From positions 1-64,000 of the forward strand of contig JASTWF010000760.1 in NCBI GenBank assembly GCA_030390025.1: a stretch of 64,000 nt of DNA. Reading direction: 5' to 3'. Positions 1-64,000 of the stretch are shown here, one piece after another (the first letter of the stretch is position 1; each line of letters begins with the position of its first letter). The notes beneath the pieces are model-generated. The model had not been told where the DNA came from. It saw nothing but the letters and a program-made list of their open reading frames with translations, and searched no databases. Source of the stretch: Squalus acanthias. Taxonomy: Eukaryota. Both the position numbers and the translations under genes were made by a program.

Positions 1-3000
1 GTAATCCCCACCATGTTCAGGTTTGTGAACTGTCTCCGTGCTCTGTATCACTGTGTGTCTGTAATCCCCACCATGTTCAGGTTTGTGAACTCTCTCCGTG
101 CTCTGTATCACTGTGTGTCTGTAATCCCCACCATGTTCAGGTTGTTGAACTCCTCCGTGCTCTGTATCACTGTGTGTCTGTAATCCCCACCATGTTTCAG
201 GTTTGTGAACTCTCTCCGTGCTCTTATCACTGTGTGTCTGTAATCCTCACCATGTTCAGGTTTGTGAACTCTCTTCCGTGCTCTGTATCACTGTGGTCTG
301 TAATCCCACCATGTTCAGGTTTGTGAACTCGCTCCGTGCTCTGTAACACTCTGTGTGTCTTAATCCCACCATGTTCAGGTTTGTGAACTCTCTCCGTGCT
401 CTGTAGCACTGGTGTCTGTAATCCCCACCATGTTCAGGTTTGTGAACTCTCTCCGTGCTCTGTATCACTGTGTGTCTGTAATCCCCACCATGTTCAGGTT
501 TGTGAACTCTCTCCGTGCTCTGTATCACTGTGTGTCTGTAATCCCCACCATGTTCAGGTTTGTGAACTCTCTCCGTGCTCTGTATCACTGTGTGTCTGTA
601 ATCCCCACCATGTTCAGGTTTGTGAACTCTCTCCGTGCTCTGTATCACTGTGTGTCTGTAATCCCACCATGTTCAGGTTTGTGAACTCTCTCCGTGCTCT
701 GTATCACTGTGTGTCTGTAATCCCCACCATGTTCAGGTTTGTGAACTCTCTCCGTGCTCTGTATCACTGTGTGTCTGTAATCCTCACCATGTTCAGGTTT
801 GTGAACTCTCTCCGTGCTCTGTATCACTGTGTGTCTGTAATCCCCACCATGTTCAGGTTTGTGAACTCTCTCCGTGCTCTGTATCACTGTGTGTCTGTAA
901 TCCCCACCATGTTCAGGTTTGTGAACTCTCTCCGTGCTCTGTATCACTGTGTGTCTGTAATCCCCACCATGTTCAGGTTTGTGAACTCTCTCCGTGCTCT
1001 GTATCACTGTGTGTCTGTAATCCCCACCATGTTCAGGTTTGTGAACTCTCTCCGTGCTCTGTATCACTGTGTGTCTGTAATCCCCACCATGTTCAGGTTT
1101 GTGAACTCTCTCCGTGCTCTGTATCACTGTGTGTCTGTAATCCCCACCATGTTCAGGTTTGTGAACTCTCTCCGTGCTCTGTATCACTGTGTGTCTGTAA
1201 TCCCCACCATGTTCAGGTTTGTGAACTCTCTCCGTGCTCTGTATCACTGTGTGTCTGTAATCCCACCATGTTCAGGTTTGTGAACTCTCTCCGTGCTCTG
1301 TATCACTGTGTGTCTGTAATCCCCACCATGTTCAGGTTTGTGAACTCTCTCCGTGCTCTGTATCACTGTGTGTCTGTAATCCCCACCATGTTCAGGTTTG
1401 TGAACTCTCTCCGTGCTCTGTATCACTGTGTGTCTGTAATCCCCACCATGTTCAGGTTTGTGAACTCTCTCCGTGCTCTGTATCACTGTGTGTCTGTAAT
1501 CCCCACCATGTTCAGGTTTGTGAACTCTCTCCGTGCTCTGTATCACTGTGTCTGTAATCCCCACCATGTTCAGGTTTGTGAACTCTCTCCGTGCTCTGTA
1601 TCACTGTGTGTCTGTAATCCCCACCATGTTCAGGTTTGTGAACTCTCTCCGTGCTCTGTATCACTGTGTGTCTGTAATCCCACCATGTTCAGGTTTGTGA
1701 ACTCTCTCCGTGCTCTGTATCACTGTGTGTCTGTAATCCCCACCATGTTCAGGTTTGTGAACTCTCTCCGTGCTCTGTATCACTGTGTGTCTGTAATCCC
1801 CACCATGTTCAGGTTTGTGAACTCTCTCCGTGCTCTGTATCACTGTGTGTCTGTAATCCCCACCATGTTCAGGTTTGTGAACTCTCTCCGTGCTCTGTAT
1901 CACTGTGTGTCTGTAATCCCCACCATGTTCAGGTTTGTGAACTCTCTCCGTGCTCTGTATCACTGTGTGTCTGTAATCCTCACCATGTTCAGGTTTGTGA
2001 ACTCTCTCCGTGCTCTGTATCACTGTGTGTCTGTAATCCCCACCATGTTCAGGTTTGTGAACTCTCTCCGTGCTCTGTATCACTGTGTGTCTGTAATCCC
2101 CACCATGTTCAGGTTTGTGAACTCTCTCCGTGCTCTGTATCACTGTGTGTCTGTAATCCCACCATGTTCAGGTTTGTGAACTCTCTCCGTGCTCTGTATC
2201 ACTGTGTGTCTGTAATCCCCACCATGTTCAGGTTTGTGAACTCTCTCCGTGCTCTGTATCACTGTGTGTCTGTAATCCCCACCATGTTCAGGTTTGTGAA
2301 CTCTCTCCGTGCTCTGTATCACTGTGTGTCTGTAATCCCCACCATGTTCAGGTTTGAACTCTCTCCGTGCTCTGTATCACTGTGTGTCTGTAATCCCCAC
2401 CATGTTCAGGTTTGTGAACTCTCTCCGTGCTCTGTATCACTGTGTGTCTGTAATCCCCACCATGTTCAGGTTTGTGAACTCTCTCCGTGCTCTGTATCAC
2501 TGTGTGTCTGTAATCCCACCATGTTCAGGTTTGTGAACTCTCTCCGTGCTCTGTATCACTGTGTGTCTGTAATCCCCACCATGTTCAGGTTTGTGAACTC
2601 TCTCCGTGCTCTGTATCACTGTGTGTCTGTAATCCCCACCATGTTCAGGTTTGTGAACTCTCTCCGTGCTCTGTATCACTGTGTGTCTGTAATCCCCACC
2701 ATGTTCAGGTTTGTGAACTCTCTCCGTGCTCTGTATCACTGTGTGTCTGTAATCCCCACCATGTTCAGGTTTGTGAACTCTCTCCGTGCTCTGTATCACT
2801 GTGTGTCTGTAATCCCCACCATGTTCAGGTTTGTGAACTCTCTCCGTGCTCTGTATCACTGTGTGTCTGTAATCCCCACCATGTTCAGGTTTGTGAACTC
2901 TCTCCGTGCTCTGTATCACTGTGTGTCTGTAATCCCCACCATGTTCAGGTTTGTGAACTCTCTCCGTGCTCTGTATCACTGTGTGTCTGTAATCCCCACA

Positions 3001-6000
3001 TGTTCAGGTTGTTAACTCTCTCCGTGATCTGTATCACGTGAGTCTGTAATCACCACCATGTTCGTGGATTGTGAACACTCTTCGTGACCTGCTATCACTG
3101 TGTGTCCTGATAATCCCCACCATGTTCAGGTTGTGATACTCTTCTCCGTGCTCTGCTATTACTCCGTGTCTGTAATCCTCACCATGTTCAGGTATGTGAA
3201 CTCTCTCCGAGCTCTGTATCTCTGTGTCTGGTAATCCTCACCTATTAACCGGTTTGTGAACTCTCTCCGTGCTCTCTATCAACTGTGTGTCTGTAATCCC
3301 ACAATGTTCAGGTCTTGTGAACTCTCTCCGTGCTCTGTATCTCCGTGTGTCTAAATCCCCACCATGTCAGGTTTGTGAACTCTCTCCGTGCTCTGTATCA
3401 CTGTGTGTCTGTAATCCCACCATGTTCAGGTTTGTGAACTCTCTCCGTGCTCTGTATCACTGTGTGTCTGTAATCCCACCATGTTCAGGTTTGTGAACTC
3501 TCTCCGTGCTCTGTATCACTGTGTGTCTGTAATCCCACCATGTTCAGGTTTGTGAACTCTCTCCGTGCTCTGTATCACTGTGTGTCTGTAATCCTCACCA
3601 TGTTCAGGTTTGTGAACTCTCTCCGTGCTCTGTATCACTGTGTGTCTGTAATCCCCACCATGTTCAGGTTTGTGAACTCTCTCCGTGCTCTGTATCACTG
3701 TGTCTGTAATCCCCACCATGTTCAGGTTTGTGAACTCTCTCCGTGCTCTGTATCACTGTGTGTCTGTAATCCCACCATGTTCAGGTTTGTGAACTCTCTC
3801 CGTGCTCTGTATCACTGTGTGTCTGTAATCCCCACCATGTTCAGGTTTGTGAACTCTCTCCGTGCTCTGTATCACTGTGTGTCTGTAATCCCACCATGTT
3901 CAGGTTTGTGAACTCTCTCCGTGCTCTGTATCACTGTGTGTCTGTAATCCCCACCATGTTCAGGTTTGTGAACTCTCTCCGTGCTCTCTATCACTGTGTG
4001 TCTGTAATCTCCACCATGTTCAGGTTGTGAACTCTCTCCGGTGCTCTGTATCACTGTGTGTCTGTAATCCCACCATGTTCAGGTTTGTGAACTCTCTCCG
4101 TGCTCTGTATCACTGTGTGTCTGTAATCCCCACCATGTTCAGGTTTGTGAACTCTCTCCGTGCTCTGTATCACTGTGTGTCTGTAATCCCCACCATGTTC
4201 AGGTTTGTGAACTCTCTCCGTGCTCTGTATCACTGTGTGTCTGTAATCCCCACCATGTTCAGGTTTGTGAACTCTCTCCGTGCTCTGTATCACTGTGAGT
4301 CTGTAATCCCCACCATGTTCAGGTTTGTGAACTCTCTCCGTGCTCTCGTATCACTGTGTGTCTGTAATCCCCACCATGTTCAGGTTTGTGAACTCTCTCG
4401 TGCTCTCGTATCACTGTGTGTCTGTAATCCCCACCATGTTCAGGTTTGTGAACTCTCTCCGTGCTCTGTATCACTGTGTGTCTGTAATCCTCACCATGTT
4501 CAGGTTCTGTGAACTCTCTCCGTGCTCTGTATCACTGTGTGTCTGTAATCCCCTCCATGTTCAGCGTTTGTGATCTCTCTCCGTGCTCTGTATCACTGTG
4601 TGTCTGTAATCCCCACCATGTCAGGTTTGTGAACTCTCTCCGTGCTCTGTATCACTGTGTGTCTGTAATCCCCACCATGTTCAGGCTTGTGAACTCTCTC
4701 CGGCTCGGTATCACTGTGTGTCTGTAATCCCCACCATGTTCAGGTTTGTGAACTCTCTCCGTGCTCTCTATCACTGTGTGTCTGTATCCCCACCATGTTC
4801 AGTTTGTGAACTCTCTCCGTGCTCTGTATCACTGTGTGTCTGTAATCCTCCACATGTTCAGGTTTGTGAACTCTCTCCGTGCTCTGCTCACACTGTGTGT
4901 CTGTAATCCCCACCATGTTCAGGTTTGTGAACTCTCTCCGTGCTCTGTATCACTGTGTCTGTAATCCCCACCATGTCAGGTTTAGTGAACTCTCTCCGTG
5001 CTCCTGTATCACTGTGTGTCTGTCATCCCCACCATGTTCAGGTCTGTGAACTCTCTCCGTGCTCTGTCTCCACTGTGTGTCTGTAATCCCCACCATGTTC
5101 AGGTTTGTGAACTCTCTCCGTGCTCTGTATCACTGTGTGTCTGTAATCCCCACATGTTCAGGTTTTGTGAACTCTCTCCGTGCTCTGTATCACTGTGTGT
5201 CTGTAATCCCCACCATGTTCAGGTTTGTGAACTCTCTCCGTGCTCTGTATCACTGTGTGTCTGTAATCCCCACCATGTTCAGGTTTGTGAACTTTCTCCG
5301 TGCTCTGTATCCATGTGCTGTCTGTAATCCCCACCATGTTCAGGTTTGTGACTCTCTCCGTGCTCTGTATCACTGTGTGTCTGTAATCCCCAACCATGTT
5401 CAGGTTTGTGAACTCTCTCCGTGCTCTGTATCACTGTGTCTCTGTAATCCCCACCATGTTCAGGTTTGTGAACTCTCTCCGTGCTCTGTATCATCTGTGT
5501 GTCTGTAATCCCCACCATGTTCAGGTTTGTGAACTCTCTCCGTGCTCTGCTATCACTGTGTGTCTGAATCCCCACCATGTTCAGGTTTGTGAACTCTCTC
5601 CGTGCTCTGTATCACTGTGTGTCTGTAATCCCCCACCATGTTCAGGTTTGTGAACTCTCTCCGTGCTCTCTATCACTGTGTGTCTGTAATCCCTCACCAT
5701 GTTCAGGTTTGTGAACTCTCTCCGTGCTCTTTTATCACTGTGTGTCTGTAATCTCCACCCATGTTCAGGTTTGTGAACTCTCTCCAGTGCTCTGTATCAC
5801 TGTGTGTCTGTAATCCCCACCATGTTCAGGTTTGTGTACTCTCTCCGTGCTCTGTATCACTGTGTGTCTGTAATCCTCACCATGTTCAGGTTTGTGAACT
5901 CTCTCCGTCGCTCTGTATCACTGTGTGTCTGTAATCCCCACCATGTTCAGGTTTGTGAACTCTCTCCGTGCTCTGTATCACTGTGTGTCCTGTAATCCCC

Positions 6001-9000
6001 ACCATGTTCAGGTTTGTGAACTCTCTCCGTGCTCTGTATCACTGTGTGTCTGTAATCCCCACCATGTTCAGGTTTGTGAACTCTCTCCGTGCTCTGTATC
6101 ACTGTGTCTGTAATCCCCACCATGTTCAGGTTTGTGAACTCTCTCCGTGCTCTGTATCACTGTGTGTCTGTAATCCCCACCATGTTCAGGTTTGTGAACT
6201 CTCTCCGTGCTCTGTATCACTGTGTGTCTGTAATCCCCACCATGTTCAGGTTTGTGAACTCTCTCCGTGCTCTGTATCACTGTGTGTCTGTAATCCCCAC
6301 CATGTTCAGGTTTGTGAACTCTCTCCGTGCTCTGTATCACTGTGTGTCTGTAATCCCCACCATGTTCAGGTTTGTGAACTCTCTCCGTGCTCTGTATCAC
6401 TGTGTGTCTGTAATCCCCACCATGTTCAGGTTTGTGAACTCTCTCCGTGCTCTGTATCACTGTGTGTCTGTAATCCCCACCATGTTCAGGTTTGTGAACT
6501 CTCTCCGTGCTCTGTATCACTGTGTGTCTGTAATCCCCACCATGTTCAGGTTTGTGAACTCTCTCCGTGCTCTGTATCACTGTGTGTCTGTAATCCCCAC
6601 CATGTTCAGGTTTGTGAACTCTCTCCGTGCTCTGTATCACTGTGTGTCTGTAATCCCCACCATGTTCAGGTTTGTGAACTCTCTCCGTGCTCTGTATCAC
6701 TGTGTGTCTGTAATCCCCACCATGTTCAGGTTTGTGAACTCTCTCCGTGCTCTGTATCACTGTGTGTCTGTAATCCTCACCATGTTCAGGTTTGTGAACT
6801 CTCTCCGTGCTCTGTATCACTGTGTGTCTGTAATCCCCACCATGTTCAGGTTTGTGAACTCTCTCCGTGCTCTGTATCACTGTGTGTCTGTAATCCCCAC
6901 CATGTTCAGGTTTGTGAACTCTCTCCGTGCTCTGTATCACTGTGTGTCTGTAATCCCCACCATGTTCAGGTTTGTGAACTCTCTCCGTGCTCTGTATCAC
7001 TGTGTGTCTGTAATCCCACCATGTTCAGGCTTTGTGAACTCTCTCCGTGCTCTGTATCACTGTGTGTCTGTAATCCCCACCATGTTCAGGTTTGTGAACT
7101 CTCTCCGTGCTCTCTATCACTGTGTGTCTGTAATCCCCACCATGTTCAGGTTTGTGAACTCTCTCTCGTGCTCCTGTATCACTGTGTGTCTGTAATCCCT
7201 ACAATGTTCCAGGTTTGTGAACTCTCTCCGTGCTCTCGTATCACTGTGTGTCTGTAATCCCCACCATGGTTCAGGTTTGTGAACTCTCTCCGTGCTCTGT
7301 ATCACTGTGTGTCTGTAATCCCACCATGTTCAGGTTTGTGAACTCTCTCCGTGCTCTGTATCACTGTGTGTCTGTAATCCCCACCATGTTCAGGTTTGTG
7401 AACTCTCTCCGTGCTCTGTAACACTGTGTGTCTGTAATCCCACGCATGTCAGGTTTGTGAACTCTCTCCGTGCTCTGTATCACTGTGTGTCTGTAATCCT
7501 CCACCAAGTTCAGGTTTGTGAACTCTCTCCGTAGCTCTGTATCACTGTGTGTCTGTAATCCCCACCATGTTCAGGTTTGTGAACTCTCTCCGTGCTCTGC
7601 TATCACTGTGTGTCTTAATCCCCTCCATGTTCAGGTTTGTGAACTCTCTCCGTGCTCTGCTAATCACTGTGTGTCTGTATCCCAACAGGTTCAGGTTTGT
7701 GAATCTCTCTCCCGTGCTCCCTGTATCACTGTCCGTGTCTGTATCCTCACTATGTTTTCAGGTATGTTGAACCTCCTCTCCGTGCCTCATAATCACTGTG
7801 TGTCTGTAATCCCCACCATGTTCAGGTTTTGTGAACTCTCTCCGTGCTCTGTATCACTGTGTGTCTGTAATCGTCCACCATGTTCAGGTTTGTGAACTCT
7901 CTCCGTGCTCTGTATCACTGTGTTCTGTAATCCCACCATGTTCAGGTTTGTGAACTCTCTCCGTGCTCTGTATCACTGTGTGTTCTGTAATCCTCACCAT
8001 GTTCAGGATTGTGAACTCTCTCCGTGCTCTGTATCACTGTGTGTCTGTAATCCCCACCATGTTCAGGTTTGTGAACTCTCTCCGTGCTCTCTATCACTGT
8101 GTGTCTGTAATCCCCACCATGTTCAGGTTTGTGAACTCTCTCCGTGCTCTGTATCACTGTGTGTCTGTAATCCCCACCATGTTCAGGTTTGTGAACTCTC
8201 TCCGTGCTCTGTATCACTGTGTGTCTGTAATCCCACCATGTTCAGGTTTGTGAACTCTCTCCGTGCTCTGTATCACTGTGTGTCTGTAATCCCCACCATG
8301 TTCAGGTTTGTGAACTCTCTCCGTGCTCTGTATCACTGTGTGTCTGTAATCCCCACCATGTTCAGGTTTGTGAACTCTCTCCGTGCTCTGTATCACTGTG
8401 TGTCTGTAATCCTCACCATGTTCAGGTTTGTGAACTCTCTCCGTGCTCTGTATCACTGTGTGTCTGTAATCCCCACCATGTTCAGGTTTGTGAACTCTCT
8501 CCGTGCTCTGTTCACTGTGTGTCTGTAATCTCCACCATGTTCAGGTTTGTGAACTCTCTCCGTGCTCTGTATCACTGTGTCTGTAATCCCCACCATGTTC
8601 AGGTTTGTGAACTCTCTCCGTGCTCTGTATCACTGTGTGTCTGTTAATCCTCACCATGTTCATGTTTGTGAACTCTCTCCGTGCTCTGTATCACTGTGTG
8701 TCTGTAATCCTCCACCATGTTCAGGTTTGTGAACTCTCTCCGTGCTCTGTATCACTGTGTGTCTGTAATCCCCACCATGTTCAGGTTTGTGAACTCTCTC
8801 CGTGCTCTCTATCACTGTGTGTCTGTAATCCCCACCATGTTCAGGTTTGTGAACTCTCTCCGTGCTCTGTATCACTGTGTGTCTGTAATCCTCACCATAG
8901 TTCAGGTTTGTGAACTCTCTCCGTGCTCTGTATCACTGTGTGTCTGTAATCCCCACCATGTTCAGGTTTGTGAACTCTCTCCGTGCTCTGTATCACTGTG

Positions 9001-12000
9001 GTCTGTAATCCCCACCATGTTCAGGTTTGTGAACTCTCTCCGTGCTCTGTATCACTGTGTGTCTGTAATCCCACCATGTTCAGGTTTGTGACTCTCTCCG
9101 TGCTCTGTATCACTGTGTCTGTAATCCCCACCATGTTCAGGTTGTGAACTCTCTCCGTGCTCTGTATCACTGTGTGTCTGTAATCCCCACCATGTTCAGG
9201 TTTGTGAACTCTCTCCGTGCTCTGTATCACGTGTGTCTGTAATCCCCACCATGTTCAGTTTGTGTACTCTCTCCGTGCACTGTATCACTGTGTGTCTGTA
9301 ATCCTCACCATGTTCAGTTTGTGAACTCTCTCCGTGCTCTGTATCACTGTGTGTCTGTAATCCTCACCATGTTCAGGTTTGTGAACTCTCTCCGTGCTCT
9401 GTATCACTGTGTGTCTGTAATCCCCACCATGTTCTGGTTGCTGAACTCTCTCCGTGCTCTCTATCACTGTGTGTCTGTAATCCCACCATGTTCAGGTTTG
9501 TGAACTCTCTCCGTGCTCTGTATCACTGTGTGTCTGTAATCCCTCACCATGTTCAGGTTTGTGAACTCTCTCCGTGCTCTGTATCACTGTGTGTCTGTAA
9601 TCCCACCATGTTCAGGTTTGTGAACTCTCTCCGTGCTCTGTATCACTGTGTGTCTGTAATCCTCACCATGTTCAGGTTTGTGAACTCTCTCCGTGCTCTC
9701 TATCACTGTGTGTCTGTAATCCCCACCATGTTCAGGTTTGTGAACTCTCTCCGTGCTCTGTATCACTGTGTGTCTGTAATCCCCACCATGTTCAGGTTTG
9801 TGAACTCTCTCCGTGCTCTGTATCACTGTGTGTCTGTAATCCCCACCATGTTCAGGTTTGTGAACTCTCTCCGTGCTCTGTATCACTGTGTGTCTGTAAT
9901 CCTCACCATGTTCAGGTTTGTGAACTCTCTCCGTGCTCTGTATCACTGTGTGTCTGTAATCCCACCATGTTCAGGTTTGTGAACTCTCTCCGTGCTCTGT
10001 ATCACTGTGTGTCTGTAATCCCCACCATGTTCAGGTTTGTGAACTCTCTCCGTGCTCTGTATCACTGTGTGTCTGTAATCCCCACCATGTTCAGGTTTGT
10101 GAACTCTCTCCGTGCTCTGTATCACTGTGTGTCTGTAATCCCACCATGTTCAGGTTTGTGAACTCTCTCCGTGCTCTGTATCACTGTGTGTCTGTAATCC
10201 CCACCATGTTCAGGTTTGTGAACTCTCTCCGTGCTCTCTATCACTGTGTGTCTGTAATCCCCACCATGTTCAGGTTTGTGAACTCTCTCCGTGCTCTGTA
10301 TCACTGTGTGTCTGTAATCCCCACCATGTTCAGGTTTGTGAACTCTCTCCGTGCTCTGTATCACTGTGTGTCTGTAATCCCCACCATGTTCAGGTTTGTG
10401 AACTCTCTCCGTGCTCTGTATCACTGTGTGTCTGTAATCCCCACCATGTTCAGGTTTGTGAACTCTCTCCGTGCTCTGTATCACTGTGTGTCTGTAATCC
10501 CACCATGTTCAGGTTTGTGAACTCTCTCCGTGCTCTGTATCACTGTGTGTCTGTAATCCCCACCATGTTCAGGTTTGTGAACTCTCTCCGTGCTCTGTAT
10601 CACTGTGTGTCTGTAATCCCACCATGTTCAGGTTTGTGAACTCTCTCCGTGCTCTGTATCACTGTGTGTCTGTAATCCCCACCATGTTCAGGTTTGTGAA
10701 CTCTCTCCGTGCTCTGTATCACTGTGTGTCTGTAATCCCCACCATGTTCAGGTTTGTGAACTCTCTCCGTGCTCTCTATCACTGTGTGTCTGTAATCCCC
10801 ACCATGTTCAGGTTTGTGAACTCTCTCCGTGCTCTGTATCACTGTGTGTCTGTAATCCTCCACCATGTTCAGGTTTGTGAACTCTCTCCGTGCTCTGTAT
10901 CACTGTGTGTCTGTAATCCTCACCATGTTCAGGTTTGTGAACTCTCTCCGTGCTCTGTATCACTGTGTGTCTGTAATCCCCACCATGTTCAGGTTTGTGA
11001 ACTCTCTCCGTGCTCTGTATCACTGTGTGTCTGTAATCCTCACCATGTTCAGGTTTGTGAACTCTCTCCGTGCTCTGTATCACTGTGCTCTGTAATCCCC
11101 ACCATGTTCAGGTTTGTGAACTCTCTCCGTGCTCTGTATCACTGTGTGTCTGTAATCCCCACCATGTTCAGGTTTGTGAACTCTCTCCGTGCTCTCTATC
11201 ACTGTGTGTCTGTAATCCCCACCATGTTCAGGTTTGTGAACTCTCTCCGTGCTCTGTATCACTGTGTGTCTGTAATCCCCACCATGTTCAGGTTTGTGAA
11301 CTCTCTCCGTGCTCTCTATCACTGTGTGTCTGTAATCCCCACCATGTTCAGGTTTGTGAACTCTCTCCGTGCTCTGCATCACTGTGTGTCTGTAATCCCC
11401 ACCATGTTCAGGTTTGTGAACTCTCTCCGTGCTCTGTATCACTGTGTGTCTGTAATCCCCACCATGTTCAGGTTTGTGAACTCTCTCCGTGCTCTCTATC
11501 ACTGTGTGTCCTGTAATCCCCACCATGTTCAGGTTTGTGAACTCTCTCCGTGCTCTGTATCACTGTGTGTCTGTAATCCCCACCATGTTCAAGTTTGTGA
11601 ACTCTCTCCGTGCTCTGTATCACTGTGTGTCTGTAATCCTCCACCATGTTCAGTTTGTGAACTCTCTCTCGTGCTCTGTATCACTGTGTGTCTGTAATCC
11701 CACCATGTTCAGGTTTGTGAACTCTCTCCGTGCTCTGTATCACTGTGTGTCTGTAATCCCCACCATGTTCAGGTTTGTGAACTCTCTCCGTGCTCTGTAT
11801 CACTGTGTGTCTGTAATCCCCACCATGTTCAGGTTTGTGAACTCTCTCCGTGCTCTGTATCACTGTGTGTCTGTAATCCCCACCATGTTCAGGTTTGTGA
11901 ACTCTCTCCGTGCTCTGTATCACTGTGTCTGTAATCCCCACCATGTTAATGTTTGTGAACTCTCTCGTGCTCTGTATCACTATGTGCCTTTAATCCCCAC

Positions 12001-15000
12001 CATGTTCAGGTTTGTGAACTCTCTCCGTGCTCTGTATCACTGTGTGTCTGTAATCCCACCATGTTCAGGTTTGTGAACTCTCTCCGTGCTCTCTATCACT
12101 GTGTGTCTGTAATCCCTCACCATGTTCAGCTTGTGAACTCTCTCCGTGCTCTGTATCACTGTGTGTCTGTAATCCTCACCATGTTCAGGTTTGTGAACTC
12201 TCTCCGTGCTCTGTATCACTGTGTGTCTTAATCCCCACCATGTTCAGGTTTGTGAACTCTCTCCGTGCTCTGCTATCACTGTGTGTCTGTAATCCCCACC
12301 ATGTTCAGGTTTGTGAACTCTCTCCGGTGCTCTCTATCACTGTGTGTCTGTAATCCTCACCATGTTCAGGTTTGTGAACTCTCTCCGTGCTCTGTATCAC
12401 TGTGTGTCTGTAATCCCCACCATGTTCAGGTTTGTGAACTCTCTCCGTGCTCTGTATCACTGTGTGTCTGTAATCCCCACCATGTTCAGGTTTGTGAACT
12501 CTCTCCGTGCTCTGTATCACTGTGTGTCTGTAATCCCCACCATGTTCAGGTTGTGAACTCTCTCCTGTGCTCTGTATCACTGTGTGTCTGTAATCCCCAC
12601 CATGTTCAGGTTTGTGAACTCTCCTCCGTGCTCTGTATCACTGTGGTCTGTAATCCCCACCATGTTCAGGTTTGTGAACTCTCTCCTTGCTCTGTATCAC
12701 TGTGTGTCTGTAATCCCCACCATGTTCAGGTTTGTGAACTCTCTCCGTGCTCTGTATCACTGTGTGTCTGTAATCCTCACCATGTTCAGGTTGTGAACTC
12801 TCTCCGTGCTCTGTATCACTGTGTGTCTGTAATCCCACCATGTTCAGGTTTGTTGAACTCTCTCCGTGCTCTGTATCACTGTGTGTCTGTAATCCCCACA
12901 ATGTTCAGGTTTGTGAATTCTCTCCGCTGCTCGGTATCACTGTGCTGTCTGTTAATCCCCACCATGCTTCAGTTTTGTGAAACTCTCCGTGCTCTGATAT
13001 CACTGTGTGGTCTGTATTCCCTCACCATGTTCAGGTTTGTGAACTCTCTCCGTGCTCTGTATCACTGTGTGGTCGTAATCCCAACCATGTTCAGGTTTGT
13101 GAACTCTCTCCGTGCTCTGTATCACTGTGTGTCTGTATTCCCCACCATGTTCAGGTTTGTGAACTCTCTCCGTGCTCTGTATCACTGTGTGTCTTTAATC
13201 CCCACCATGTTCAGGTTTGTGAACTCTCTCCGTGCTCTGTATCACTGTGTGTCTGTAATCCCCACCATGTTCAGGTTTGTGAACTCTCTCCGTGCTCTGT
13301 AGCACTGTGTGTCTGTAATCCCCACCATGTTCAGGTTTGTGAACTCTCTCCGTGCTCTGTATCACTGTGTGTCTGTAATCCCCACCATGTTCAGGCTTGT
13401 GAACTCTCTCCGTGCTCTGTATCACTGTGTGTCTGTAATCCTCACCATGTTCAGGTTTGTGAACTCTCTCCGTGCTCTGTATCACTGTGTGTCTGTAATC
13501 CCCACCATGTTCAGGTTTGTGAACTCTCTCCGTGCTCTATATCACTGTGTGTCTGTAATCCCCACCATGTTCAGGTTTGTGAACTCTCTCCGTGCTCTGT
13601 ATCACTGTGTGTCTGTAATCCCCACCATGTCAGGTTTTGGGAACTCTCTCCGTGCTCTGTATCACTGTGTGTCTGTAATCCCCACCATGTTCAGGTTTGT
13701 GAACTCTCTCCGTGCTCTTTATCACTGGTGTCTGTAATCCTCACCATGTTCAGGTTTGTGAACTCTCTCCGTGCTCTGTATCACTGTGTGTCTGTAATCC
13801 CCACCATGTTCAGGTTTGTGAACTCTCTCCGTGCTCTGTATCACTGTGTTCTGTAATCCCACCATGTTCAGGTTTGTGAACTCTCTCCGTGCTCTGTATC
13901 ACCGTGTGTCTGTAATCCTCACCATGTTCAGGTTTGTGACTCTCTCCGTGCTCTGTATCACTGTGTGTCTGTAATCCCCACCTGTTCAGTTTGTGAACTC
14001 TCTCCGTGCTCTGTATCACTGTGTGTCCTGTAATCCCCACCATGTTCAGGCTTGTGAACTCTCTCCGTGCTCTGTATCACTGTGTGTCTGTAATCCTCAC
14101 CATGTTCAGTTTGTGAACTCTCTCCGTGCTCTGTATCACTGTGTTCTGTAATCCCACCATGTTCAGGTTGTGAACTCTCTCCGTGCTCTGTATCACTGTG
14201 GTCTGTAATCCCCACCATGTTCAGTTTGTGAACTCTCTCCGTGCTCTGTATCACTGTGTGTCTGTAATCCCACCATGTTCAGGTTTGTGAACTCTCTCCG
14301 TGCTCTGTATCACTGTGTGTCTGTAATCCCCACCATGTTCAGGTTTGTGAACTCTCTCCGTGCTCTGTTCACTGTGTCTGTAATCCCCACCATGTTCAGG
14401 TTTGTGAACTCTCTCCCGTGCTCGTATCACTGGTGTCTGTAATCCCCACCATGTTCAGGTTGTGAACTCTCTCCGTGCTCTGTAATCACTGTGTGTCTGT
14501 AATCCCACCATGTTCAGGTTTGTGAACTCTCTCCGTGCTCATTTCACTGTGTGTCTGTAATCCCCACCATGTTCAGGTTTGTGAACTCTCTCCGTGCTCT
14601 GTATCACTGTGTGTCTGTAATCCCCACCATGTTCAGGTTTGTGAACTCTCTCCGTGCTCTGTATCACTGTGTGTCTGTAATCCCACCATGTTCAGGTTTG
14701 TGAACTCTCTCCGTGCTCTGTATCACTGTGTGTCTGTAATCCCACCATGTTCAGGTTTGTGAACTCTCTCCGTGCTCTGTATCACTGTGTGTCTGTAATC
14801 CCCACCATGTTCAGGTTTGTGAACTCTCTCCGTGCTCTGTATCACTGTGTGTCTGTAATCCCCACCATGTTCAGGTTTGTGAACTCTCTCCGTGCTCTGT
14901 ATCACTGTGTGTCTGTAATCCTCACCATGTTCAGGTTTGTGAACTCTCTCCGTGCTCTGTATCACTGTGTGTCTGTAATCCCCACCATGTTCAGGTTTGT

Positions 15001-18000
15001 GAACTCTCTCCGTGCTCTGTATCACTGTGTGTCTGTAATCCCCACCATGTTCAGGTTTGTGAACTCTCTCCGTGCTCTGTATCACTGTGTGTCTGTAATC
15101 CCCACCATGTTCAGGTTTGTGAACTCTCTCCGTGCTCTGTATCACTGTGTGTCTGTAATCACCACCATGTTCAGGTTTGTGAACTCTCTCCGTGCTCTGT
15201 ATCACTGTGTGTCTGTAATCCCCACCATGTTCAGGTTTGTGAACTCTCTCCGTGCTCTCTATCACTCTGTGTCTGTACTCTCCACTATGTTCAGGTTTGT
15301 GAACTCTCTCCGTGCTCTGTATCACTGTGTGTCTGTAATCCCGCACCATGTTCAGGTTTGTGAACTCTCTCCGTGCTCTGATATCCACTGTGTGTCTGTA
15401 ATCCCCACCATGTTCAGGTTTGTGAACTCTCTCCGTGCTCTGTATCACTGTGTGTCTGTAAACCCCACCATGTTCAGTTTGTGAACTCTCTCCGTGCTCT
15501 GTATCACTGTGTGTCTGTAATCCCCACCATGTTCAGGTTTGTGAACTCTCTCCGTGCTCTGTATCACTGTGTGTCTGTAATCCCCACCATGTTCAGGTTT
15601 CGTGAACTCTCTCAGTGCTCTGTATCACTGTGTGTCTGTAATCCCCACCATGTTCAGGTTTGTGAACTCTCTCCGTGCTCTGATATCACTGTGTGTCTGT
15701 AATCCCCACCATGTCAGGTTTCGTGAACTCTCTCCGTGCTCTGTATCACTGTGTGTCTGTAATCCCCACCATGTTCAGGTTTGTGAACTCTCTCCGTGCT
15801 CTCTATCACTGGTGTGTCTGTAATCCCACCATGTTCAGGTTTGTGAACTCTCTCCGTGCTCTCTATCACTGTGTGTCTGTAATCCCACCATGTTCAGGTT
15901 TGTGAACTCTCTCCGTGCTCTGTATCACTGTGTTCTGTAATCCCCACATGTTCAGGTTTGTGAACTCTCTCCGTGCTCTGTATCACTGTGTGTCTGTAAT
16001 CCCACCATGTTCAGGTTTGTGAACTCTCTCCGTGCTCCTGTATCACTGTGTGTCTGTAATCCCCACCATGATCAGGTTGTGAACTCTCTCCGTGCTCTGT
16101 ATCACTGTGTGTCTGTAATCCTCACCATGTTCAGGTTTGTGAACTCTCTCCGCTGCTCTGTATCACTGTGTGTCTGTAATCCTCACCATGTTCAGGTTTG
16201 TGAACTCTCTCCGTGCTCTGTATCACTGTGGTCTGTAATCCCCAACATGTTCAGGTTTGTGAACTCTCTCCGTGCTCTGTATCACTGGTGTCTGTAATCC
16301 CCACCATGTTCAGGTTGTGAACTCTCTCCGTGCTCTGTATCACTGTGTGTCCTGTAATCCCCACCATGTTCAGGTTTGTGAACTCTCTCCGTGCTCTGTA
16401 TCACTGTGTGTCTGTAATCCCACCATGTCAGGTTTGTGAACTCTCTCCGTGCTCAGTATCACTGTGTGTCTGTAATCCCCACCATGTTCAGGTTTGTGAA
16501 CTCTCTCCGTCGCTCTGTATCACTGTGTGTCTGTAATCCCCACCATGTTCAGGTTTGTGAACTCTCTCCGTGCTCTGTATCACTGTGTGTCTGTAATCCC
16601 ACCATGTTCAGGTTTGTGAACTCTCTCCGTGCTCTGTATCACTGTGTGTCTGTAATCCCCACCATGTTCAGGTTTGTGAAACTCTCTCCGTGCTCTGTAT
16701 CACTGTGTTCTGTAATCCCCACCATGTTCAGGTTTGTGAACTCTCTCCGTGCTCTGTATCACTGTGTGTCTGTAATCCCCACCATGTTCAGGTTTGTGAA
16801 CTCTCTCCGTGCTCTGCTATCACTGTGTGTCTGTAATCCCCACCATGTTCAGGTTTGTGAACTCTCTCCGTGCTCTGTATCACTGTGTGTCTGTAATCCC
16901 CACCATGTTCAGGTTTGTGAACTCTCTCCGTGCTCTGTATCACTGTGTGTCTGTAATCCCCACATGTTCAGGTTTGTGAACTCTCTCCGTGCTCTGTATC
17001 ACTGTGTGTCTGTAATCCCCACCATGTTCAGGTTTGTGAACTCTCTCCGTGCTCTGTATCACTGTGTGTCTGTAATCCCCACCATGTTCAGGTTTGTGAA
17101 CTCTCTCCGTGCTCTGTATCACTGTGTCTGTAATCCCCACCATGTTCAGGTTTGTGAACTCTCTCCGTGCTCTGTATCACTGTGTGTCTGTAATCCCCAC
17201 CATGTTCAGGATTGTGAACTCTCTCCGTGCTCTGTATCACTGTGTGTCTGTAATCCCACCATGTTCAGGTTTGTGAACTCTCTCCGTGCTCTGTATCACT
17301 GTGTGTCTGTAATCCCACCATGTTCAGGTTTGTGAACTCTCTCCGTGCTCTGTATCACTGTGTGTCTGTAATCCCACCATGTTCAGGTTTGTGAACTCTC
17401 TCCGTGCTCTGTATCACTGTGTGTCTGTAATCCCACCATGTTCAGGTTTGTGAACTCTCTCCGTGCTCTGTATCACTGTGTGTCTGTAATCCCACCATGT
17501 TCAGGTTGTGAACTCTCTCCGTGCTCTGTATCACTGTGGTCTGTAATCCCACCATGTTCAGTTTTGTGAAATCTCTCCGTGCTCTGTATCACTGTGTGTC
17601 TGTAATCCCCACCATGTTCAGGTTTGTGAACTCTCTCCGTGCTCTGTATCACTGTGTGTCTGTAATCCTCACCATGTTCAGGTTTGTGAACTCTCTCCGT
17701 GCTCTGTATCACTGTGTGTCTGTAATCCCCACCATGTTCAGGTTTGTGAACTCTCTCCGTGCTCTGTATCACTGTGTGTCTGTAATCCCCACCATGTTCA
17801 GGTTTGTGAACTCTCTCCGTGCTCTGTATCACTGTGTGTCTGTAATCCCACCATGTTCAGGTTTGTGAACTCTCTCCGTGCTCTGTATCACTGTGGTCTG
17901 TAATCCCCACCATGTTCAGGTTTGTGAACTCTCTCCGTGCTCTGTATCACTGTGTGTCTGTAATCCCCACCATGTTCAGGTTTGTGAACTCTCTCCGTGC

Positions 18001-21000
18001 TCTGTATCACTGTGTGTCTGTAATCCCCACCATGTTCAGGTTTGTGAACTCTCTCCGTGCTCTGTATCACTGTGTGTCTGTAATCCCCACCATGTTCAGG
18101 TTTGTGAACTCTCTCCGTGCTCTGTATCACTGTGTGTCTGTAATCCCCACCATGTTCAGGTTTGTGAACTCTCTCCGTGCTCTGTATCACTGTGTGTCTG
18201 TAATCCCCACCATGTTCAGGTTTGTGAACTCTCTCCGTGCTCTGTATCACTGTGTGTCTGTAATCCCCACCATGTTCAGGTTTGTGAACTCTCTCCGTGC
18301 TCTGTATCACTGTGTGTCTGTAATCCCACCATGTTCAGGTTTGTGAACTCTCTCCGTGCTCTGCTATCACTGTGTGTCTGTAATCCCCACCATGTTCAGG
18401 TTTGTGAACTCTCTCCGTGCTCTGTATCACTGTGTGTCTGTAATCCCCACCATGTTCAGGTTTGTGAACTCTCTCCGTGCTCTGTATCACTGTGTGTCTG
18501 TAATCCCCACCATGTTCAGGTTTGTGAACTCTCTCCGTGCTCTGTATCACTGTGTGTCTGTAATCCCCACCATGTTCAGGTTTGTGAACTCTCTCCGTGC
18601 TCTCTATCACTGTGAGTCTGTAATCCCCACCATGTTTCAGGTTTGTGAACTATTTCCCTGCTCTGTATCACTGTGTGTCTGTAATCCCCACCATGTTCAG
18701 GTTTGTGAACTCTCTCCGTGCTCTGTATCACTGTGGTCTGTAATCCCCACCATGTTCAGGTTTGTGAACTCTCTCCGTGCTCTGTATCACTGTGTGTCTG
18801 TAATCCCCACCATGTTCAGGTTTGTGAACTCTCTCGTGCTCTGCTATCACTGTGTGTCGGTAATCCCCACCATGTTCAGGTTTGTGAACTCTCTCCGTGC
18901 TCTCTATCACTGTGTGTCTGTAATCCCCACCATGTTCAGGTTTGTGAACTCTCTCCGTGCTCTGTATCACTGTGTGTCTGTAATCCCCACCATGTTCAGG
19001 TTTGTGAACTCTCTCCGTGCTCTGTATCACTGTGTGTCTGTAATCCCCACCATGTTCAGGTTTGTGAACTCTCTCCGTGCTCTGTATCACTGTGTGTCTG
19101 TAATCCCCACCATGTTCAGGTTTGTGAACTCTCTCCGTGCTCTGTATCACTGTGTGTCTGTAATCCCCACCATGTTCAGGTTTGTGTATCTCTCTCCGTG
19201 CTCTGTATCACTGTGTGTCTGTAATCCCTCACCATGCTTCAGGTTTGTGAACTCTCTCCGTGCTCTGTATCACTGTGTGTCTGTAATCCCCACCATGTTC
19301 AGGTTTGTGAACTCTCTCCGTGCTCTCTATCACTGTGTGTCTGTAATCCCCACCATGTTCAGGTTTGTGAACTCTCTTCGTGCTCTGCTATCACTGTGTG
19401 TCTGTAATCCCACCATGTTCAGTTTGGAACTCTCTCCGTGCTCTGTATCACTGTGTGTCTGTAATCCTCACCATGTTCAGGTTTGTGAACTCTCTCCGTG
19501 CTCTGTATCACTGTGGGTCTGTAATCCCCACCATGTTCAGGTTTGTGAACTCTCTCCGTGCTCTGTATCACTGTGTGTCTGTAATCCCCACCATGTTCAG
19601 GTTTGTGAACTCTCTCCGTGCTCTGTATCACTGTGTGTCTGTAATCCCCACCATGTCAGGTTTGTGAACTCTCTCCGTGCTCTGTATCACTGTGTGTCTG
19701 TAATCCCCACCATGTTCAGGTTTGTGAACTCTCTCCGTGCTCTGTATCACTGTGTGTCTGTAATCCCACCATGTTCAGGTTTGTGAACTCTCTCCGTGCT
19801 CTGTATCACTGTGTGTCTGTAATCCCCACCATGTTCAGGTTTGTGAACTCTCTCCGTGCTCTCTATCACTGTGTGTCTGTAATCCTCACCATGTTCAGGT
19901 TTGTGAACTCTCTCCGTGCTCTGTATCACTGTGTGTCTGTAATCCCCACCATGTTCAGGTTTGTGAACTCTCTCCGTGCTCTGTATCACTGTGTGTCTGT
20001 AATCCCACCATGTTCAGGTTTGTGAACTCTCTCCGTGCTCTGTATCACTGTGTGTCTGTAATCCCCACCATGTTCAGGTTTGTGAACTCTCTCCGTGCTC
20101 TGTATCACTGTGTGTCTGTAATCCCCACCATGTTCAGGTTTGTGAACTCTCTCCGTGCTCTTATCACTGTGTGTCTGTAATCCCACCATGTTCAGGTTTG
20201 TGAACTCTCTCCGTGCTCTGTATCACTGTGTGTCTGTAATCCCACCATGTTCAGGTTTGTGAACTCTCTCCGTGCTCTGTATCACTGTGTGTCTGTAATC
20301 CCCACCATGTTCAGGTTTGTGAACTCTCTCCGTGCTCTGTATCACTGTGTGTCTGTAATCCCCACCATGTTCAGGTTTGTGAACTCTCTCCGTGCTCTGT
20401 ATCACTGTGTGTCTGTAATCCCCACCATGTTCAGGTTTGTGAACTCTCTCCGTGCTCTGTATCACTGTGTGTCTGTAATCCCCACCATGTTCAGGTTTGT
20501 GAACTCTCTCCGTGCTCTGTATCACTGTGTGTCTGTAATCCCCACCATGTTCAGGTTTGTGAACTCTCTCCGTGCTCTGTATCACTGTGTGTCTGTAATC
20601 CTCACCATGTTCAGGTTTGTGAACTCTCTCCGTGCTCTGTATCACTGTGTGTCTGTAATCCCCACCATGTTCAGGTTTGTGAACTCTCTCCGTGCTCTGT
20701 ATCACTGTGTGTCTGTAATCCCCACCATGTTCAGGTTTGTGAACTCTCTCCGTGCTCTGTATCACTGTGTGTCTGTAATCCCCACCATGTTCAGGTTTGT
20801 GAACTCTCTCCGTGCTCTCTATCACTGTGTGTCTGTAATCCCCACCATGTTCAGGTTTGTGAACTCTCTCCGTGCTCTGTATCACTGTGTGTCTGTAATC
20901 CCCACCATGTTCAGGTTTGTGAACTCTCTCCGTGCTCTGTATCACTGTGTGTCTGTAATCCCCACCATGTTCAGGTTTGTGAACTCTCTCCGTGCTCTGT

Positions 21001-24000
21001 ATCACTGTGTGTCTGTAATCCCCACCATGTTCAGGTTTGTGAACTCTCTCCGTGCTCTGTATCACTGTGTGTCTGTAATCCCCACCATGTTCAGGTTTGT
21101 GAACTCTCTCCGTGCTCTGTATCACTGTGTGTCTGTAATCCCCACCATGTTCAGGTTTGTGAACTCTCTCCGTGCTCTGTATCACTGTGTGTCTGTAATC
21201 CCCACCATGTTCAGGTTTGTGAACTCTCTCCGTGCTCTGTATCACTGTGTGTCTGTAATCCCCACCATGTTCAGGTTTGTGAACTCTCTCCGTGCTCTGT
21301 ATCACTGTGTGTCTGTAATCCCCACCATGTTCAGGTTTGTGAACTCTCTCCGTGCTCTGTATCACTGTGTGTCTGTAATCCCACCATGTTCAGGTTTGTG
21401 AACTCTCTCCGTGCTCTGTATCACTGTGTGTCTGTAATCCTCACCATGTTCAGGTTTGTGAACTCTCTCCGTGCTCTGTATCACTGTGTGTCTGTAATCC
21501 CCACCATGTTCAGGTTTGTGAACTCTCTCCGTGCTCTGTATCACTGTGTGTCTGTAATCCTCACCATGTTCAGGTTTGTGAACTCTCTCCGTGCTCTGTA
21601 TCACTGTGTGTCTGTAATCCCCACCATGTTCAGGTTTGTGAACTCTCTCCGTGCTCTGTATCACTGTGTGTCTGTAATCCCCACCATGTTCAGGTTTGTG
21701 AACTCTCTCCGTGCTCTGTATCACTGTGTGTCTGTAATCCCCACCATGTTCAGGTTTGTGAACTCTCTCCGTGCTCTGTATCACTGTGTGTCTGTAATCC
21801 CACCATGTTCAGGTTTGTGAACTCTCTCCGTGCTCTGTATCACTGTGTGTCTGTAATCCCCACCATGTTCAGGTTTGTGAACTCTCTCCGTGCTCTGTAT
21901 CACTGTGTGTCTGTAATCCCCACCATGTTCAGGTTTGTGAACTCTCTCCGTGCTCTGTATCACTGTGTGTCTGTAATCCCCACCATGTTCAGGTTTGTGA
22001 ACTCTCTCCGTGCTCTGTATCACTGTGTCTGTAATCCCCACCATGTTCAGGTTTGTGAACTCTCTCCGTGCTCTGTATCACTGTGTGTCTGTAATCCCCA
22101 CCATGTTCAGGTTTGTGAACTCTCTCCGTGCTCTGTATCACTGTGTGTCTGTAATCCCACCATGTTCAGGTTTGTGAACTCTCTCCGTGCTCTGTATCAC
22201 TGTGTGTCTGTAATCCCCACCATGTTCAGGTTTGTGAACTCTCTCCGTGCTCTGTATCACTGTGTGTCTGTAATCCCCACCATGTTCAGGTTTGTGAACT
22301 CTCTCCGTGCTCTGTATCACTGTGTGTCTGTAATCCCCACCATGTTCAGGTTTGTGAACTCTCTCCGTGCTCTGTATCACTGTGTGTCTGTAATCCCCAC
22401 CATGTTCAGGTTTGTGAACTCTCTCCGTGCTCTGTATCACTGTGTGTCTGTAATCCCCACCATGTTCAGGTTTGTGAACTCTCTCCGTGCTCTGTATCAC
22501 TGTGTGTCTGTAATCCCCACCATGTTCAGGTTTGTGAACTCTCTCCGTGCTCTGTATCACTGTGTCTGTAATCCCCACCATGTTCAGGTTTGTGAACTCT
22601 CTCCGTGCTCTGTATCACTGTGTGTCTGTAATCCCCACCATGTTCAGGTTTGTGAACTCTCTCCGTGCTCTGTATCACTGTGTGTCTGTAATCCCCACCA
22701 TGTTCAGGTTTGTGAACTCTCTCCGTGCTCTGTATCACTGTGTGTCTGTAATCCCCACCATGTTCAGGTTTGTGAACTCTCTCCGTGCTCTGTATCACTG
22801 TGTGTCTGTAATCCTCACCATGTTCAGGTTTGTGAACTCTCTCCGTGCTCTGTATCACTGTGTGTCTGTAATCCCCACCATGTTCAGGTTTGTGAACTCT
22901 CTCCGTGCTCTGTATCACTGTGTGTCTGTAATCCCCACCATGTTCAGGTTTGTGAACTCTCTCCGTGCTCTGTATCACTGTGTGTCTGTAATCCCCACCA
23001 TGTTCAGGTTTGTGAACTCTCTCCGTGCTCTGTATCACTGTGTGTCTGTAATCCCCACCATGTTCAGGTTTGTGAACTCTCTCCGTGCTCTGTATCACTG
23101 TGTGTCTGTAATCCCCACCATGTTCAGGTTTGTGAACTCTCTCCGTGCTCTGTATCACTGTGTGTCTGTAATCCCCACCATGTTCAGGTTTGTGAACTCT
23201 CTCCGTGCTCTGTATCACTGTGTGTCTGTAATCCCCACCATGTTCAGGTTTGTGAACTCTCTCCGTGCTCTGTATCACTGTGTGTCTGTAATCCCCACCA
23301 TGTTCAGGTTTGTGAACTCTCTCCGTGCTCTGTATCACTGTGTGTCTGTAATCCCCACCATGTTCAGGTTTGTGAACTCTCTCCGTGCTCTGTATCACTG
23401 TGTGTCTGTAATCCCCACCATGTTCAGGTTTGTGAACTCTCTCCGTGCTCTGTATCACTGTGTGTCTGTAATCCTCCACCATGTTCAGGTTTGTGAACTC
23501 TCTCCGTGCTCTGTATCACTGTGTGTCTGTAATCCCCACCATGTTCAGGTTTGTGAACTCTCTCCGTGCTCTGTATCACTGTGTGTCTGTAATCCCCACC
23601 ATGTTCAGGTTTGTGAACTCTCTCCGTGCTCTGTATCACTGTGTGTCTGTAATCCCCACCATGTTCAGGTTTGTGAACTCTCTCCGTGCTCTGTATCACT
23701 GTGTCGTCTGTAATCTCCACCATGTTCAGGTTTGTGAACTCTCTCCGTGCTCTGTATCACTGTGTTCTGTAATCCCCACCATGTTCAGGTTTGTGAACTC
23801 TCTCCGTGCTCTGTATCACTGTGTGTCTGTATCCTCACCATGTTCAGTTTGTGAAACTCTCTCCGTGCTCTGTATCACTGTGTGTCTGTAATCCCCACCA
23901 TGTTCAGGTTTGTGAACTCTCTCCGTGCTCTCTATCACTGTGTGTCTGTAATCCCACCATGTTCAGGTTTGTGAACTCTCTCTCCGTGCTCTGTATCACT

Positions 24001-27000
24001 GTGTGTCTGTAATCCCCACCCATGTTCAGGTTTGTGAACTCTCTCCGTGCTCTGTATCACTGTGTGTCTGTAATCCCCACCATGTTCAGGTTTGGTGAAC
24101 TCTCTCCGTGCTCTGTATCACTGTGTGTCTGTAATCCCCACCATGTTCAGGTTTGTGAACTCTCTCCGTGCTCTGCTATCACTGTGTGTCTGTAATCCCC
24201 ACCATGTTCAGGTTTGTGAACTCTCTCCGTGCTCTGTATCACTGTGTGTCTGTAATCCCCACCATGTTCAGGTTTGTGAACTCTCTCCGTGCTCTGTATC
24301 ACTGTGTGTCTGTAATCCCCACCATGTTCAGGTTTGTGAACTCTCTCCGTGCTCTGTATCACTGTGTGTCTGTAATCCCCACCATGTTCAGGTTTGTGAA
24401 CTCTCTCCGTGCTCTGTATCACTGTGTGTCTGTAATCCCACCATGTTCAGGTTTGTGAACTCTCTCCGTGCTCTGTATCACTGTGTGTCTGTAATCCCAC
24501 CATGTTCAGGTTTGTGAACTCTCTCCGTGCTCTGTATCACTGTGTGTCTGTAATCCCCACCATGTTCAGGTTTGTGAACTCTCTCCGTGCTCTGTATCAC
24601 TGTGTGTCTGTAATCCCCACCATGTTCAGGTTTGTGAACTCTCTCCGTGCTCTGTATCACTGTGTGTCTGTAATCCCCACCATGTTCAGGTTTGTGAACT
24701 CTCTCCGTGCTCTGTATCACTGTGTGTCTGTAATCCCCACCATGTTCAGGTTTGTGAACTCTCTCCGTGCTCTGTATCACTGTGTGTCTGTAATCCTCAC
24801 CATGTTCAGGTTTGTGAACTCTCTCCGTGCTCTGTATCACTGTGTGTCTGTAATCCCCACCATGTTCAGGTTTGTGAACTCTCTCCGTGCTCTGTATCAC
24901 TGTGTGTCTGTAATCCCCACCATGTTCAGGTTTGTGAACTCTCTCCGTGCTCTGTATCACTGTGTGTCTGTAATCCCCACCATGTTCAGGTTTGTGAACT
25001 CTCTCCGTGCTCTGTATCACTGTGTGTCTGTAATCCCCACCATGTTCAGGTTTGTGAACTCTCTCCGTGCTCTGTATCACTGTGTGTCTGTAATCCCCAC
25101 CATGTTCAGGTTTGTGAACTCTCTCCGTGCTCTGTATCACTGTGTGTCTGTAATCCTCACCATGTTCAGGTTTGTGAACTCTCTCCGTGCTCTGTATCAC
25201 TGTGTGTCTGTAATCCTCACCATGTTCAGGTTTGTGAACTCTCTCCGTGCTCTGTATCACTGTGTGTCTGTAATCCCCACCATGTTCAGGTTTGTGAACT
25301 CTCTCCGTGCTCTGTATCACTGTGTGTCTGTAATCCCCACCATGTTCAGGTTTGTGAACTCTCTCCGTGCTCTGTATCACTGTGTGTCTGTAATCCTCAC
25401 CATGTTCAGGTTTGTGAACTCTCTCCGTGCTCTGTATCACTGTGTGTCTGTAATCCCCACCATGTTCAGGTTTGTGAACTCTCTCCGTGCTCTGTATCAC
25501 TGTGTGTCTGTAATCCTCACCATGTTCAGGTTTGTGAACTCTCTCCGTGCTCTGTATCACTGTGTGTCTGTAATCCCCACCATGTTCAGGTTTGTGAACT
25601 CTCTCCGTGCTCTGTATCACTGTGTGTCTGTAATCCCCACCATGTTCAGGTTTGTGAACTCTCTCCGTGCTCTGTATCACTGTGTGTCTGTAATCCCCAC
25701 CATGTTCAGGTTTGTGAACTCTCTCCGTGCTCTGTATCACTGTGTGTCTGTAATCCCCACCATGTTCAGGTTTGTGAACTCTCTCCGTGCTCTGTATCAC
25801 TGTGTGTCTGTAATCCTCACCATGTTCAGGTTTGTGAACTCTCTCCGTGCTCTGTATCACTGTGTGTCTGTAATCCCCACCATGTTCAGGTTTGTGAACT
25901 CTCTCCGTGCTCTGTATCACTGTGTGTCTGTAATCCTCACCATGTTCAGGTTTGTGAACTCTCTCCGTGCTCTGTATCACTGTGTGTCTGTAATCCCCAC
26001 CATGTTCAGGTTTGTGAACTCTCTCCGTGCTCTGTATCACTGTGTGTCTGTAATCCCCACCATGTTCAGGTTTGTGAACTCTCTCCGTGCTCTGTATCAC
26101 TGTGTGTCTGTAATCCCCACCATGTTCAGGTTTGTGAACTCTCTCCGTGCTCTGTATCACTGTGTGTCTGTAATCCCACCATGTTCAGGTTTGTGAACTC
26201 TCTCCGTGCTCTGTATCACTGTGTGTCTGTAATCCCCACCATGTTCAGGTTTGTGAACTCTCTCCGTGCTCTGTATCACTGTGTGTCTGTAATCCCCACC
26301 ATGTTCAGGTTTGTGAACTCTCTCCGTGCTCTGTATCACTGTGTGTCTGTAATCCCCACCATGTTCAGGTTTGTGAACTCTCTCCGTGCTCTGTATCACT
26401 GTGTGTCTGTAATCCCCACCATGTTCAGGTTTGTGAACTCTCTCCGTGCTCTGTATCACTGTGTGTCTGTAATCCCCACCATGTTCAGGTTTGTGAACTC
26501 TCTCCGTGCTCTGTATCACTGTGTGTCTGTAATCCCCACCATGTTCAGGTTTGTGAACTCTCTCCGTGCTCTGTATCACTGTGTGTCTGTAATCCCCACC
26601 ATGTTCAGGTTTGTGAACTCTCTCCGTGCTCTGTATCACTGTGTGTCTGTAATCCCCACCATGTTCAGGTTTGTGAACTCTCTCCGTGCTCTGTATCACT
26701 GTGTCTGTAATCCCCACCATGTTCAGGTTTGTGAACTCTCTCCGTGCTCTGTATCACTGTGTGTCTGTAATCCCCACCATGTTCAGGTTTGTGAACTCTC
26801 TCCGTGCTCTCTATCACTGTGTGTCTGTAATCCCCACCATGTTCAGGTTTGTGAACTCTCTCCGTGCTCTGTATCACTGTGTGTCTGTAATCCCCACCAT
26901 GTTCAGGTTTGTGAACTCTCTCCGTGCTCTGTATCACTGTGTGTCTGTAATCCTCACCATGTTCAGGTTTGTGAACTCTCTCCGTGCTCTGTATCACTGT

Positions 27001-30000
27001 GTGTCTGTAATCCCCACCATGTTCAGGTTTGTGAACTCTCTCCGTGCTCTGTATCACTGTGTGTCTGTAATCCCCACCATGTTCAGGTTTGTGAACTCTC
27101 TCCGTGCTCTGTATCACTGTGTGTCTGTAATCCCCACCATGTTCAGGTTTGTGAACTCTCTCCGTGCTCTGTATCACTGTGTGTCTGTAATCCCACCATG
27201 TTCAGGTTTGTGAACTCTCTCCGTGCTCTGTATCACTGTGTGTCTGTAATCCCCACCATGTTCAGGTTTGTGAACTCTCTCCGTGCTCTGTATCACTGTG
27301 TGTCTGTAATCCCCACCATGTTCAGGTTTGTGAACTCTCTCCGTGCTCTGTATCACTGTGTGTCTGTAATCCTCACCATGTTCAGGTTTGTGAACTCTCT
27401 CCGTGCTCTGTATCACTGTGTGTCTGTAATCCCCACCATGTTCAGGTTTGTGAACTCTCTCCGTGCTCTGTATCACTGTGTGTCTGTAATCCCCACCATG
27501 TTCAGGTTTGTGAACTCTCTCCGTGCTCTGTATCACTGTGTGTCTGTAATCCCCACCATGTTCAGGTTTGTGAACTCTCTCCGTGCTCTGTATCACTGTG
27601 TGTCTGTAATCCTCACCATGTTCAGGTTTGTGAACTCTCTCCGTGCTCTGTATCACTGTGTGTCTGTAATCCCCACCATGTTCAGGTTTGTGAACTCTCT
27701 CCGTGCTCTGTATCACTGTGTGTCTGTAATCCCCACCATGTTCAGGTTTGTGAACTCTCTCCGTGCTCTGTATCACTGTGTGTCTGTAATCCTCACCATG
27801 TTCAGGTTTGTGAACTCTCTCCGTGCTCTGTATCACTGTGTGTCTGTAATCCCCACCATGTTCAGGTTTGTGAACTCTCTCCGTGCTCTGTATCACTGTG
27901 TGTCTGTAATCCCCACCATGTTCAGGTTTGTGAACTCTCTCCGTGCTCTGTATCACTGTGTGTCTGTAATCCCCACCATGTTCAGGTTTGTGAACTCTCT
28001 CCGTGCTCTGTATCACTGTGTGTCTGTAATCCCCACCATGTTCAGGTTTGTGAACTCTCTCCGTGCTCTGTATCACTGTGTGTCTGTAATCCCCACCATG
28101 TTCAGGTTTGTGAACTCTCTCCGTGCTCTGTATCACTGTGTGTCTGTAATCCCCACCATGTTCAGGTTTGTGAACTCTCTCCGTGCTCTCTATCACTGTG
28201 TGTCTGTAATCCTCACCATGTTCAGGTTTGTGAACTCTCTCCGTGCTCTGTATCACTGTGTGTCTGTAATCCTCACCATGTTCAGGTTTGTGAACTCTCT
28301 CCGTGCTCTGTATCACTGTGTGTCTGTAATCCCCACCATGTTCAGGTTTGTGAACTCTCTCCGTGCTCTGTATCACTGTGTGTCTGTAATCCCACCATGT
28401 TCAGGTTTGTGAACTCTCTCCGTGCTCTGTATCACTGTGTGTCTGTAATCCCCACCATGTTCAGGTTTGTGAACTCTCTCCGTGCTCTGTATCACTGTGT
28501 GTCTGTAATCCTCACCATGTTCAGGTTTGTGAACTCTCTCCGTGCTCTGTATCACTGTGTGTCTGTAATCCCCACCATGTTCAGGTTTGTGAACTCTCTC
28601 CGTGCTCTGTATCACTGTGTGTCTGTAATCCCACCATGTTCAGGTTTGTGAACTCTCTCCGTGCTCTGTATCACTGTGTGTCTGTAATCCCCACCATGTT
28701 CAGGTTTGTGAACTCTCTCCGTGCTCTGTATCACTGTGTGTCTGTAATCCCCACCATGTTCAGGTTTGTGAACTCTCTCCGTGCTCTGTATCACTGTGTG
28801 TCTGTAATCCCACCATGTTCAGGTTTGTGAACTCTCTCCGTGCTCTGTATCACTGTGTGTCTGTAATCCTCACCATGTTCAGGTTTGTGAACTCTCTCCG
28901 TGCTCTGTATCACTGTGTGTCTGTAATCCCCACCATGTTCAGGTTTGTGAACTCTCTCCGTGCTCTGTATCACTGTGTGTCTGTAATCCTCACCATGTTC
29001 AGGTTTGTGAACTCTCTCCGTGCTCTGTATCACTGTGTGTCTGTAATCCTCACCATGTTCAGGTTTGTGAACTCTCTCCGTGCTCTGTATCACTGTGTGT
29101 CTGTAATCCCCACCATGTTCAGGTTTGTGAACTCTCTCCGTGCTCTGTATCACTGTGTGTCTGTAATCCCCACCATGTTCAGGTTTGTGAACTCTCTCCG
29201 TGCTCTGTATCACTGTGTGTCTGTAATCCCCACCATGTTCAGGTTTGTGAACTCTCTCCGTGCTCTGTATCACTGTGTGTCTGTAATCCACACCATGTTC
29301 AGGTTTGTGAACTCTCTCCGTGCTCTCTATCACTGTGTGTCTGTAATCCTCACCATGTTCAGGTTTGTGAACTCTCTCCGTGCTCTGTATCACTGTGTGT
29401 CTGTAATCCCCACCATGTTCAGGTTTGTGAACTCTCTCCGTGCTCTGTATCACTGTGTGTCTGTAATCCCCACCATGTTCAGGTTTGTGAACTCTCTCCG
29501 TGCTCTGTATCACTGTGTGTCTGTAATCCTCACCATGTTCAGGTTTGTGAACTCTCTCCGTGCTCTGTATCACTGTGTGTCTGTAATCCCCACCATGTTC
29601 AGGTTTGTGAACTCTCTCCGTGCTCTGTATCACTGTGTGTCTGTAATCCTCACCATGTTCAGGTTTGTGAACTCTCTCCGTGCTCTGTATCACTGTGTGT
29701 CTGTAATCCCACCATGTTCAGGTTTGTGAACTCTCTCCGTGCTCTGTATCACTGTGTGTCTGTAATCCCCACCATGTTCAGGTTTGTGAACTCTCTCCGT
29801 GCTCTGTATCACTGTGTGTCTGTAATCCCCACCATGTTCAGGTTTGTGAACTCTCTCCGTGCTCTCTATCACTGTGTGTCTGTAATCCCCACCATGTTCA
29901 GGTTTGTGAACTCTCTCCGTGCTCTGTATCACTGTGTGTCTGTAATCCCCACCATGTTCAGGTTTGTGAACTCTCTCCGTGCTCTGTATCACTGTGTGTC

Positions 30001-33000
30001 TGTAATCCCACCATGTTCAGGTTTGTGAACTCTCTCCGTGCTCTGTATCACTGTGTGTCTGTAATCCCCACCATGTTCAGGTTTGTGAACTCTCTCCGTG
30101 CTCTGTATCACTGTGTGTCTGTAATCCCCACCATGTTCAGGTTTGTGAACTCTCTCCGTGCTCTGTATCACTGTGTGTCTGTAATCCCCACCATGTTCAG
30201 GTTTGTGAACTCTCTCCGTGCTCTGTATCACTGTGTGTCTGTAATCCCCACCATGTTCAGGTTTGTGAACTCTCTCCGTGCTCTGTATCACTGTGTGTCT
30301 GTAATCCTCACCATGTTCAGGTTTGTGAACTCTCTCCGTGCTCTGTATCACTGTGTGTCTGTAATCCCCACCATGTTCAGGTTTGTGAACTCTCTCCGTG
30401 CTCTCTATCACTGTGTGTCTGTAATCCCCACCATGTTCAGGTTTGTGAACTCTCTCCGTGCTCTGTATCACTGTGTGTCTGTAATCCCCACCATGTTCAG
30501 GTTTGTGAACTCTCTCCGTGCTCTCTATCACTGTGTGTCTGTAATCCCCACCATGTTCAGGTTTGTGAACTCTCTCCGTGCTCTGTATCACTGTGTGTCT
30601 GTAATCCTCACCATGTTCAGGTTTGTGAACTCTCTCCGTGCTCTGTATCACTGTGTCTGTAATCCCCACCATGTTCAGGTTTGTGAACTCTCTCCGTGCT
30701 CTGTATCACTGTGTGTCTGTAATCCTCACCATGTTCAGGTTTGTGAACTCTCTCCGTGCTCTGTATCACTGTGTGTCTGTAATCCCCACCATGTTCAGGT
30801 TTGTGAACTCTCTCCGTGCTCTGTATCACTGTGTGTCTGTAATCCCCACCATGTTCAGGTTTGTGAACTCTCTCCGTGCTCTGTATCACTGTGTGTCTGT
30901 AATCCCCACCATGTTCAGGTTTGTGAACTCTCTCCGTGCTCTCTATCACTGTGTGTCTGTAATCCCCACCATGTTCAGGTTTGTGAACTCTCTCCGTGCT
31001 CTGTATCACTGTGTGTCTGTAATCCCCACCATGTTCAGGTTTGTGAACTCTCTCCGTGCTCTGTATCACTGTGTGTCTGTAATCCTCACCATGTTCAGGT
31101 TTGTGAACTCTCTCCGTGCTCTGTATCACTGTGTCTGTAATCCCCACCATGTTCAGGTTTGTGAACTCTCTCCGTGCTCTGTATCACTGTGTGTCTGTAA
31201 TCCCACCATGTTCAGGTTTGTGAACTCTCTCCGTGCTCTGTATCACTGTGTGTCTGTAATCCCCACCATGTTCAGGTTTGTGAACTCTCTCCGTGCTCTC
31301 TATCACTGTGTGTCTGTAATCCCCACCATGTTCAGGTTTGTGAACTCTCTCCGTGCTCTGTATCACTGTGTGTCTGTAATCCCCACCATGTTCAGGTTTG
31401 TGAACTCTCTCCGTGCTCTGTATCACTGTGTGTCTGTAATCCCACCATGTTCAGGTTTGTGAACTCTCTCCGTGCTCTGTATCACTGTGTGTCTGTAATC
31501 CCCACCATGTTCAGGTTTGTGAACTCTCTCCGTGCTCTGTATCACTGTGTGTCTGTAATCCCCACCATGTTCAGGTTTGTGAACTCTCTCCGTGCTCTGT
31601 ATCACTGTGTGTCTGTAATCCCCACCATGTTCAGGTTTGTGAACTCTCTCCGTGCTCTCTATCACTGTGTGTCTGTAATCCCCACCATGTTCAGGTTTGT
31701 GAACTCTCTCCGTGCTCTGTATCACTGTGTGTCTGTAATCCTCACCATGTTCAGGTTTGTGAACTCTCTCCGTGCTCTCTATCACTGTGTGTCTGTAATC
31801 CTCACCATGTTCAGGTTTGTGAACTCTCTCCGTGCTCTCTATCACTGTGTGTCTGTAATCCTCACCATGTTCAGGTTTGTGAACTCTCTCCGTGCTCTGT
31901 ATCACTGTGTGTCTGTAATCCTCACCATGTTCAGGTTTGTGAACTCTCTCCGTGCTCTGTATCACTGTGTGTCTGTAATCCCCACCATGTTCAGGTTTGT
32001 GAACTCTCTCCGTGCTCTGTATCACTGTGTGTCTGTAATCCTCACCATGTTCAGGTTTGTGAACTCTCTCCGTGCTCTGTATCACTGTGTGTCTGTAATC
32101 CTCACCATGTTCAGGTTTGTGAACTCTCTCCGTGCTCTGTATCACTGTGTGTCTGTAATCCCCACCATGTTCAGGTTTGTGAACTCTCTCCGTGCTCTGT
32201 ATCACTGTGTGTCTGTAATCCTCACCATGTTCAGGTTTGTGAACTCTCTCCGTGCTCTGTATCACTGTGTGTCTGTAATCCCCACCATGTTCAGGTTTGT
32301 GAACTCTCTCCGTGCTCTCTATCACTGTGTGTCTGTAATCCCCACCATGTTCAGGTTTGTGAACTCTCTCCGTGCTCTGTATCACTGTGTGTCTGTAATC
32401 CCCACCATGTTCAGGTTTGTGAACTCTCTCCGTGCTCTGTATCACTGTGTGTCTGTAATCCCCACCATGTTCAGGTTTGTGAACTCTCTCCGTGCTCTGT
32501 ATCACTGTGTGTCTGTAATCCTCACCATGTTCAGGTTTGTGAACTCTCTCCGTGCTCTGTATCACTGTGTGTCTGTAATCCCCACCATGTTCAGGTTTGT
32601 GAACTCTCTCCGTGCTCTCTATCACTGTGTGTCTGTAATCCTCACCATGTTCAGGTTTGTGAACTCTCTCCGTGCTCTGTATCACTGTGTGTCTGTAATC
32701 CTCACCATGTTCAGGTTTGTGAACTCTCTCCGTGCTCTCTATCACTGTGTGTCTGTAATCCCCACCATGTTCAGGTTTGTGAACTCTCTCCGTGCTCTGT
32801 ATCACTGTGTGTCTGTAATCCTCACCATGTTCAGGTTTGTGAACTCTCTCCGTGCTCTGTATCACTGTGGTCTGTAATCCCCACCATGTTCAGGTTTGTG
32901 AACTCTCTCCGTGCTCTGTATCACTGTGTGTCTGTAATCCTCACCATGTTCAGGTTTGTGAACTCTCTCCGTGCTCTGTATCACTGTGTGTCTGTAATCC

Positions 33001-34130
33001 TCACCATGTTCAGGTTTGTGAACTCTCTCCGTGCTCTGTATCACTGTGTGTCTGTAATCCCCACCATGTTCAGGTTTGTGAACTCTCTCCGTGCTCTGTA
33101 TCACTGTGTGTCTGTAATCCTCACCATGTTCAGGTTTGTGAACTCTCTCCGTGCTCTGTATCACTGTGTGTCTGTAATCCCCACCATGTTCAGGTTTGTG
33201 AACTCTCTCCGTGCTCTGTATCACTGTGTGTCTGTAATCCCCACCATGTTCAGGTTTGTGAACTCTCTCCGTGCTCTGTATCACTGTGTGTCTGTAATCC
33301 CCACCATGTTCAGGTTTGTGAACTCTCTCCGTGCTCTGTATCACTGTGTGTCTGTAATCCTCACCATGTTCAGGTTTGTGAACTCTCTCCGTGCTCTGTA
33401 TCACTGTGTGTCTGTAATCCCCACCATGTTCAGGTTTGTGAACTCTCTCCGTGCTCTGTATCACTGTGTGTCTGTAATCCTCACCATGTTCAGGTTTGTG
33501 AACTCTCTCCGTGCTCTGTATCACTGTGTGTCTGTAATCCTCACCATGTTCAGGTTTGTGAACTCTCTCCGTGCTCTGTATCACTGTGTGTCTGTAATCC
33601 CCACCATGTTCAGGTTTGTGAACTCTCTCCGTGCTCTCTATCACTGTGTGTCTGTAATCCCCACCATGTTCAGGTTTGTGAACTCTCTCCGTGCTCTGTA
33701 TCACTGTGTGTCTGTAATCCTCACCATGTTCAGGTTTGTGAACTCTCTCCGTGCTCTGTATCACTGTGTGTCTGTAATCCTCACCATGTTCAGGTTTGTG
33801 AACTCTCTCCGTGCTCTGTATCACTGTGTGTCTGTAATCCTCACCATGTTCAGGTTTGTGAACTCTCTCCGTGCTCTGTATCACTGTGTGTCTGTAATCC
33901 CACCATGTTCAGGTTTGTGAACTCTCTCCGTGCTCTGTATCACTGTGTGTCTGTAATCCCCACCATGTTCAGTTTTGTGAACTCTCTCCGTGCTCTGTAT
34001 CACTGTGTGTCTGTAATCCTCACTATGTTCAGGTTTGTGAACTCTCTCCGTGCTCTGTATCACTGTGTGTCTGTAATCCCCACCATGTACAGGTTTTTGT
34101 ACGGCTCTCTCCGTGCTCTGTATCACTGTG
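1..34130 (-). repeat. 60-bp tandem satellite (~570 copies, extends beyond left edge) derived from a V-gene recombination signal sequence
   Basis: Plus-strand unit GTAATCCCCACCATGTTCAGGTTTGTGAACTCTCTCCGTGCTCTGTATCACTGTGTGTCT repeats continuously. On the minus strand it reads CACAGTG-ATACAGAGCACGGAGAGAGTTC-ACAAACCTG-AACATGGTGGGGATTACAGACA. The terminal unit is the authentic RSS of the V at 34131-34433. Confidence 0.97.
34092..34130 (-). promoter_or_regulatory. Consensus 23-RSS of supporting V-delta
   Basis: Minus strand CACAGTG (34124-34130), 23-nt spacer (34101-34123) and ACAAAAACC (34092-34100); both motifs are perfect. Confidence 0.97.
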
Positions 34131-34433
34131 CTGTGCGCGGACTCAGTGCACAGTAATACACAGCGGAGTCACTCAGTTGCAGTTTCGCGATGTTTAACCG
34201 GCTGATTTTCTGCGCCCCATCGGCAGAAGCAGAAATTCGGCCCCCATCAGCGTTTTCTTTATTCCCCTCTCCTGAAGTGTTTCTCTGAAGCAGGTATTTC
34301 GGAGCCTGCCCTGGGGACTGACGGTACCAGTGTACTGTCAGACAGAACCCTGAATATTCGCAGTTTAAAGTAACGGTGTCACCGGCAGCAGAGGATTGTA
34401 GAGGCGGACCCTGGGACATCGAGAAACTGGAAT
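34131..34433 (-). CDS. TCR delta V exon, NAR-TCR supporting type (no leader found, CDR1 Cys)
   Basis: V-set motifs TLNC...WYRQ...DSAVYYCALS. Phase-1 acceptor CCTGCAG|AT at 34434. Extra Cys in CDR1 (SGFCLT, codon 34342-34344). No convincing leader exon upstream, and it lies downstream of a NAR-TCR J donor, as in the established NAR-TCR cassette. Confidence 0.88.
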
Positions 34434-34634
34434 CTGCAGGATTAAAATGGGAGAATGTTATTTATTTGGCTGCTGTTTACCCGGGGACACTTGTGAATCA
34501 CAGGAATAGTTCTGCCTCTCGCGCTAATGCTGTTCTTCATTTGAAGCCTGTTCCAACTTTATTCACTGTCATTGGTCAAGGAACCAGAGTTGGGAGGGGG
34601 GTGCTGTGGGGGGTGGAGGGGCGGGGGCGCTGAG

Positions 34635-34875
34635 GAGAAATGTATTTACACAGTGAGCCGTTATGATCTGGAATGCACTGCCTGAAATGGTGGTGGGAGC
34701 AGATTCAATAGTAACTTTCAACAGGAAATTGGATCAATACTGGAAAAGGAAAATTTGTCAGGGCTATGGGGAAAGAGCGGGGCGAGTGGGAGTAATTGAA
34801 TAGCTCCTTCAAAGCGCCGCACAGGCAAGGTGGGCCGAATGACCTCCTTCTCTGCCGTATGATTCTATGATTTCT
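34635..34875 (+). mobile_element. Degenerate CR1-type LINE 3' end fragment
   Basis: Resembles the CR1 3' end seen elsewhere in the window (TGGAATGCACTGCCT...GGGCCGAATGACCTCCTTCT) with a TGATTCTA-type tail. Confidence 0.65.
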
Positions 34876-35464
34876 ATTACATTTTTGTTTTTATTTTTCT
34901 TGGTGAAAGTCAAACCCGAAAAAAATAATAGCCATTCTCCTCCTCACTGAGACAACCACATTCCAATGATGTTTGACCGAGAGTGACCCGGCTGTGTTAT
35001 GTCACTGCGCACAGCAAGATCCAACAGAAAGCAGTGAGATTCCTCAGCACCGACTGAGCCAAACTGACACTGAAAATCTGTGGGTCAAAGGTCAATCTTT
35101 TACTGCAGTTTAACGGTTCACGGGAGCTCCTGTCTGCCTCTCGCTCTATTTGTCTCTTTTCTTCCATCAGTGGGACCGGTTGCTCCATTTCACTTTAATT
35201 GTAATTATTTACAGTTAGTTTCATTTTATTTCTACATCTGGGTCGCTCACTTTGTGCTGTTTGCGGTTTTTTGCCAGCCTGAGAACTTCTCCCAAAGTCT
35301 CTCAGTTGTCGGTTGGGTTCAGTCTGTGCAGTTTCCGCAGTGGTTTTACTGTTACTCACTGGAAACTGGCTCTTCCGGCTCTCTGACAACTTCAATTCCT
35401 TCAGCCCATTGGCTGATTCTCTCCCGTGTTCTCCGGGCGGAGTTTTCTCTGAGTTTTACATTAT

Positions 35465-35880
35465 ACAGAATCTGCAGAACAGGAACAGGCCATTCGGCCC
35501 AACTGGTCTGTGCCGGTGTTTATACTCCACACGAGCCTCCCCCCACTCTAATTACCTCTTCACACTCTGACCCCTGTGCATCTCGATTCCTTTCTCCCTC
35601 CTGTATTTTTCAAGCCTCCCCTTAAATGCATCAACGCTATCTGCTCCAACTGCTCGGTGTGGCAGCGAGTTCCACATTCTGACGCCTCTCTGTGTGAATA
35701 AATTCTTCCCAATGTCTTTATTTGTTCTGTTAGTGACTATCTTATATTTGTGGCCCCTTGTTCTGGACTCACCCACAATGGAAACAGTTTCCCCACGTGC
35801 CCCCTATCGAACCCCTTCATCATTTTAATCACCTCCATCAGGTCTCCTCGTTTTCTTCTTTTCCAGAGAATCCTGTTCAA
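35465..35880 (-). mobile_element. CR1-type LINE 3' fragment
   Basis: Minus ORF GESRTRGHKYKI...LFTQRGVRMWNSLP matches the CR1 ORF2 C-terminus. Confidence 0.75.
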
Positions 35881-36299
35881 TCTTTCCAGAAATGTGTGGA
35901 TTGCTGCTGATGTCTTTTCTCAGGAGTGCAAGAAATCCAAAGCTGAGAAAAGGGCCGGAGCCCAATCGCAGCCCGTCCCTCCAGTAAATCTCACTGCCCC
36001 GGTGTCGGATTGTGCTTTGAACGGCCCAGAGACCGGTGTCTCCACACCCCCGCCCGGCCGGTGAAGTCCGATATTTCTCTCCCTTTCGATGAATGATTTC
36101 TTGCTGGTTCTAAATGGACTTCCCTCCAGTCTGTACTTGTTCCCTCGGGTGTTCCTGCTCTCCTTTATAGGAACATTAGAACCTCGCCCTCACTCGCTCA
36201 CTGCCCAGTGTTGTTTCAGTTAACAGTAACCAGGGATTCAGATAAATTACTGCAATCCGATCTCTCAAACATGAACATTAAATATAACACAGCATCACA

Positions 36300-36560
36300 C
36301 AGAATGTAGAGCACAGAAACAGGCCATTGGGCCCAATCGGTCCATGCCGGTGTTACTGCTCCACACGAGCCTCCTCCCACCCCTACTCCATCTCACCCCA
36401 TCAACAGATCCTTCTATTCCTTTCTCCCTCACCTACTTATCTAGATTCCCCTTCAATGTATCGATGTTATTCGGCTCAACTGCTCCTTGTGGCAGCGAGT
36501 TCCACATTCTGACCACTCTCTGGGGAAAGAACTTCCTCCTGAATTCCCCATTGGATTCAT
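36300..36560 (-). mobile_element. CR1-type LINE 3' fragment
   Basis: Similar to 35465-35720 (GGCAGCGAGTTCCACATTCTGACCACTCTCTG). Confidence 0.65.
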
Positions 36561-37228
36561 TAGAAAACAGTAAAAATTATTTAACAGCGTCTGTAGTTCG
36601 AAGCTTTTACTTTTCGACTTAAACGTGAAACGTGGAGGGAAAATGATTGTTCATATAAAAGCAATTGGAATAAATGTCAGATACGATACAACTAATTTCA
36701 GTCACTGAGTGTCCAATAATGAAATGCCATCTGGACCTACAAGCGGATCACGTGTATCTGAAGCCCCGCCATGTTGTGCTCCAGTATTTCTGCCGCTGCA
36801 GGTATCGGACCTGATTGGCCTCTTGATATTAATTTTGAAATAAACACAATAATTGTGGGCAATGAAGGGGTTATTAGGACATTGAGATAAAGAATCATTC
36901 TAGTGTTGGGAAGATTATTTGTGGGGTGGGAGATGGAGGAGGGACAGAGATTGAAAAACAAGTCGAGCTGTACTGCTTTAAGTGCTGTGTCTGTGCTGCC
37001 CGCCTGCGCGCTGACTGAGAGCGATTCTGCCGGAAGGCCGAATGGATCGCTGCTTACTTCACCCCACCCCCACCACCACCACCCGCCCAACCTCCAAACC
37101 CCTGATTCCAGCCCCGAGTTTATCTTTTTTTTGGTTAGATAAGTTAAATAGGATGAAAGTCCCTTCTTCGTCTTAATTTAGATCGTGATCTTTTATTTTT
37201 ACTTTCAAATGTATGGTAATGATTTGAG

Positions 37229-37670
37229 AAATAAGAGCAGGAGTAGGCCATTCGGCCCTTGGAGCCTGGTCAGCCATTCAATAAGATCAAGGCTGATCAA
37301 CGACCTCAACTCCACTTTCCCGCCCGATCTCCATATCCCTTGGTTCCCCTAGAGTCCAAAAATCTATCTCAGGCTTGAATATACTCAAAGACTCAGCATC
37401 CACAGCCCTCTGGGGCAAAGAATTACAAAGATTCACAACCCTCTGAGTGAAGAAAATTCTCCTAATCTCAGTCTTAAATGGCTGACCCCTTATCCTGAGA
37501 CTATACCCCCTAGTTCTGGACACTCCAGCCAGGAAACAACCTCAGCATCTACCCTGTCAATCCCCTTCAGAATATTGTATGTTTCAATGAGATCACCTCT
37601 CATTCTTCTGAACTTCAGAGAGTATAGGCCCATTCTACAAATCCGTCATCCTAGGACAGCCCTCTCATCC
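37229..37670 (-). mobile_element. CR1 LINE 3' fragment (cassette copy A)
   Basis: Minus ORF SRTRGYSLRIRGQPFKTEIRRIFFTQRVVNLCNSLPQ; paralogous to 43011-43490. Confidence 0.85.
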
Positions 37671-37989
37671 CACCTTTTCTTAAATACAACTTTTCCTGCC
37701 AGAGATTATAAAGATAGTGTTCCTACTTGTCCAAGAACAATATTAATATACAAACATGATTCATATGATGTGAACTATGCAGCGAAGGAGTTCTCACACT
37801 AAATAAGCTGTTGTGGGAAAATGGCACCGATAAATATCAACAATTATCCGTCTTGATATGTTTGGTCAGTATTACAGAATTAGCCACTTCACTGCTAAAC
37901 ATGATGCTATAGAACGTTTAGCTTCTTAATTTCTTTACTCTTCGCTGAAGTACATTCCCACAGCCGGCATTAACTGTTCCGGTAGTAAC

Positions 37990-38111
37990 GTATCGGACGG
38001 GCCGCTGCAGGTATCGGACGGGCCGCTGCAGGTATCAGACGGCCGCAGCGGGTATCGGACGGGTCGCTGCAGATATCGGGCCGGCCGCTGCAGGTATCGG
38101 ACGGGCCGCTG
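37990..38111. repeat. 21-bp GC-rich tandem repeat (~6 copies)
   Basis: Unit GTATCGGACGGGCCGCTGCAG; paralogous array at 43803-43925. Confidence 0.85.
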
Positions 38112-38616
38112 TATTGTTGGGTTCACTCTCCCGGTACCTCATTCACACTGTCCGGCACGGACTGGAATCTCCTGCCAAGGATGGAGCTCTGTGACCCTCT
38201 GCCCTGCTCACAAGGACAGGCAGAGCTCCCTCAGTCACAGTTAACACCGAGAGCGGAGGCCGGCGTGTCGACAATCTGCGCTCATTTAAACCAACTGGGG
38301 ATCAGAGTGAGAGTCCGGGTTGTTCATGGGATCCCCCGAGATCCCCGTTAAACCAATGATGGTCCAGATGGGGTAACCCCTCCCCGCTCCCAGACTGCCT
38401 ACTCTGTGGGGGTCTCACACCTCCTCTCTCTGGACTAACACACGTACCCGGCCCTGATTCAAATTCTGCTCCCGAATCTAAAGCTGCAATGAAACCCCTT
38501 AGAAAACCGGTTTGTTTGATGTTGAGGGGATTGAGGTGATACTGATCACAATAATAAACTGACGGTGATCATTAACCGGGACAGTCTGTAACACGGCGGA
38601 GTTTGGAGTCACTTAC

Positions 38617-38949
38617 CGGCTGTGACAGTCACCACTGTCCCGGATCCATCCACAGTATCATGGTGTTCCTTCCGGTACGAGTACTCAGCTTTACAGTAAT
38701 AGGTGGCGCTGTCTTCAACTCGCACATCCCGAATTTCCAACGAAAATATCTTGTCTGCCTTATTAGTCGACACAACAAATCGCTCTCCGCTCGAGATCCG
38801 CTCCCGCTCTGTCCCGGTCCGGGTTTGTCTGAAGAAATCCCCACGCGTTAAAGAACGGGCGCAAAAACCACCATCGAAAACACAGGTGATGGTGAGAGAC
38901 TGACACTCCTCCCTGGTCACCACTAGCGGGGTCTGTGTCACTGAAGAGC
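38617..38949 (-). CDS. NAR-TCR (IgNAR-like) V domain exon with V, D and J already joined in frame
   Basis: Single exon from acceptor TTTCCAG|GC to donor GCCG|GTAAGT encoding VTQTPLVVTREECQSLTITC...EDSATYYCKAEYSYRKEHHDTVDGSGTVVTVTA. VNAR-like short CDR2 region. No RSS or intervening DNA between V and J. Confidence 0.9.
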
Positions 38950-39094
38950 CTGGAAATTAAACAGAGAGAGTTTAATGGGACATCAGAGCCGAACCACACA
39001 ACGGGGCTAAAACCCAGACAGTGTCCGCAATTGGAATCGACCCGGGCAGCTTTATATTAAATCCACACAATGTCAGCTTGTTTGATCGGTACTC

Positions 39095-39137
39095 AGGGTA
39101 AACAGACACACAGGATGAAAACAAGGAGGGTTGCCAT
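39095..39137 (-). pseudogene. Leader exon of the joined NAR-TCR V, with destroyed splice donor
   Basis: ATG at 39137 encodes MATLLVFILCVCLP. The paralog has CCCT|GTGAGT, but here it reads CCCTGAGT (2-nt loss), giving no phase-1 donor and an in-frame TGA. Confidence 0.75.
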
Positions 39138-39257
39138 CGTTCTGCTGTCTGGAGCTGATGGTTTATATGGCAGGGAGCTGGAGACTGCAGCCCTGGACTG
39201 TTCTGGGAGAATGTACCTCAGACCTGGACTGAAATACTTTATGGGACCGAGTTAATT

Positions 39258-40569
39258 GTAGAGCACTTGGAAAACAGTGACAGGATCGGACAAAGTCAAC
39301 ATGGATTTACAAAAGATAAATCGTGCTTGACTAATCTACTGGAATTCTTCGAGGATGTAACTGGTAAAAATAGATAAGGGAGAACCTTTCGATAAGGTTC
39401 CGCATAAGAGATTAGCATGTAAAGTTAAGGCACATGGGATTGGGGGCAAGGCATTGACTTGGATAGAGAACTGGTTGGCAGACAGAAAGCAAAGAGTTGG
39501 AATAAACGGGTCTTTTTCCGAGTGGCAGGCAGTGACTAGTGGTGTATCGCAGGGATCGGTGCTAGGACCCCAGTTGTTCACAATATATATTAATGATCTA
39601 GACGAGGGAACTAGATGTAATATCTCCAAGTGTGCAGACGACACAAAGCTGGGTGGGCGTGTGTGCTGTGAGGAGGATGCCGAGAAACTCCAGGATGATT
39701 TGGACAGGTTGGGTGACTGGGCAGAAGCATGGGAGATCCAATATAACGTGGATAAATGCGAGGTTATCCACTTTGGTGTCAAAAACAGGAAGGCAGATTA
39801 TTATCTGAATGGCAATAGGTTGGGAGAAGGGGAAGTGCAACGAGACATGGGTGTTGTTGTGCACCAGTCGCTAAAGGTAAGCATGCAGGTGCAGCAGGCG
39901 GTTAAGAAGGCAAATGGTATGTTGGCCTTCGTAGCGAGAGGGTTTGAGTACAGGAACAAGGATGTCTTGCTGCAGTTGTACAGGGCCTTGGTGAGACCAC
40001 ATCTTGAGTATTGTGTGCAGTTTTGGTCGCTTTATCTGAGGAAGGAGGTTCTTGCCATGTAAGGAGTTCAGCGAAGATTCACCAGGCTGATACCTGGGAT
40101 GGCAGGAATGACGTATGAGGAGAGATTGGATCGATTGGGCTTATACTCGCTAGAGTTTAGAAGAATGAGAGGGGATCTCATTGAAACTTATAAAATTCTG
40201 AAAGGAATGGACAGACTAAATGCAGGAAGGATGTTCCCGATGGTCGGGGAGTCCAGAACCAGAGGTCACAGTCTAAGGATAAGGGGTAAGCCATTTAGGA
40301 CAGAAATGAGGAAGAATTTCTTCACCCAGAGAATGGTGAACCTGTGGAATTCTCTACCACAGACGGCAGTAGAGGCCAATTCATTAAATATATTCAAGAA
40401 GGAGTTGGATATATTTCTTAAGGCTAAAGGGATCAAGGGATATGGGGAGAAAGCAGGGACAGGGTTCTGAATTTTGATGATCAGCCATGATCGCATTGAA
40501 TGGCGGAGCAGGCTAGGGGGGCCGAATGGCCTACTCCTGCTCCTATCTTCTATGTTTCTATGTTTCTAT
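39258..40569 (+). mobile_element. 5'-truncated CR1 LINE insertion with 7-bp target-site duplication
   Basis: RT-domain ORFs 39454-40062 (SQGSVLGPQLF...CADDTKL) and 40099-40470; (TATGTTTC)n tail; flanked by GTTAATT at 39251-39257 and 40570-40576. Absent from the paralogous site near 45467. Confidence 0.93.
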
Positions 40570-41023
40570 GTTAATTAGCAAAGGGCGATGTCCCGGAGAT
40601 CATTGATGGGCCGCACGGTTCCCGGATCTCTGGCTGTATGTTGTGTGAATAAGCGATAGGTTTAAATAAGGACCTGCAGTTTTCTGGCGTTCATTGGTCT
40701 CTGAGCCCGATGTGAAAGCCCCTCAAACATTAGTCTGAGGTTCAGGGGGGAGTTGATCTGTCAGCAGAAGTTGACACCCGCCTTTGTCCCACTTTAATGA
40801 GCTGGGAGGTCGGTTCATGTGTTTTTATTGGGTGGTGTTTATTGAGGGTGGAATGTTGTCCCAGGACACCGGGAGAATCTACCGCTCTTATTCCAATAGT
40901 GCCGGTGATTCCTTAACATCTTCCTGAACGGGCTGGGGACCTCGGTTAAACCTCTGATCGAAGGACGGCGCCTGAGACCCTGCAGCAGCCCCTCAGTCCA
41001 GCAACTGAGTGTCAGGGTATCAT

Positions 41024-41765
41024 GGCCCAAAAATTCGTGAGGGAGCCTTCGTGCGAGGGTAAGGCTTCCCCGCGATCTCTCACTGCGCGCTGGCTTTTTC
41101 AGTCCCAGCTCGCACGAACTTGATGTTCTGGACAGCAGCTGTGCAGGGCTTCCGTATCCCACAGGCGCAGTTAATTCGTGCGAGCTGTGGGATCACGTGA
41201 CTCAGTTAGAGCCAATGGCAGCACACCATCTTTCATTCATAGCTTTTACAAAAGTGCTGTGAAAGCTATGAATCTATACCCCCCCAAAAGAACAGCTAAA
41301 CCTCAATTAAATTTTTTTTAAAAACCATCACATTAATAAAATAAGTATAGTTAAATAAATTAACCATTTTAAACAAAAAATTACATTTTGAAAAAATTTA
41401 AAATCTTTTAAAAAGTTATAAAAATAAACTTACCTGTCTTTAAAGTCTCTAAAAAAGATATACCTGTTAAGAAAAATTCAAAATAATACTTAATTAACTA
41501 CTTACCTTGTTAAAAGAGGGTCTTACGCCTCCTTTCTTTGTGTCCAAAATGTTCCATGCTTACCTGCGCGTTCAAAGCACTAAGTGCACTGCGTGCGCGC
41601 AGCCTGTAGCGCGCACGCGGTTCACCTAGGAACCGCCCCCTTTTGAATTCACCAAGTGCCGGTTTTCAGCGCATGCGCAGTGCATGCAGAAAACCGGCAA
41701 TTGGAGACAGAATACGCGAGAGTACACAGTGCGTACTCTCGCGTAGCGGCACTAATTTTTGGGCC
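41024..41765. mobile_element. Non-autonomous DNA transposon (MITE, possibly PIF/Harbinger-like)
   Basis: Terminal inverted repeats GGCCCAAAAATTCGTG ... CACTAATTTTTGGGCC; flanks CAT/AAT; AT-rich non-coding centre; absent from the paralogous site near 45932. Confidence 0.8.
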
Positions 41766-42844
41766 AATATGAGAAGTCCAGGGCCATTTTCAATATACAG
41801 GCAGATACACACAATATACACAAAGAATAAACTCTCCATGTAATTTAAACAAATGCTTCCTGCACCGTCCCCTTCTTTGGCTTGCTTGTAAAATTATGTT
41901 GCAATTAAGTAATGATTGATTTCAAGGTCACTAATATTTAGAGTTTCCAGGTGCAGTGACAGAGAATGAAGCGACACTCGGAAGGCGAATCGACATTTGG
42001 AGAACTCTGTGCCTGGGTCTTGTTTTAAAGAACACAATCACTACCTTGTGAAATCTGTTCATTGTGTATAAACTGTCTCTGACCCAGCAACATACTCTGA
42101 TCAAATAAACCCTGTGTACAGGCCGCGATCAAAGGGTCAGGGAAAGTGACAGGGGAGATGTGCAAAGGGCTGCACAATGTTTCAGGCAGGGAAACGGCAT
42201 AAAGGACAAAAGGCGAGTTAAAGGCCACAGGCGGACTGTACGTTACCCAATCATAGCCAACAATGCGTAACAGAAACATGGCCGACTGTACGTCACACAA
42301 AGATGGCCGTGTTGGACAGAGCCTGCAACCGTGACCTCAGCACTGCCGGATGGGCTGCCGCAAGGTCCGAATATCCACCTGGTTCAAAAATTGGCTTTTG
42401 TTTCAGCTCTGCGTAATACATCAGCCCATCTCACATTTCAAATACCTTTTGCCGGCCCACCGATTCACAGTTCAGCATGGAACTGACCCGAAAAATTAAC
42501 ACCTTTCAGCCACCTTTTGCTCAGAACACTGAACTGTGTCATGGGACTTGCAATAATGTATGGGGCGCTGAAGATGGCCCACGCAGAGCAATGATTACTT
42601 TGAGAACTGGATTTGTTGCTAATACTGAAGTTATTGATCTTTGCGTTTAGTCTCACAGTATATTCCATTAACACCTTGTAGAGAACCATAATTAACATCA
42701 AAATCATGATATTGTGGGAGTTATGATGAAACACTACAATGCTGCAGTTACGCTGTAAGGATCAGTTGATGTAAATATCAATTGCAAAAAATCTTACTTT
42801 TAAAATGGTGATTAGTGTGAAAAATGTCTTATCTTGTTATCTGG

Positions 42845-43010
42845 TGTCTTGTGTCGCTCAGTGCTGGCACTTGCGCCAGTGAGTCAGAAGGTTGTGGGAT
42901 CAAGTCTAGGCTGACACTCCAGTGCAGTGCTGAGGGAGTGCTGCACTGTCGGAGTTGCTGGCTTTTGGATGAGACATTAAACCGAGGCTCAGTCTGCTCT
43001 CTCAAGTGGA
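42845..43010 (+). mobile_element. Truncated tRNA/Deu-type SINE
   Basis: Matches the 5' part of the full copy at 46910-47345 and breaks at CTCAAGTGGAC. Confidence 0.75.
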
Positions 43011-43490
43011 CATAAGAACATAAGAACATAACAAATAAGAGCAGGAGTAGGCCATACGGCCCCTCGAGCCTGCTCCACCATTCAATAAGATCATTGCTGA
43101 TCATTGACCTCAACTCCACTTTCCCGCCCGATCTCCATATCCCTTGATTCCCCGAGAGTCCTAAAAATATATCTATCTCAGCCTTCAATATACTCAAAGA
43201 CTCACCATCCACAGCCCTCTGGGGCCGAGATTTCCAAAGATTCACAACCCTCCGAGTGATAAATTCCTCCTCATCTCAGACTTAAATGGCCGACCCCTTA
43301 TCCTGAGACTATGCCCCCTAGTTCTAGACACTCCAGCCAGGGGAAACAACCTCTCAGCATTTACCCTGTCAATCCCCTTCAGAATCTTGTATGTTTCAAT
43401 GAGATCACCTCTCATTCTTCTAAACTCCAGAGAGTGTAGGCCCATTCTCCATAATCTCTCATCATAGGACAGCCCTCTCATCCCACCTTT
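43011..43490 (-). mobile_element. CR1 LINE 3' fragment (cassette copy B)
   Basis: Minus ORF LHSLEFRRMRGDLIETYKILKGIDRV...; CATAAGAA-repeat tail at 43011-43030. Confidence 0.88.
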
Positions 43491-43802
43491 GCTTGAAATC
43501 ACCTTTTCTTGCCAGAGATTATAAAGATAGTGTTCATACTTGTCCAAAAACAATATTAATATACAAACATGATTCATATGATATGAACTATGCAGCGAAG
43601 GAGTTCTCACACTAAATAATCTGTTGTGGGAAAATGGCACCGATAAATATCAAGAATTATCCGCCTTGATATGTTTGGTCAGTATTACAGAATTAGCCAC
43701 TTCACTGCTAAACATGATGCTATAGAACGTTTTGCTCCTTATTTTCTTTACTCTTCTCGGAAGTACATTCCCACAGCCGGCATTAACTGTTCCGGCAATA
43801 AC

Positions 43803-43925
43803 GTATCGGACGGGCCGCTGCAGGTATCGGACGGGCTGCTGAAGGTATCGGACAGGCCGCTGCAGGTATTGGACGGGCCGCTGCGGTTATCGGACGGGCC
43901 GCTGCGGGTATCGGACCGGCCGCTG
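43803..43925. repeat. 21-bp GC-rich tandem repeat (~6 copies)
   Basis: Unit GTATCGGACGGGCCGCTGCAG/G; paralog of 37990-38111. Confidence 0.85.
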
Positions 43926-44443
43926 TATTGGGTTCACTCTCCGGGTACCTCATTCACACTGCCTGGCTCGGACTGCAATCTCCTGCCCAGGACGGAGCTC
44001 TGTGACCCCCTGCCCATCTCACAGGGATAAGCAGAGCTCCCTCAGTCACAGTTAACACCGAGAGCGGAGGCCGCAGCCTCGGCAATCTGCGCTCATTTAA
44101 ACGAACTGGGAATCAGAGTGATAGTCCTGTATATTCATGGGACCCCCGAGGTCCCCGTTAAACCAATGATGGTCCATATGGGGTCAAACCGCCCCAGACT
44201 GCCTGCTCCGTGGAGGTCTCACACCTCCTCTCTCCGGACTCACACCCGGACGCGGACGCGATCCCGGTTCATATTCTGCTCCCCAATCTAAAACTGCAAT
44301 GAACCCTCCCCCGCCGCCCCCCCATTAGAAAACCGCTCTGTTTGATTTTGAAGGGGATTGAGGTGATACTGATCACAATAATAAACTGACGGTGAACATT
44401 AACCGGGACAGTCTGTAACACGGCGGGGTTTGGAGTCACTTAC

Positions 44444-44501
44444 CGGCTGTGACAGTCACCACCGTCCCGGATCCATCCACATATTCAGTCTGTACATCCA
44501 C
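44444..44501 (-). CDS. NAR-TCR J segment (unrearranged)
   Basis: Encodes VDVQTEYVDGSGTVVTVTA with phase-1 donor G|GTAAGT; preceded by a 23-RSS. Confidence 0.92.
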
Positions 44502-44540
44502 CACAGTGACACCGCTCTCAGTCACCCCGGTACAAGAACC
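44502..44540 (+). promoter_or_regulatory. 23-RSS of NAR-TCR J
   Basis: CACAGTG (44502-44508), 23 nt, ACAAGAACC (44532-44540). Confidence 0.93.
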
Positions 44541-44856
44541 ACCGACACCTCAATCTGCCGGCCACACATCACCAGACAGTCGGCGCTGCCCAATTATTCC
44601 AGGGATCAATAAACAATATTCCGTGTTCCACAGTCCCCGTCGGTTCAAACTGTTGTTTGTGAGACTCTGAGCTCTCAGTAAAATGGCTCAGGAACACGGG
44701 CCGGAGATGGACGCTTCATATAAACGGAGAAAATATCAAAGAAAGATAACTGAAAGCAGGAAATGACAATTAAATTAAACCACAGTACAGCGATAATAAG
44801 ATCAAACCTACAATTCAGGTTCCGGGCCCGGGGAATTTATATTTTAATTGTACACA

Positions 44857-44884
44857 GGAATTTGCTCAGGTCTCATCCACTGTG
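44857..44884 (-). promoter_or_regulatory. 12-RSS at the 3' end of NAR-TCR V(D)
   Basis: Minus CACAGTG (44878-44884), 12 nt, GCAAATTCC (44857-44865). No plausible nonamer at 23 nt. It is 12/23-compatible with the J RSS facing it. Confidence 0.8.
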
Positions 44885-45166
44885 AGGTTCCAATTAACTG
44901 GTACCCGGCTTTACAGTAATAGGTGGCGCTGTCTTCAACTCGCACATCCCGAATTTCCAGGAAAAACGCTTTTTCTGCTTCATTCGTCCTCACAACAAAT
45001 CGCTCTCCGCTCAAGATCCTCTCCCACTCTGTCCCGGTCTGGGTTTGTCTGAAGAAATATCCATTTGAGAAATGAGAACCATAGAAAAAGCAGGTGATGG
45101 TGAGAGACTGACACTCCTCCCTGTTCACCGCTGGCGGGGTCTGTGTCACTGACTGACTGAAAGAGC
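44885..45166 (-). CDS. NAR-TCR (IgNAR-like) V exon, probably V-D pre-joined
   Basis: Acceptor TTTCCAG|GC; SVTQTPPAVNREECQSLTITC...EDSATYYCKAGYQLIGT; unusually long 3' end followed by a 12-RSS. Confidence 0.88.
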
Positions 45167-45312
45167 CTGGAAATTAAACAGAGAGAGTTTAATGGGCCAT
45201 CAGAGCCGAACCACACAACGGGGCTAAAACCCAGACAGTGTCCGCAATTCGATGGACCCGGGCAGCTTTATATTAAATCCACACAATGTCGGTTTGTTTG
45301 ATCGGTACTCAC

Positions 45313-45355
45313 AGGGTAAACAGACACACAGTGTGAAAACAAGGAGGATTCCCAT
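45313..45355 (-). CDS. Leader exon of NAR-TCR V copy B (intact)
   Basis: ATG at 45355, MGILLVFTLCVCLP, phase-1 donor T|GTGAGT in frame with the V exon. Confidence 0.9.
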
Positions 45356-46909
45356 CGTTCTGCTGGCTGAAGCGGATGATTTCTATGACGGGGAGCTGGA
45401 GACTGCAGCCCGGGACTGTTCTGGGAGACTGTACCTGAGAGCTGGAAGAAATACTTTAGGGGTCGAGTTAATCAGCACAGGGCGGTGTCCCGGAGATCAC
45501 TGATGGGCCGCACGGATCCCGGATCTCTGGCTGTGTGTTGTGTGAATAAGCGACAGGTTTAAATAAGGAACCTGCAGTTTCCTGGCGCTTCATTGGGTCT
45601 CTGAGCCCGGTGTGAAAGCCCCTCCCACATTATTCTGATGTACGGGGAGGGGGGCGGGCGGAGTTGTTCTGACGGCAGAGGATGCCGCTGTCCTTTGCCC
45701 CACAGTAATGAGCTGGGAGGTCGGTTCCTATGTTTTTATTGGATGGTGTTTGTTGAGGGTGGAATGTGGGCCCAGGACACCGGGAGAATCCCCGCTCTTA
45801 TTCCAATAGTGCCGGGGATTCTTTAACATCTCCCTGAACGGGCTGGCGGGACCTCGGTTAAACCTCTGATTGAAGGACGGCGCCTCAGACCCTGCAGCAC
45901 TCCCTCAGTCCAGCAACTGAGTGTCAGGTTACAATATGAGACAGTCCAGGGCCATTTTCAATATACAGGCAGATACACACAATATACACAAAGAATAAAC
46001 TCTCTCTGTAATTTAAACAAATACTTTGTACACCGTTCCCTTCTGTGGTTTGCATTTTAAGTTATGTTTCAATTAACTAATGATTGATTTCAAAATCTCT
46101 AATATTTAGAGTTTCCAGGTGCAGTGACAGAGAATGAAGCGACACTCGGAAGGGCAATGGACATTGGGGGAACTCTGTGCTTGGGGCTTGTTTTAAAGAG
46201 CACAATCGCTACCTTGTGAAATCTGTTCATTGTGTACAAACTCTCTCTGACTCAGTAACATATTCTGATCAAATAAACCCTGTGTACAGGCCGCGATCAA
46301 AGGGTCCGGGAAACTGACAGGGGAGATGTGTAACATGGGCAAATGTCCGTCACACAAAGATGGCCGTGTTGGGCAGAGCCTTGAACCGTGACCGCAGAAC
46401 GGCCGGATGGGCTGCCGCAGGGTTCTAATTTTCACAGAGTTTCAAAAAATAGCCATTGTTTCAGCTCTGCGCAAAACAACTGCCCATCTCACATTTTAAA
46501 TACCTTTTGCCTGCCCACCGATTCACAGTTCAGCATGGAACTGAACCGAAAAGTTAACACCTTTTAGCCACCTTTTGCTCAGAGCACTGAACTGTGTCAT
46601 GGGCCTTTCAATAATTTATGGGGCGCCGAAGATGGCACATGCAGAGCAATGATTACTTTGAGAACTGGATTTGCTGCTAATATTGAAGTTATTGATCTTT
46701 GTGTTTGGTCTCACAGTACATTCCATTAACTCCTTGTAGAGAACCATAATTAACATCAAAACGATGGTATTGTGGGAGCTGTGCTGAAACACTACAATGC
46801 CGCAGTTACGCTGTAAGCATCAGTTGATGCAAATATCAATTGATATAAAATCCTGCTTTTAGAATAGTAATGAGTGTGAAAAATGTCTTATCTTGTTATC
46901 TTGTGTCTT

Positions 46910-47345
46910 GTGTGACTCAGTGCTGGCACTCGCGCCCGTGAGTCAGAAAGTTGTGGGATCAAGTCTCGGCTGACACTCCAGTGTAGTACTGAGGGAGTGC
47001 TGCACTGTCGGAGGTGCCGGCTGTTGGATGAGACGTTAAACCGAGGCCCTGTCTGCTCTCTCAAGTGGACGGCAAAGATTCCATGGCACTATTTCGAAGC
47101 AGAGCAGGGGAATTATCCCCTGTGTCTTGGCCAATATTTATCCAGCAATCAACATAACAAAAACAACTCATCTGGTCATTAGCACATTGTTGTTTGTGGG
47201 AGCTTGCTGTGTGCAATTGGTTGCCGTGTATCCGACATTCCAAAAGTGACAACACGTCAAAAGTACTTCATTGGCTGTAAAGTGCTTTGGGACGTCCTGA
47301 GGTCGTGAAAGGCGCTACATAAATGCAAGGCTTTCTTTTCTTTAT
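46910..47345 (+). mobile_element. tRNA-derived Deu-domain SINE (shark SacSINE1-like)
   Basis: tRNA-like head, core TACTGAGGGAGTGCTGCACTGTCGGAGG...GATGAGACGTTAAACCGAGG, and 3' end GAAAGGCGCTACATAAATGCAAG; recognised by resemblance, not by search. Confidence 0.75.
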
Positions 47346-47982
47346 CTGGTGATTTGTGACCTACTTAGGGCCTGGAATAATTAATTTAATCTTCAGTTTT
47401 GGATTTGCGATGAGAGAGAATGGAGGCAGCGGCGCATCGGCGCTTTTCAGGTAATTATCGCTCATCTGCTTAAAGTGGCCGGGAGCAGAGCGCGGGAGCG
47501 GGTTCAAAGCCCCCAGGGTGAGGTGTCGGGCGGGTTCTCGATAACAAGAGCTCAACGCCAGCAGGGCGTGATAAACTCCTTACAACTTTCACTCATATTA
47601 GAAAAGGACGTGGCGCAGAAAAAACCCCAAAATACAGGCGACTTCGGTTTGTCTTTCGCCACTTTAACATCGATCTTCACCATCGGTACAGTTAATGGCT
47701 TCAGAAATCAAATCTCAGGGTGTGTCTTTCATTCACATTTTAATATTCCTTTCCCCATCTTCCACACCCTTCCACTCACTGGTTAGTATCGGAATTCAAT
47801 TCTGCAATATGATGGATGTATTTTTTTAATGATTATTGCCCAGACGTACCGACTCAGCCCATTGTGGCAAGTGGATTTCAAATATTAATTTTCAATTCAT
47901 TCCAACATTTGCACAACTATGAGAGAAACAGCATTTAACTCACTGCCCGGTGTCTGAGCCAAAAAGTAAATATTGTGAGCTG

Positions 47983-47996
47983 ACGCCCTCTGGTGG
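47983..47996 (-). promoter_or_regulatory. CTCF-binding-like motif
   Basis: Minus strand CCACCAGAGGGCGT, close to the CTCF core consensus CCASYAGRKGGCRS. Confidence 0.6.
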
Positions 47997-48394
47997 CTAA
48001 TCTGAGAACTGTTCAGATGTCGGTGCACAGGTTGATAAATCCTGTGTTTATTCACTGACATGTCTGCAGTTCCTGCTTATGGGAAGCTGGGTTGGAGCGG
48101 TTCTGAATAAATGTACAGAGAAGCAGCAAAGGTTTTACATCGTTAAACTAAAGACTGGAAGAAGGAAGTTCGCAGGATTATGGGTGAAGAGTAGAGACAG
48201 GATATGAGAAGGGACAGGCAGACACGGAAAGGGCATCAAAAGACAAAAGGGGAGGTAAGGCACCAAAGATGGATTTGTGAAGTAATTTTTTATTGTATAT
48301 GGGAGTAGAAATCACAAACTAACATAATTCCGCAAGTGGGCCTCACCTTTTCTTGTTAAGTGTTGTGTTCTGATGCCCTTTCAAGAATCTTTAA

Positions 48395-51300
48395 AGAGTG
48401 CAGTTTGTCACGGAGTGCAGATCGGAACAGAGTGTTAAGCTGCGAGTTTGGTGAGTGAGGGAGTAAATCTTAAAGGTTAATCTCTTATTTTTATAAATTC
48501 TAGTCTTGTGTGCTTACAATTAGCATTTAAATTTACTGTTTCAAGTTTTAAGTTTCTTCCAGGCTTGGGCAGGGCTAAGCAACCTCTGTGCTGGAGAGCA
48601 GGTGAGTGTAATTAATTAATTAAGTGGTCTAATCTGGTTCTGTAACTGCCAGAGAGCTCACTTATTTAAATCTCAGCAGTATAAATAAGGGAGGCTAGAG
48701 TGCAGTTTGTCGCAGAGTGCAGATCGGAACAGAGTGTTAAGCTGCGAGTTTGGTGAGTGAGGGAGTGCGGGGAGGGAGGTGTCCCTTTCTTTTTCCATCT
48801 TTGTCAGCTTCCAGGAGAGCAGGAGCTAAAAAGTTGCACAAGAGGGGACAGAGAACCAGCTGTGAGTATTTCTACAGTATTTCTACATTCCAGTCATTAA
48901 AGTAAAAGTAAGGTCTCTAGTTTAGAGTAAGTAGTGTTTAAAGGGAAGTAAGGTCCCTAGTGTATTTAATATTGTTTAATTTAAAGGGTGTAAATTAAGG
49001 GTAGGACATGGCAGGGCAGCTCGGCAGCGGGGAGTGCTCCTCCTGTGCTATGTTGGAAGTCAGGGACACTTTAGGTGTCCAGGGCGAACACATGTGCAGG
49101 AAGTGTCTCCAGCTGCAGTTACTCGAAATCCGAGTTTCGGAGCTGGAGCTGCGACTGGAGTCACTGTGGAGCATCCGCGAAGCTGAGATCTTCGTGGATA
49201 GCACGTTTAACAAGGTGGTCACACCGCAGGTAAAGAGTGCACAGGCAGACAGGGAATGGGTGACCACCAGACAGAGTAAAAGAACTAGGAAGGTAGTGCA
49301 GAAGTCCCCTGGGTCAATCTACCTCTCCGACAGATTTTCCGTTTTGGATACTGATGGGGGAGATGGTTTCTCAGGGGAATGCAGCAAGAGCCAAGTCCGT
49401 GGCACTACGAGTGGCTCAGCTGCACAGGAGGGGAGGAAAAAGAGTGGGAGAGCAATAGTGATACGGGGATTCTATCGTAAGGGGAACAGATAGACGTTTC
49501 TGTGGCCGCAGACTTGACTCCAGGATGGTATGTTGCCTCCCTGGTGCCAGGGTCAAGGATGTCACTGAACGGCTGCAGGGCATTCTGAAGGGGGAGGGCG
49601 AACAATCAGAGGTCGTGGTTCACATTGGTACCAACGACATGAGTAGAAAGAGGGATGAGGTCCTGCAACAAGAATTTAGGGAGATAGGTAGCACATTAAA
49701 AAGCAGGACCTCAAAGTTTGTAATCTCTGGATTACTCCCAGTGCCACGTGCTAGTGAGTATAGGAATAGGAGGATAGCGCAGATGAATGCGTGGCTAAAG
49801 AGTTGGTGCTGGAGGGAGGGCTTTAGTTTCTTGGATCACTGGGTCTGCTTCTGGGGAAGGTGGGACCTGTACAAGTCGAACGGGTTGCACCTGAACCGGA
49901 ACGGGTCCAACATCCTTGCGGGGAGGTTTGCTAGTACTGTGGGCGGGGTGGGGGGAGGGATTTAAACGAACTTGGCAGGGGGATGGGATACGGAGTGGAG
50001 CTATAGTAGGGGGTGATGCACAGCCAAATATAGAGGAAAAAACAAGTCAGCCTGGAAGGCAGAGCAAATATGTAACGGCTCAAGGGAGTATGGCAAGGCT
50101 GGATGGCATTTATTTTAATGCAAGGAGTCTTGCGAGTAAGGCAGATGAATTGAAGGTGTTGATGAACACATGGGAGTATGATATTGTTGCTATCACAGGG
50201 ACATGGTTGAGGGAGGGGCAGGACTGGCAGCTCAATATTCCGGGGTATAGAATCTTCAGGCGAGAGAGAAGTGGGTGTAAAAGAGGAGGGGGTGTCGCAA
50301 TATTAATCAAGGAGTCAATTACTGCTGTAAGGAGGGATGATATCTTAGCAGGTTCTCTAATGAGGCCATATGGGTAGAACTTAAAAACAAAAAGGGGCAA
50401 GCACTTTGCTGGGAGTGTACTATAGGCACCCAAACAGTCAGGGGGAGATAGAGGAACAGATATGTAGGCAAATCTCAGAGAAGTGTAGAAATAATAGGGT
50501 AATAATAGTAGGGGATTTCAACTTCCCCAATATTAACTGGGATAGTCAGAGTGTGAAAGGCTTAGAGGGTGCGGAATTCTTAAAGTGCATCCAGGAGAGC
50601 TTTTTGAGCCAGCATGTAGAAAGTCCTACAAGAGAGGGGCGGTACTGGACCCAATTCTAGGGAATGTAGCCGGGCAAGTGGTAGCAGTGTTAGTAGGAGA
50701 GCATTTTGGTGACAGTGACCATAATTCGGTGAGATTTACGGTAGTCATGGAAAAGGACAAAGATGACCCGGAAATAAAGGTTCTAAATTGGGGGAAGGCC
50801 GATTTTAATATGATAAGGCAGGATCTGGCCAAAGTGGACTGGGATCAGCTACTTGTAGGAAAATCTACATCAGAGCAGTGGGAGTCTTTCAGAAAGGAAA
50901 TAGAGAGAGTACAACAGCAACATGTTCCCGTAAAGGTCAAGGGTGGGACCAACAAGTCCAGGGAACCCTGGATGTCAAGGGATATACGAGAATGGATTCG
51001 GAAAAAAGGGAGGCTTTTGGCAGATAAAAAGGACTAAAAACAGTGGAAGCCCTAGAGGAGTATAGAAAGTGCAGGGGGGTACTTAAAAAAGAAATTAGGA
51101 GAGCGAAGAGGGGGCATGAAATAACACTGGCGGGCAAAATAAAGGAAAATCCCAAGGTGTTTTATAAGTATATTAAGGGCAATAGGATAACCAGGGAAAG
51201 AGTAGGGCACATTAGGGACCAAAGTGGCAATCTGTGTGTAGAGCCAGAAGATGCAGATGGGGTTTTAAATGAATATTTTGCATCTGTGTTCACTATGGAG

Positions 51301-52983
51301 AAGGACGATGTAGGCATAGAAATCAGGCAGGGGGATTGTGATATACTTGAACAAATTAGTATTGAGAGGGAGGAGGTACTAGCGGTTTTAGCGGGCTTAA
51401 AAGTGGATAAATCCCCAGGCCCAGACGAGATGTATCCCAGGCTCCTGTGTGAGGCAAAGGAGGAGATTGCAGGGGCTCTGACACAAATTTTCAGAACCTC
51501 TCTGGCCACAGGGGAGGTGCCAGAGGACTGGAGAACAGCTAACGTAGTACCATTATTCAAGAAGTGTAGTAGGGATAAACCAGGGAATTACAGGCCAGTG
51601 AGCCTAACATCAGTGGTAGGGAAATTATTGGAAAAAATTCTGAGGGACAGAATTAGTCTCCACTTGGAGAGGCAAGGATTAATCAAGGATAGTCAGCATG
51701 GCTTTGTCAGGGGAGATCATGTCTGACCAATTTGATTGAATTTTTCGAGGGGTTGACTAGGTGTGTGGATGAGGGTAGTGCAGTTGATGTGGTCTACATG
51801 GATTTCAGTAAGGCTTTTGACAAAGTCCCGCATGGGAGCCTGGTCAAGAAGGTAAGAGCCTATGGGATCCAGGGTAACTTGGCACATTGGATCCAAAATT
51901 GGCTTAGTGGCAGGTGGCAGAGGGTGATGGCCGAAAGTTGTTTTTGTGACTGGAAGCCTGTGTCCAGTGGTGTACCGCAGGGATCGGTGCTGGGTCCTTT
52001 GTTGTTTGTAGTGTACATTAATGATTTAGATATGAATGTAGGAGGTATGATCAGTAAGTTCGCAGATGACACGAAAATTGGTGGGGTGGTAAATAGCGAG
52101 GAGGGAAGCCTCAGGCTACAGGACGATATAGACGGGTTGGTCAGATGGGCAGAACAGTGGCAAATGGAATTTAACCCTGAAAAGTGTGAGGTGATGCATT
52201 TTGGGAGGACTAACAAGGCAAGGGAATACACAATGAATGGTAGGACCCTAGGAAGGACAGATGATCAGAGGAACCTTGGTGTGCATGTACATAGATCCCT
52301 GAAGGCAGCAGGACAGGTAGATAAGGTGGTTAAAAAGGCATATGGGATACTTGCCTTCATTAGCCGAGGCATAGAATATAAGAGCAGGGAGGTTATGATG
52401 GAGCTGTACAAAACGCTAGTTAGGCCACAGCTGGTATACTGTGTGCAGTTCTGGTCACCACACTATAGGAAGGATGCGATTGCATTGGAGAGGGTGCAGA
52501 GGAGATGCACCAGGATGTTACCTGGGCTGGAGCGCTTCAGCTATGAAGAGAGACTGGACAGGCTGGGGTTGTTTTCCTTAGAGCAGAGAAGGCTGAGGGG
52601 GGACCTGATTGAGGTGTACAAAATTATGAGGGGCATAGATAGGGTAGATAGAAAGGAACTTTTCCCCTTTGTAGAGGGGTCAATAACCAGGGGCATAGTT
52701 TCAAGGTAAGGGGCAGGAGGTTTAGAGGGGATTTGAGGAAAAACTTTTTCACCCAGAGGGTGGTTGGAATCTGGAACTCACTGCCTGAAAGGATGGTAGA
52801 GGCAGGAACCCTCACAACATTCAAGAAGCATTTAGATGAGCACTTGAACCGCCATAGCATACAAGGCTACGGACCAAGTGCGAGAAAATGGGATTAGAAT
52901 AGACAGGGCTTGATGGCCGGTGCGGACACGATGGGCCGAAGGGCTTCTTTCTGTGCTGTATAACTCTATGACTCTATTACTAT
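48395..52983 (+). mobile_element. Near full-length CR1 LINE, frameshifted (ORF1 zinc-finger/esterase; ORF2 endonuclease-RT)
   Basis: ORF1 pieces 49008-49493 (CSSC...CRKC, zipper-like) and 49525-49965 (VVVHIGTND, GLHLN, SGNH-like). ORF2 pieces from ~50090: YFNARSL, GDFNFP, SDHN, PQGSVLGP, FADDTK. Duplicated 5' UTR block and a TGACTCTA-type tail. Confidence 0.93.
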
Positions 52984-53043
52984 AATCTCCCTGTGACTCT
53001 CACTGTGGAGGCTGATTCATCGTTTCTGTTTATCGGTGTGAGA

Positions 53044-53057
53044 GCGCCCTCTGGTGA
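53044..53057 (-). promoter_or_regulatory. CTCF-binding-like motif ~25 bp downstream of V RSS
   Basis: Minus strand TCACCAGAGGGCGC. Confidence 0.65.
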
Positions 53058-53082
53058 GCACTAACTGGAACTCTCAGTGTGG

Positions 53083-53122
53083 GGTTTTTGTACGGGATCC
53101 GCTTTCTCTCTGCAGCAGTGTG
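53083..53122 (-). promoter_or_regulatory. V RSS (24-nt spacer)
   Basis: Minus CACACTG (53116-53122), 24 nt, ACAAAAACC (53083-53091). Confidence 0.85.
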
Positions 53123-53597
53123 GGGCTCATGGCACAGAAATACACGGCGGTGTCGGAGATCAGGGCGTTGCTGATCGTTAGCTCGGTAATCTTACTGGTT
53201 TTATTAAACGAAGATATGAATCGATCAGTAAAGTCGGGGTTCCTGGTTACTATTCCTGCAATAATATAAACCACGTACTGTAGAGGCTGCCCGGGGTGCT
53301 GACTGCACCAGAACACATAAAGGTTAGTAGCGCTTGTTTTCAAGGTGCAGGTTAGTGTGACATTACTTTCCTCTTCAGCCGTCATTTCGGGAACCAGCTG
53401 TTCCGCTGCGTCTTGGAGGCTCCATTCTAATATAAAATAATAGCAATAGTCATCATCACTTTATCATCTTCATCATCATTTTACCAATAATATCAGCTGG
53501 GTTACAGCAGTCAGGGGGAGAATGGGATTTCACCGGGAAGGAAATACTTACTGAGAAGTGATATAATGACGAGGAGCGGTGCGAGTCGGTTCCGCAT
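53123..53597 (-). CDS. TCR alpha/delta V gene segment (leader 53552-53597, V exon 53123-53426)
   Basis: Leader MRNRLAPLLVIISLL with A|GTAAGT; acceptor TTAG|AA; TLTC...FWCSQ...DTAVYFCAMS; in frame; RSS present. Confidence 0.9.
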
Positions 53598-54209
53598 GAT
53601 GCTCCGAGTCTGTAACACAGCAGTCTGGGAAATCCTCTGTCGGAGCAGAAATGCAGATCCCCGCCCCACTGCACTGCTGATCCAACCAATGCCAAAGCGG
53701 AAACAGGGGCAGAAATCTCTCCAATAACACAGGGCAGGCAAGGCGGGTCAGAGCGCGAGCAGCAAACGGAAGCTGTGGGCGGGGCTGCCGCGGGCAGTGT
53801 TGTCACACGGGATCCACCTGTAAGGAGCTGAATTCAATAATAATGTCCCGTTCGGAAATTATACAACTCTGCCTCTGTAGAAGGGCTGCGTTACTTTCAC
53901 ATTCAATACAAATTCGGGACAAGCAGATCGGCGAAAGGAATTGCAGAATTAATATATTATGCGATTGTTACCAAAGGCTTCAACAGTGAAGTGGGTTAAA
54001 ACCAGTGGCTGAAACTAGCGGTGGGAAATAGAAAAAAGGTGTAAGGAAATTATAAAATTAATGAGCAGAAATCTGAAATGAAAAGGAATTTCACCTTAAT
54101 TAATATTGAGAAATATAATTGCGGATTGACCACCGCCCTTTGCCTGAACTGGTCGATTTCGGGACCGATTTGACTGTCACCCAATCGACCAAGTCTTTGT
54201 TCAGAGAGG

Positions 54210-54248
54210 AGATATTGTAGGAGAGCGGGGCCTTTCACCCACACTGTG
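54210..54248 (-). promoter_or_regulatory. 23-RSS
   Basis: Minus CACAGTG (54242-54248), 23 nt, ACAATATCT (54210-54218). Confidence 0.85.
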
Positions 54249-54522
54249 GCCACGGCACAGTAATAGATTCCGGTATCCGCCAACTCTGCCTGGCCGATGC
54301 CGAGTGCGCTCAGACTTTGATCCCGGTCGGTGTGGATCTTAAACCGGCCTTGGTGGCGCTCTCCTTTGAATCCACAATGGATGTTTCTCGGGGCCTCGCT
54401 CACCAGTCGGCTGTACCAACAGGTGTTGTCTGTGGTGCTGAACCCGCACTGGATCCTGACGGGGTTTCCTTCCACAGCGAACTCTCGGGCAGGCTGAGAA
54501 ATCTGGGCCAAACTCGGAGCAT
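54249..54522 (-). CDS. Divergent TCR alpha/delta V exon with two extra cysteines; leader not identified
   Basis: Acceptor CCAAAG|AT; VRIQC...TCWYSR...IHCG...ADTGIYYCAV; open frame and 23-RSS. Confidence 0.82.
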
Positions 54523-55258
54523 CTTTGGACACAATTTAAGAATTACACAGAATGTACAGCACAGAAACAGGTCACTCGTCCCAACTAGTCTATACCTGTC
54601 ATTATGCTGCACACGAGCCTCCTCCCAACCCCATTGACATTGAGTACAGCAGTTTATAGAGCAGAATTAATAAAACCAGATGGGTAATAAGAGCAGGAAG
54701 CGGTGCATATCACCCGTGGCTGATTTATACTGTTTACTCAAGGCTCCGTCTCACTTTGCATTGAAGCTGGACGTGAAGATTGGAGGCTGCAACTTGCCCA
54801 GACTCCATGAGACCGCGCTCTCTGCTTCTGTATTACTTCAAAGCGACCCCGGCAATAGTACAGGAGACAGGAGACATCGCGATAGAAGGCCACGCTTTGT
54901 CACGTCAGTTTCGCTGTCAGTCATACGAGATCTGCTAGAGTCAATATTAGTGAGAGTCTCACATCTTCTGCTTCAGGGCAAACTCGATCGGTCATCAATA
55001 TATCGATTACTTTGGCTGGCTCCCGTAATCATAACGATCACATTAGACCTGTTATATTTCTCTGAGCAAACTGTTCACTTAGTCCAATTCTTCTCCTCTT
55101 TCACTGTACACGTGAGTTTCTTTTTCACATATTAACCTATTAACATTTTAAACGTTATTATGGATTAGGCTTCCTCGCTGCTTTTGTTTGGGAATTTCAT
55201 GTCCCAACAATCCTCTGGGTCAAAAAAGAACCTCCGTTCTCATGGTAGGGATCGTAGC

Positions 55259-55460
55259 ACTGAGTACTGTAATACAACGAGACACCAGCAGAGGGAGATA
55301 GATAAAAGTATGACTGAGTACAGCGATACAGAGAGACACCATCAGAGGGAGATAGATAAAGGTGTGACTGACCACAGTGATACAGAGAGACACCATCAGA
55401 GGGAGAGAGATAAAGGTGTGACTGAGTACATTAATACACAGGGACAGCAACAGAGACAGT
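55259..55460. repeat. ~54-bp degenerate tandem repeat (~3.5 copies)
   Basis: Unit ACTGAGTACAGCGATACAGAGAGACACCATCAGAGGGAGATAGATAAAGGTGTG. Confidence 0.75.
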
Positions 55461-55476
55461 GAGATAAATTTGTGCG

Positions 55477-55980
55477 AAACACTGAGTGTGGGCGGCCCGG
55501 TGTGAGCTCAGAGACAGTGTGAGCTGGTGTCAGTGAGAAACACTGAGTGTGAGCGGCCCGGTGTGGGCTCAGAGACAGTGTGAGCTGGTGTCAGTGAGAA
55601 ACACTGAGTGTGGGCGGCCCGGTGTGAGCTGAGAGACAGTGTGAGCTGGTGTCAGTGAGAAACACTGAGTGTGTGCGGCCCGGTGTGAGCTCAGAGACAG
55701 TGTGAGCTGGTGTCAGTGAGAAACACTGACAGTGGGCGGCCCGGTGTGAGCTCAGAGACAGTGTGAGCTGGTGTCAGTGAGAAACACTGAGTGTGTGCGG
55801 CCCGGTGTGAGCTCAGAGACAGTGTGAGCTGGTGTCAGTGAGAAACACTGAGTGTGAGCGACCCGCAGTGAGCTCAGAGACAGTGTGAGCTGGTGTCAGT
55901 GAGAAACACTGAGTGTGAGCGACCCGCAGTGAGCTCAGAGACAGTTTGAGCCGGTGTCAGTGAGACACTGAGTGTGGGCA
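55477..55980. repeat. 61-bp tandem repeat (~8 copies)
   Basis: Unit AAACACTGAGTGTGGGCGGCCCGGTGTGAGCTCAGAGACAGTGTGAGCTGGTGTCAGTGAG. Confidence 0.92.
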
Positions 55981-56163
55981 GCACGAGTTGAGTAAACCCC
56001 GAGATGCAGCTTGTTTTGTTTATTCGCCAGGGAGAAGCCTCTGAGTTGAACATGAATCGGAGTTTGGCTCCTTGTTAAGTACCCTGAATATATTACCCGT
56101 GTCCTGGTTCTAACCCGACCTCTGTGTACATTTCTTTCAGCCTCCTTTTCATCTGATCGGATA

Positions 56164-56497
56164 ATGCTTCGGATTTGCAGAGTTTCCCTGCTGATTTACA
56201 CTCTGATCTGCACGGATGTAAGCGGTGAGGATGAGGTGGAGCAGCTCCCTCGGCGGGTGGTTGTTGGTGAAGAGGGAATCGTGTCCATCAACTGCACCAC
56301 GACCTTTGTGTTTAGCGTCCTGCGCTGGTACAGACAGCACCCGGATCAGACCCTCCAGCACCTGGTGATGGCCACAAGCGGGGTCGATCAACACGGGAGG
56401 ATCACTGCTTCAATCGGGGGAGGCAATAAACTCAGTGCCCTGACTGTGAGAGACGCGCGAGTGACAGACAGCGCCAGCTATCTCTGCGCCGTGAGCC
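56164..56497 (+). CDS. TCR alpha/delta V gene segment with leader and V in one exon
   Basis: Continuous ORF MLRICRVSLLIYTLICTDVSG-EDEVEQ...SINC...WYRQ...DSASYLCAVS followed directly by a 23-RSS. Confidence 0.9.
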
Positions 56498-56536
56498 CAC
56501 AGTGTAACAAACAGGCGGAGAGTCCGCACAGATACC
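56498..56536 (+). promoter_or_regulatory. 23-RSS
   Basis: CACAGTG (56498-56504), 23 nt, ACAGATACC (56528-56536). Confidence 0.88.
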
Positions 56537-57070
56537 TGCCCCGAGGGGCAGCGCCGCTCTGCTGTGTTTGGAATAACGGGATTGGGACGGGCCCAGTTAT
56601 AATAATCGGAGGACAGAGGGAATGAGCACAGAACAATGATGATATATTGAAGAGAGATATTTAAAGAAAGTGAGAAATGAAGAGAATTGGGAACATAGAC
56701 AGAGGAAAAGAAAGAGAAAGCCCCAAAGAAAGAATGAGAGAGAGAAAGAGAAAAAGCAGGGTAATAATGAGAGTGTAGAGGACAGCAAATTAGGAGAGGA
56801 GGAAAAGAGAAATGAAAGAAGTTGAGAAATAACGAGTGAGAAACACAAAGCTAAAAGGTAAGAGAAAGCCATAAAGAAAGAGATTCAGAAATAAAGTAAA
56901 ATGTCCTTTCCTTTAAATTCACTCACATTTCCCTTCCCCCTATTTACAAAGCTGAATTGTCTGAAACAATACACATTGTCTCCCAATAACAGACCTCTGG
57001 AAACTGCCCCATCGATAAACTCACACTTTATTCTATCCATTTTCCCGACAGTGTAAAATTCTCAGAGTCA

Positions 57071-57085
57071 CCGGCAGAGGGCGCC
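57071..57085 (+). promoter_or_regulatory. CTCF-binding-like motif upstream of V promoter
   Basis: CCGGCAGAGGGCGCC. Confidence 0.55.
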
Positions 57086-57347
57086 GTGGTCACATGTTTC
57101 TCGCCGTTATCAACTGGAAATTATAGAGACATTTCTTGCGGTAACACTGCCTGCGCCAGCCCCGCCCACAGCTTCCGTTTGCTGCTCTCGCTCTGACCCG
57201 CCTTGCCTGCCCTGTGTTATTGGAGAGATTGCTGTGCTGTTCCCTGTTTGGCATTGGTTGGATCAGCAGTGCAGTGGGGCGGTGGTCTGTATTTCTGCTT
57301 CGACAGAGGATTTCCCGGACTGCAGAGTTACAGACTCAGGGAGCGTC

Positions 57348-57857
57348 ATGTGGACCCGTCTCACTCCGCTCCTCATCATTTTTTCACTTCTCAGTAAGTA
57401 TTTCCTCCCCAGTAAACATTCATTCTCCCCGTGACTGCTGGAGCCCAGGTGTTATTGTTGCTAAAATGATGATGATTATGTTGCTAGAGATGACATTGAT
57501 GGTGTTGGTGGTGGTGATGATGATGATGACTATTACTATTATTTTATTTTAGAATGGAGCCACCAAGACACAGTGGAACAGCCGGTCCCTGAAAAGACGG
57601 TTGAAGAGGAAAGTACTGTCACACTAACCTGCACCTTGAAAACAAGCGATACTAACCCTTATGTGTACTGGTACAGTCAGCACCCCGGGAAGCCTCCACA
57701 GTACGTGCTTCGACTTATCGGAGGGAATGTGAACCGGAACCCCGACGTTACTGACCGATTCAATCCTACGTTTAATAAAACTACCAAAATTACTGAGCTA
57801 ACGATCGGCAAAGCCCTGATCTCCGACACCGCCGTGTATTTCTGTGCCATGGGAGCC
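57348..57857 (+). CDS. TCR alpha/delta V gene segment (leader 57348-57393, V exon 57553-57857); inverted paralog of 53123-53597
   Basis: Leader MWTRLTPLLIIFSLL with A|GTAAGT; acceptor TTAG|AA; TLTC...YWYSQ...DTAVYFCAMG; in frame. Confidence 0.92.
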
Positions 57858-57897
57858 CACACTGCTGCAGAGATATAGCGGATCCCGTACAAAAACC
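57858..57897 (+). promoter_or_regulatory. V RSS (24-nt spacer)
   Basis: CACACTG (57858-57864), 24 nt, ACAAAAACC (57889-57897). Confidence 0.85.
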
Positions 57898-57921
57898 CAC
57901 ACTGAGAGTTCCAGTTGGTGC

Positions 57922-57935
57922 TCACCAGAGGGCGC
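57922..57935 (+). promoter_or_regulatory. CTCF-binding-like motif ~24 bp downstream of V RSS
   Basis: TCACCAGAGGGCGC. Confidence 0.65.
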
Positions 57936-58199
57936 TCTCACACCGATATACAAGCGATAATTCAGCCTCCACAGCGAGAGTCACAAGGAGCTTCTAAAAA
58001 GGGAGAGAAAGCAGAACACTCCACAAGTCACCGCTTCTCGTTTTGTCTTAATTCTTGAAGACAGCGTCTGAGTGACAGAATCACCATGATTCAGATCTGA
58101 AAAAAACATGTTCAAACAGGAAAAGGACAGACCAGCGAGTGTTTAAAATTCAGATTTATACGATGTTGGAAATTAGAGACAAGATGAAATATGTGGTGA

Positions 58200-58530
58200 T
58201 CCACCATCATCATCACCATTTCACCAACAATAACACCTGGGTTACAGCAGTCAGGGGGAGAATGGCTGTCTACTGGGGAGGAAATACTTACTGAGAAGTG
58301 ATATAGTGATGAGGCGCGATGCGAAACGGTTCCACAAGATGCTCCCTGAGTCTGTAACTCTGCAGTCCGGGAAATCTACTTTCGCAGCAGAAATACAGAT
58401 CCCCGCCCCACTGCACTGCTGATCCAACCAATGCCAAACAGGGAACAGCGGCAGCAATCTCTCCAATAACACAGGGCAGACAAGGCGGGTCAGAGCGAGA
58501 GCAGCAAACGGAAGTTGTGGGCGGGGCTGA
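58200..58530 (-). pseudogene. Orphan promoter plus leader exon (58292-58337) of the 53k/57k V family, no V exon
   Basis: Homologous to 53470-53790. Start codon is TTG instead of ATG and the donor GTAAGT is retained. Homology stops within the intron. Confidence 0.8.
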
Positions 58531-58799
58531 TGAAGAGGGAGTGAGAAGAAGGAAATAGTCGCCTGGTGCTCACTTTCTCTCGCAATGACCACTTTCTCTG
58601 AAGTGGAATGATGAAGGGGATGGGCACAGGAGCTATTTTAAGTAGCAGCGTGTCCCAGTGCCCGACTGCAATGACTCCAAGAGAAGTATCAGCATTAAAT
58701 CCGAACCCGCAATATTACTTTAAACTGAGCTGTGGAAGTAGAAGCTGGGGACACGGGGTCAATGTATAAAAGCTCATTTTAGGGCGGGCACCAGGAAAT

Positions 58800-58970
58800 T
58801 CTTCACACACACACAGAGTGATTAATGTGTGGAATACACTTCTGCATAGAGTGGCCGAGGGAAATACCCTGGAATCGTTTAAGGAAAAGTTTGAGGCTGC
58901 AGTGAGGGGCGGGAGTTAGGATCTCTCTGGATGGATGAGACAAGATAAGCCGAATGGCCTCCCTCATTCT
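58800..58970 (+). mobile_element. Old CR1-type 3' fragment
   Basis: Degenerate TTCTTCACAC..AGAGTGATTAATGTGTGGAAT...AGCCGAATGGCCTCCCTC. Confidence 0.5.
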
Positions 58971-59028
58971 CAGTGATCTGGTGAACTGCAACACGGCGGG
59001 ATTTGTAGCTTGTAGTTACAGGTAGTCG

Positions 59029-59042
59029 CCACCAGAGGGCAG
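59029..59042 (+). promoter_or_regulatory. CTCF-binding-like motif
   Basis: CCACCAGAGGGCAG, essentially the consensus core. Confidence 0.65.
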
Positions 59043-59949
59043 TGGGCGGATGTGTTCACTGTTGGTTTCAGTGTGAGGGCGAGTTACAGACGGACAACAC
59101 CGTTCAGTTCCGTTATTTAATAAAGAGATTCAGAAGTAAAGGCATTAATTTCAAATGGAAGCATTGTTTTATTTTTAACATTATTGTGAATTATTAATGT
59201 ATTATTAATGACATGTTGCAAATATTTTAATGACCAACTCACCGTGGTATCACTGAGCCTAGCCGCTGCTCGCATCCTCCCATTCTGCTCAAACATGTCA
59301 GTCATTCCCCATTTCATTCATATAACAGGTGGCGTTTGTACAATTTACCGTATCGTTGTGTTCAAGTCCCTCAGGACCTGCTGGCCGTCTATATTCCTGT
59401 TTATATCAGCAGTGGGTAGATCTGATGATTAGTGAGCAGCTCTTTTAATCGGAGCCTCCGGCACTGATACCAGAACAACATTAACTCGTTCCCTTTACTG
59501 CCCCCATCGCACAGATTGCACCTGTTTAGTGAATTTAGATCCCATTGCATCTGAAAACAGAATGTGGACAAGTTGCTGCGCAAACAATATGAGATTAATG
59601 ATTTGATCCGTTCAGGGACCTGCACTTATCAGGTAAAGACAGCAGCAAGTAGATCGCACCGAGTGAATGGGGCTGTGCTGATTGTGTCCAGGAAGAGAAG
59701 TGTGAAAGGACAAATATACAACCCGTGACTCAGGGATGGGCGGGTGCAGCTTGTCACATGATCCTCAGGGATTGTCTGATTGGTTGGGAAACCTTTTGGC
59801 ACATTGTTGAGAGACGGAATGAATCCAATTCTAGAAGAGTTTACATCGAGTCTGTTCCTCATTCATCTCAAACAATTTACAACTGAATATATATAAATAA
59901 CGTCCACAAGATAAGAATCATTGTGTGCCAGTCTGTGGTTATTCCGGTA

Positions 59950-60340
59950 TGTGTGTCTGTGTGTGTTTGAGTGTGTGTCTATCTGTGTTTGTGTGTTTCT
60001 GTGTGTGTGCGTGTGTGTGTGTGCGTGTGTATGTATGAGTGTGTGTCTGGTTGCGTGTTTGCGTGTGTGTGAATGTGTGTCTAGGTGCGTGTTTGGGTGT
60101 GTAAGAGTGTCTGCGTATGTGTGTGTTTGAGTGTGTGTGCGCTTCAGTGTACGAATGTGTGTGTGTCTATGTATGTGTGTCTTTGTGTGCATTTGAGTGT
60201 GTGTGTGTTTGAGTGTGCGCGTGTTTCAGTGTATGAATGTGTGCATGTCTGTGTGTGTGTTTGAGTGTGCCTGTGCTTGTGTGTGTGCTTTGAGTGTGTG
60301 TGTGTGTTTGAGTGTGCGTGTGTCTGTGTGTGGGTGTCTG
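59950..60340. repeat. Degenerate (TG)n-rich simple repeat
   Basis: Interrupted TG dinucleotide tracts. Confidence 0.9.
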
Positions 60341-60430
60341 TGGTCATGTGCTTGTTTCCAGTACTCTGTGTGAGGCTTGTACTTGACGCAGGAGTGCGCT
60401 CTCTGATCACTTGTTAAATAGCTTACATTT

Positions 60431-62508
60431 CAACATAAGAACCTAAGACGTAGGAGCAGGAGTAGTTCATTTGGCCCCTCGGGCCTGCTCCGCCATTCAA
60501 TAAGATCATGGCTGATCTGATTTTGGCCTCAACTCCACTTCCCTGCCCGTTCTCCGTAACTCTTGACTCCCTTATCGTTCAAACATCTGTCTATCTCCAC
60601 CTTAAATATATTCAATGACCCTGCCGCCACAGCTCTCTGGGGTAGAGAATTCCACAGATTCACGACCCTCTGGAAGAAGAAATTCCTCCTCATTTCCGAT
60701 TTAAAAGGGGCTCCCCTTATTCTGAAATTATGCCCCCTAATTCTAGATTCCCCCACGAGGCGAAACATCCTCTCTGCATCTACCGTGTCAAGCCACTTCA
60801 GAATCTTACATGATTCAATAAGATCCCCTCTCATTCTTCTAAACTCCAATTAGTATAGGCCGAACCTGCTCAACCTTTCTTCATAAGACAACCCCTTCAT
60901 CTCCGGAATCAACCTCGTGAACCTTCTCTGAACTGCCTCCAATGCAAGTATATCCTTCCTTAAATAAGGAGACCAAAACTGTACACAGTACTTCAGGTGT
61001 GGTCTCACCAGCGCCCTGTACAGTTGTAACAGGACTTCCCTACTTTTATACTCCATTCCCTTTGCAATAAAGGCCAACACTCCATTTGCCTTCCTAATTG
61101 CTTGCTTACCTGCACGCTAACTTTTTGTGATTCATGTAGAAGGACCTCCAGATCCCACTGTACTTCAGAATTTTGTAATCTCTCCCCATTTAAATAATAA
61201 TTTGCTTTTATATTTTCCTACCAAGGTGGATAACCTCGCATTGTCCCACATTAAACTCCATCTGCCAGATTTTTGCCCATTCACTTAGCCTATCTATATC
61301 GCTTTGGAGATTATTTGCGTCCTCCAGAAAATTTGCTTTCCCACCTATCTTTGTATCATCAGCAAATTTGGCTACATTACACTCAGTACCTCTATCCCAG
61401 TAATTAATACAGATTGTAAATAGTTGAGGCCCAAGCACCGATCCCTGCGGCACACCACTAGTTACAGTTTGCCAACCTGAAAATGACCCACTTATCCCGA
61501 CTCTCGGTTTTCTGTTAGTTAGCCAATCCTCTATCCATGCTAATATATTACCCCCATCCCCGTGAGCTCTTATCTTGTGTAGCACCTTTTATGTGGCACC
61601 TTATCGAATGCCTCCTGGAAATCCAAATACACGACATCTACTGGTTCCCCTTTATCCACCTTGCTCGTTATATCCTCAAAGAACTCCAGCAAATTTGTAA
61701 AACATGATTTCCCTTTCATAAAACCATGCTGACTCTGTTTGACTATATTATGATTTTCCACATGTCCTGCTATCACTTCTTTAATGATGGACTCCAGCAT
61801 TTTCCCAATGACAGATGTTAGGCTAACTGGTCGATAGTTGCCTGCTTTCTGTCTCCCTCATTTCTTAAATAGGGGCATTACATTTGCGGTTTTCCAGTCC
61901 GCTGAGACCTCTCCAGAATCCAGGGAATTTTGGTAGATTACAACCAATGCATCCACTATCTCTGCCCCCACCTCTTTTAAGACTCTAGGGTGCAGGTCAT
62001 CGGGTCCAGGGGACTTGTCCACCTTTAGTCCCATTAGTTTGCCTAGTACTTTCTCTCTAGTGATAGCGGTTGTTTTATGTTCTCCCTCCATCCAATAGCC
62101 CATTGATTGTCCATTATTGGAATGCTTTTAATGTATTCTACCGTGAAGACCCATACAAACTGTTTGTTCAAAGTCTCTGCCATTTCCCTGTTTCCCATTA
62201 TTAATTCCCCAGACTCATCCTCTAGGGGACCAACGTTTACTTTAGCTACTCTCTTTCTTTTTTATATACCTGTAGAAGCTCTTACTGTCTGTTTTTATAT
62301 TTCTTGCTATTATACTCTCATAAGCTATCTTCTCTCTCTTTAACCTTTCTTTTTTAGTCGTACTTTGTTGGTTTTTAAAAATTTCCCAATCCCCTGGCCT
62401 TTCACTATTCTTCGCAACATTGTATGCTTTGTTTTCAATTTGATACGATCCTTTACTTCCTCAGTTAGCCACGGATGGTTCATTCTTCTCTTAGAGTCTT
62501 TCTTTCTC
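60431..62508 (-). mobile_element. 5'-truncated, frameshifted CR1 LINE (RT region and 3' end)
   Basis: Minus ORF pieces KSPGPDDLHPRVLKE, SQHGFMKGKSC, YLDFQEAFDKVPH, PQGSVLGP, FADDTK, WNSLPQ. Confidence 0.93.
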
Positions 62509-62710
62509 AAGCAAAGTACAACTGAACATACGTCAATAACCTCCACAGATATCAAAAATTCTGTGTATTTTTATTAATGTTGGCGTGTGTGTATGTCATT
62601 TCATTCATATTCTTAAGATTGCAACTATTAATGGGACACAGTGACTGCAGGAATTTCTTCACTTTTCACCTTAATGCGAGAGCGACAGAGATACAATGAG
62701 AGGAAAAGAC

Positions 62711-62712
<2 letters not shown>

Positions 62713-62787
<75 letters not shown>
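62713..62787. repeat. (TA)n(GA)n compound microsatellite
   Basis: Directly visible. Confidence 0.95.
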
Positions 62788-62791
<4 letters not shown>

Positions 62792-63055
62792 GTTAAATAG
62801 ACATATATAGAGCGAGACAATGCCACAAACAGACAGGCAAGGAAAGAGTTTAGAGAGATCCTGCAGTAATTGGACACAATTAACACTCATTGGTGCAAAA
62901 CTGAAGACAGTTCTGAGAGACCAGCCAATCCTGTCCCTGGGAGACGCCCTCAGTTTCTCAATAAGTGAAGCCTGCCCCTGATCTGGGTGTAATCTTTAAT
63001 ATCACACATGTTTAGAAATTTGTGTTATTTTCTGTCGAACTCTAAACCAGACACC

Positions 63056-63493
63056 ATGTGCTCCCCATGTTCATTATTGATAATAATGGTCGTGCTGCCC
63101 GGTGAGTCCATGTTTAAATGGCCAGTGTGTGTTCCATGGGTTGTATTCACTCACAGGCTTTTCACATATTTTGTATTTTGTTACAGGAACGAGTGGCGAA
63201 GATTCAGTTTCTCAGGATCCGCCAGAATTAACGTCTCAGGAAGGACAGACCATAATACTGAACTGTAGTTACTCGGCAGAGTACGGTGGCTCAACTCTCT
63301 TCTGGTACATCCAGTACCCCGGGGAAGCTCCGATATATTTACTGAAGAGATACGGCAAGGGGCAGGGGGTAAGGTCTCCAGATACCCCAGACCGATTCTC
63401 TGCTGATTTGGACCAAGACAAGAAAACGGTTCCTTTAATCGTCTCCGGGGCTCTTGTCTCTGACTCTGCCGTGTATTTCTGTGCGCTGAGCCC
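63056..63493 (+). CDS. TCR alpha/delta V gene segment (leader 63056-63101, V exon 63187-63493)
   Basis: Leader MCSPCSLLIIMVVLP with G|GTGAGT; acceptor TTACAG|GA; EDSVSQ...ILNC...FWYIQYPGEAP...DSAVYFCALS; in frame. Confidence 0.94.
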
Positions 63494-63532
63494 CACACTG
63501 TTACAGGGGCGCAGTCACTCCGTACAAAAACA
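63494..63532 (+). promoter_or_regulatory. 23-RSS
   Basis: CACACTG (63494-63500), 23 nt, ACAAAAACA (63524-63532). Confidence 0.9.
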
Positions 63533-64000
63533 AACTCTCACCTCCTTTCATTGAATCAGATCTTGGACCTGGATTATGATCAGATAATATAACGCAAACC
63601 AAATTATAAAGACGAGTTTGGACGAATGGCCTGTTTCTGTGCTGTAATTATATGTATTATTCCCATTTATATCGGCTGTGGGAGTTCTCATGGTCAGAGA
63701 GCAGCTCTTTTAATGGGACTCTCCGGCACTTATACCAAACAACATGAACTATTTCCCTTCACTGCCTCCACCTCACAGATTGACCATGTTAAAGGGCCAG
63801 CGTTGGGTTTAATCCCACTCCAGTTCACTGTTGTAAGGAGAACAATTTCACTCCGTGCCCCGCTCCCCGCTCTGACGTCATGAGTTGGAGAACAAAGGAA
63901 CTGTGAGATGATTGGATGACTTGGAGAACAAAGGAGCTGTGATCTGATTGGATGAATTGGAGAACAAAGGACACGTGAGCTGATTGAATGTCATCTGTTG

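What the first reader, a model, noticed from the sequence alone, without database searches (positions are those of the whole stretch)
1..34130. A >34-kb satellite built from ~570 copies of a V(D)J recombination signal, abutting a TCR-delta V gene
Seen: the authentic RSS (minus) is CACAGTG ATACAGAGCACGGAGAGAGCCGT ACAAAAACC TGTACATGGTGGGGATTACAGACA. The repeat unit is CACAGTG ATACAGAGCACGGAGAGAGTTC ACAAACC TGAACATGGTGGGGATTACAGACA. The unit is therefore the RSS plus 24 nt of flank, 3 nt shorter. The heptamer is perfect, and the nonamer reads either ACAAACCTG at 22 nt (5/9) or TCACAAACC at 20 nt (7/9). All copies point the same way as the V's own RSS and start immediately behind it. Established: RAG binds and nicks at CAC heptamers and uses cryptic RSSs in an orientation-dependent way during locus scanning. 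Inference: the array could be a RAG landing pad that boosts use of the NAR-TCR supporting V, a decoy field that suppresses it, or a neutral expansion tolerated because the nonamer is crippled. I know of no described RSS-derived macrosatellite in an antigen-receptor locus, but I cannot search for one.
Basis: partly seen in the sequence, partly recalled or inferred. Interest (0 to 1): 0.9.

Follow-up and report, generated by a model that had tools for sequence, protein, structure and literature searches.

The report
Giant repeat copied from recombination signal
A T-cell-receptor gene segment of a cartilaginous fish is followed by over 34,000 bases made of about 570 head-to-tail, slightly damaged copies of its own cut-here signal. 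The array is probably a tolerated by-product, but it is a natural test bed for how the gene-cutting enzyme scans DNA.

Summary
Window 1-34130 is one 60-bp tandem array of 570 units, about 98% like their consensus. All units point one way, and the array runs off the window start.

The copy next to the gene is a perfect 23-RSS, CACAGTG-23-ACAAAAACC, of an intact leaderless V exon. That exon has the published marks of a NAR-TCR supporting V-delta.

The repeat unit is this RSS plus 24 nt of flank. It differs by one 3-bp spacer deletion and three substitutions. The homologous nonamer therefore sits at 20 bp, and only the authentic copy scores 8/9 or better at 22-24 bp.

Contigs from four independent runs hold the unit at 11-406 times the depth of the V exon, so a few-copy assembly artefact is unlikely.

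Heptamers are no more conserved than the rest of the unit, and there are no signal joints.

Best reading: a slippage or unequal-exchange satellite seeded by the RSS and tolerated because its units are crippled. Whether it modulates RAG is untested.

Unchecked first-stage notes report similar arrays, from 17 copies to over 37 kb, behind supporting V-deltas on other pieces of this genome. I found no paper describing such a satellite.

The parts
1..34067 (-). 569 derived 60-bp units (crippled heptamer-spacer-nonamer-flank copies). The array continues beyond the window start.
   Evidence: TRF. Segmentation and variant map. Sequence read.
34068..34091 (-). 24-nt flank behind the authentic RSS. It is the ancestral template for positions 37-60 of the unit and differs from them at 1 of 24 positions.
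   Evidence: A contig of run X6 covers 34071-34338 with this flank.
34092..34100 (-). Authentic nonamer ACAAAAACC (9/9).
34101..34123 (-). Authentic 23-nt spacer. It ends in CCGT, as in 4 of the 6 V 23/24-RSSs of the window.
34124..34130 (-). Authentic heptamer CACAGTG, abutting the V coding end.
34131..34433 (-). Intact leaderless V exon (NAR-TCR supporting V-delta type), with Cys in CDR1 and a YYC motif.
   Evidence: Pfam V-set E=4e-16. Nearest database proteins are Callorhinchus Ig-like domains at 50-58% identity. Criteria from PMC1845163.
34434..34435 (-). Phase-1 splice acceptor AG behind a pyrimidine tract.
   Evidence: Read.
38617..38941 (-). Context: a germline-joined NAR-type V-J exon with a phase-1 GTAAGT donor at 38616. 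It would splice onto the supporting V.

Best explanation
This is a real tandem satellite that arose from the supporting V-delta's own 23-RSS. A 63-bp segment, running from the first base of the heptamer to 24 nt past the nonamer, was duplicated head to tail. One duplicate acquired a 3-bp spacer deletion and three substitutions. That crippled version was then amplified and homogenised by replication slippage and unequal exchange, to at least 569 copies here. The V-adjacent edge copy kept, or was selected to keep, a perfect RSS. The units retain a perfect heptamer with a favourable AT spacer start, but their homologous nonamer is 7/9 and sits at 20 bp. They are therefore not competent 23-RSSs. 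The array is most likely a near-neutral passenger of the NAR-TCR cassette. My prediction is that in thymocytes it yields at most low-level, orientation-restricted RAG off-target nicks or joins at unit heptamers. Shown: the anatomy, the homology, the direction of derivation, the lack of differential constraint, and multiplicity in independent data. Inferred: the amplification mechanism, the neutrality and the RAG behaviour.
For: The array and its orientation are established. The unit aligns to the authentic RSS plus flank at 57 of 60 positions with one 3-bp gap. The direction of derivation has three supports. First, the authentic copy has the full consensus at a 23-nt spacer. Second, its spacer ends in CCGT just before the nonamer, as in 4 of the 6 V 23/24-RSSs in the window, while the unit has lost this. 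Third, contigs of a close V paralogue or allele in runs X1 and X6 carry the same RSS, and in X6 the flank down to 34071. Units are crippled: 1 of 552 heptamers, the authentic one, has a nonamer of 8/9 or better at 22-24 nt, 6 more reach 7/9 at 22 nt, and 479 score 5/9 at 22 nt. There is no sign of selection on the signal. Substitutions per site across 569 units are 1.86 in the heptamer, 2.78 in the nonamer, about 1.8 in the spacer without polymorphic site 11, and about 1.8 in the flank without sites 48 and 60. All junctions are head to tail, and no reverse heptamer occurs in the array, so there are no signal joints. The unit junction reads ...ACA|CACA..., so CACA microhomology suffices to set the repeat phase at the heptamer. 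The array is not a few-copy artefact: in 4 of 4 runs (3 coded organism labels, 4 studies) the array bins carry 11-406 times the summed contig depth of the V-exon bins. They carry roughly 50-140 times less than the interspersed repeats at 37269-37650. The one-G-shorter variant also occurs in X1 contigs (table 4). Variants are scattered irregularly with no higher-order repeat, as expected of a real array.
Against: No raw reads were available, so the length, and the adjacency of this particular V copy to the array, rest on the assembly alone. Listed contigs stop at 34071 or 34095 and carry a paralogue's letters at 34216-34247. The tool warns that summed contig depth is not a copy number. The far end of the array is outside the window. 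Unchecked first-stage notes place RSS arrays behind supporting V-deltas on at least seven other pieces of this genome. That could mean retention for a function rather than hitch-hiking. The heptamer with an AT spacer start belongs to the best class in a high-throughput assay of 12-RSSs (PMC9723617, passages). With about 570 sites, even very weak activity per site could add up. Two of the three substitutions are complementary changes in a 5-bp inverted repeat around the nonamer, which neutrality does not explain.
Confidence: 0.6

Rival explanations
1. The array is a functional RAG modulator. Hundreds of same-orientation heptamers directly behind the V's RSS would act as a decoy or sink that lowers use of this V. 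Alternatively they would act as a landing pad or scanning brake that raises RAG dwell time next to the authentic RSS, tuning use of NAR-TCR supporting V genes.
For: There are 552 perfect heptamers, all in the orientation of the V's RSS. The CACAGTG-AT start is in the top class of a 12-RSS assay (PMC9723617). [quoted passage not shown] Cryptic 23-RS in mouse gamma-satellite recombine on plasmids and are cut in cells (PMC2193808, passages). Unchecked notes report arrays behind supporting V-deltas on other pieces of the genome.
Against: The heptamer is not more conserved than the spacer or flank. All units share a 3-bp-short spacer and a weakened nonamer. Reported array lengths range from 17 copies to over 37 kb (unchecked), which looks like satellite drift rather than a tuned element. 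The position of D/J/C relative to the array is not visible in the window. No binding, cleavage or usage data exist.
Confidence: 0.15
2. The array was seeded by RAG in the germ line. Nicks or breaks at the RSS in germ cells, which are documented indirectly in sharks, would have been repaired with a local duplication. This would explain why the repeat phase starts at the heptamer border and why RSS-like satellites recur in this genome. This rival concerns origin only and is compatible with a neutral present state.
For: A germline-joined NAR V-J lies 4.5 kb away. Its unjoined paralogue still has about 417 bp and two RSSs between V and J, so RAG-type joining did occur in the germ line at this locus. 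Germline RAG-like activity in sharks is argued in PMC2193156 (abstract and passages). Homology between the V locus and the unit stops within about 5 nt of the heptamer/coding border. Unchecked notes describe other RSS-like satellites near Ig and TCR genes in this genome.
Against: CACA microhomology at both unit ends explains the phase without RAG. There are no signal joints, hybrid joints or inverted heptamers in the array. I know of no mechanism by which RAG cleavage yields a head-to-tail duplication. The other satellites are first-reader notes that I could not inspect.
Confidence: 0.15
3. The array is real but its size is an assembly artefact. The assembler would have expanded or mis-joined a much shorter array, or merged arrays from several paralogous cassettes.
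For: The array touches the window edge. The distal half (below about 20 kb) carries more indels per unit than the proximal half, up to 2.2 against 0.3-0.9 differences per unit. That could reflect weaker consensus. No listed contig bridges V and array, and the runs show a paralogue's V letters. Immune loci are known trouble spots for long-read assemblies (PMC12090573, search listing only).
Against: Depth of the unit is 11-406 times that of the V-exon bins in 4 of 4 runs. The irregular, non-periodic variant pattern gives reads unique overlaps. The main variants also occur in independent contigs (tables 3 and 4).
Confidence: 0.1
4. The unit is a genome-wide satellite unrelated to V genes that merely resembles an RSS, or one from which the V captured its signal.
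For: Array contigs in X1 and X9 differ by about 7-8% from the window's units (11-12 other letters and 2 gaps in 154 nt), so other subfamilies exist elsewhere.
Against: There is 57/60 identity to the adjacent authentic RSS plus flank. The authentic copy shares CCGT-ACAAAAACC with other V RSSs in the window. The unit is absent from the other 29.9 kb of the window apart from one 15-nt match. Its depth is far below that of the interspersed repeats. All first-stage notes on look-alike arrays place them behind V genes (unchecked).
Confidence: 0.03

Closest known systems
Cryptic 23-RS in mouse gamma (major) satellite (Cowell et al. 2003, PMC2193808; passages read)
   Same: A tandem satellite in which each unit carries heptamer-spacer-nonamer-like sites. 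Some of those sites recombine on plasmids and are cut when RAG is induced, and the authors discuss the satellite as a harmless sink for RAG breaks.
   Different: Gamma satellite has a 234-bp unit, is pericentromeric and makes up about 6% of the genome. It is not derived from an identifiable gene-segment RSS and is not in an antigen-receptor locus. Here the unit is a recognisable copy of the neighbouring V's own RSS, lies directly behind that RSS, and has a perfect heptamer but a 20-bp spacer.
Cryptic RSSs used during linear RAG scanning (PMC13190342; passages read)
   Same: Heptamer-led sites inside an antigen-receptor locus whose use depends on orientation convergent with the bait RSS. All 552 heptamers here share one orientation.
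   Different: Known cryptic RSSs are scattered chance matches. Here they form a 60-bp-periodic array of common descent. No joins have been shown for them.
Germline-joined shark Ig/TCR genes as footprints of RAG in germ cells (PMC2193156; abstract and passages)
   Same: Heritable remodelling of an antigen-receptor locus centred on RSSs. One such joined V-J lies 4.5 kb from the array.
   Different: Germline joining deletes the RSSs. Here an RSS has been multiplied, and nothing in the array's structure requires RAG.
Ordinary minisatellite or macrosatellite expansion by slippage and unequal exchange (general knowledge, recalled)
   Same: Head-to-tail units, high homogeneity, a divergent edge copy, scattered variants, and copy number that appears to differ widely between paralogous sites.
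   Different: The seed is a functional cis-element of V(D)J recombination, so every unit carries a perfect RAG heptamer.

Membership tests
Tandem satellite (macrosatellite-sized array) | Head-to-tail units of constant period over more than 10 kb | tested here: met
   Period 60, 569.9 copies, 1..34130. 562 of 569 unit junctions are gap-free.
Tandem satellite (macrosatellite-sized array) | Present at high multiplicity in independent sequence data | tested here: met
   In 4 of 4 runs the array bins carry 11-406 times the summed contig depth of the V-exon bins. This is contig data only, and the tool warns it is not a copy number.
Tandem satellite (macrosatellite-sized array) | Physical length verified by spanning reads, Southern blot or FISH | not testable with these tools
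   All runs are kept as contigs.
Functional 23-RSS (applied to the repeat units) | Heptamer beginning CAC, ideally CACAGTG | tested here: met
   552 perfect heptamers in the array. 522 of 570 units start with one.
Functional 23-RSS (applied to the repeat units) | Spacer of 23 +/- 1 bp to an A-rich nonamer close to ACAAAAACC | tested here: not met
   The homologous nonamer TCACAAACC (7/9) lies at 20 bp. At 22-24 bp, 479 of 552 heptamers score 5/9, 6 score 7/9, and only the authentic copy scores 9/9. The real V RSSs of the window score 6-9/9 at 23-24 bp.
Functional 23-RSS (applied to the repeat units) | Supports RAG cleavage or joining with a 12-RSS partner | not testable with these tools
   Needs a plasmid recombination assay, or LM-PCR or HTGTS in thymocytes.
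Functional 23-RSS (the V-adjacent copy, 34130..34092) | Consensus heptamer, 23-bp spacer and consensus nonamer, abutting an intact V coding end | tested here: met
   CACAGTG-23-ACAAAAACC directly after the open V exon.
NAR-TCR supporting V-delta (criteria from PMC1845163) | No leader peptide; the V exon is spliced to an upstream NAR V-J exon | tested here: met
   There is a phase-1 acceptor at 34435-34434. No ATG-initiated hydrophobic leader exon with a matching donor appears in the roughly 270 nt upstream, read by eye. The NAR-type V-J exon 4.2 kb upstream ends in a phase-1 GTAAGT donor. No transcript evidence.
NAR-TCR supporting V-delta (criteria from PMC1845163) | Conserved Cys in CDR1 | tested here: met
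   ...LNCEYSGFCLTVHWYRQ....
NAR-TCR supporting V-delta (criteria from PMC1845163) | The partner NAR-TcR V has a Cys in the a-b loop and lacks the Trp of the WYRK motif | tested here: met
   Both NAR-type V exons read ...REECQSLTITC... and ...FFRQT.... Both match Pfam V-set.
NAR-TCR supporting V-delta (criteria from PMC1845163) | Rearranges to D-delta/J-delta and is expressed with C-delta | not testable with these tools
   D, J and C are not in the window, and no RNA run held the stretch.
RAG signal-end reinsertion or transposition product | Signal joints or paired inverted heptamers at element ends | tested here: not met
   There are 0 reverse-orientation heptamers in 34,130 nt of array.

The most novel reading that the evidence does not exclude
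RSS-derived satellites are a regular, lineage-specific feature of this genome's antigen-receptor loci rather than a one-off. On this reading, RAG acting in germ cells repeatedly damages RSSs. Repair seeds head-to-tail duplications that grow into arrays. The arrays behind NAR-TCR supporting V-delta genes, reported from 17 copies to over 600, then act as orientation-specific RAG sinks or scanning brakes. Their length would set how often each cassette's supporting V is used. That would be a heritable, copy-number-tunable control of V usage built from the recombination signal itself.
Probability: 0.12. Interest if true: 0.85.

Novelty: new variant of a known kind. Interest (0 to 1): 0.62.

Why it matters
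If the array is as assembled, it places about 570 perfect, co-oriented RAG heptamers, each with a defined defect (spacer 3 bp short, nonamer 7/9), directly behind a bona fide 23-RSS in a living locus. Nobody could easily engineer that. It would show how much heptamer-only sites matter to RAG scanning, off-target cutting and V usage, especially if paralogous cassettes really differ in array length.

In evolutionary terms, it shows that a recombination signal can seed a satellite. Together with the germline-joined gene next door, it bears on how far RAG still reshapes shark germ lines.

In practical terms, RSS-based annotators will call hundreds of false gene-segment signals here, and such arrays are likely breakpoints in assemblies of immune loci.

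Tried and rejected
A protein search with the V exon gave only 2 Callorhinchus proteins at 50-58% identity, out of 5 candidates. The NAR-type V gave 6 hits, the best named ones from Chiloscyllium punctatum at 63-80% identity. None had usable context. Two exact-pattern scans of metagenome contigs with stretches of the unit found 0 matches.

Rejected structural ideas:
- Higher-order repeat structure. The variants are scattered: A 75, B 35, both 5, one-G-shorter 65, exact consensus 259, other 131, out of 570.
- Stronger conservation of the heptamer or nonamer.
- Signal-joint or transposition structure. There are 0 reverse heptamers.
- A stable hairpin. Two substitutions keep a 5-bp inverted repeat around the nonamer complementary, but single-strand DNA folding of two-unit stretches and of the authentic copy is no better than shuffles (z 0.12, 0.49, 0.26).
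- The unit elsewhere in the window. There is only one 15-nt exact match, inside a 54-bp repeat at 55259-55455.
- The TRF sub-row at 8548-8637, which is ordinary units.

Not done. I could not compute a RIC score because no model was available. I ran no transcription-factor motif test because no library was available.

Literature. Five full-text searches found no RSS-derived satellite. The nearest case is gamma-satellite cRS. PMC1458790 (the original NAR-TcR paper) and PMC7909615 (a 2021 review) are not held, so an earlier mention there cannot be excluded. A search for spacer-length statements in PMC9723617 found none. The intolerance of RAG for spacers more than 1 bp off, and the 23/12 layout of V-delta, D-delta and J-delta, are recalled rather than read here. 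I asked for no supplementary files.

Earlier scan notes. Look-ups by sequence were blank.


Full report

Tandem Repeats Finder reports a single array at 1..34130 with period 60, 569.9 copies, 97% matches and 1% indels. Cutting the minus strand into units with a fuzzy match to the commonest 60-mer gives 570 units. Of the 569 junctions, 562 are gap-free. Of the 570 units, 259 are identical to the consensus and 394 are exactly 60 nt long. The mean is about one difference per unit. The array holds 552 perfect CACAGTG heptamers on the minus strand and none on the plus strand. The other 29,870 nt of the window hold 8 and 4. The array runs off the window start, so its true length is unknown.

2. THE GENE BESIDE THE ARRAY

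On the minus strand an open V exon runs from 34433 to 34131, behind a pyrimidine tract and an AG acceptor in phase 1. It matches Pfam V-set at E=4e-16. It contains the canonical Cys, WYRQ and YYC motifs and a further Cys in CDR1. No leader-like exon is visible in the roughly 270 nt upstream, read by eye.

About 4.2 kb upstream lies a NAR-type V exon, 38941..38617. It has a Cys in the a-b loop and FFRQ in place of WYRQ, and it ends in a J-like GSGTVVTV motif and a phase-1 GTAAGT donor. These are the published marks of NAR-TcR V and its associated leaderless TcR-delta V (PMC1845163, passages; background in PMC3457774, PMC5931798 and PMC12227049, passages). Calling this gene a NAR-TCR supporting V-delta is therefore justified on structure. 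No transcript evidence was available.

3. THE UNIT IS THE V'S OWN SIGNAL

The V is followed by CACAGTG, a 23-nt spacer and ACAAAAACC, which is a perfect 23-RSS (34130..34092). Then come 24 nt of flank (34091..34068), and the first consensus-type unit starts at 34067.

A global alignment of these 63 nt with the consensus unit gives 57 identities of 60 and one 3-bp gap at the end of the spacer. The three substitutions are A>T, A>C and T>A, in and around the nonamer. In that register the homologous nonamer reads TCACAAACC (7/9) at a 20-bp spacer.

The direction of descent is from RSS to satellite, for two reasons:
- The authentic copy has the full consensus. Its spacer ends in CCGT immediately before the nonamer, as in 4 of the 6 V-gene 23/24-RSSs in this window. 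The unit has lost that feature.
- Contigs from other runs that carry a close paralogue or allele of the V also carry the same RSS, and in one case the flank down to 34071.

4. ANATOMY OF THE ARRAY

Variation is low and evenly spread. Across 569 units, substitutions per site are:
- heptamer: 1.86
- homologous nonamer: 2.78
- spacer: about 1.8, once polymorphic site 11 (45 units) is set aside
- flank: about 1.8, once sites 48 (84 units) and 60 (16 units) are set aside

The signal elements are therefore not under visibly stronger constraint than the rest of the unit. The main variants, including a one-G-shorter form in 65 units, are scattered without higher-order periodicity. The half of the array below about 20 kb carries more indels. 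There are no inverted heptamers, so nothing resembles a signal joint.

Two of the three substitutions that separate the unit from the authentic copy keep a 5-bp inverted repeat around the nonamer complementary (GTACA/TGTAC becomes GTTCA/TGAAC). However, single-strand folding is no better than shuffled sequence. I leave this unexplained.

5. INDEPENDENT DATA

In 4 of 4 runs laid (three coded organism labels, four samples, four studies), the bins inside the array carry 11 to 406 times the summed contig depth of the V-exon bins. They carry roughly 50 to 140 times less than the interspersed repeats at 37269-37650. The tool warns that such sums are not copy numbers. I take them only to show that the unit is highly repeated in independent samples but is not one of the dominant genome-wide repeats.

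There are two limits on this evidence:
- The best holder has only 0.46 of the sampled words. At 34216-34247 the contigs of X1, X6 and X9 read a paralogue's letters. No listed contig bridges from V into a consensus unit. The adjacency of this particular V to a 34-kb array therefore rests on the assembly.
- Array contigs in X1 and X9 differ by about 7-8% from the window's units, so other subfamilies exist elsewhere.

6. RECURRENCE IN THE GENOME (LEADS ONLY)

First-stage notes of this scan, none followed up, describe tandem RSS arrays directly behind supporting V-delta genes on other pieces of the same genome. The reported sizes are 17, about 27, about 33 and about 96 copies, a 633-letter array, and one of more than 37 kb. 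The notes also describe RSS-like satellites next to Ig genes. I could not inspect any of them.

If they hold, the array is a trait of the whole NAR-TCR cassette family, and its copy number varies more than thirty-fold. This moved my reading from "one odd array" to "a family feature". That fits hitch-hiking through cassette duplication, and it also leaves more room for function.

7. WHAT THE UNITS CAN AND CANNOT DO

Only 1 of 552 heptamers, the authentic one, has a nonamer of 8/9 or better at 22-24 bp. Six more reach 7/9 at 22 bp through small insertions. The six real V RSSs of the window score 6-9/9 at 23-24 bp.

From recalled knowledge, RAG tolerates about +/-1 bp in spacer length. On that basis the units should be very poor partners in 12/23-coupled cleavage. 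On the other side, the heptamer with an AT spacer start is in the most active class of a massively parallel 12-RSS assay (PMC9723617, abstract and passages). Scanning RAG uses cryptic, convergent sites at low level (PMC13190342, passages). Cryptic 23-RS inside mouse gamma-satellite do recombine and are cut in cells (PMC2193808, passages).

A join at any unit heptamer would be non-productive, because the V reading frame hits TGA in the heptamer. With about 570 sites, even 0.2% relative activity per site would rival the authentic RSS. Either the units are essentially dead or this V is handicapped.

8. MOST LIKELY MECHANISM

I commit to the following account. A head-to-tail duplication of the RSS plus flank arose by slippage. 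The unit junction ...ACA|CACA... supplies the microhomology that sets the phase at the heptamer. One duplicate lost 3 bp and changed its nonamer. That version was amplified and homogenised by slippage and unequal exchange. The edge copy next to the V stayed functional. The array persists as a near-neutral passenger (confidence 0.6; for the RSS origin alone, about 0.9).

The rivals are:
- a RAG-modulating function (0.15)
- seeding by germline RAG damage (0.15, compatible with the above)
- a length inflated by assembly (0.1)
- an unrelated genome-wide satellite (0.03)

Germline RAG action at this locus is plausible. The NAR V-J exon at 38617-38710 is germline-joined, while its 88%-identical paralogue at 44444-45149 still has about 417 bp and two RSSs between V and J (compare PMC2193156). 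Nothing in the array itself requires RAG.

9. COMPARISON AND NOVELTY

Satellites carrying cryptic RS are known (gamma-satellite), and so are cryptic RSSs in receptor loci. New here is a satellite that is demonstrably a copy of a gene segment's own RSS and sits directly behind that RSS.

Five full-text searches found no description of such an array. The library lacks most subscription papers, and the two most relevant NAR-TCR papers were not held. I rate it a new variant of a known kind.

10. LIMITS

- No raw reads, no RNA and no other loci were available.
- No RIC model or motif library was available.
The nearest database proteins are from Chiloscyllium punctatum and Callorhinchus milii.

Noticed in passing
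window 38617-38710 (minus) versus 44444-44901 (minus): The NAR-type V proximal to the supporting V is germline-joined, in frame, to its J. The 88%-identical upstream paralogue still has a 12-spacer RSS after V (heptamer at 44884), about 417 bp of intervening DNA, and a J with a 23-spacer RSS (nonamer 44540-44532, heptamer 44508-44502).
   Followed up: partly
window 37229-39095 and 43033-45311: Two NAR-type V cassettes share 86-89% identity, but only the proximal one is followed by a supporting V in the window. Homology of the distal cassette ends at about 43033, next to reverse-transcriptase fragments. Both J exons end in phase-1 GTAAGT donors. Other first-stage notes read this layout as a possible three-V-domain chain. 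I did not test splicing.
   Followed up: no
window 55259-55455 (plus): A 54-bp repeat of 3.6 copies. One copy holds an exact 15-nt match to the start of the satellite unit (heptamer plus the first 8 spacer bases, at 55373-55387, BLAST E 0.007). The other copies have degenerate heptamers. It lies between two divergently oriented V genes and may be a second, small RSS-derived repeat.
   Followed up: partly
window 55472-55979 (plus): A 61-bp repeat of 8.4 copies at 94% identity, immediately after the 54-bp repeat. It has no clear RSS motifs. Origin unknown.
   Followed up: no
window 37990-38111 and 43803-43925: A 21-bp minisatellite of about 5.9 copies sits at the same position in both NAR cassettes, in the presumed intron downstream of the J exon.
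   Followed up: no
window 53074-53385 (-), 54050-54532 (-), 56164-56625 (+), 57573-57878 (+), 63102-63554 (+): Five further TCR alpha/delta-type V genes lie in both orientations, with 23/24-spacer RSSs. Two near-identical pairs face each other (53122 with 57858, and 54248 with 56498), suggesting an inverted duplication of a V pair.
   Followed up: partly
window 34092-34118 versus the unit consensus: Two of the three substitutions separating the unit from the authentic RSS are complementary changes in a 5-bp inverted repeat that brackets the nonamer. By a rough post hoc count, chance is about 0.3-1%. Folding shows no stable structure. Unexplained.
   Followed up: partly
window 39454-40470, 42829-43640, 49008-52709, 60529-62103: Several LINE-type reverse-transcriptase and endonuclease ORF fragments, including a long near-continuous element at about 49.0-52.7 kb on the plus strand. 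The bins at 34589-34722 and 37135-37650 are very high-copy interspersed repeats in all four runs.
   Followed up: no

Follow-up and report, generated by a model that had tools for sequence, protein, structure and literature searches.

A germline-joined NAR-TCR VDJ exon of Squalus acanthias, candidate fixed middle domain of a TCR-delta chain

The window, a stretch of 64,000 nucleotides of Squalus acanthias DNA, contains on its reverse strand a NAR-TCR exon in which V, D and J are already fused into one open frame. NAR-TCR is reportedly the doubly rearranging TCR-delta of cartilaginous fish, credited to Criscitiello in 2006. Judged from the sequence, the joined exon is almost certainly real and inherited, the product of a germline join made by RAG. 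The whole explanation that we favour, namely that this inherited, RAG-made exon was copied with its cassette and serves most likely as a fixed middle domain, is held at a little under even confidence. The exon and its parts lie as follows.

38617..38949, reverse strand: germline-joined NAR-TCR VDJ exon, 333 nt, open frame, with intact acceptor and GTAAGT donor, a Pfam V-set match and a VNAR fold
38675..38686, reverse strand: V 3' end in the junction, 11/12 nt like the germline V ends of L014/L016, its RSS gone
38662..38674, reverse strand: stretch of 13 nt matching neither V nor J, with a D match of at most 4-5 nt; likely non-templated additions, with germline coding ends that vary in the NAR family
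38617..38661, reverse strand: J segment, 5' trimming of 3-12 nt relative to the J of L018/L012/L013 type
38861..38863, reverse strand: CDR1 cysteine, specific to the five copies with the shared junction and aligned with the CDR1 cysteine of the supporting V-delta
38903..38905, reverse strand: a-b loop cysteine, hallmark of NAR-TCR V

From FR1 to its GTAAGT donor the exon is a single open frame of phase 1-1, with the canonical J donor at 38617/38616 and an intron present on either side (the leader intron and the J-downstream intron). The CDR3 reads in frame and uninterrupted, YYCKA-EYSYRKEHHDT-VDGSGTVVTVTA, and the window sequence holds no RSS inside the junction. The first-pass annotation had described a contiguous in-frame VDJ that arose at the DNA level and not as a retrocopy, and both statements are borne out, a retrocopy origin being ruled out by the presence of both introns. 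Its claim that the leader intron is retained holds for the intron itself but not for the splice donor, which was destroyed by a 2-nt deletion. The domain has REECQ, with the a-b loop cysteine, and FFRQ, which lacks the canonical WYRK tryptophan, as in the NAR-TCR V description excerpted from PMC1845163. Its top PDB sequence matches are VNARs (E 2.6e-21), as are the best fold matches of its predicted structure (pLDDT 94.9; TM 0.90 to 2ywy), and among named proteins it comes closest to shark gene models, with at most 77% identity. Because it undergoes no somatic V-D-J rearrangement and has no RSS, the joined exon is a variant of the NAR-TCR V family, not a typical member.

The junction is made of about 12 nt resembling a germline V end, 13 nt that are unassigned (4-5 of them could be D) and a trimmed J. 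Between copies sharing it the unassignable nucleotides number 9-13, with more in L006, a gene joined differently. Measured against Js of the same 5' type, 3, 9 or 12 nt are missing (L018, L012 and L013, respectively). A J about 20 nt shorter, as reported earlier, is correct relative to the window paralog but overstates the trimming, because the paralog J is a different 5' variant. The absence of the paralog's RSS-containing DNA of about 380 bp is confirmed, as a 383-bp RSS-bounded stretch (44502-44884). The paralog does not represent the unrearranged state, since its V ends in D-like sequence followed by a 12-RSS and is itself VD-joined. The join lies at RSS borders, shows coding-end processing, keeps its introns and has kin that are still split, as expected of a germline-joined receptor. 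Such an anatomy is that of a RAG coding joint, with probable N additions, although the family is highly variable in its germline V, D and J ends. In the germ line of an ancestor, RAG would have cut and joined a NAR V, D and J with trimming and non-templated additions, and the joined exon would then have been copied along with the whole cassette by duplication. For shark Ig, RAG-type joining in germ cells is established in the excerpts of PMC2193156 and PMC4279169, with little sign of TdT in the NS4 joins (Lee 2000, PMC2193156).

Several observations bear on inheritance. A 26-nt pattern of the junction is found at exactly five loci in the assembly, in both orientations, the reversed control giving 0 matches. 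Among these five copies the junction differs by one base, the exons by up to 13/327 nt and the 3' flanks by up to 30 of ~390 nt (~7%). In the tree they fall on one side of a 100/99 branch, opposite the other joined types and nested among unjoined Vs, two of which, both frameshifted, are their nearest neighbours. A single join with later duplications explains the shared junction, the diverged flanks and the tree, which a lymphocyte clone cannot. All five partner V-deltas are unrearranged, and limited data argue against hypermutation at NAR-TCR (excerpts of PMC5931798). The window locus may be a divergent haplotype of the L002 cassette (96.7% over 5.8 kb). That the locus on the large contig was simply assembled twice was considered and is not supported, since the neighbouring paralog finds no match above 92% on that contig.

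Contigs spanning the junction were obtained from two of the four runs compared, namely a 115-nt contig over 38625-38739 in run X1 (organism A) and a 108-nt contig over 38632-38739 in run X3 (organism B, a separate study), each with 2 differences; A or B may be the window's own species, and the tissue is unstated. Runs X2 (about 55% read) and X8 gave no junction-bridging contig among the matches listed. The check suggested by the first-pass annotation, whether reads of further individuals have the same junction, came out positive as far as the X1 and X3 contigs go, and its claim of a fixed CDR3 encoded in the germline is supported by the five diverged genomic copies, by the junction in 2/4 runs and by the unrearranged supporting V-delta. 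The refutation that it had named, a somatic T-cell allele captured by the assembly, did not hold because five diverged loci, in both orientations, and contigs of two organism labels carry the junction; although the assembly may derive from any tissue and none of the public runs contains half of the window's words, a somatic allele or an assembly artefact caught in the reference is extremely improbable.

The joined exon belongs to a large family. Assembly-wide, we counted 23 exact NAR J matches and 29 V matches, most of them in the 6.0-10.3 Mb interval of a single contig. The J-bearing units comprise 12 unrearranged, 5 VD-joined (three junction types) and 6 VDJ-joined ones, which brings the partly or fully joined cassettes to 11/23. 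Unrearranged cassettes are organized as V-22/23RSS, 12-D-12 and 23-J, with four RSSs over ~785 bp. The VD-joined ones, at window positions 44857-45355 and in L022-L025, have three different junctions and, since they already carry the V-D fusion, need only one somatic join. Five of the six VDJ-joined units share the window junction; the sixth, the solo gene L006 (G000:C29:9032190-9032801), has another one, an in-frame VDJ with a clear D remnant, a G-rich insert and an intact leader, without the CDR1 cysteine and with no upstream NAR in the stretch examined around it. Throughout L007-L021, nearly every cassette has its own length and sequence at the 3' end of the germline V, in the D core and at the 5' end of the J, while the RSSs are conserved, and the V-side RSS spacer is 22 nt in most unrearranged cassettes; either RAG cutting and resealing in the germ line or selection acting on CDR3 may lie behind this variety of coding ends. 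At L016 (G000:C29:7697983 region) the V-D-J cassette looks intact and no supporting V-delta match was found, and at L007 (G000:C559:133610-134950) a frameshifted V and a D abut the 3' end of a supporting V-delta, the J being deleted. The family also includes pseudogene Vs.

The neighbours of the joined exon in the window suggest how it may be used.

44885..45355, reverse strand: leader and V of the upstream NAR, with VD joined in the germline and an open frame
44857..44884, reverse strand: 12-RSS behind the fused VD, part of the upstream NAR cassette
44502..44540, forward strand: 23-RSS of the upstream J, in the same upstream NAR cassette
44444..44501, reverse strand: upstream NAR J, with a phase-1 donor in phase with the acceptor of the joined exon 5.5 kb downstream
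34131..34433, reverse strand: supporting TCR-delta V, with CDR1 cysteine, open frame, unrearranged, phase-1 acceptor, 4.2 kb downstream of the joined exon
34092..34130, reverse strand: perfect 23-RSS of the supporting V-delta, read in the window sequence

Wherever NAR pairs occur in tandem, the joined exon is the second of the two (5/5), preceded by a rearranging NAR and followed by the supporting V-delta. Phase 1 is common to the upstream J donor, the joined exon and the V-delta acceptor, and the splice sites and phase of the exon are compatible with internal splicing as a supporting domain; an in-phase downstream supporting V-delta with a CDR1 cysteine is also what characterizes a NAR-TCR V. 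In the five copies the exon measures 333 or 342 nt, with acceptor, donor and frame intact in 5/5 and an in-frame 9 nt as the only indel. All five shared-junction copies have the CDR1 cysteine, versus 0/21 other NAR Vs examined (cysteine, leader and tree counts use 26/29 Vs, the degenerate Vs L027-L029 being left out). By BLASTP, the GFC of its CDR1 aligns with the GFC of the supporting V-delta, whose CDR1 cysteine is the putative partner of the NAR a-b loop cysteine, the interdomain disulphide of NAR-TCR being itself only putative in the excerpts of PMC1845163. The CDR3 of the joined exon has no cysteine, and a second CDR1 cysteine is present in L004/L005. The CDR1 cysteine codon appears to be kept in X1 and X3, as deduced from the one difference per contig over CDR1, which lies at another site.

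Two more observations concern the surroundings. Window positions 1-34130 contain a 60-bp satellite built from the RSS and flank of the supporting V-delta, in which 498 heptamer-plus-spacer copies include a perfect 23-RSS in 1 only; similar arrays lie behind other supporting V-deltas. At 53100-63500, there are at least 4 more TCR-like V segments in both orientations, three of them with 23/24-spacer RSS matches.

Public NAR Vs have the CDR1 cysteine in 2/53 cases, one of them in a tandem NAR-NAR-Vdelta gene model from Heterodontus. This model (XP_067869961.1) and XP_041031384.1 from Carcharodon are automatic models chaining NAR-NAR-Vdelta; the former has the CDR1 cysteine in the second domain and repeats an identical CDR3, and the latter is without the cysteine. 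The CDR3 of the joined exon was found in none of 55 public protein matches. We rejected RefSeq V-J-Vdelta models as proof of germline joins because several automatic models read through RSS heptamers.

In the arrangement that we propose, a transcript from the upstream promoter would meet the joined exon as a complete internal exon. The T cell would rearrange both the V(D)J of the upstream NAR and the supporting V-delta, and the spliced product is predicted to run from the leader through a variable NAR, a fixed NAR and V-delta DJ to C. In this chain, the a-b cysteine of the upstream domain would bond the CDR1 cysteine of the fixed domain, whose own a-b cysteine would bond the CDR1 cysteine of V-delta. 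That the joined exon is spliced in as the fixed middle domain of a three-V TCR-delta chain is a tentative reading, to which we give somewhat less than an even chance. Of the two roles that the first-pass annotation had offered for the fixed CDR3, the structural loop would fit the tandem position and the CDR1 cysteine better than an innate-like specificity. Position and cysteine each count as a single event, because the five copies are one lineage, and the change from Tyr to Cys, being one transition, weighs against the middle domain. With its features coming from one event, two other roles, a decaying relic and a fixed tip, therefore stay close rivals, and middle-domain use and the fixed tip are not mutually exclusive. 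Three presumed-RNA runs and one DNA run compared with the 10-kb tandem cassette gave matches dominated by SINE/LINE, and TCR-delta D, J and C were not located among the 150/836 candidates scored.

Both rivals draw on the state of the leader region.

39095..39137, reverse strand: leader exon of the joined gene, its splice donor destroyed by a 2-nt deletion, with an in-frame TGA; common to L002
39258..40569, forward strand: 5'-truncated LINE of 1.3 kb, with an RT fragment, a 7-bp target duplication and a microsatellite tail, 120 bp upstream of the ATG

Both the window copy and L002 have lost the leader donor, which the other 24/26 V loci examined retain. The LINE insertion above the ATG of the window copy is likewise common to L002, and a TATA-like box remains. 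Since the donor is lost and the LINE fragment lies 120 bp upstream, stand-alone use of the window copy is doubtful; it is probably unable to make a secretory-pathway chain from its own start or to act as a stand-alone fixed tip. The functional leader of its own that a NAR-TCR V has is thus missing in the window copy and L002, and kept in L003-L005. A charged residue sits in the leader core of 2/5 shared-junction copies, one of which has also lost the donor; in L005, it is an Asp.

An unlikely, though not negligible, reading is that of a neutral relic: RAG would have made the join by accident in the germ line, cassette duplications would have passed it on, and the exon, skipped or never expressed, would now be decaying. 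The broken leader and LINE insertion of the window copy would agree with this, as would the pseudogene Vs of the family and the frequency of germ-line joining, with 2 junction types for VDJ and at least 3 for VD in 23 cassettes. The joined exon shows weak or unclear selection: comparison of the two subfamilies gives a pN/pS of ~0.5-1 (small counts), not clearly below 1, the window copy and L002 are separated by 5 amino-acid changes and 0 silent ones, and the window copy has 4 private amino-acid changes and no silent one. Against decay, frame, acceptor and donor are intact in 5/5 with a sole in-frame exon indel (9 nt), organisms A and B still have the junction and, as deduced from the difference counts, the CDR1 cysteine, and one would expect splicing to include so strong an internal exon.

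Comparably unlikely is a fixed antigen-binding tip, in which the joined gene, with its own promoter and leader, would form the invariant, innate-like tip of a two-V NAR-TCR early in life and the window copy would be a dead member. Three copies, L003-L005, retain the leader donor and the upstream region, so stand-alone use is possible for them. The innate-like specificity of the first-pass annotation may accordingly be kept for leader-intact copies, and is unlikely for the window copy, with its broken donor and upstream region. The near invariance of the CDR3 in the five copies and in the contigs of organisms A and B, the separate solo gene L006 without an upstream NAR in the stretch examined, and the expression early in life of germline-joined shark Ig (PMC2193156, PMC4279169, in excerpt) are also in keeping with such a tip. 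The missing donor of the window copy and L002 and the Asp in the L005 leader core speak against it. Because the CDR3 has no cysteine, the CDR1 cysteine would stay unpaired at a tip, yet the second CDR1 cysteine of L004/L005 could pair with it.

The fixed middle domain can be set beside several known systems, as they appear in the excerpted sources. NAR-TCR (PMC1845163, PMC5931798, PMC12227049) has the same a-b loop cysteine, absence of the WYRK tryptophan, V-D-J cassette and downstream V-delta with a CDR1 cysteine, but is described with two independently rearranging domains, whereas here the exon is pre-joined, takes second place in a tandem pair and has acquired a CDR1 cysteine. Type II/III IgNAR V pairs CDR1 and CDR3 cysteines and is followed by IgNAR constant exons; the joined exon has no CDR3 cysteine, and its next exon is a TCR V-delta. 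Marsupial TCR-mu Vmuj (PMC7615758, PMC2275272, PMC3457774) is another invariant V joined in the germline; it sits between a rearranging V-D-J and the remainder of the chain, in a structural role like the one proposed for the shark exon. Vmuj is VH-derived, without a leader intron (retrotransposition has been proposed) and the second of two Vs, whereas the shark exon is NAR-type, retains its intron and would come second among three; being neither VH-derived nor intron-less, it resembles Vmuj in its proposed working only. Germline-joined shark Ig (NS4 light chains, IgM1gj and type III IgNAR; PMC2193156, PMC4279169, PMC4622739) shares the RAG-type germ-cell join in a cluster, the retained introns, the repeated independent events and the coexistence of VD-J and VDJ forms; it is Ig and not TCR, and NS4 shows little sign of TdT, versus 9-13 unassignable nt here. 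The pre-joined leaderless TRD V-J of Pleurodeles waltl (PMC12698447) is likewise a germline-joined TCR-delta V without its own leader, and the newt gene uses the leader of a neighbour and is expressed; unlike the shark exon, it is a conventional V-J with no D, in a single V domain and on one haplotype. Finally, channel catfish TCR alpha/beta (PMC6170632) includes rearranged V(D)J with a leader intron in oocyte and erythrocyte DNA. That evidence is PCR-based, with many CDR3s and a proposed transposition from T cells, whereas the shark join lies in place in its cassette.

Germline-joined TCR V genes have thus been reported in marsupial TCR-mu, newt TRD and, by PCR, catfish, and the excerpt of PMC7615758 names TCR-mu as the only TCR with a germline-joined V. 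We found neither a germline-joined nor a three-V NAR-TCR in the open-access literature, within a scope that lies outside the founding NAR-TCR paper and the key review and that covers the three-V case by exact phrase only. The sequences indicate that V(D)J joining in the germ line extends to the shark TCR-delta locus, and does so repeatedly (11/23 cassettes), with introns intact. More speculatively, and rather doubtfully, there may exist a three-V, four-Ig-domain shark TCR-delta chain, in which the joined NAR exon was co-opted as an invariant spacer, gained a supporting-type CDR1 cysteine and shed its leader in some copies; its stack of variable NAR, fixed NAR and V-delta, laddered by disulphides, would repeat marsupial Vmuj one storey higher, maybe with an independent origin in Heterodontus. 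The joined exon offers an in-place RAG route to a type of exon that marsupials are thought to have obtained by retrotransposition. If it is spliced internally, the TCR chain would have three V domains and provide a natural model for the origin of the supporting domain.
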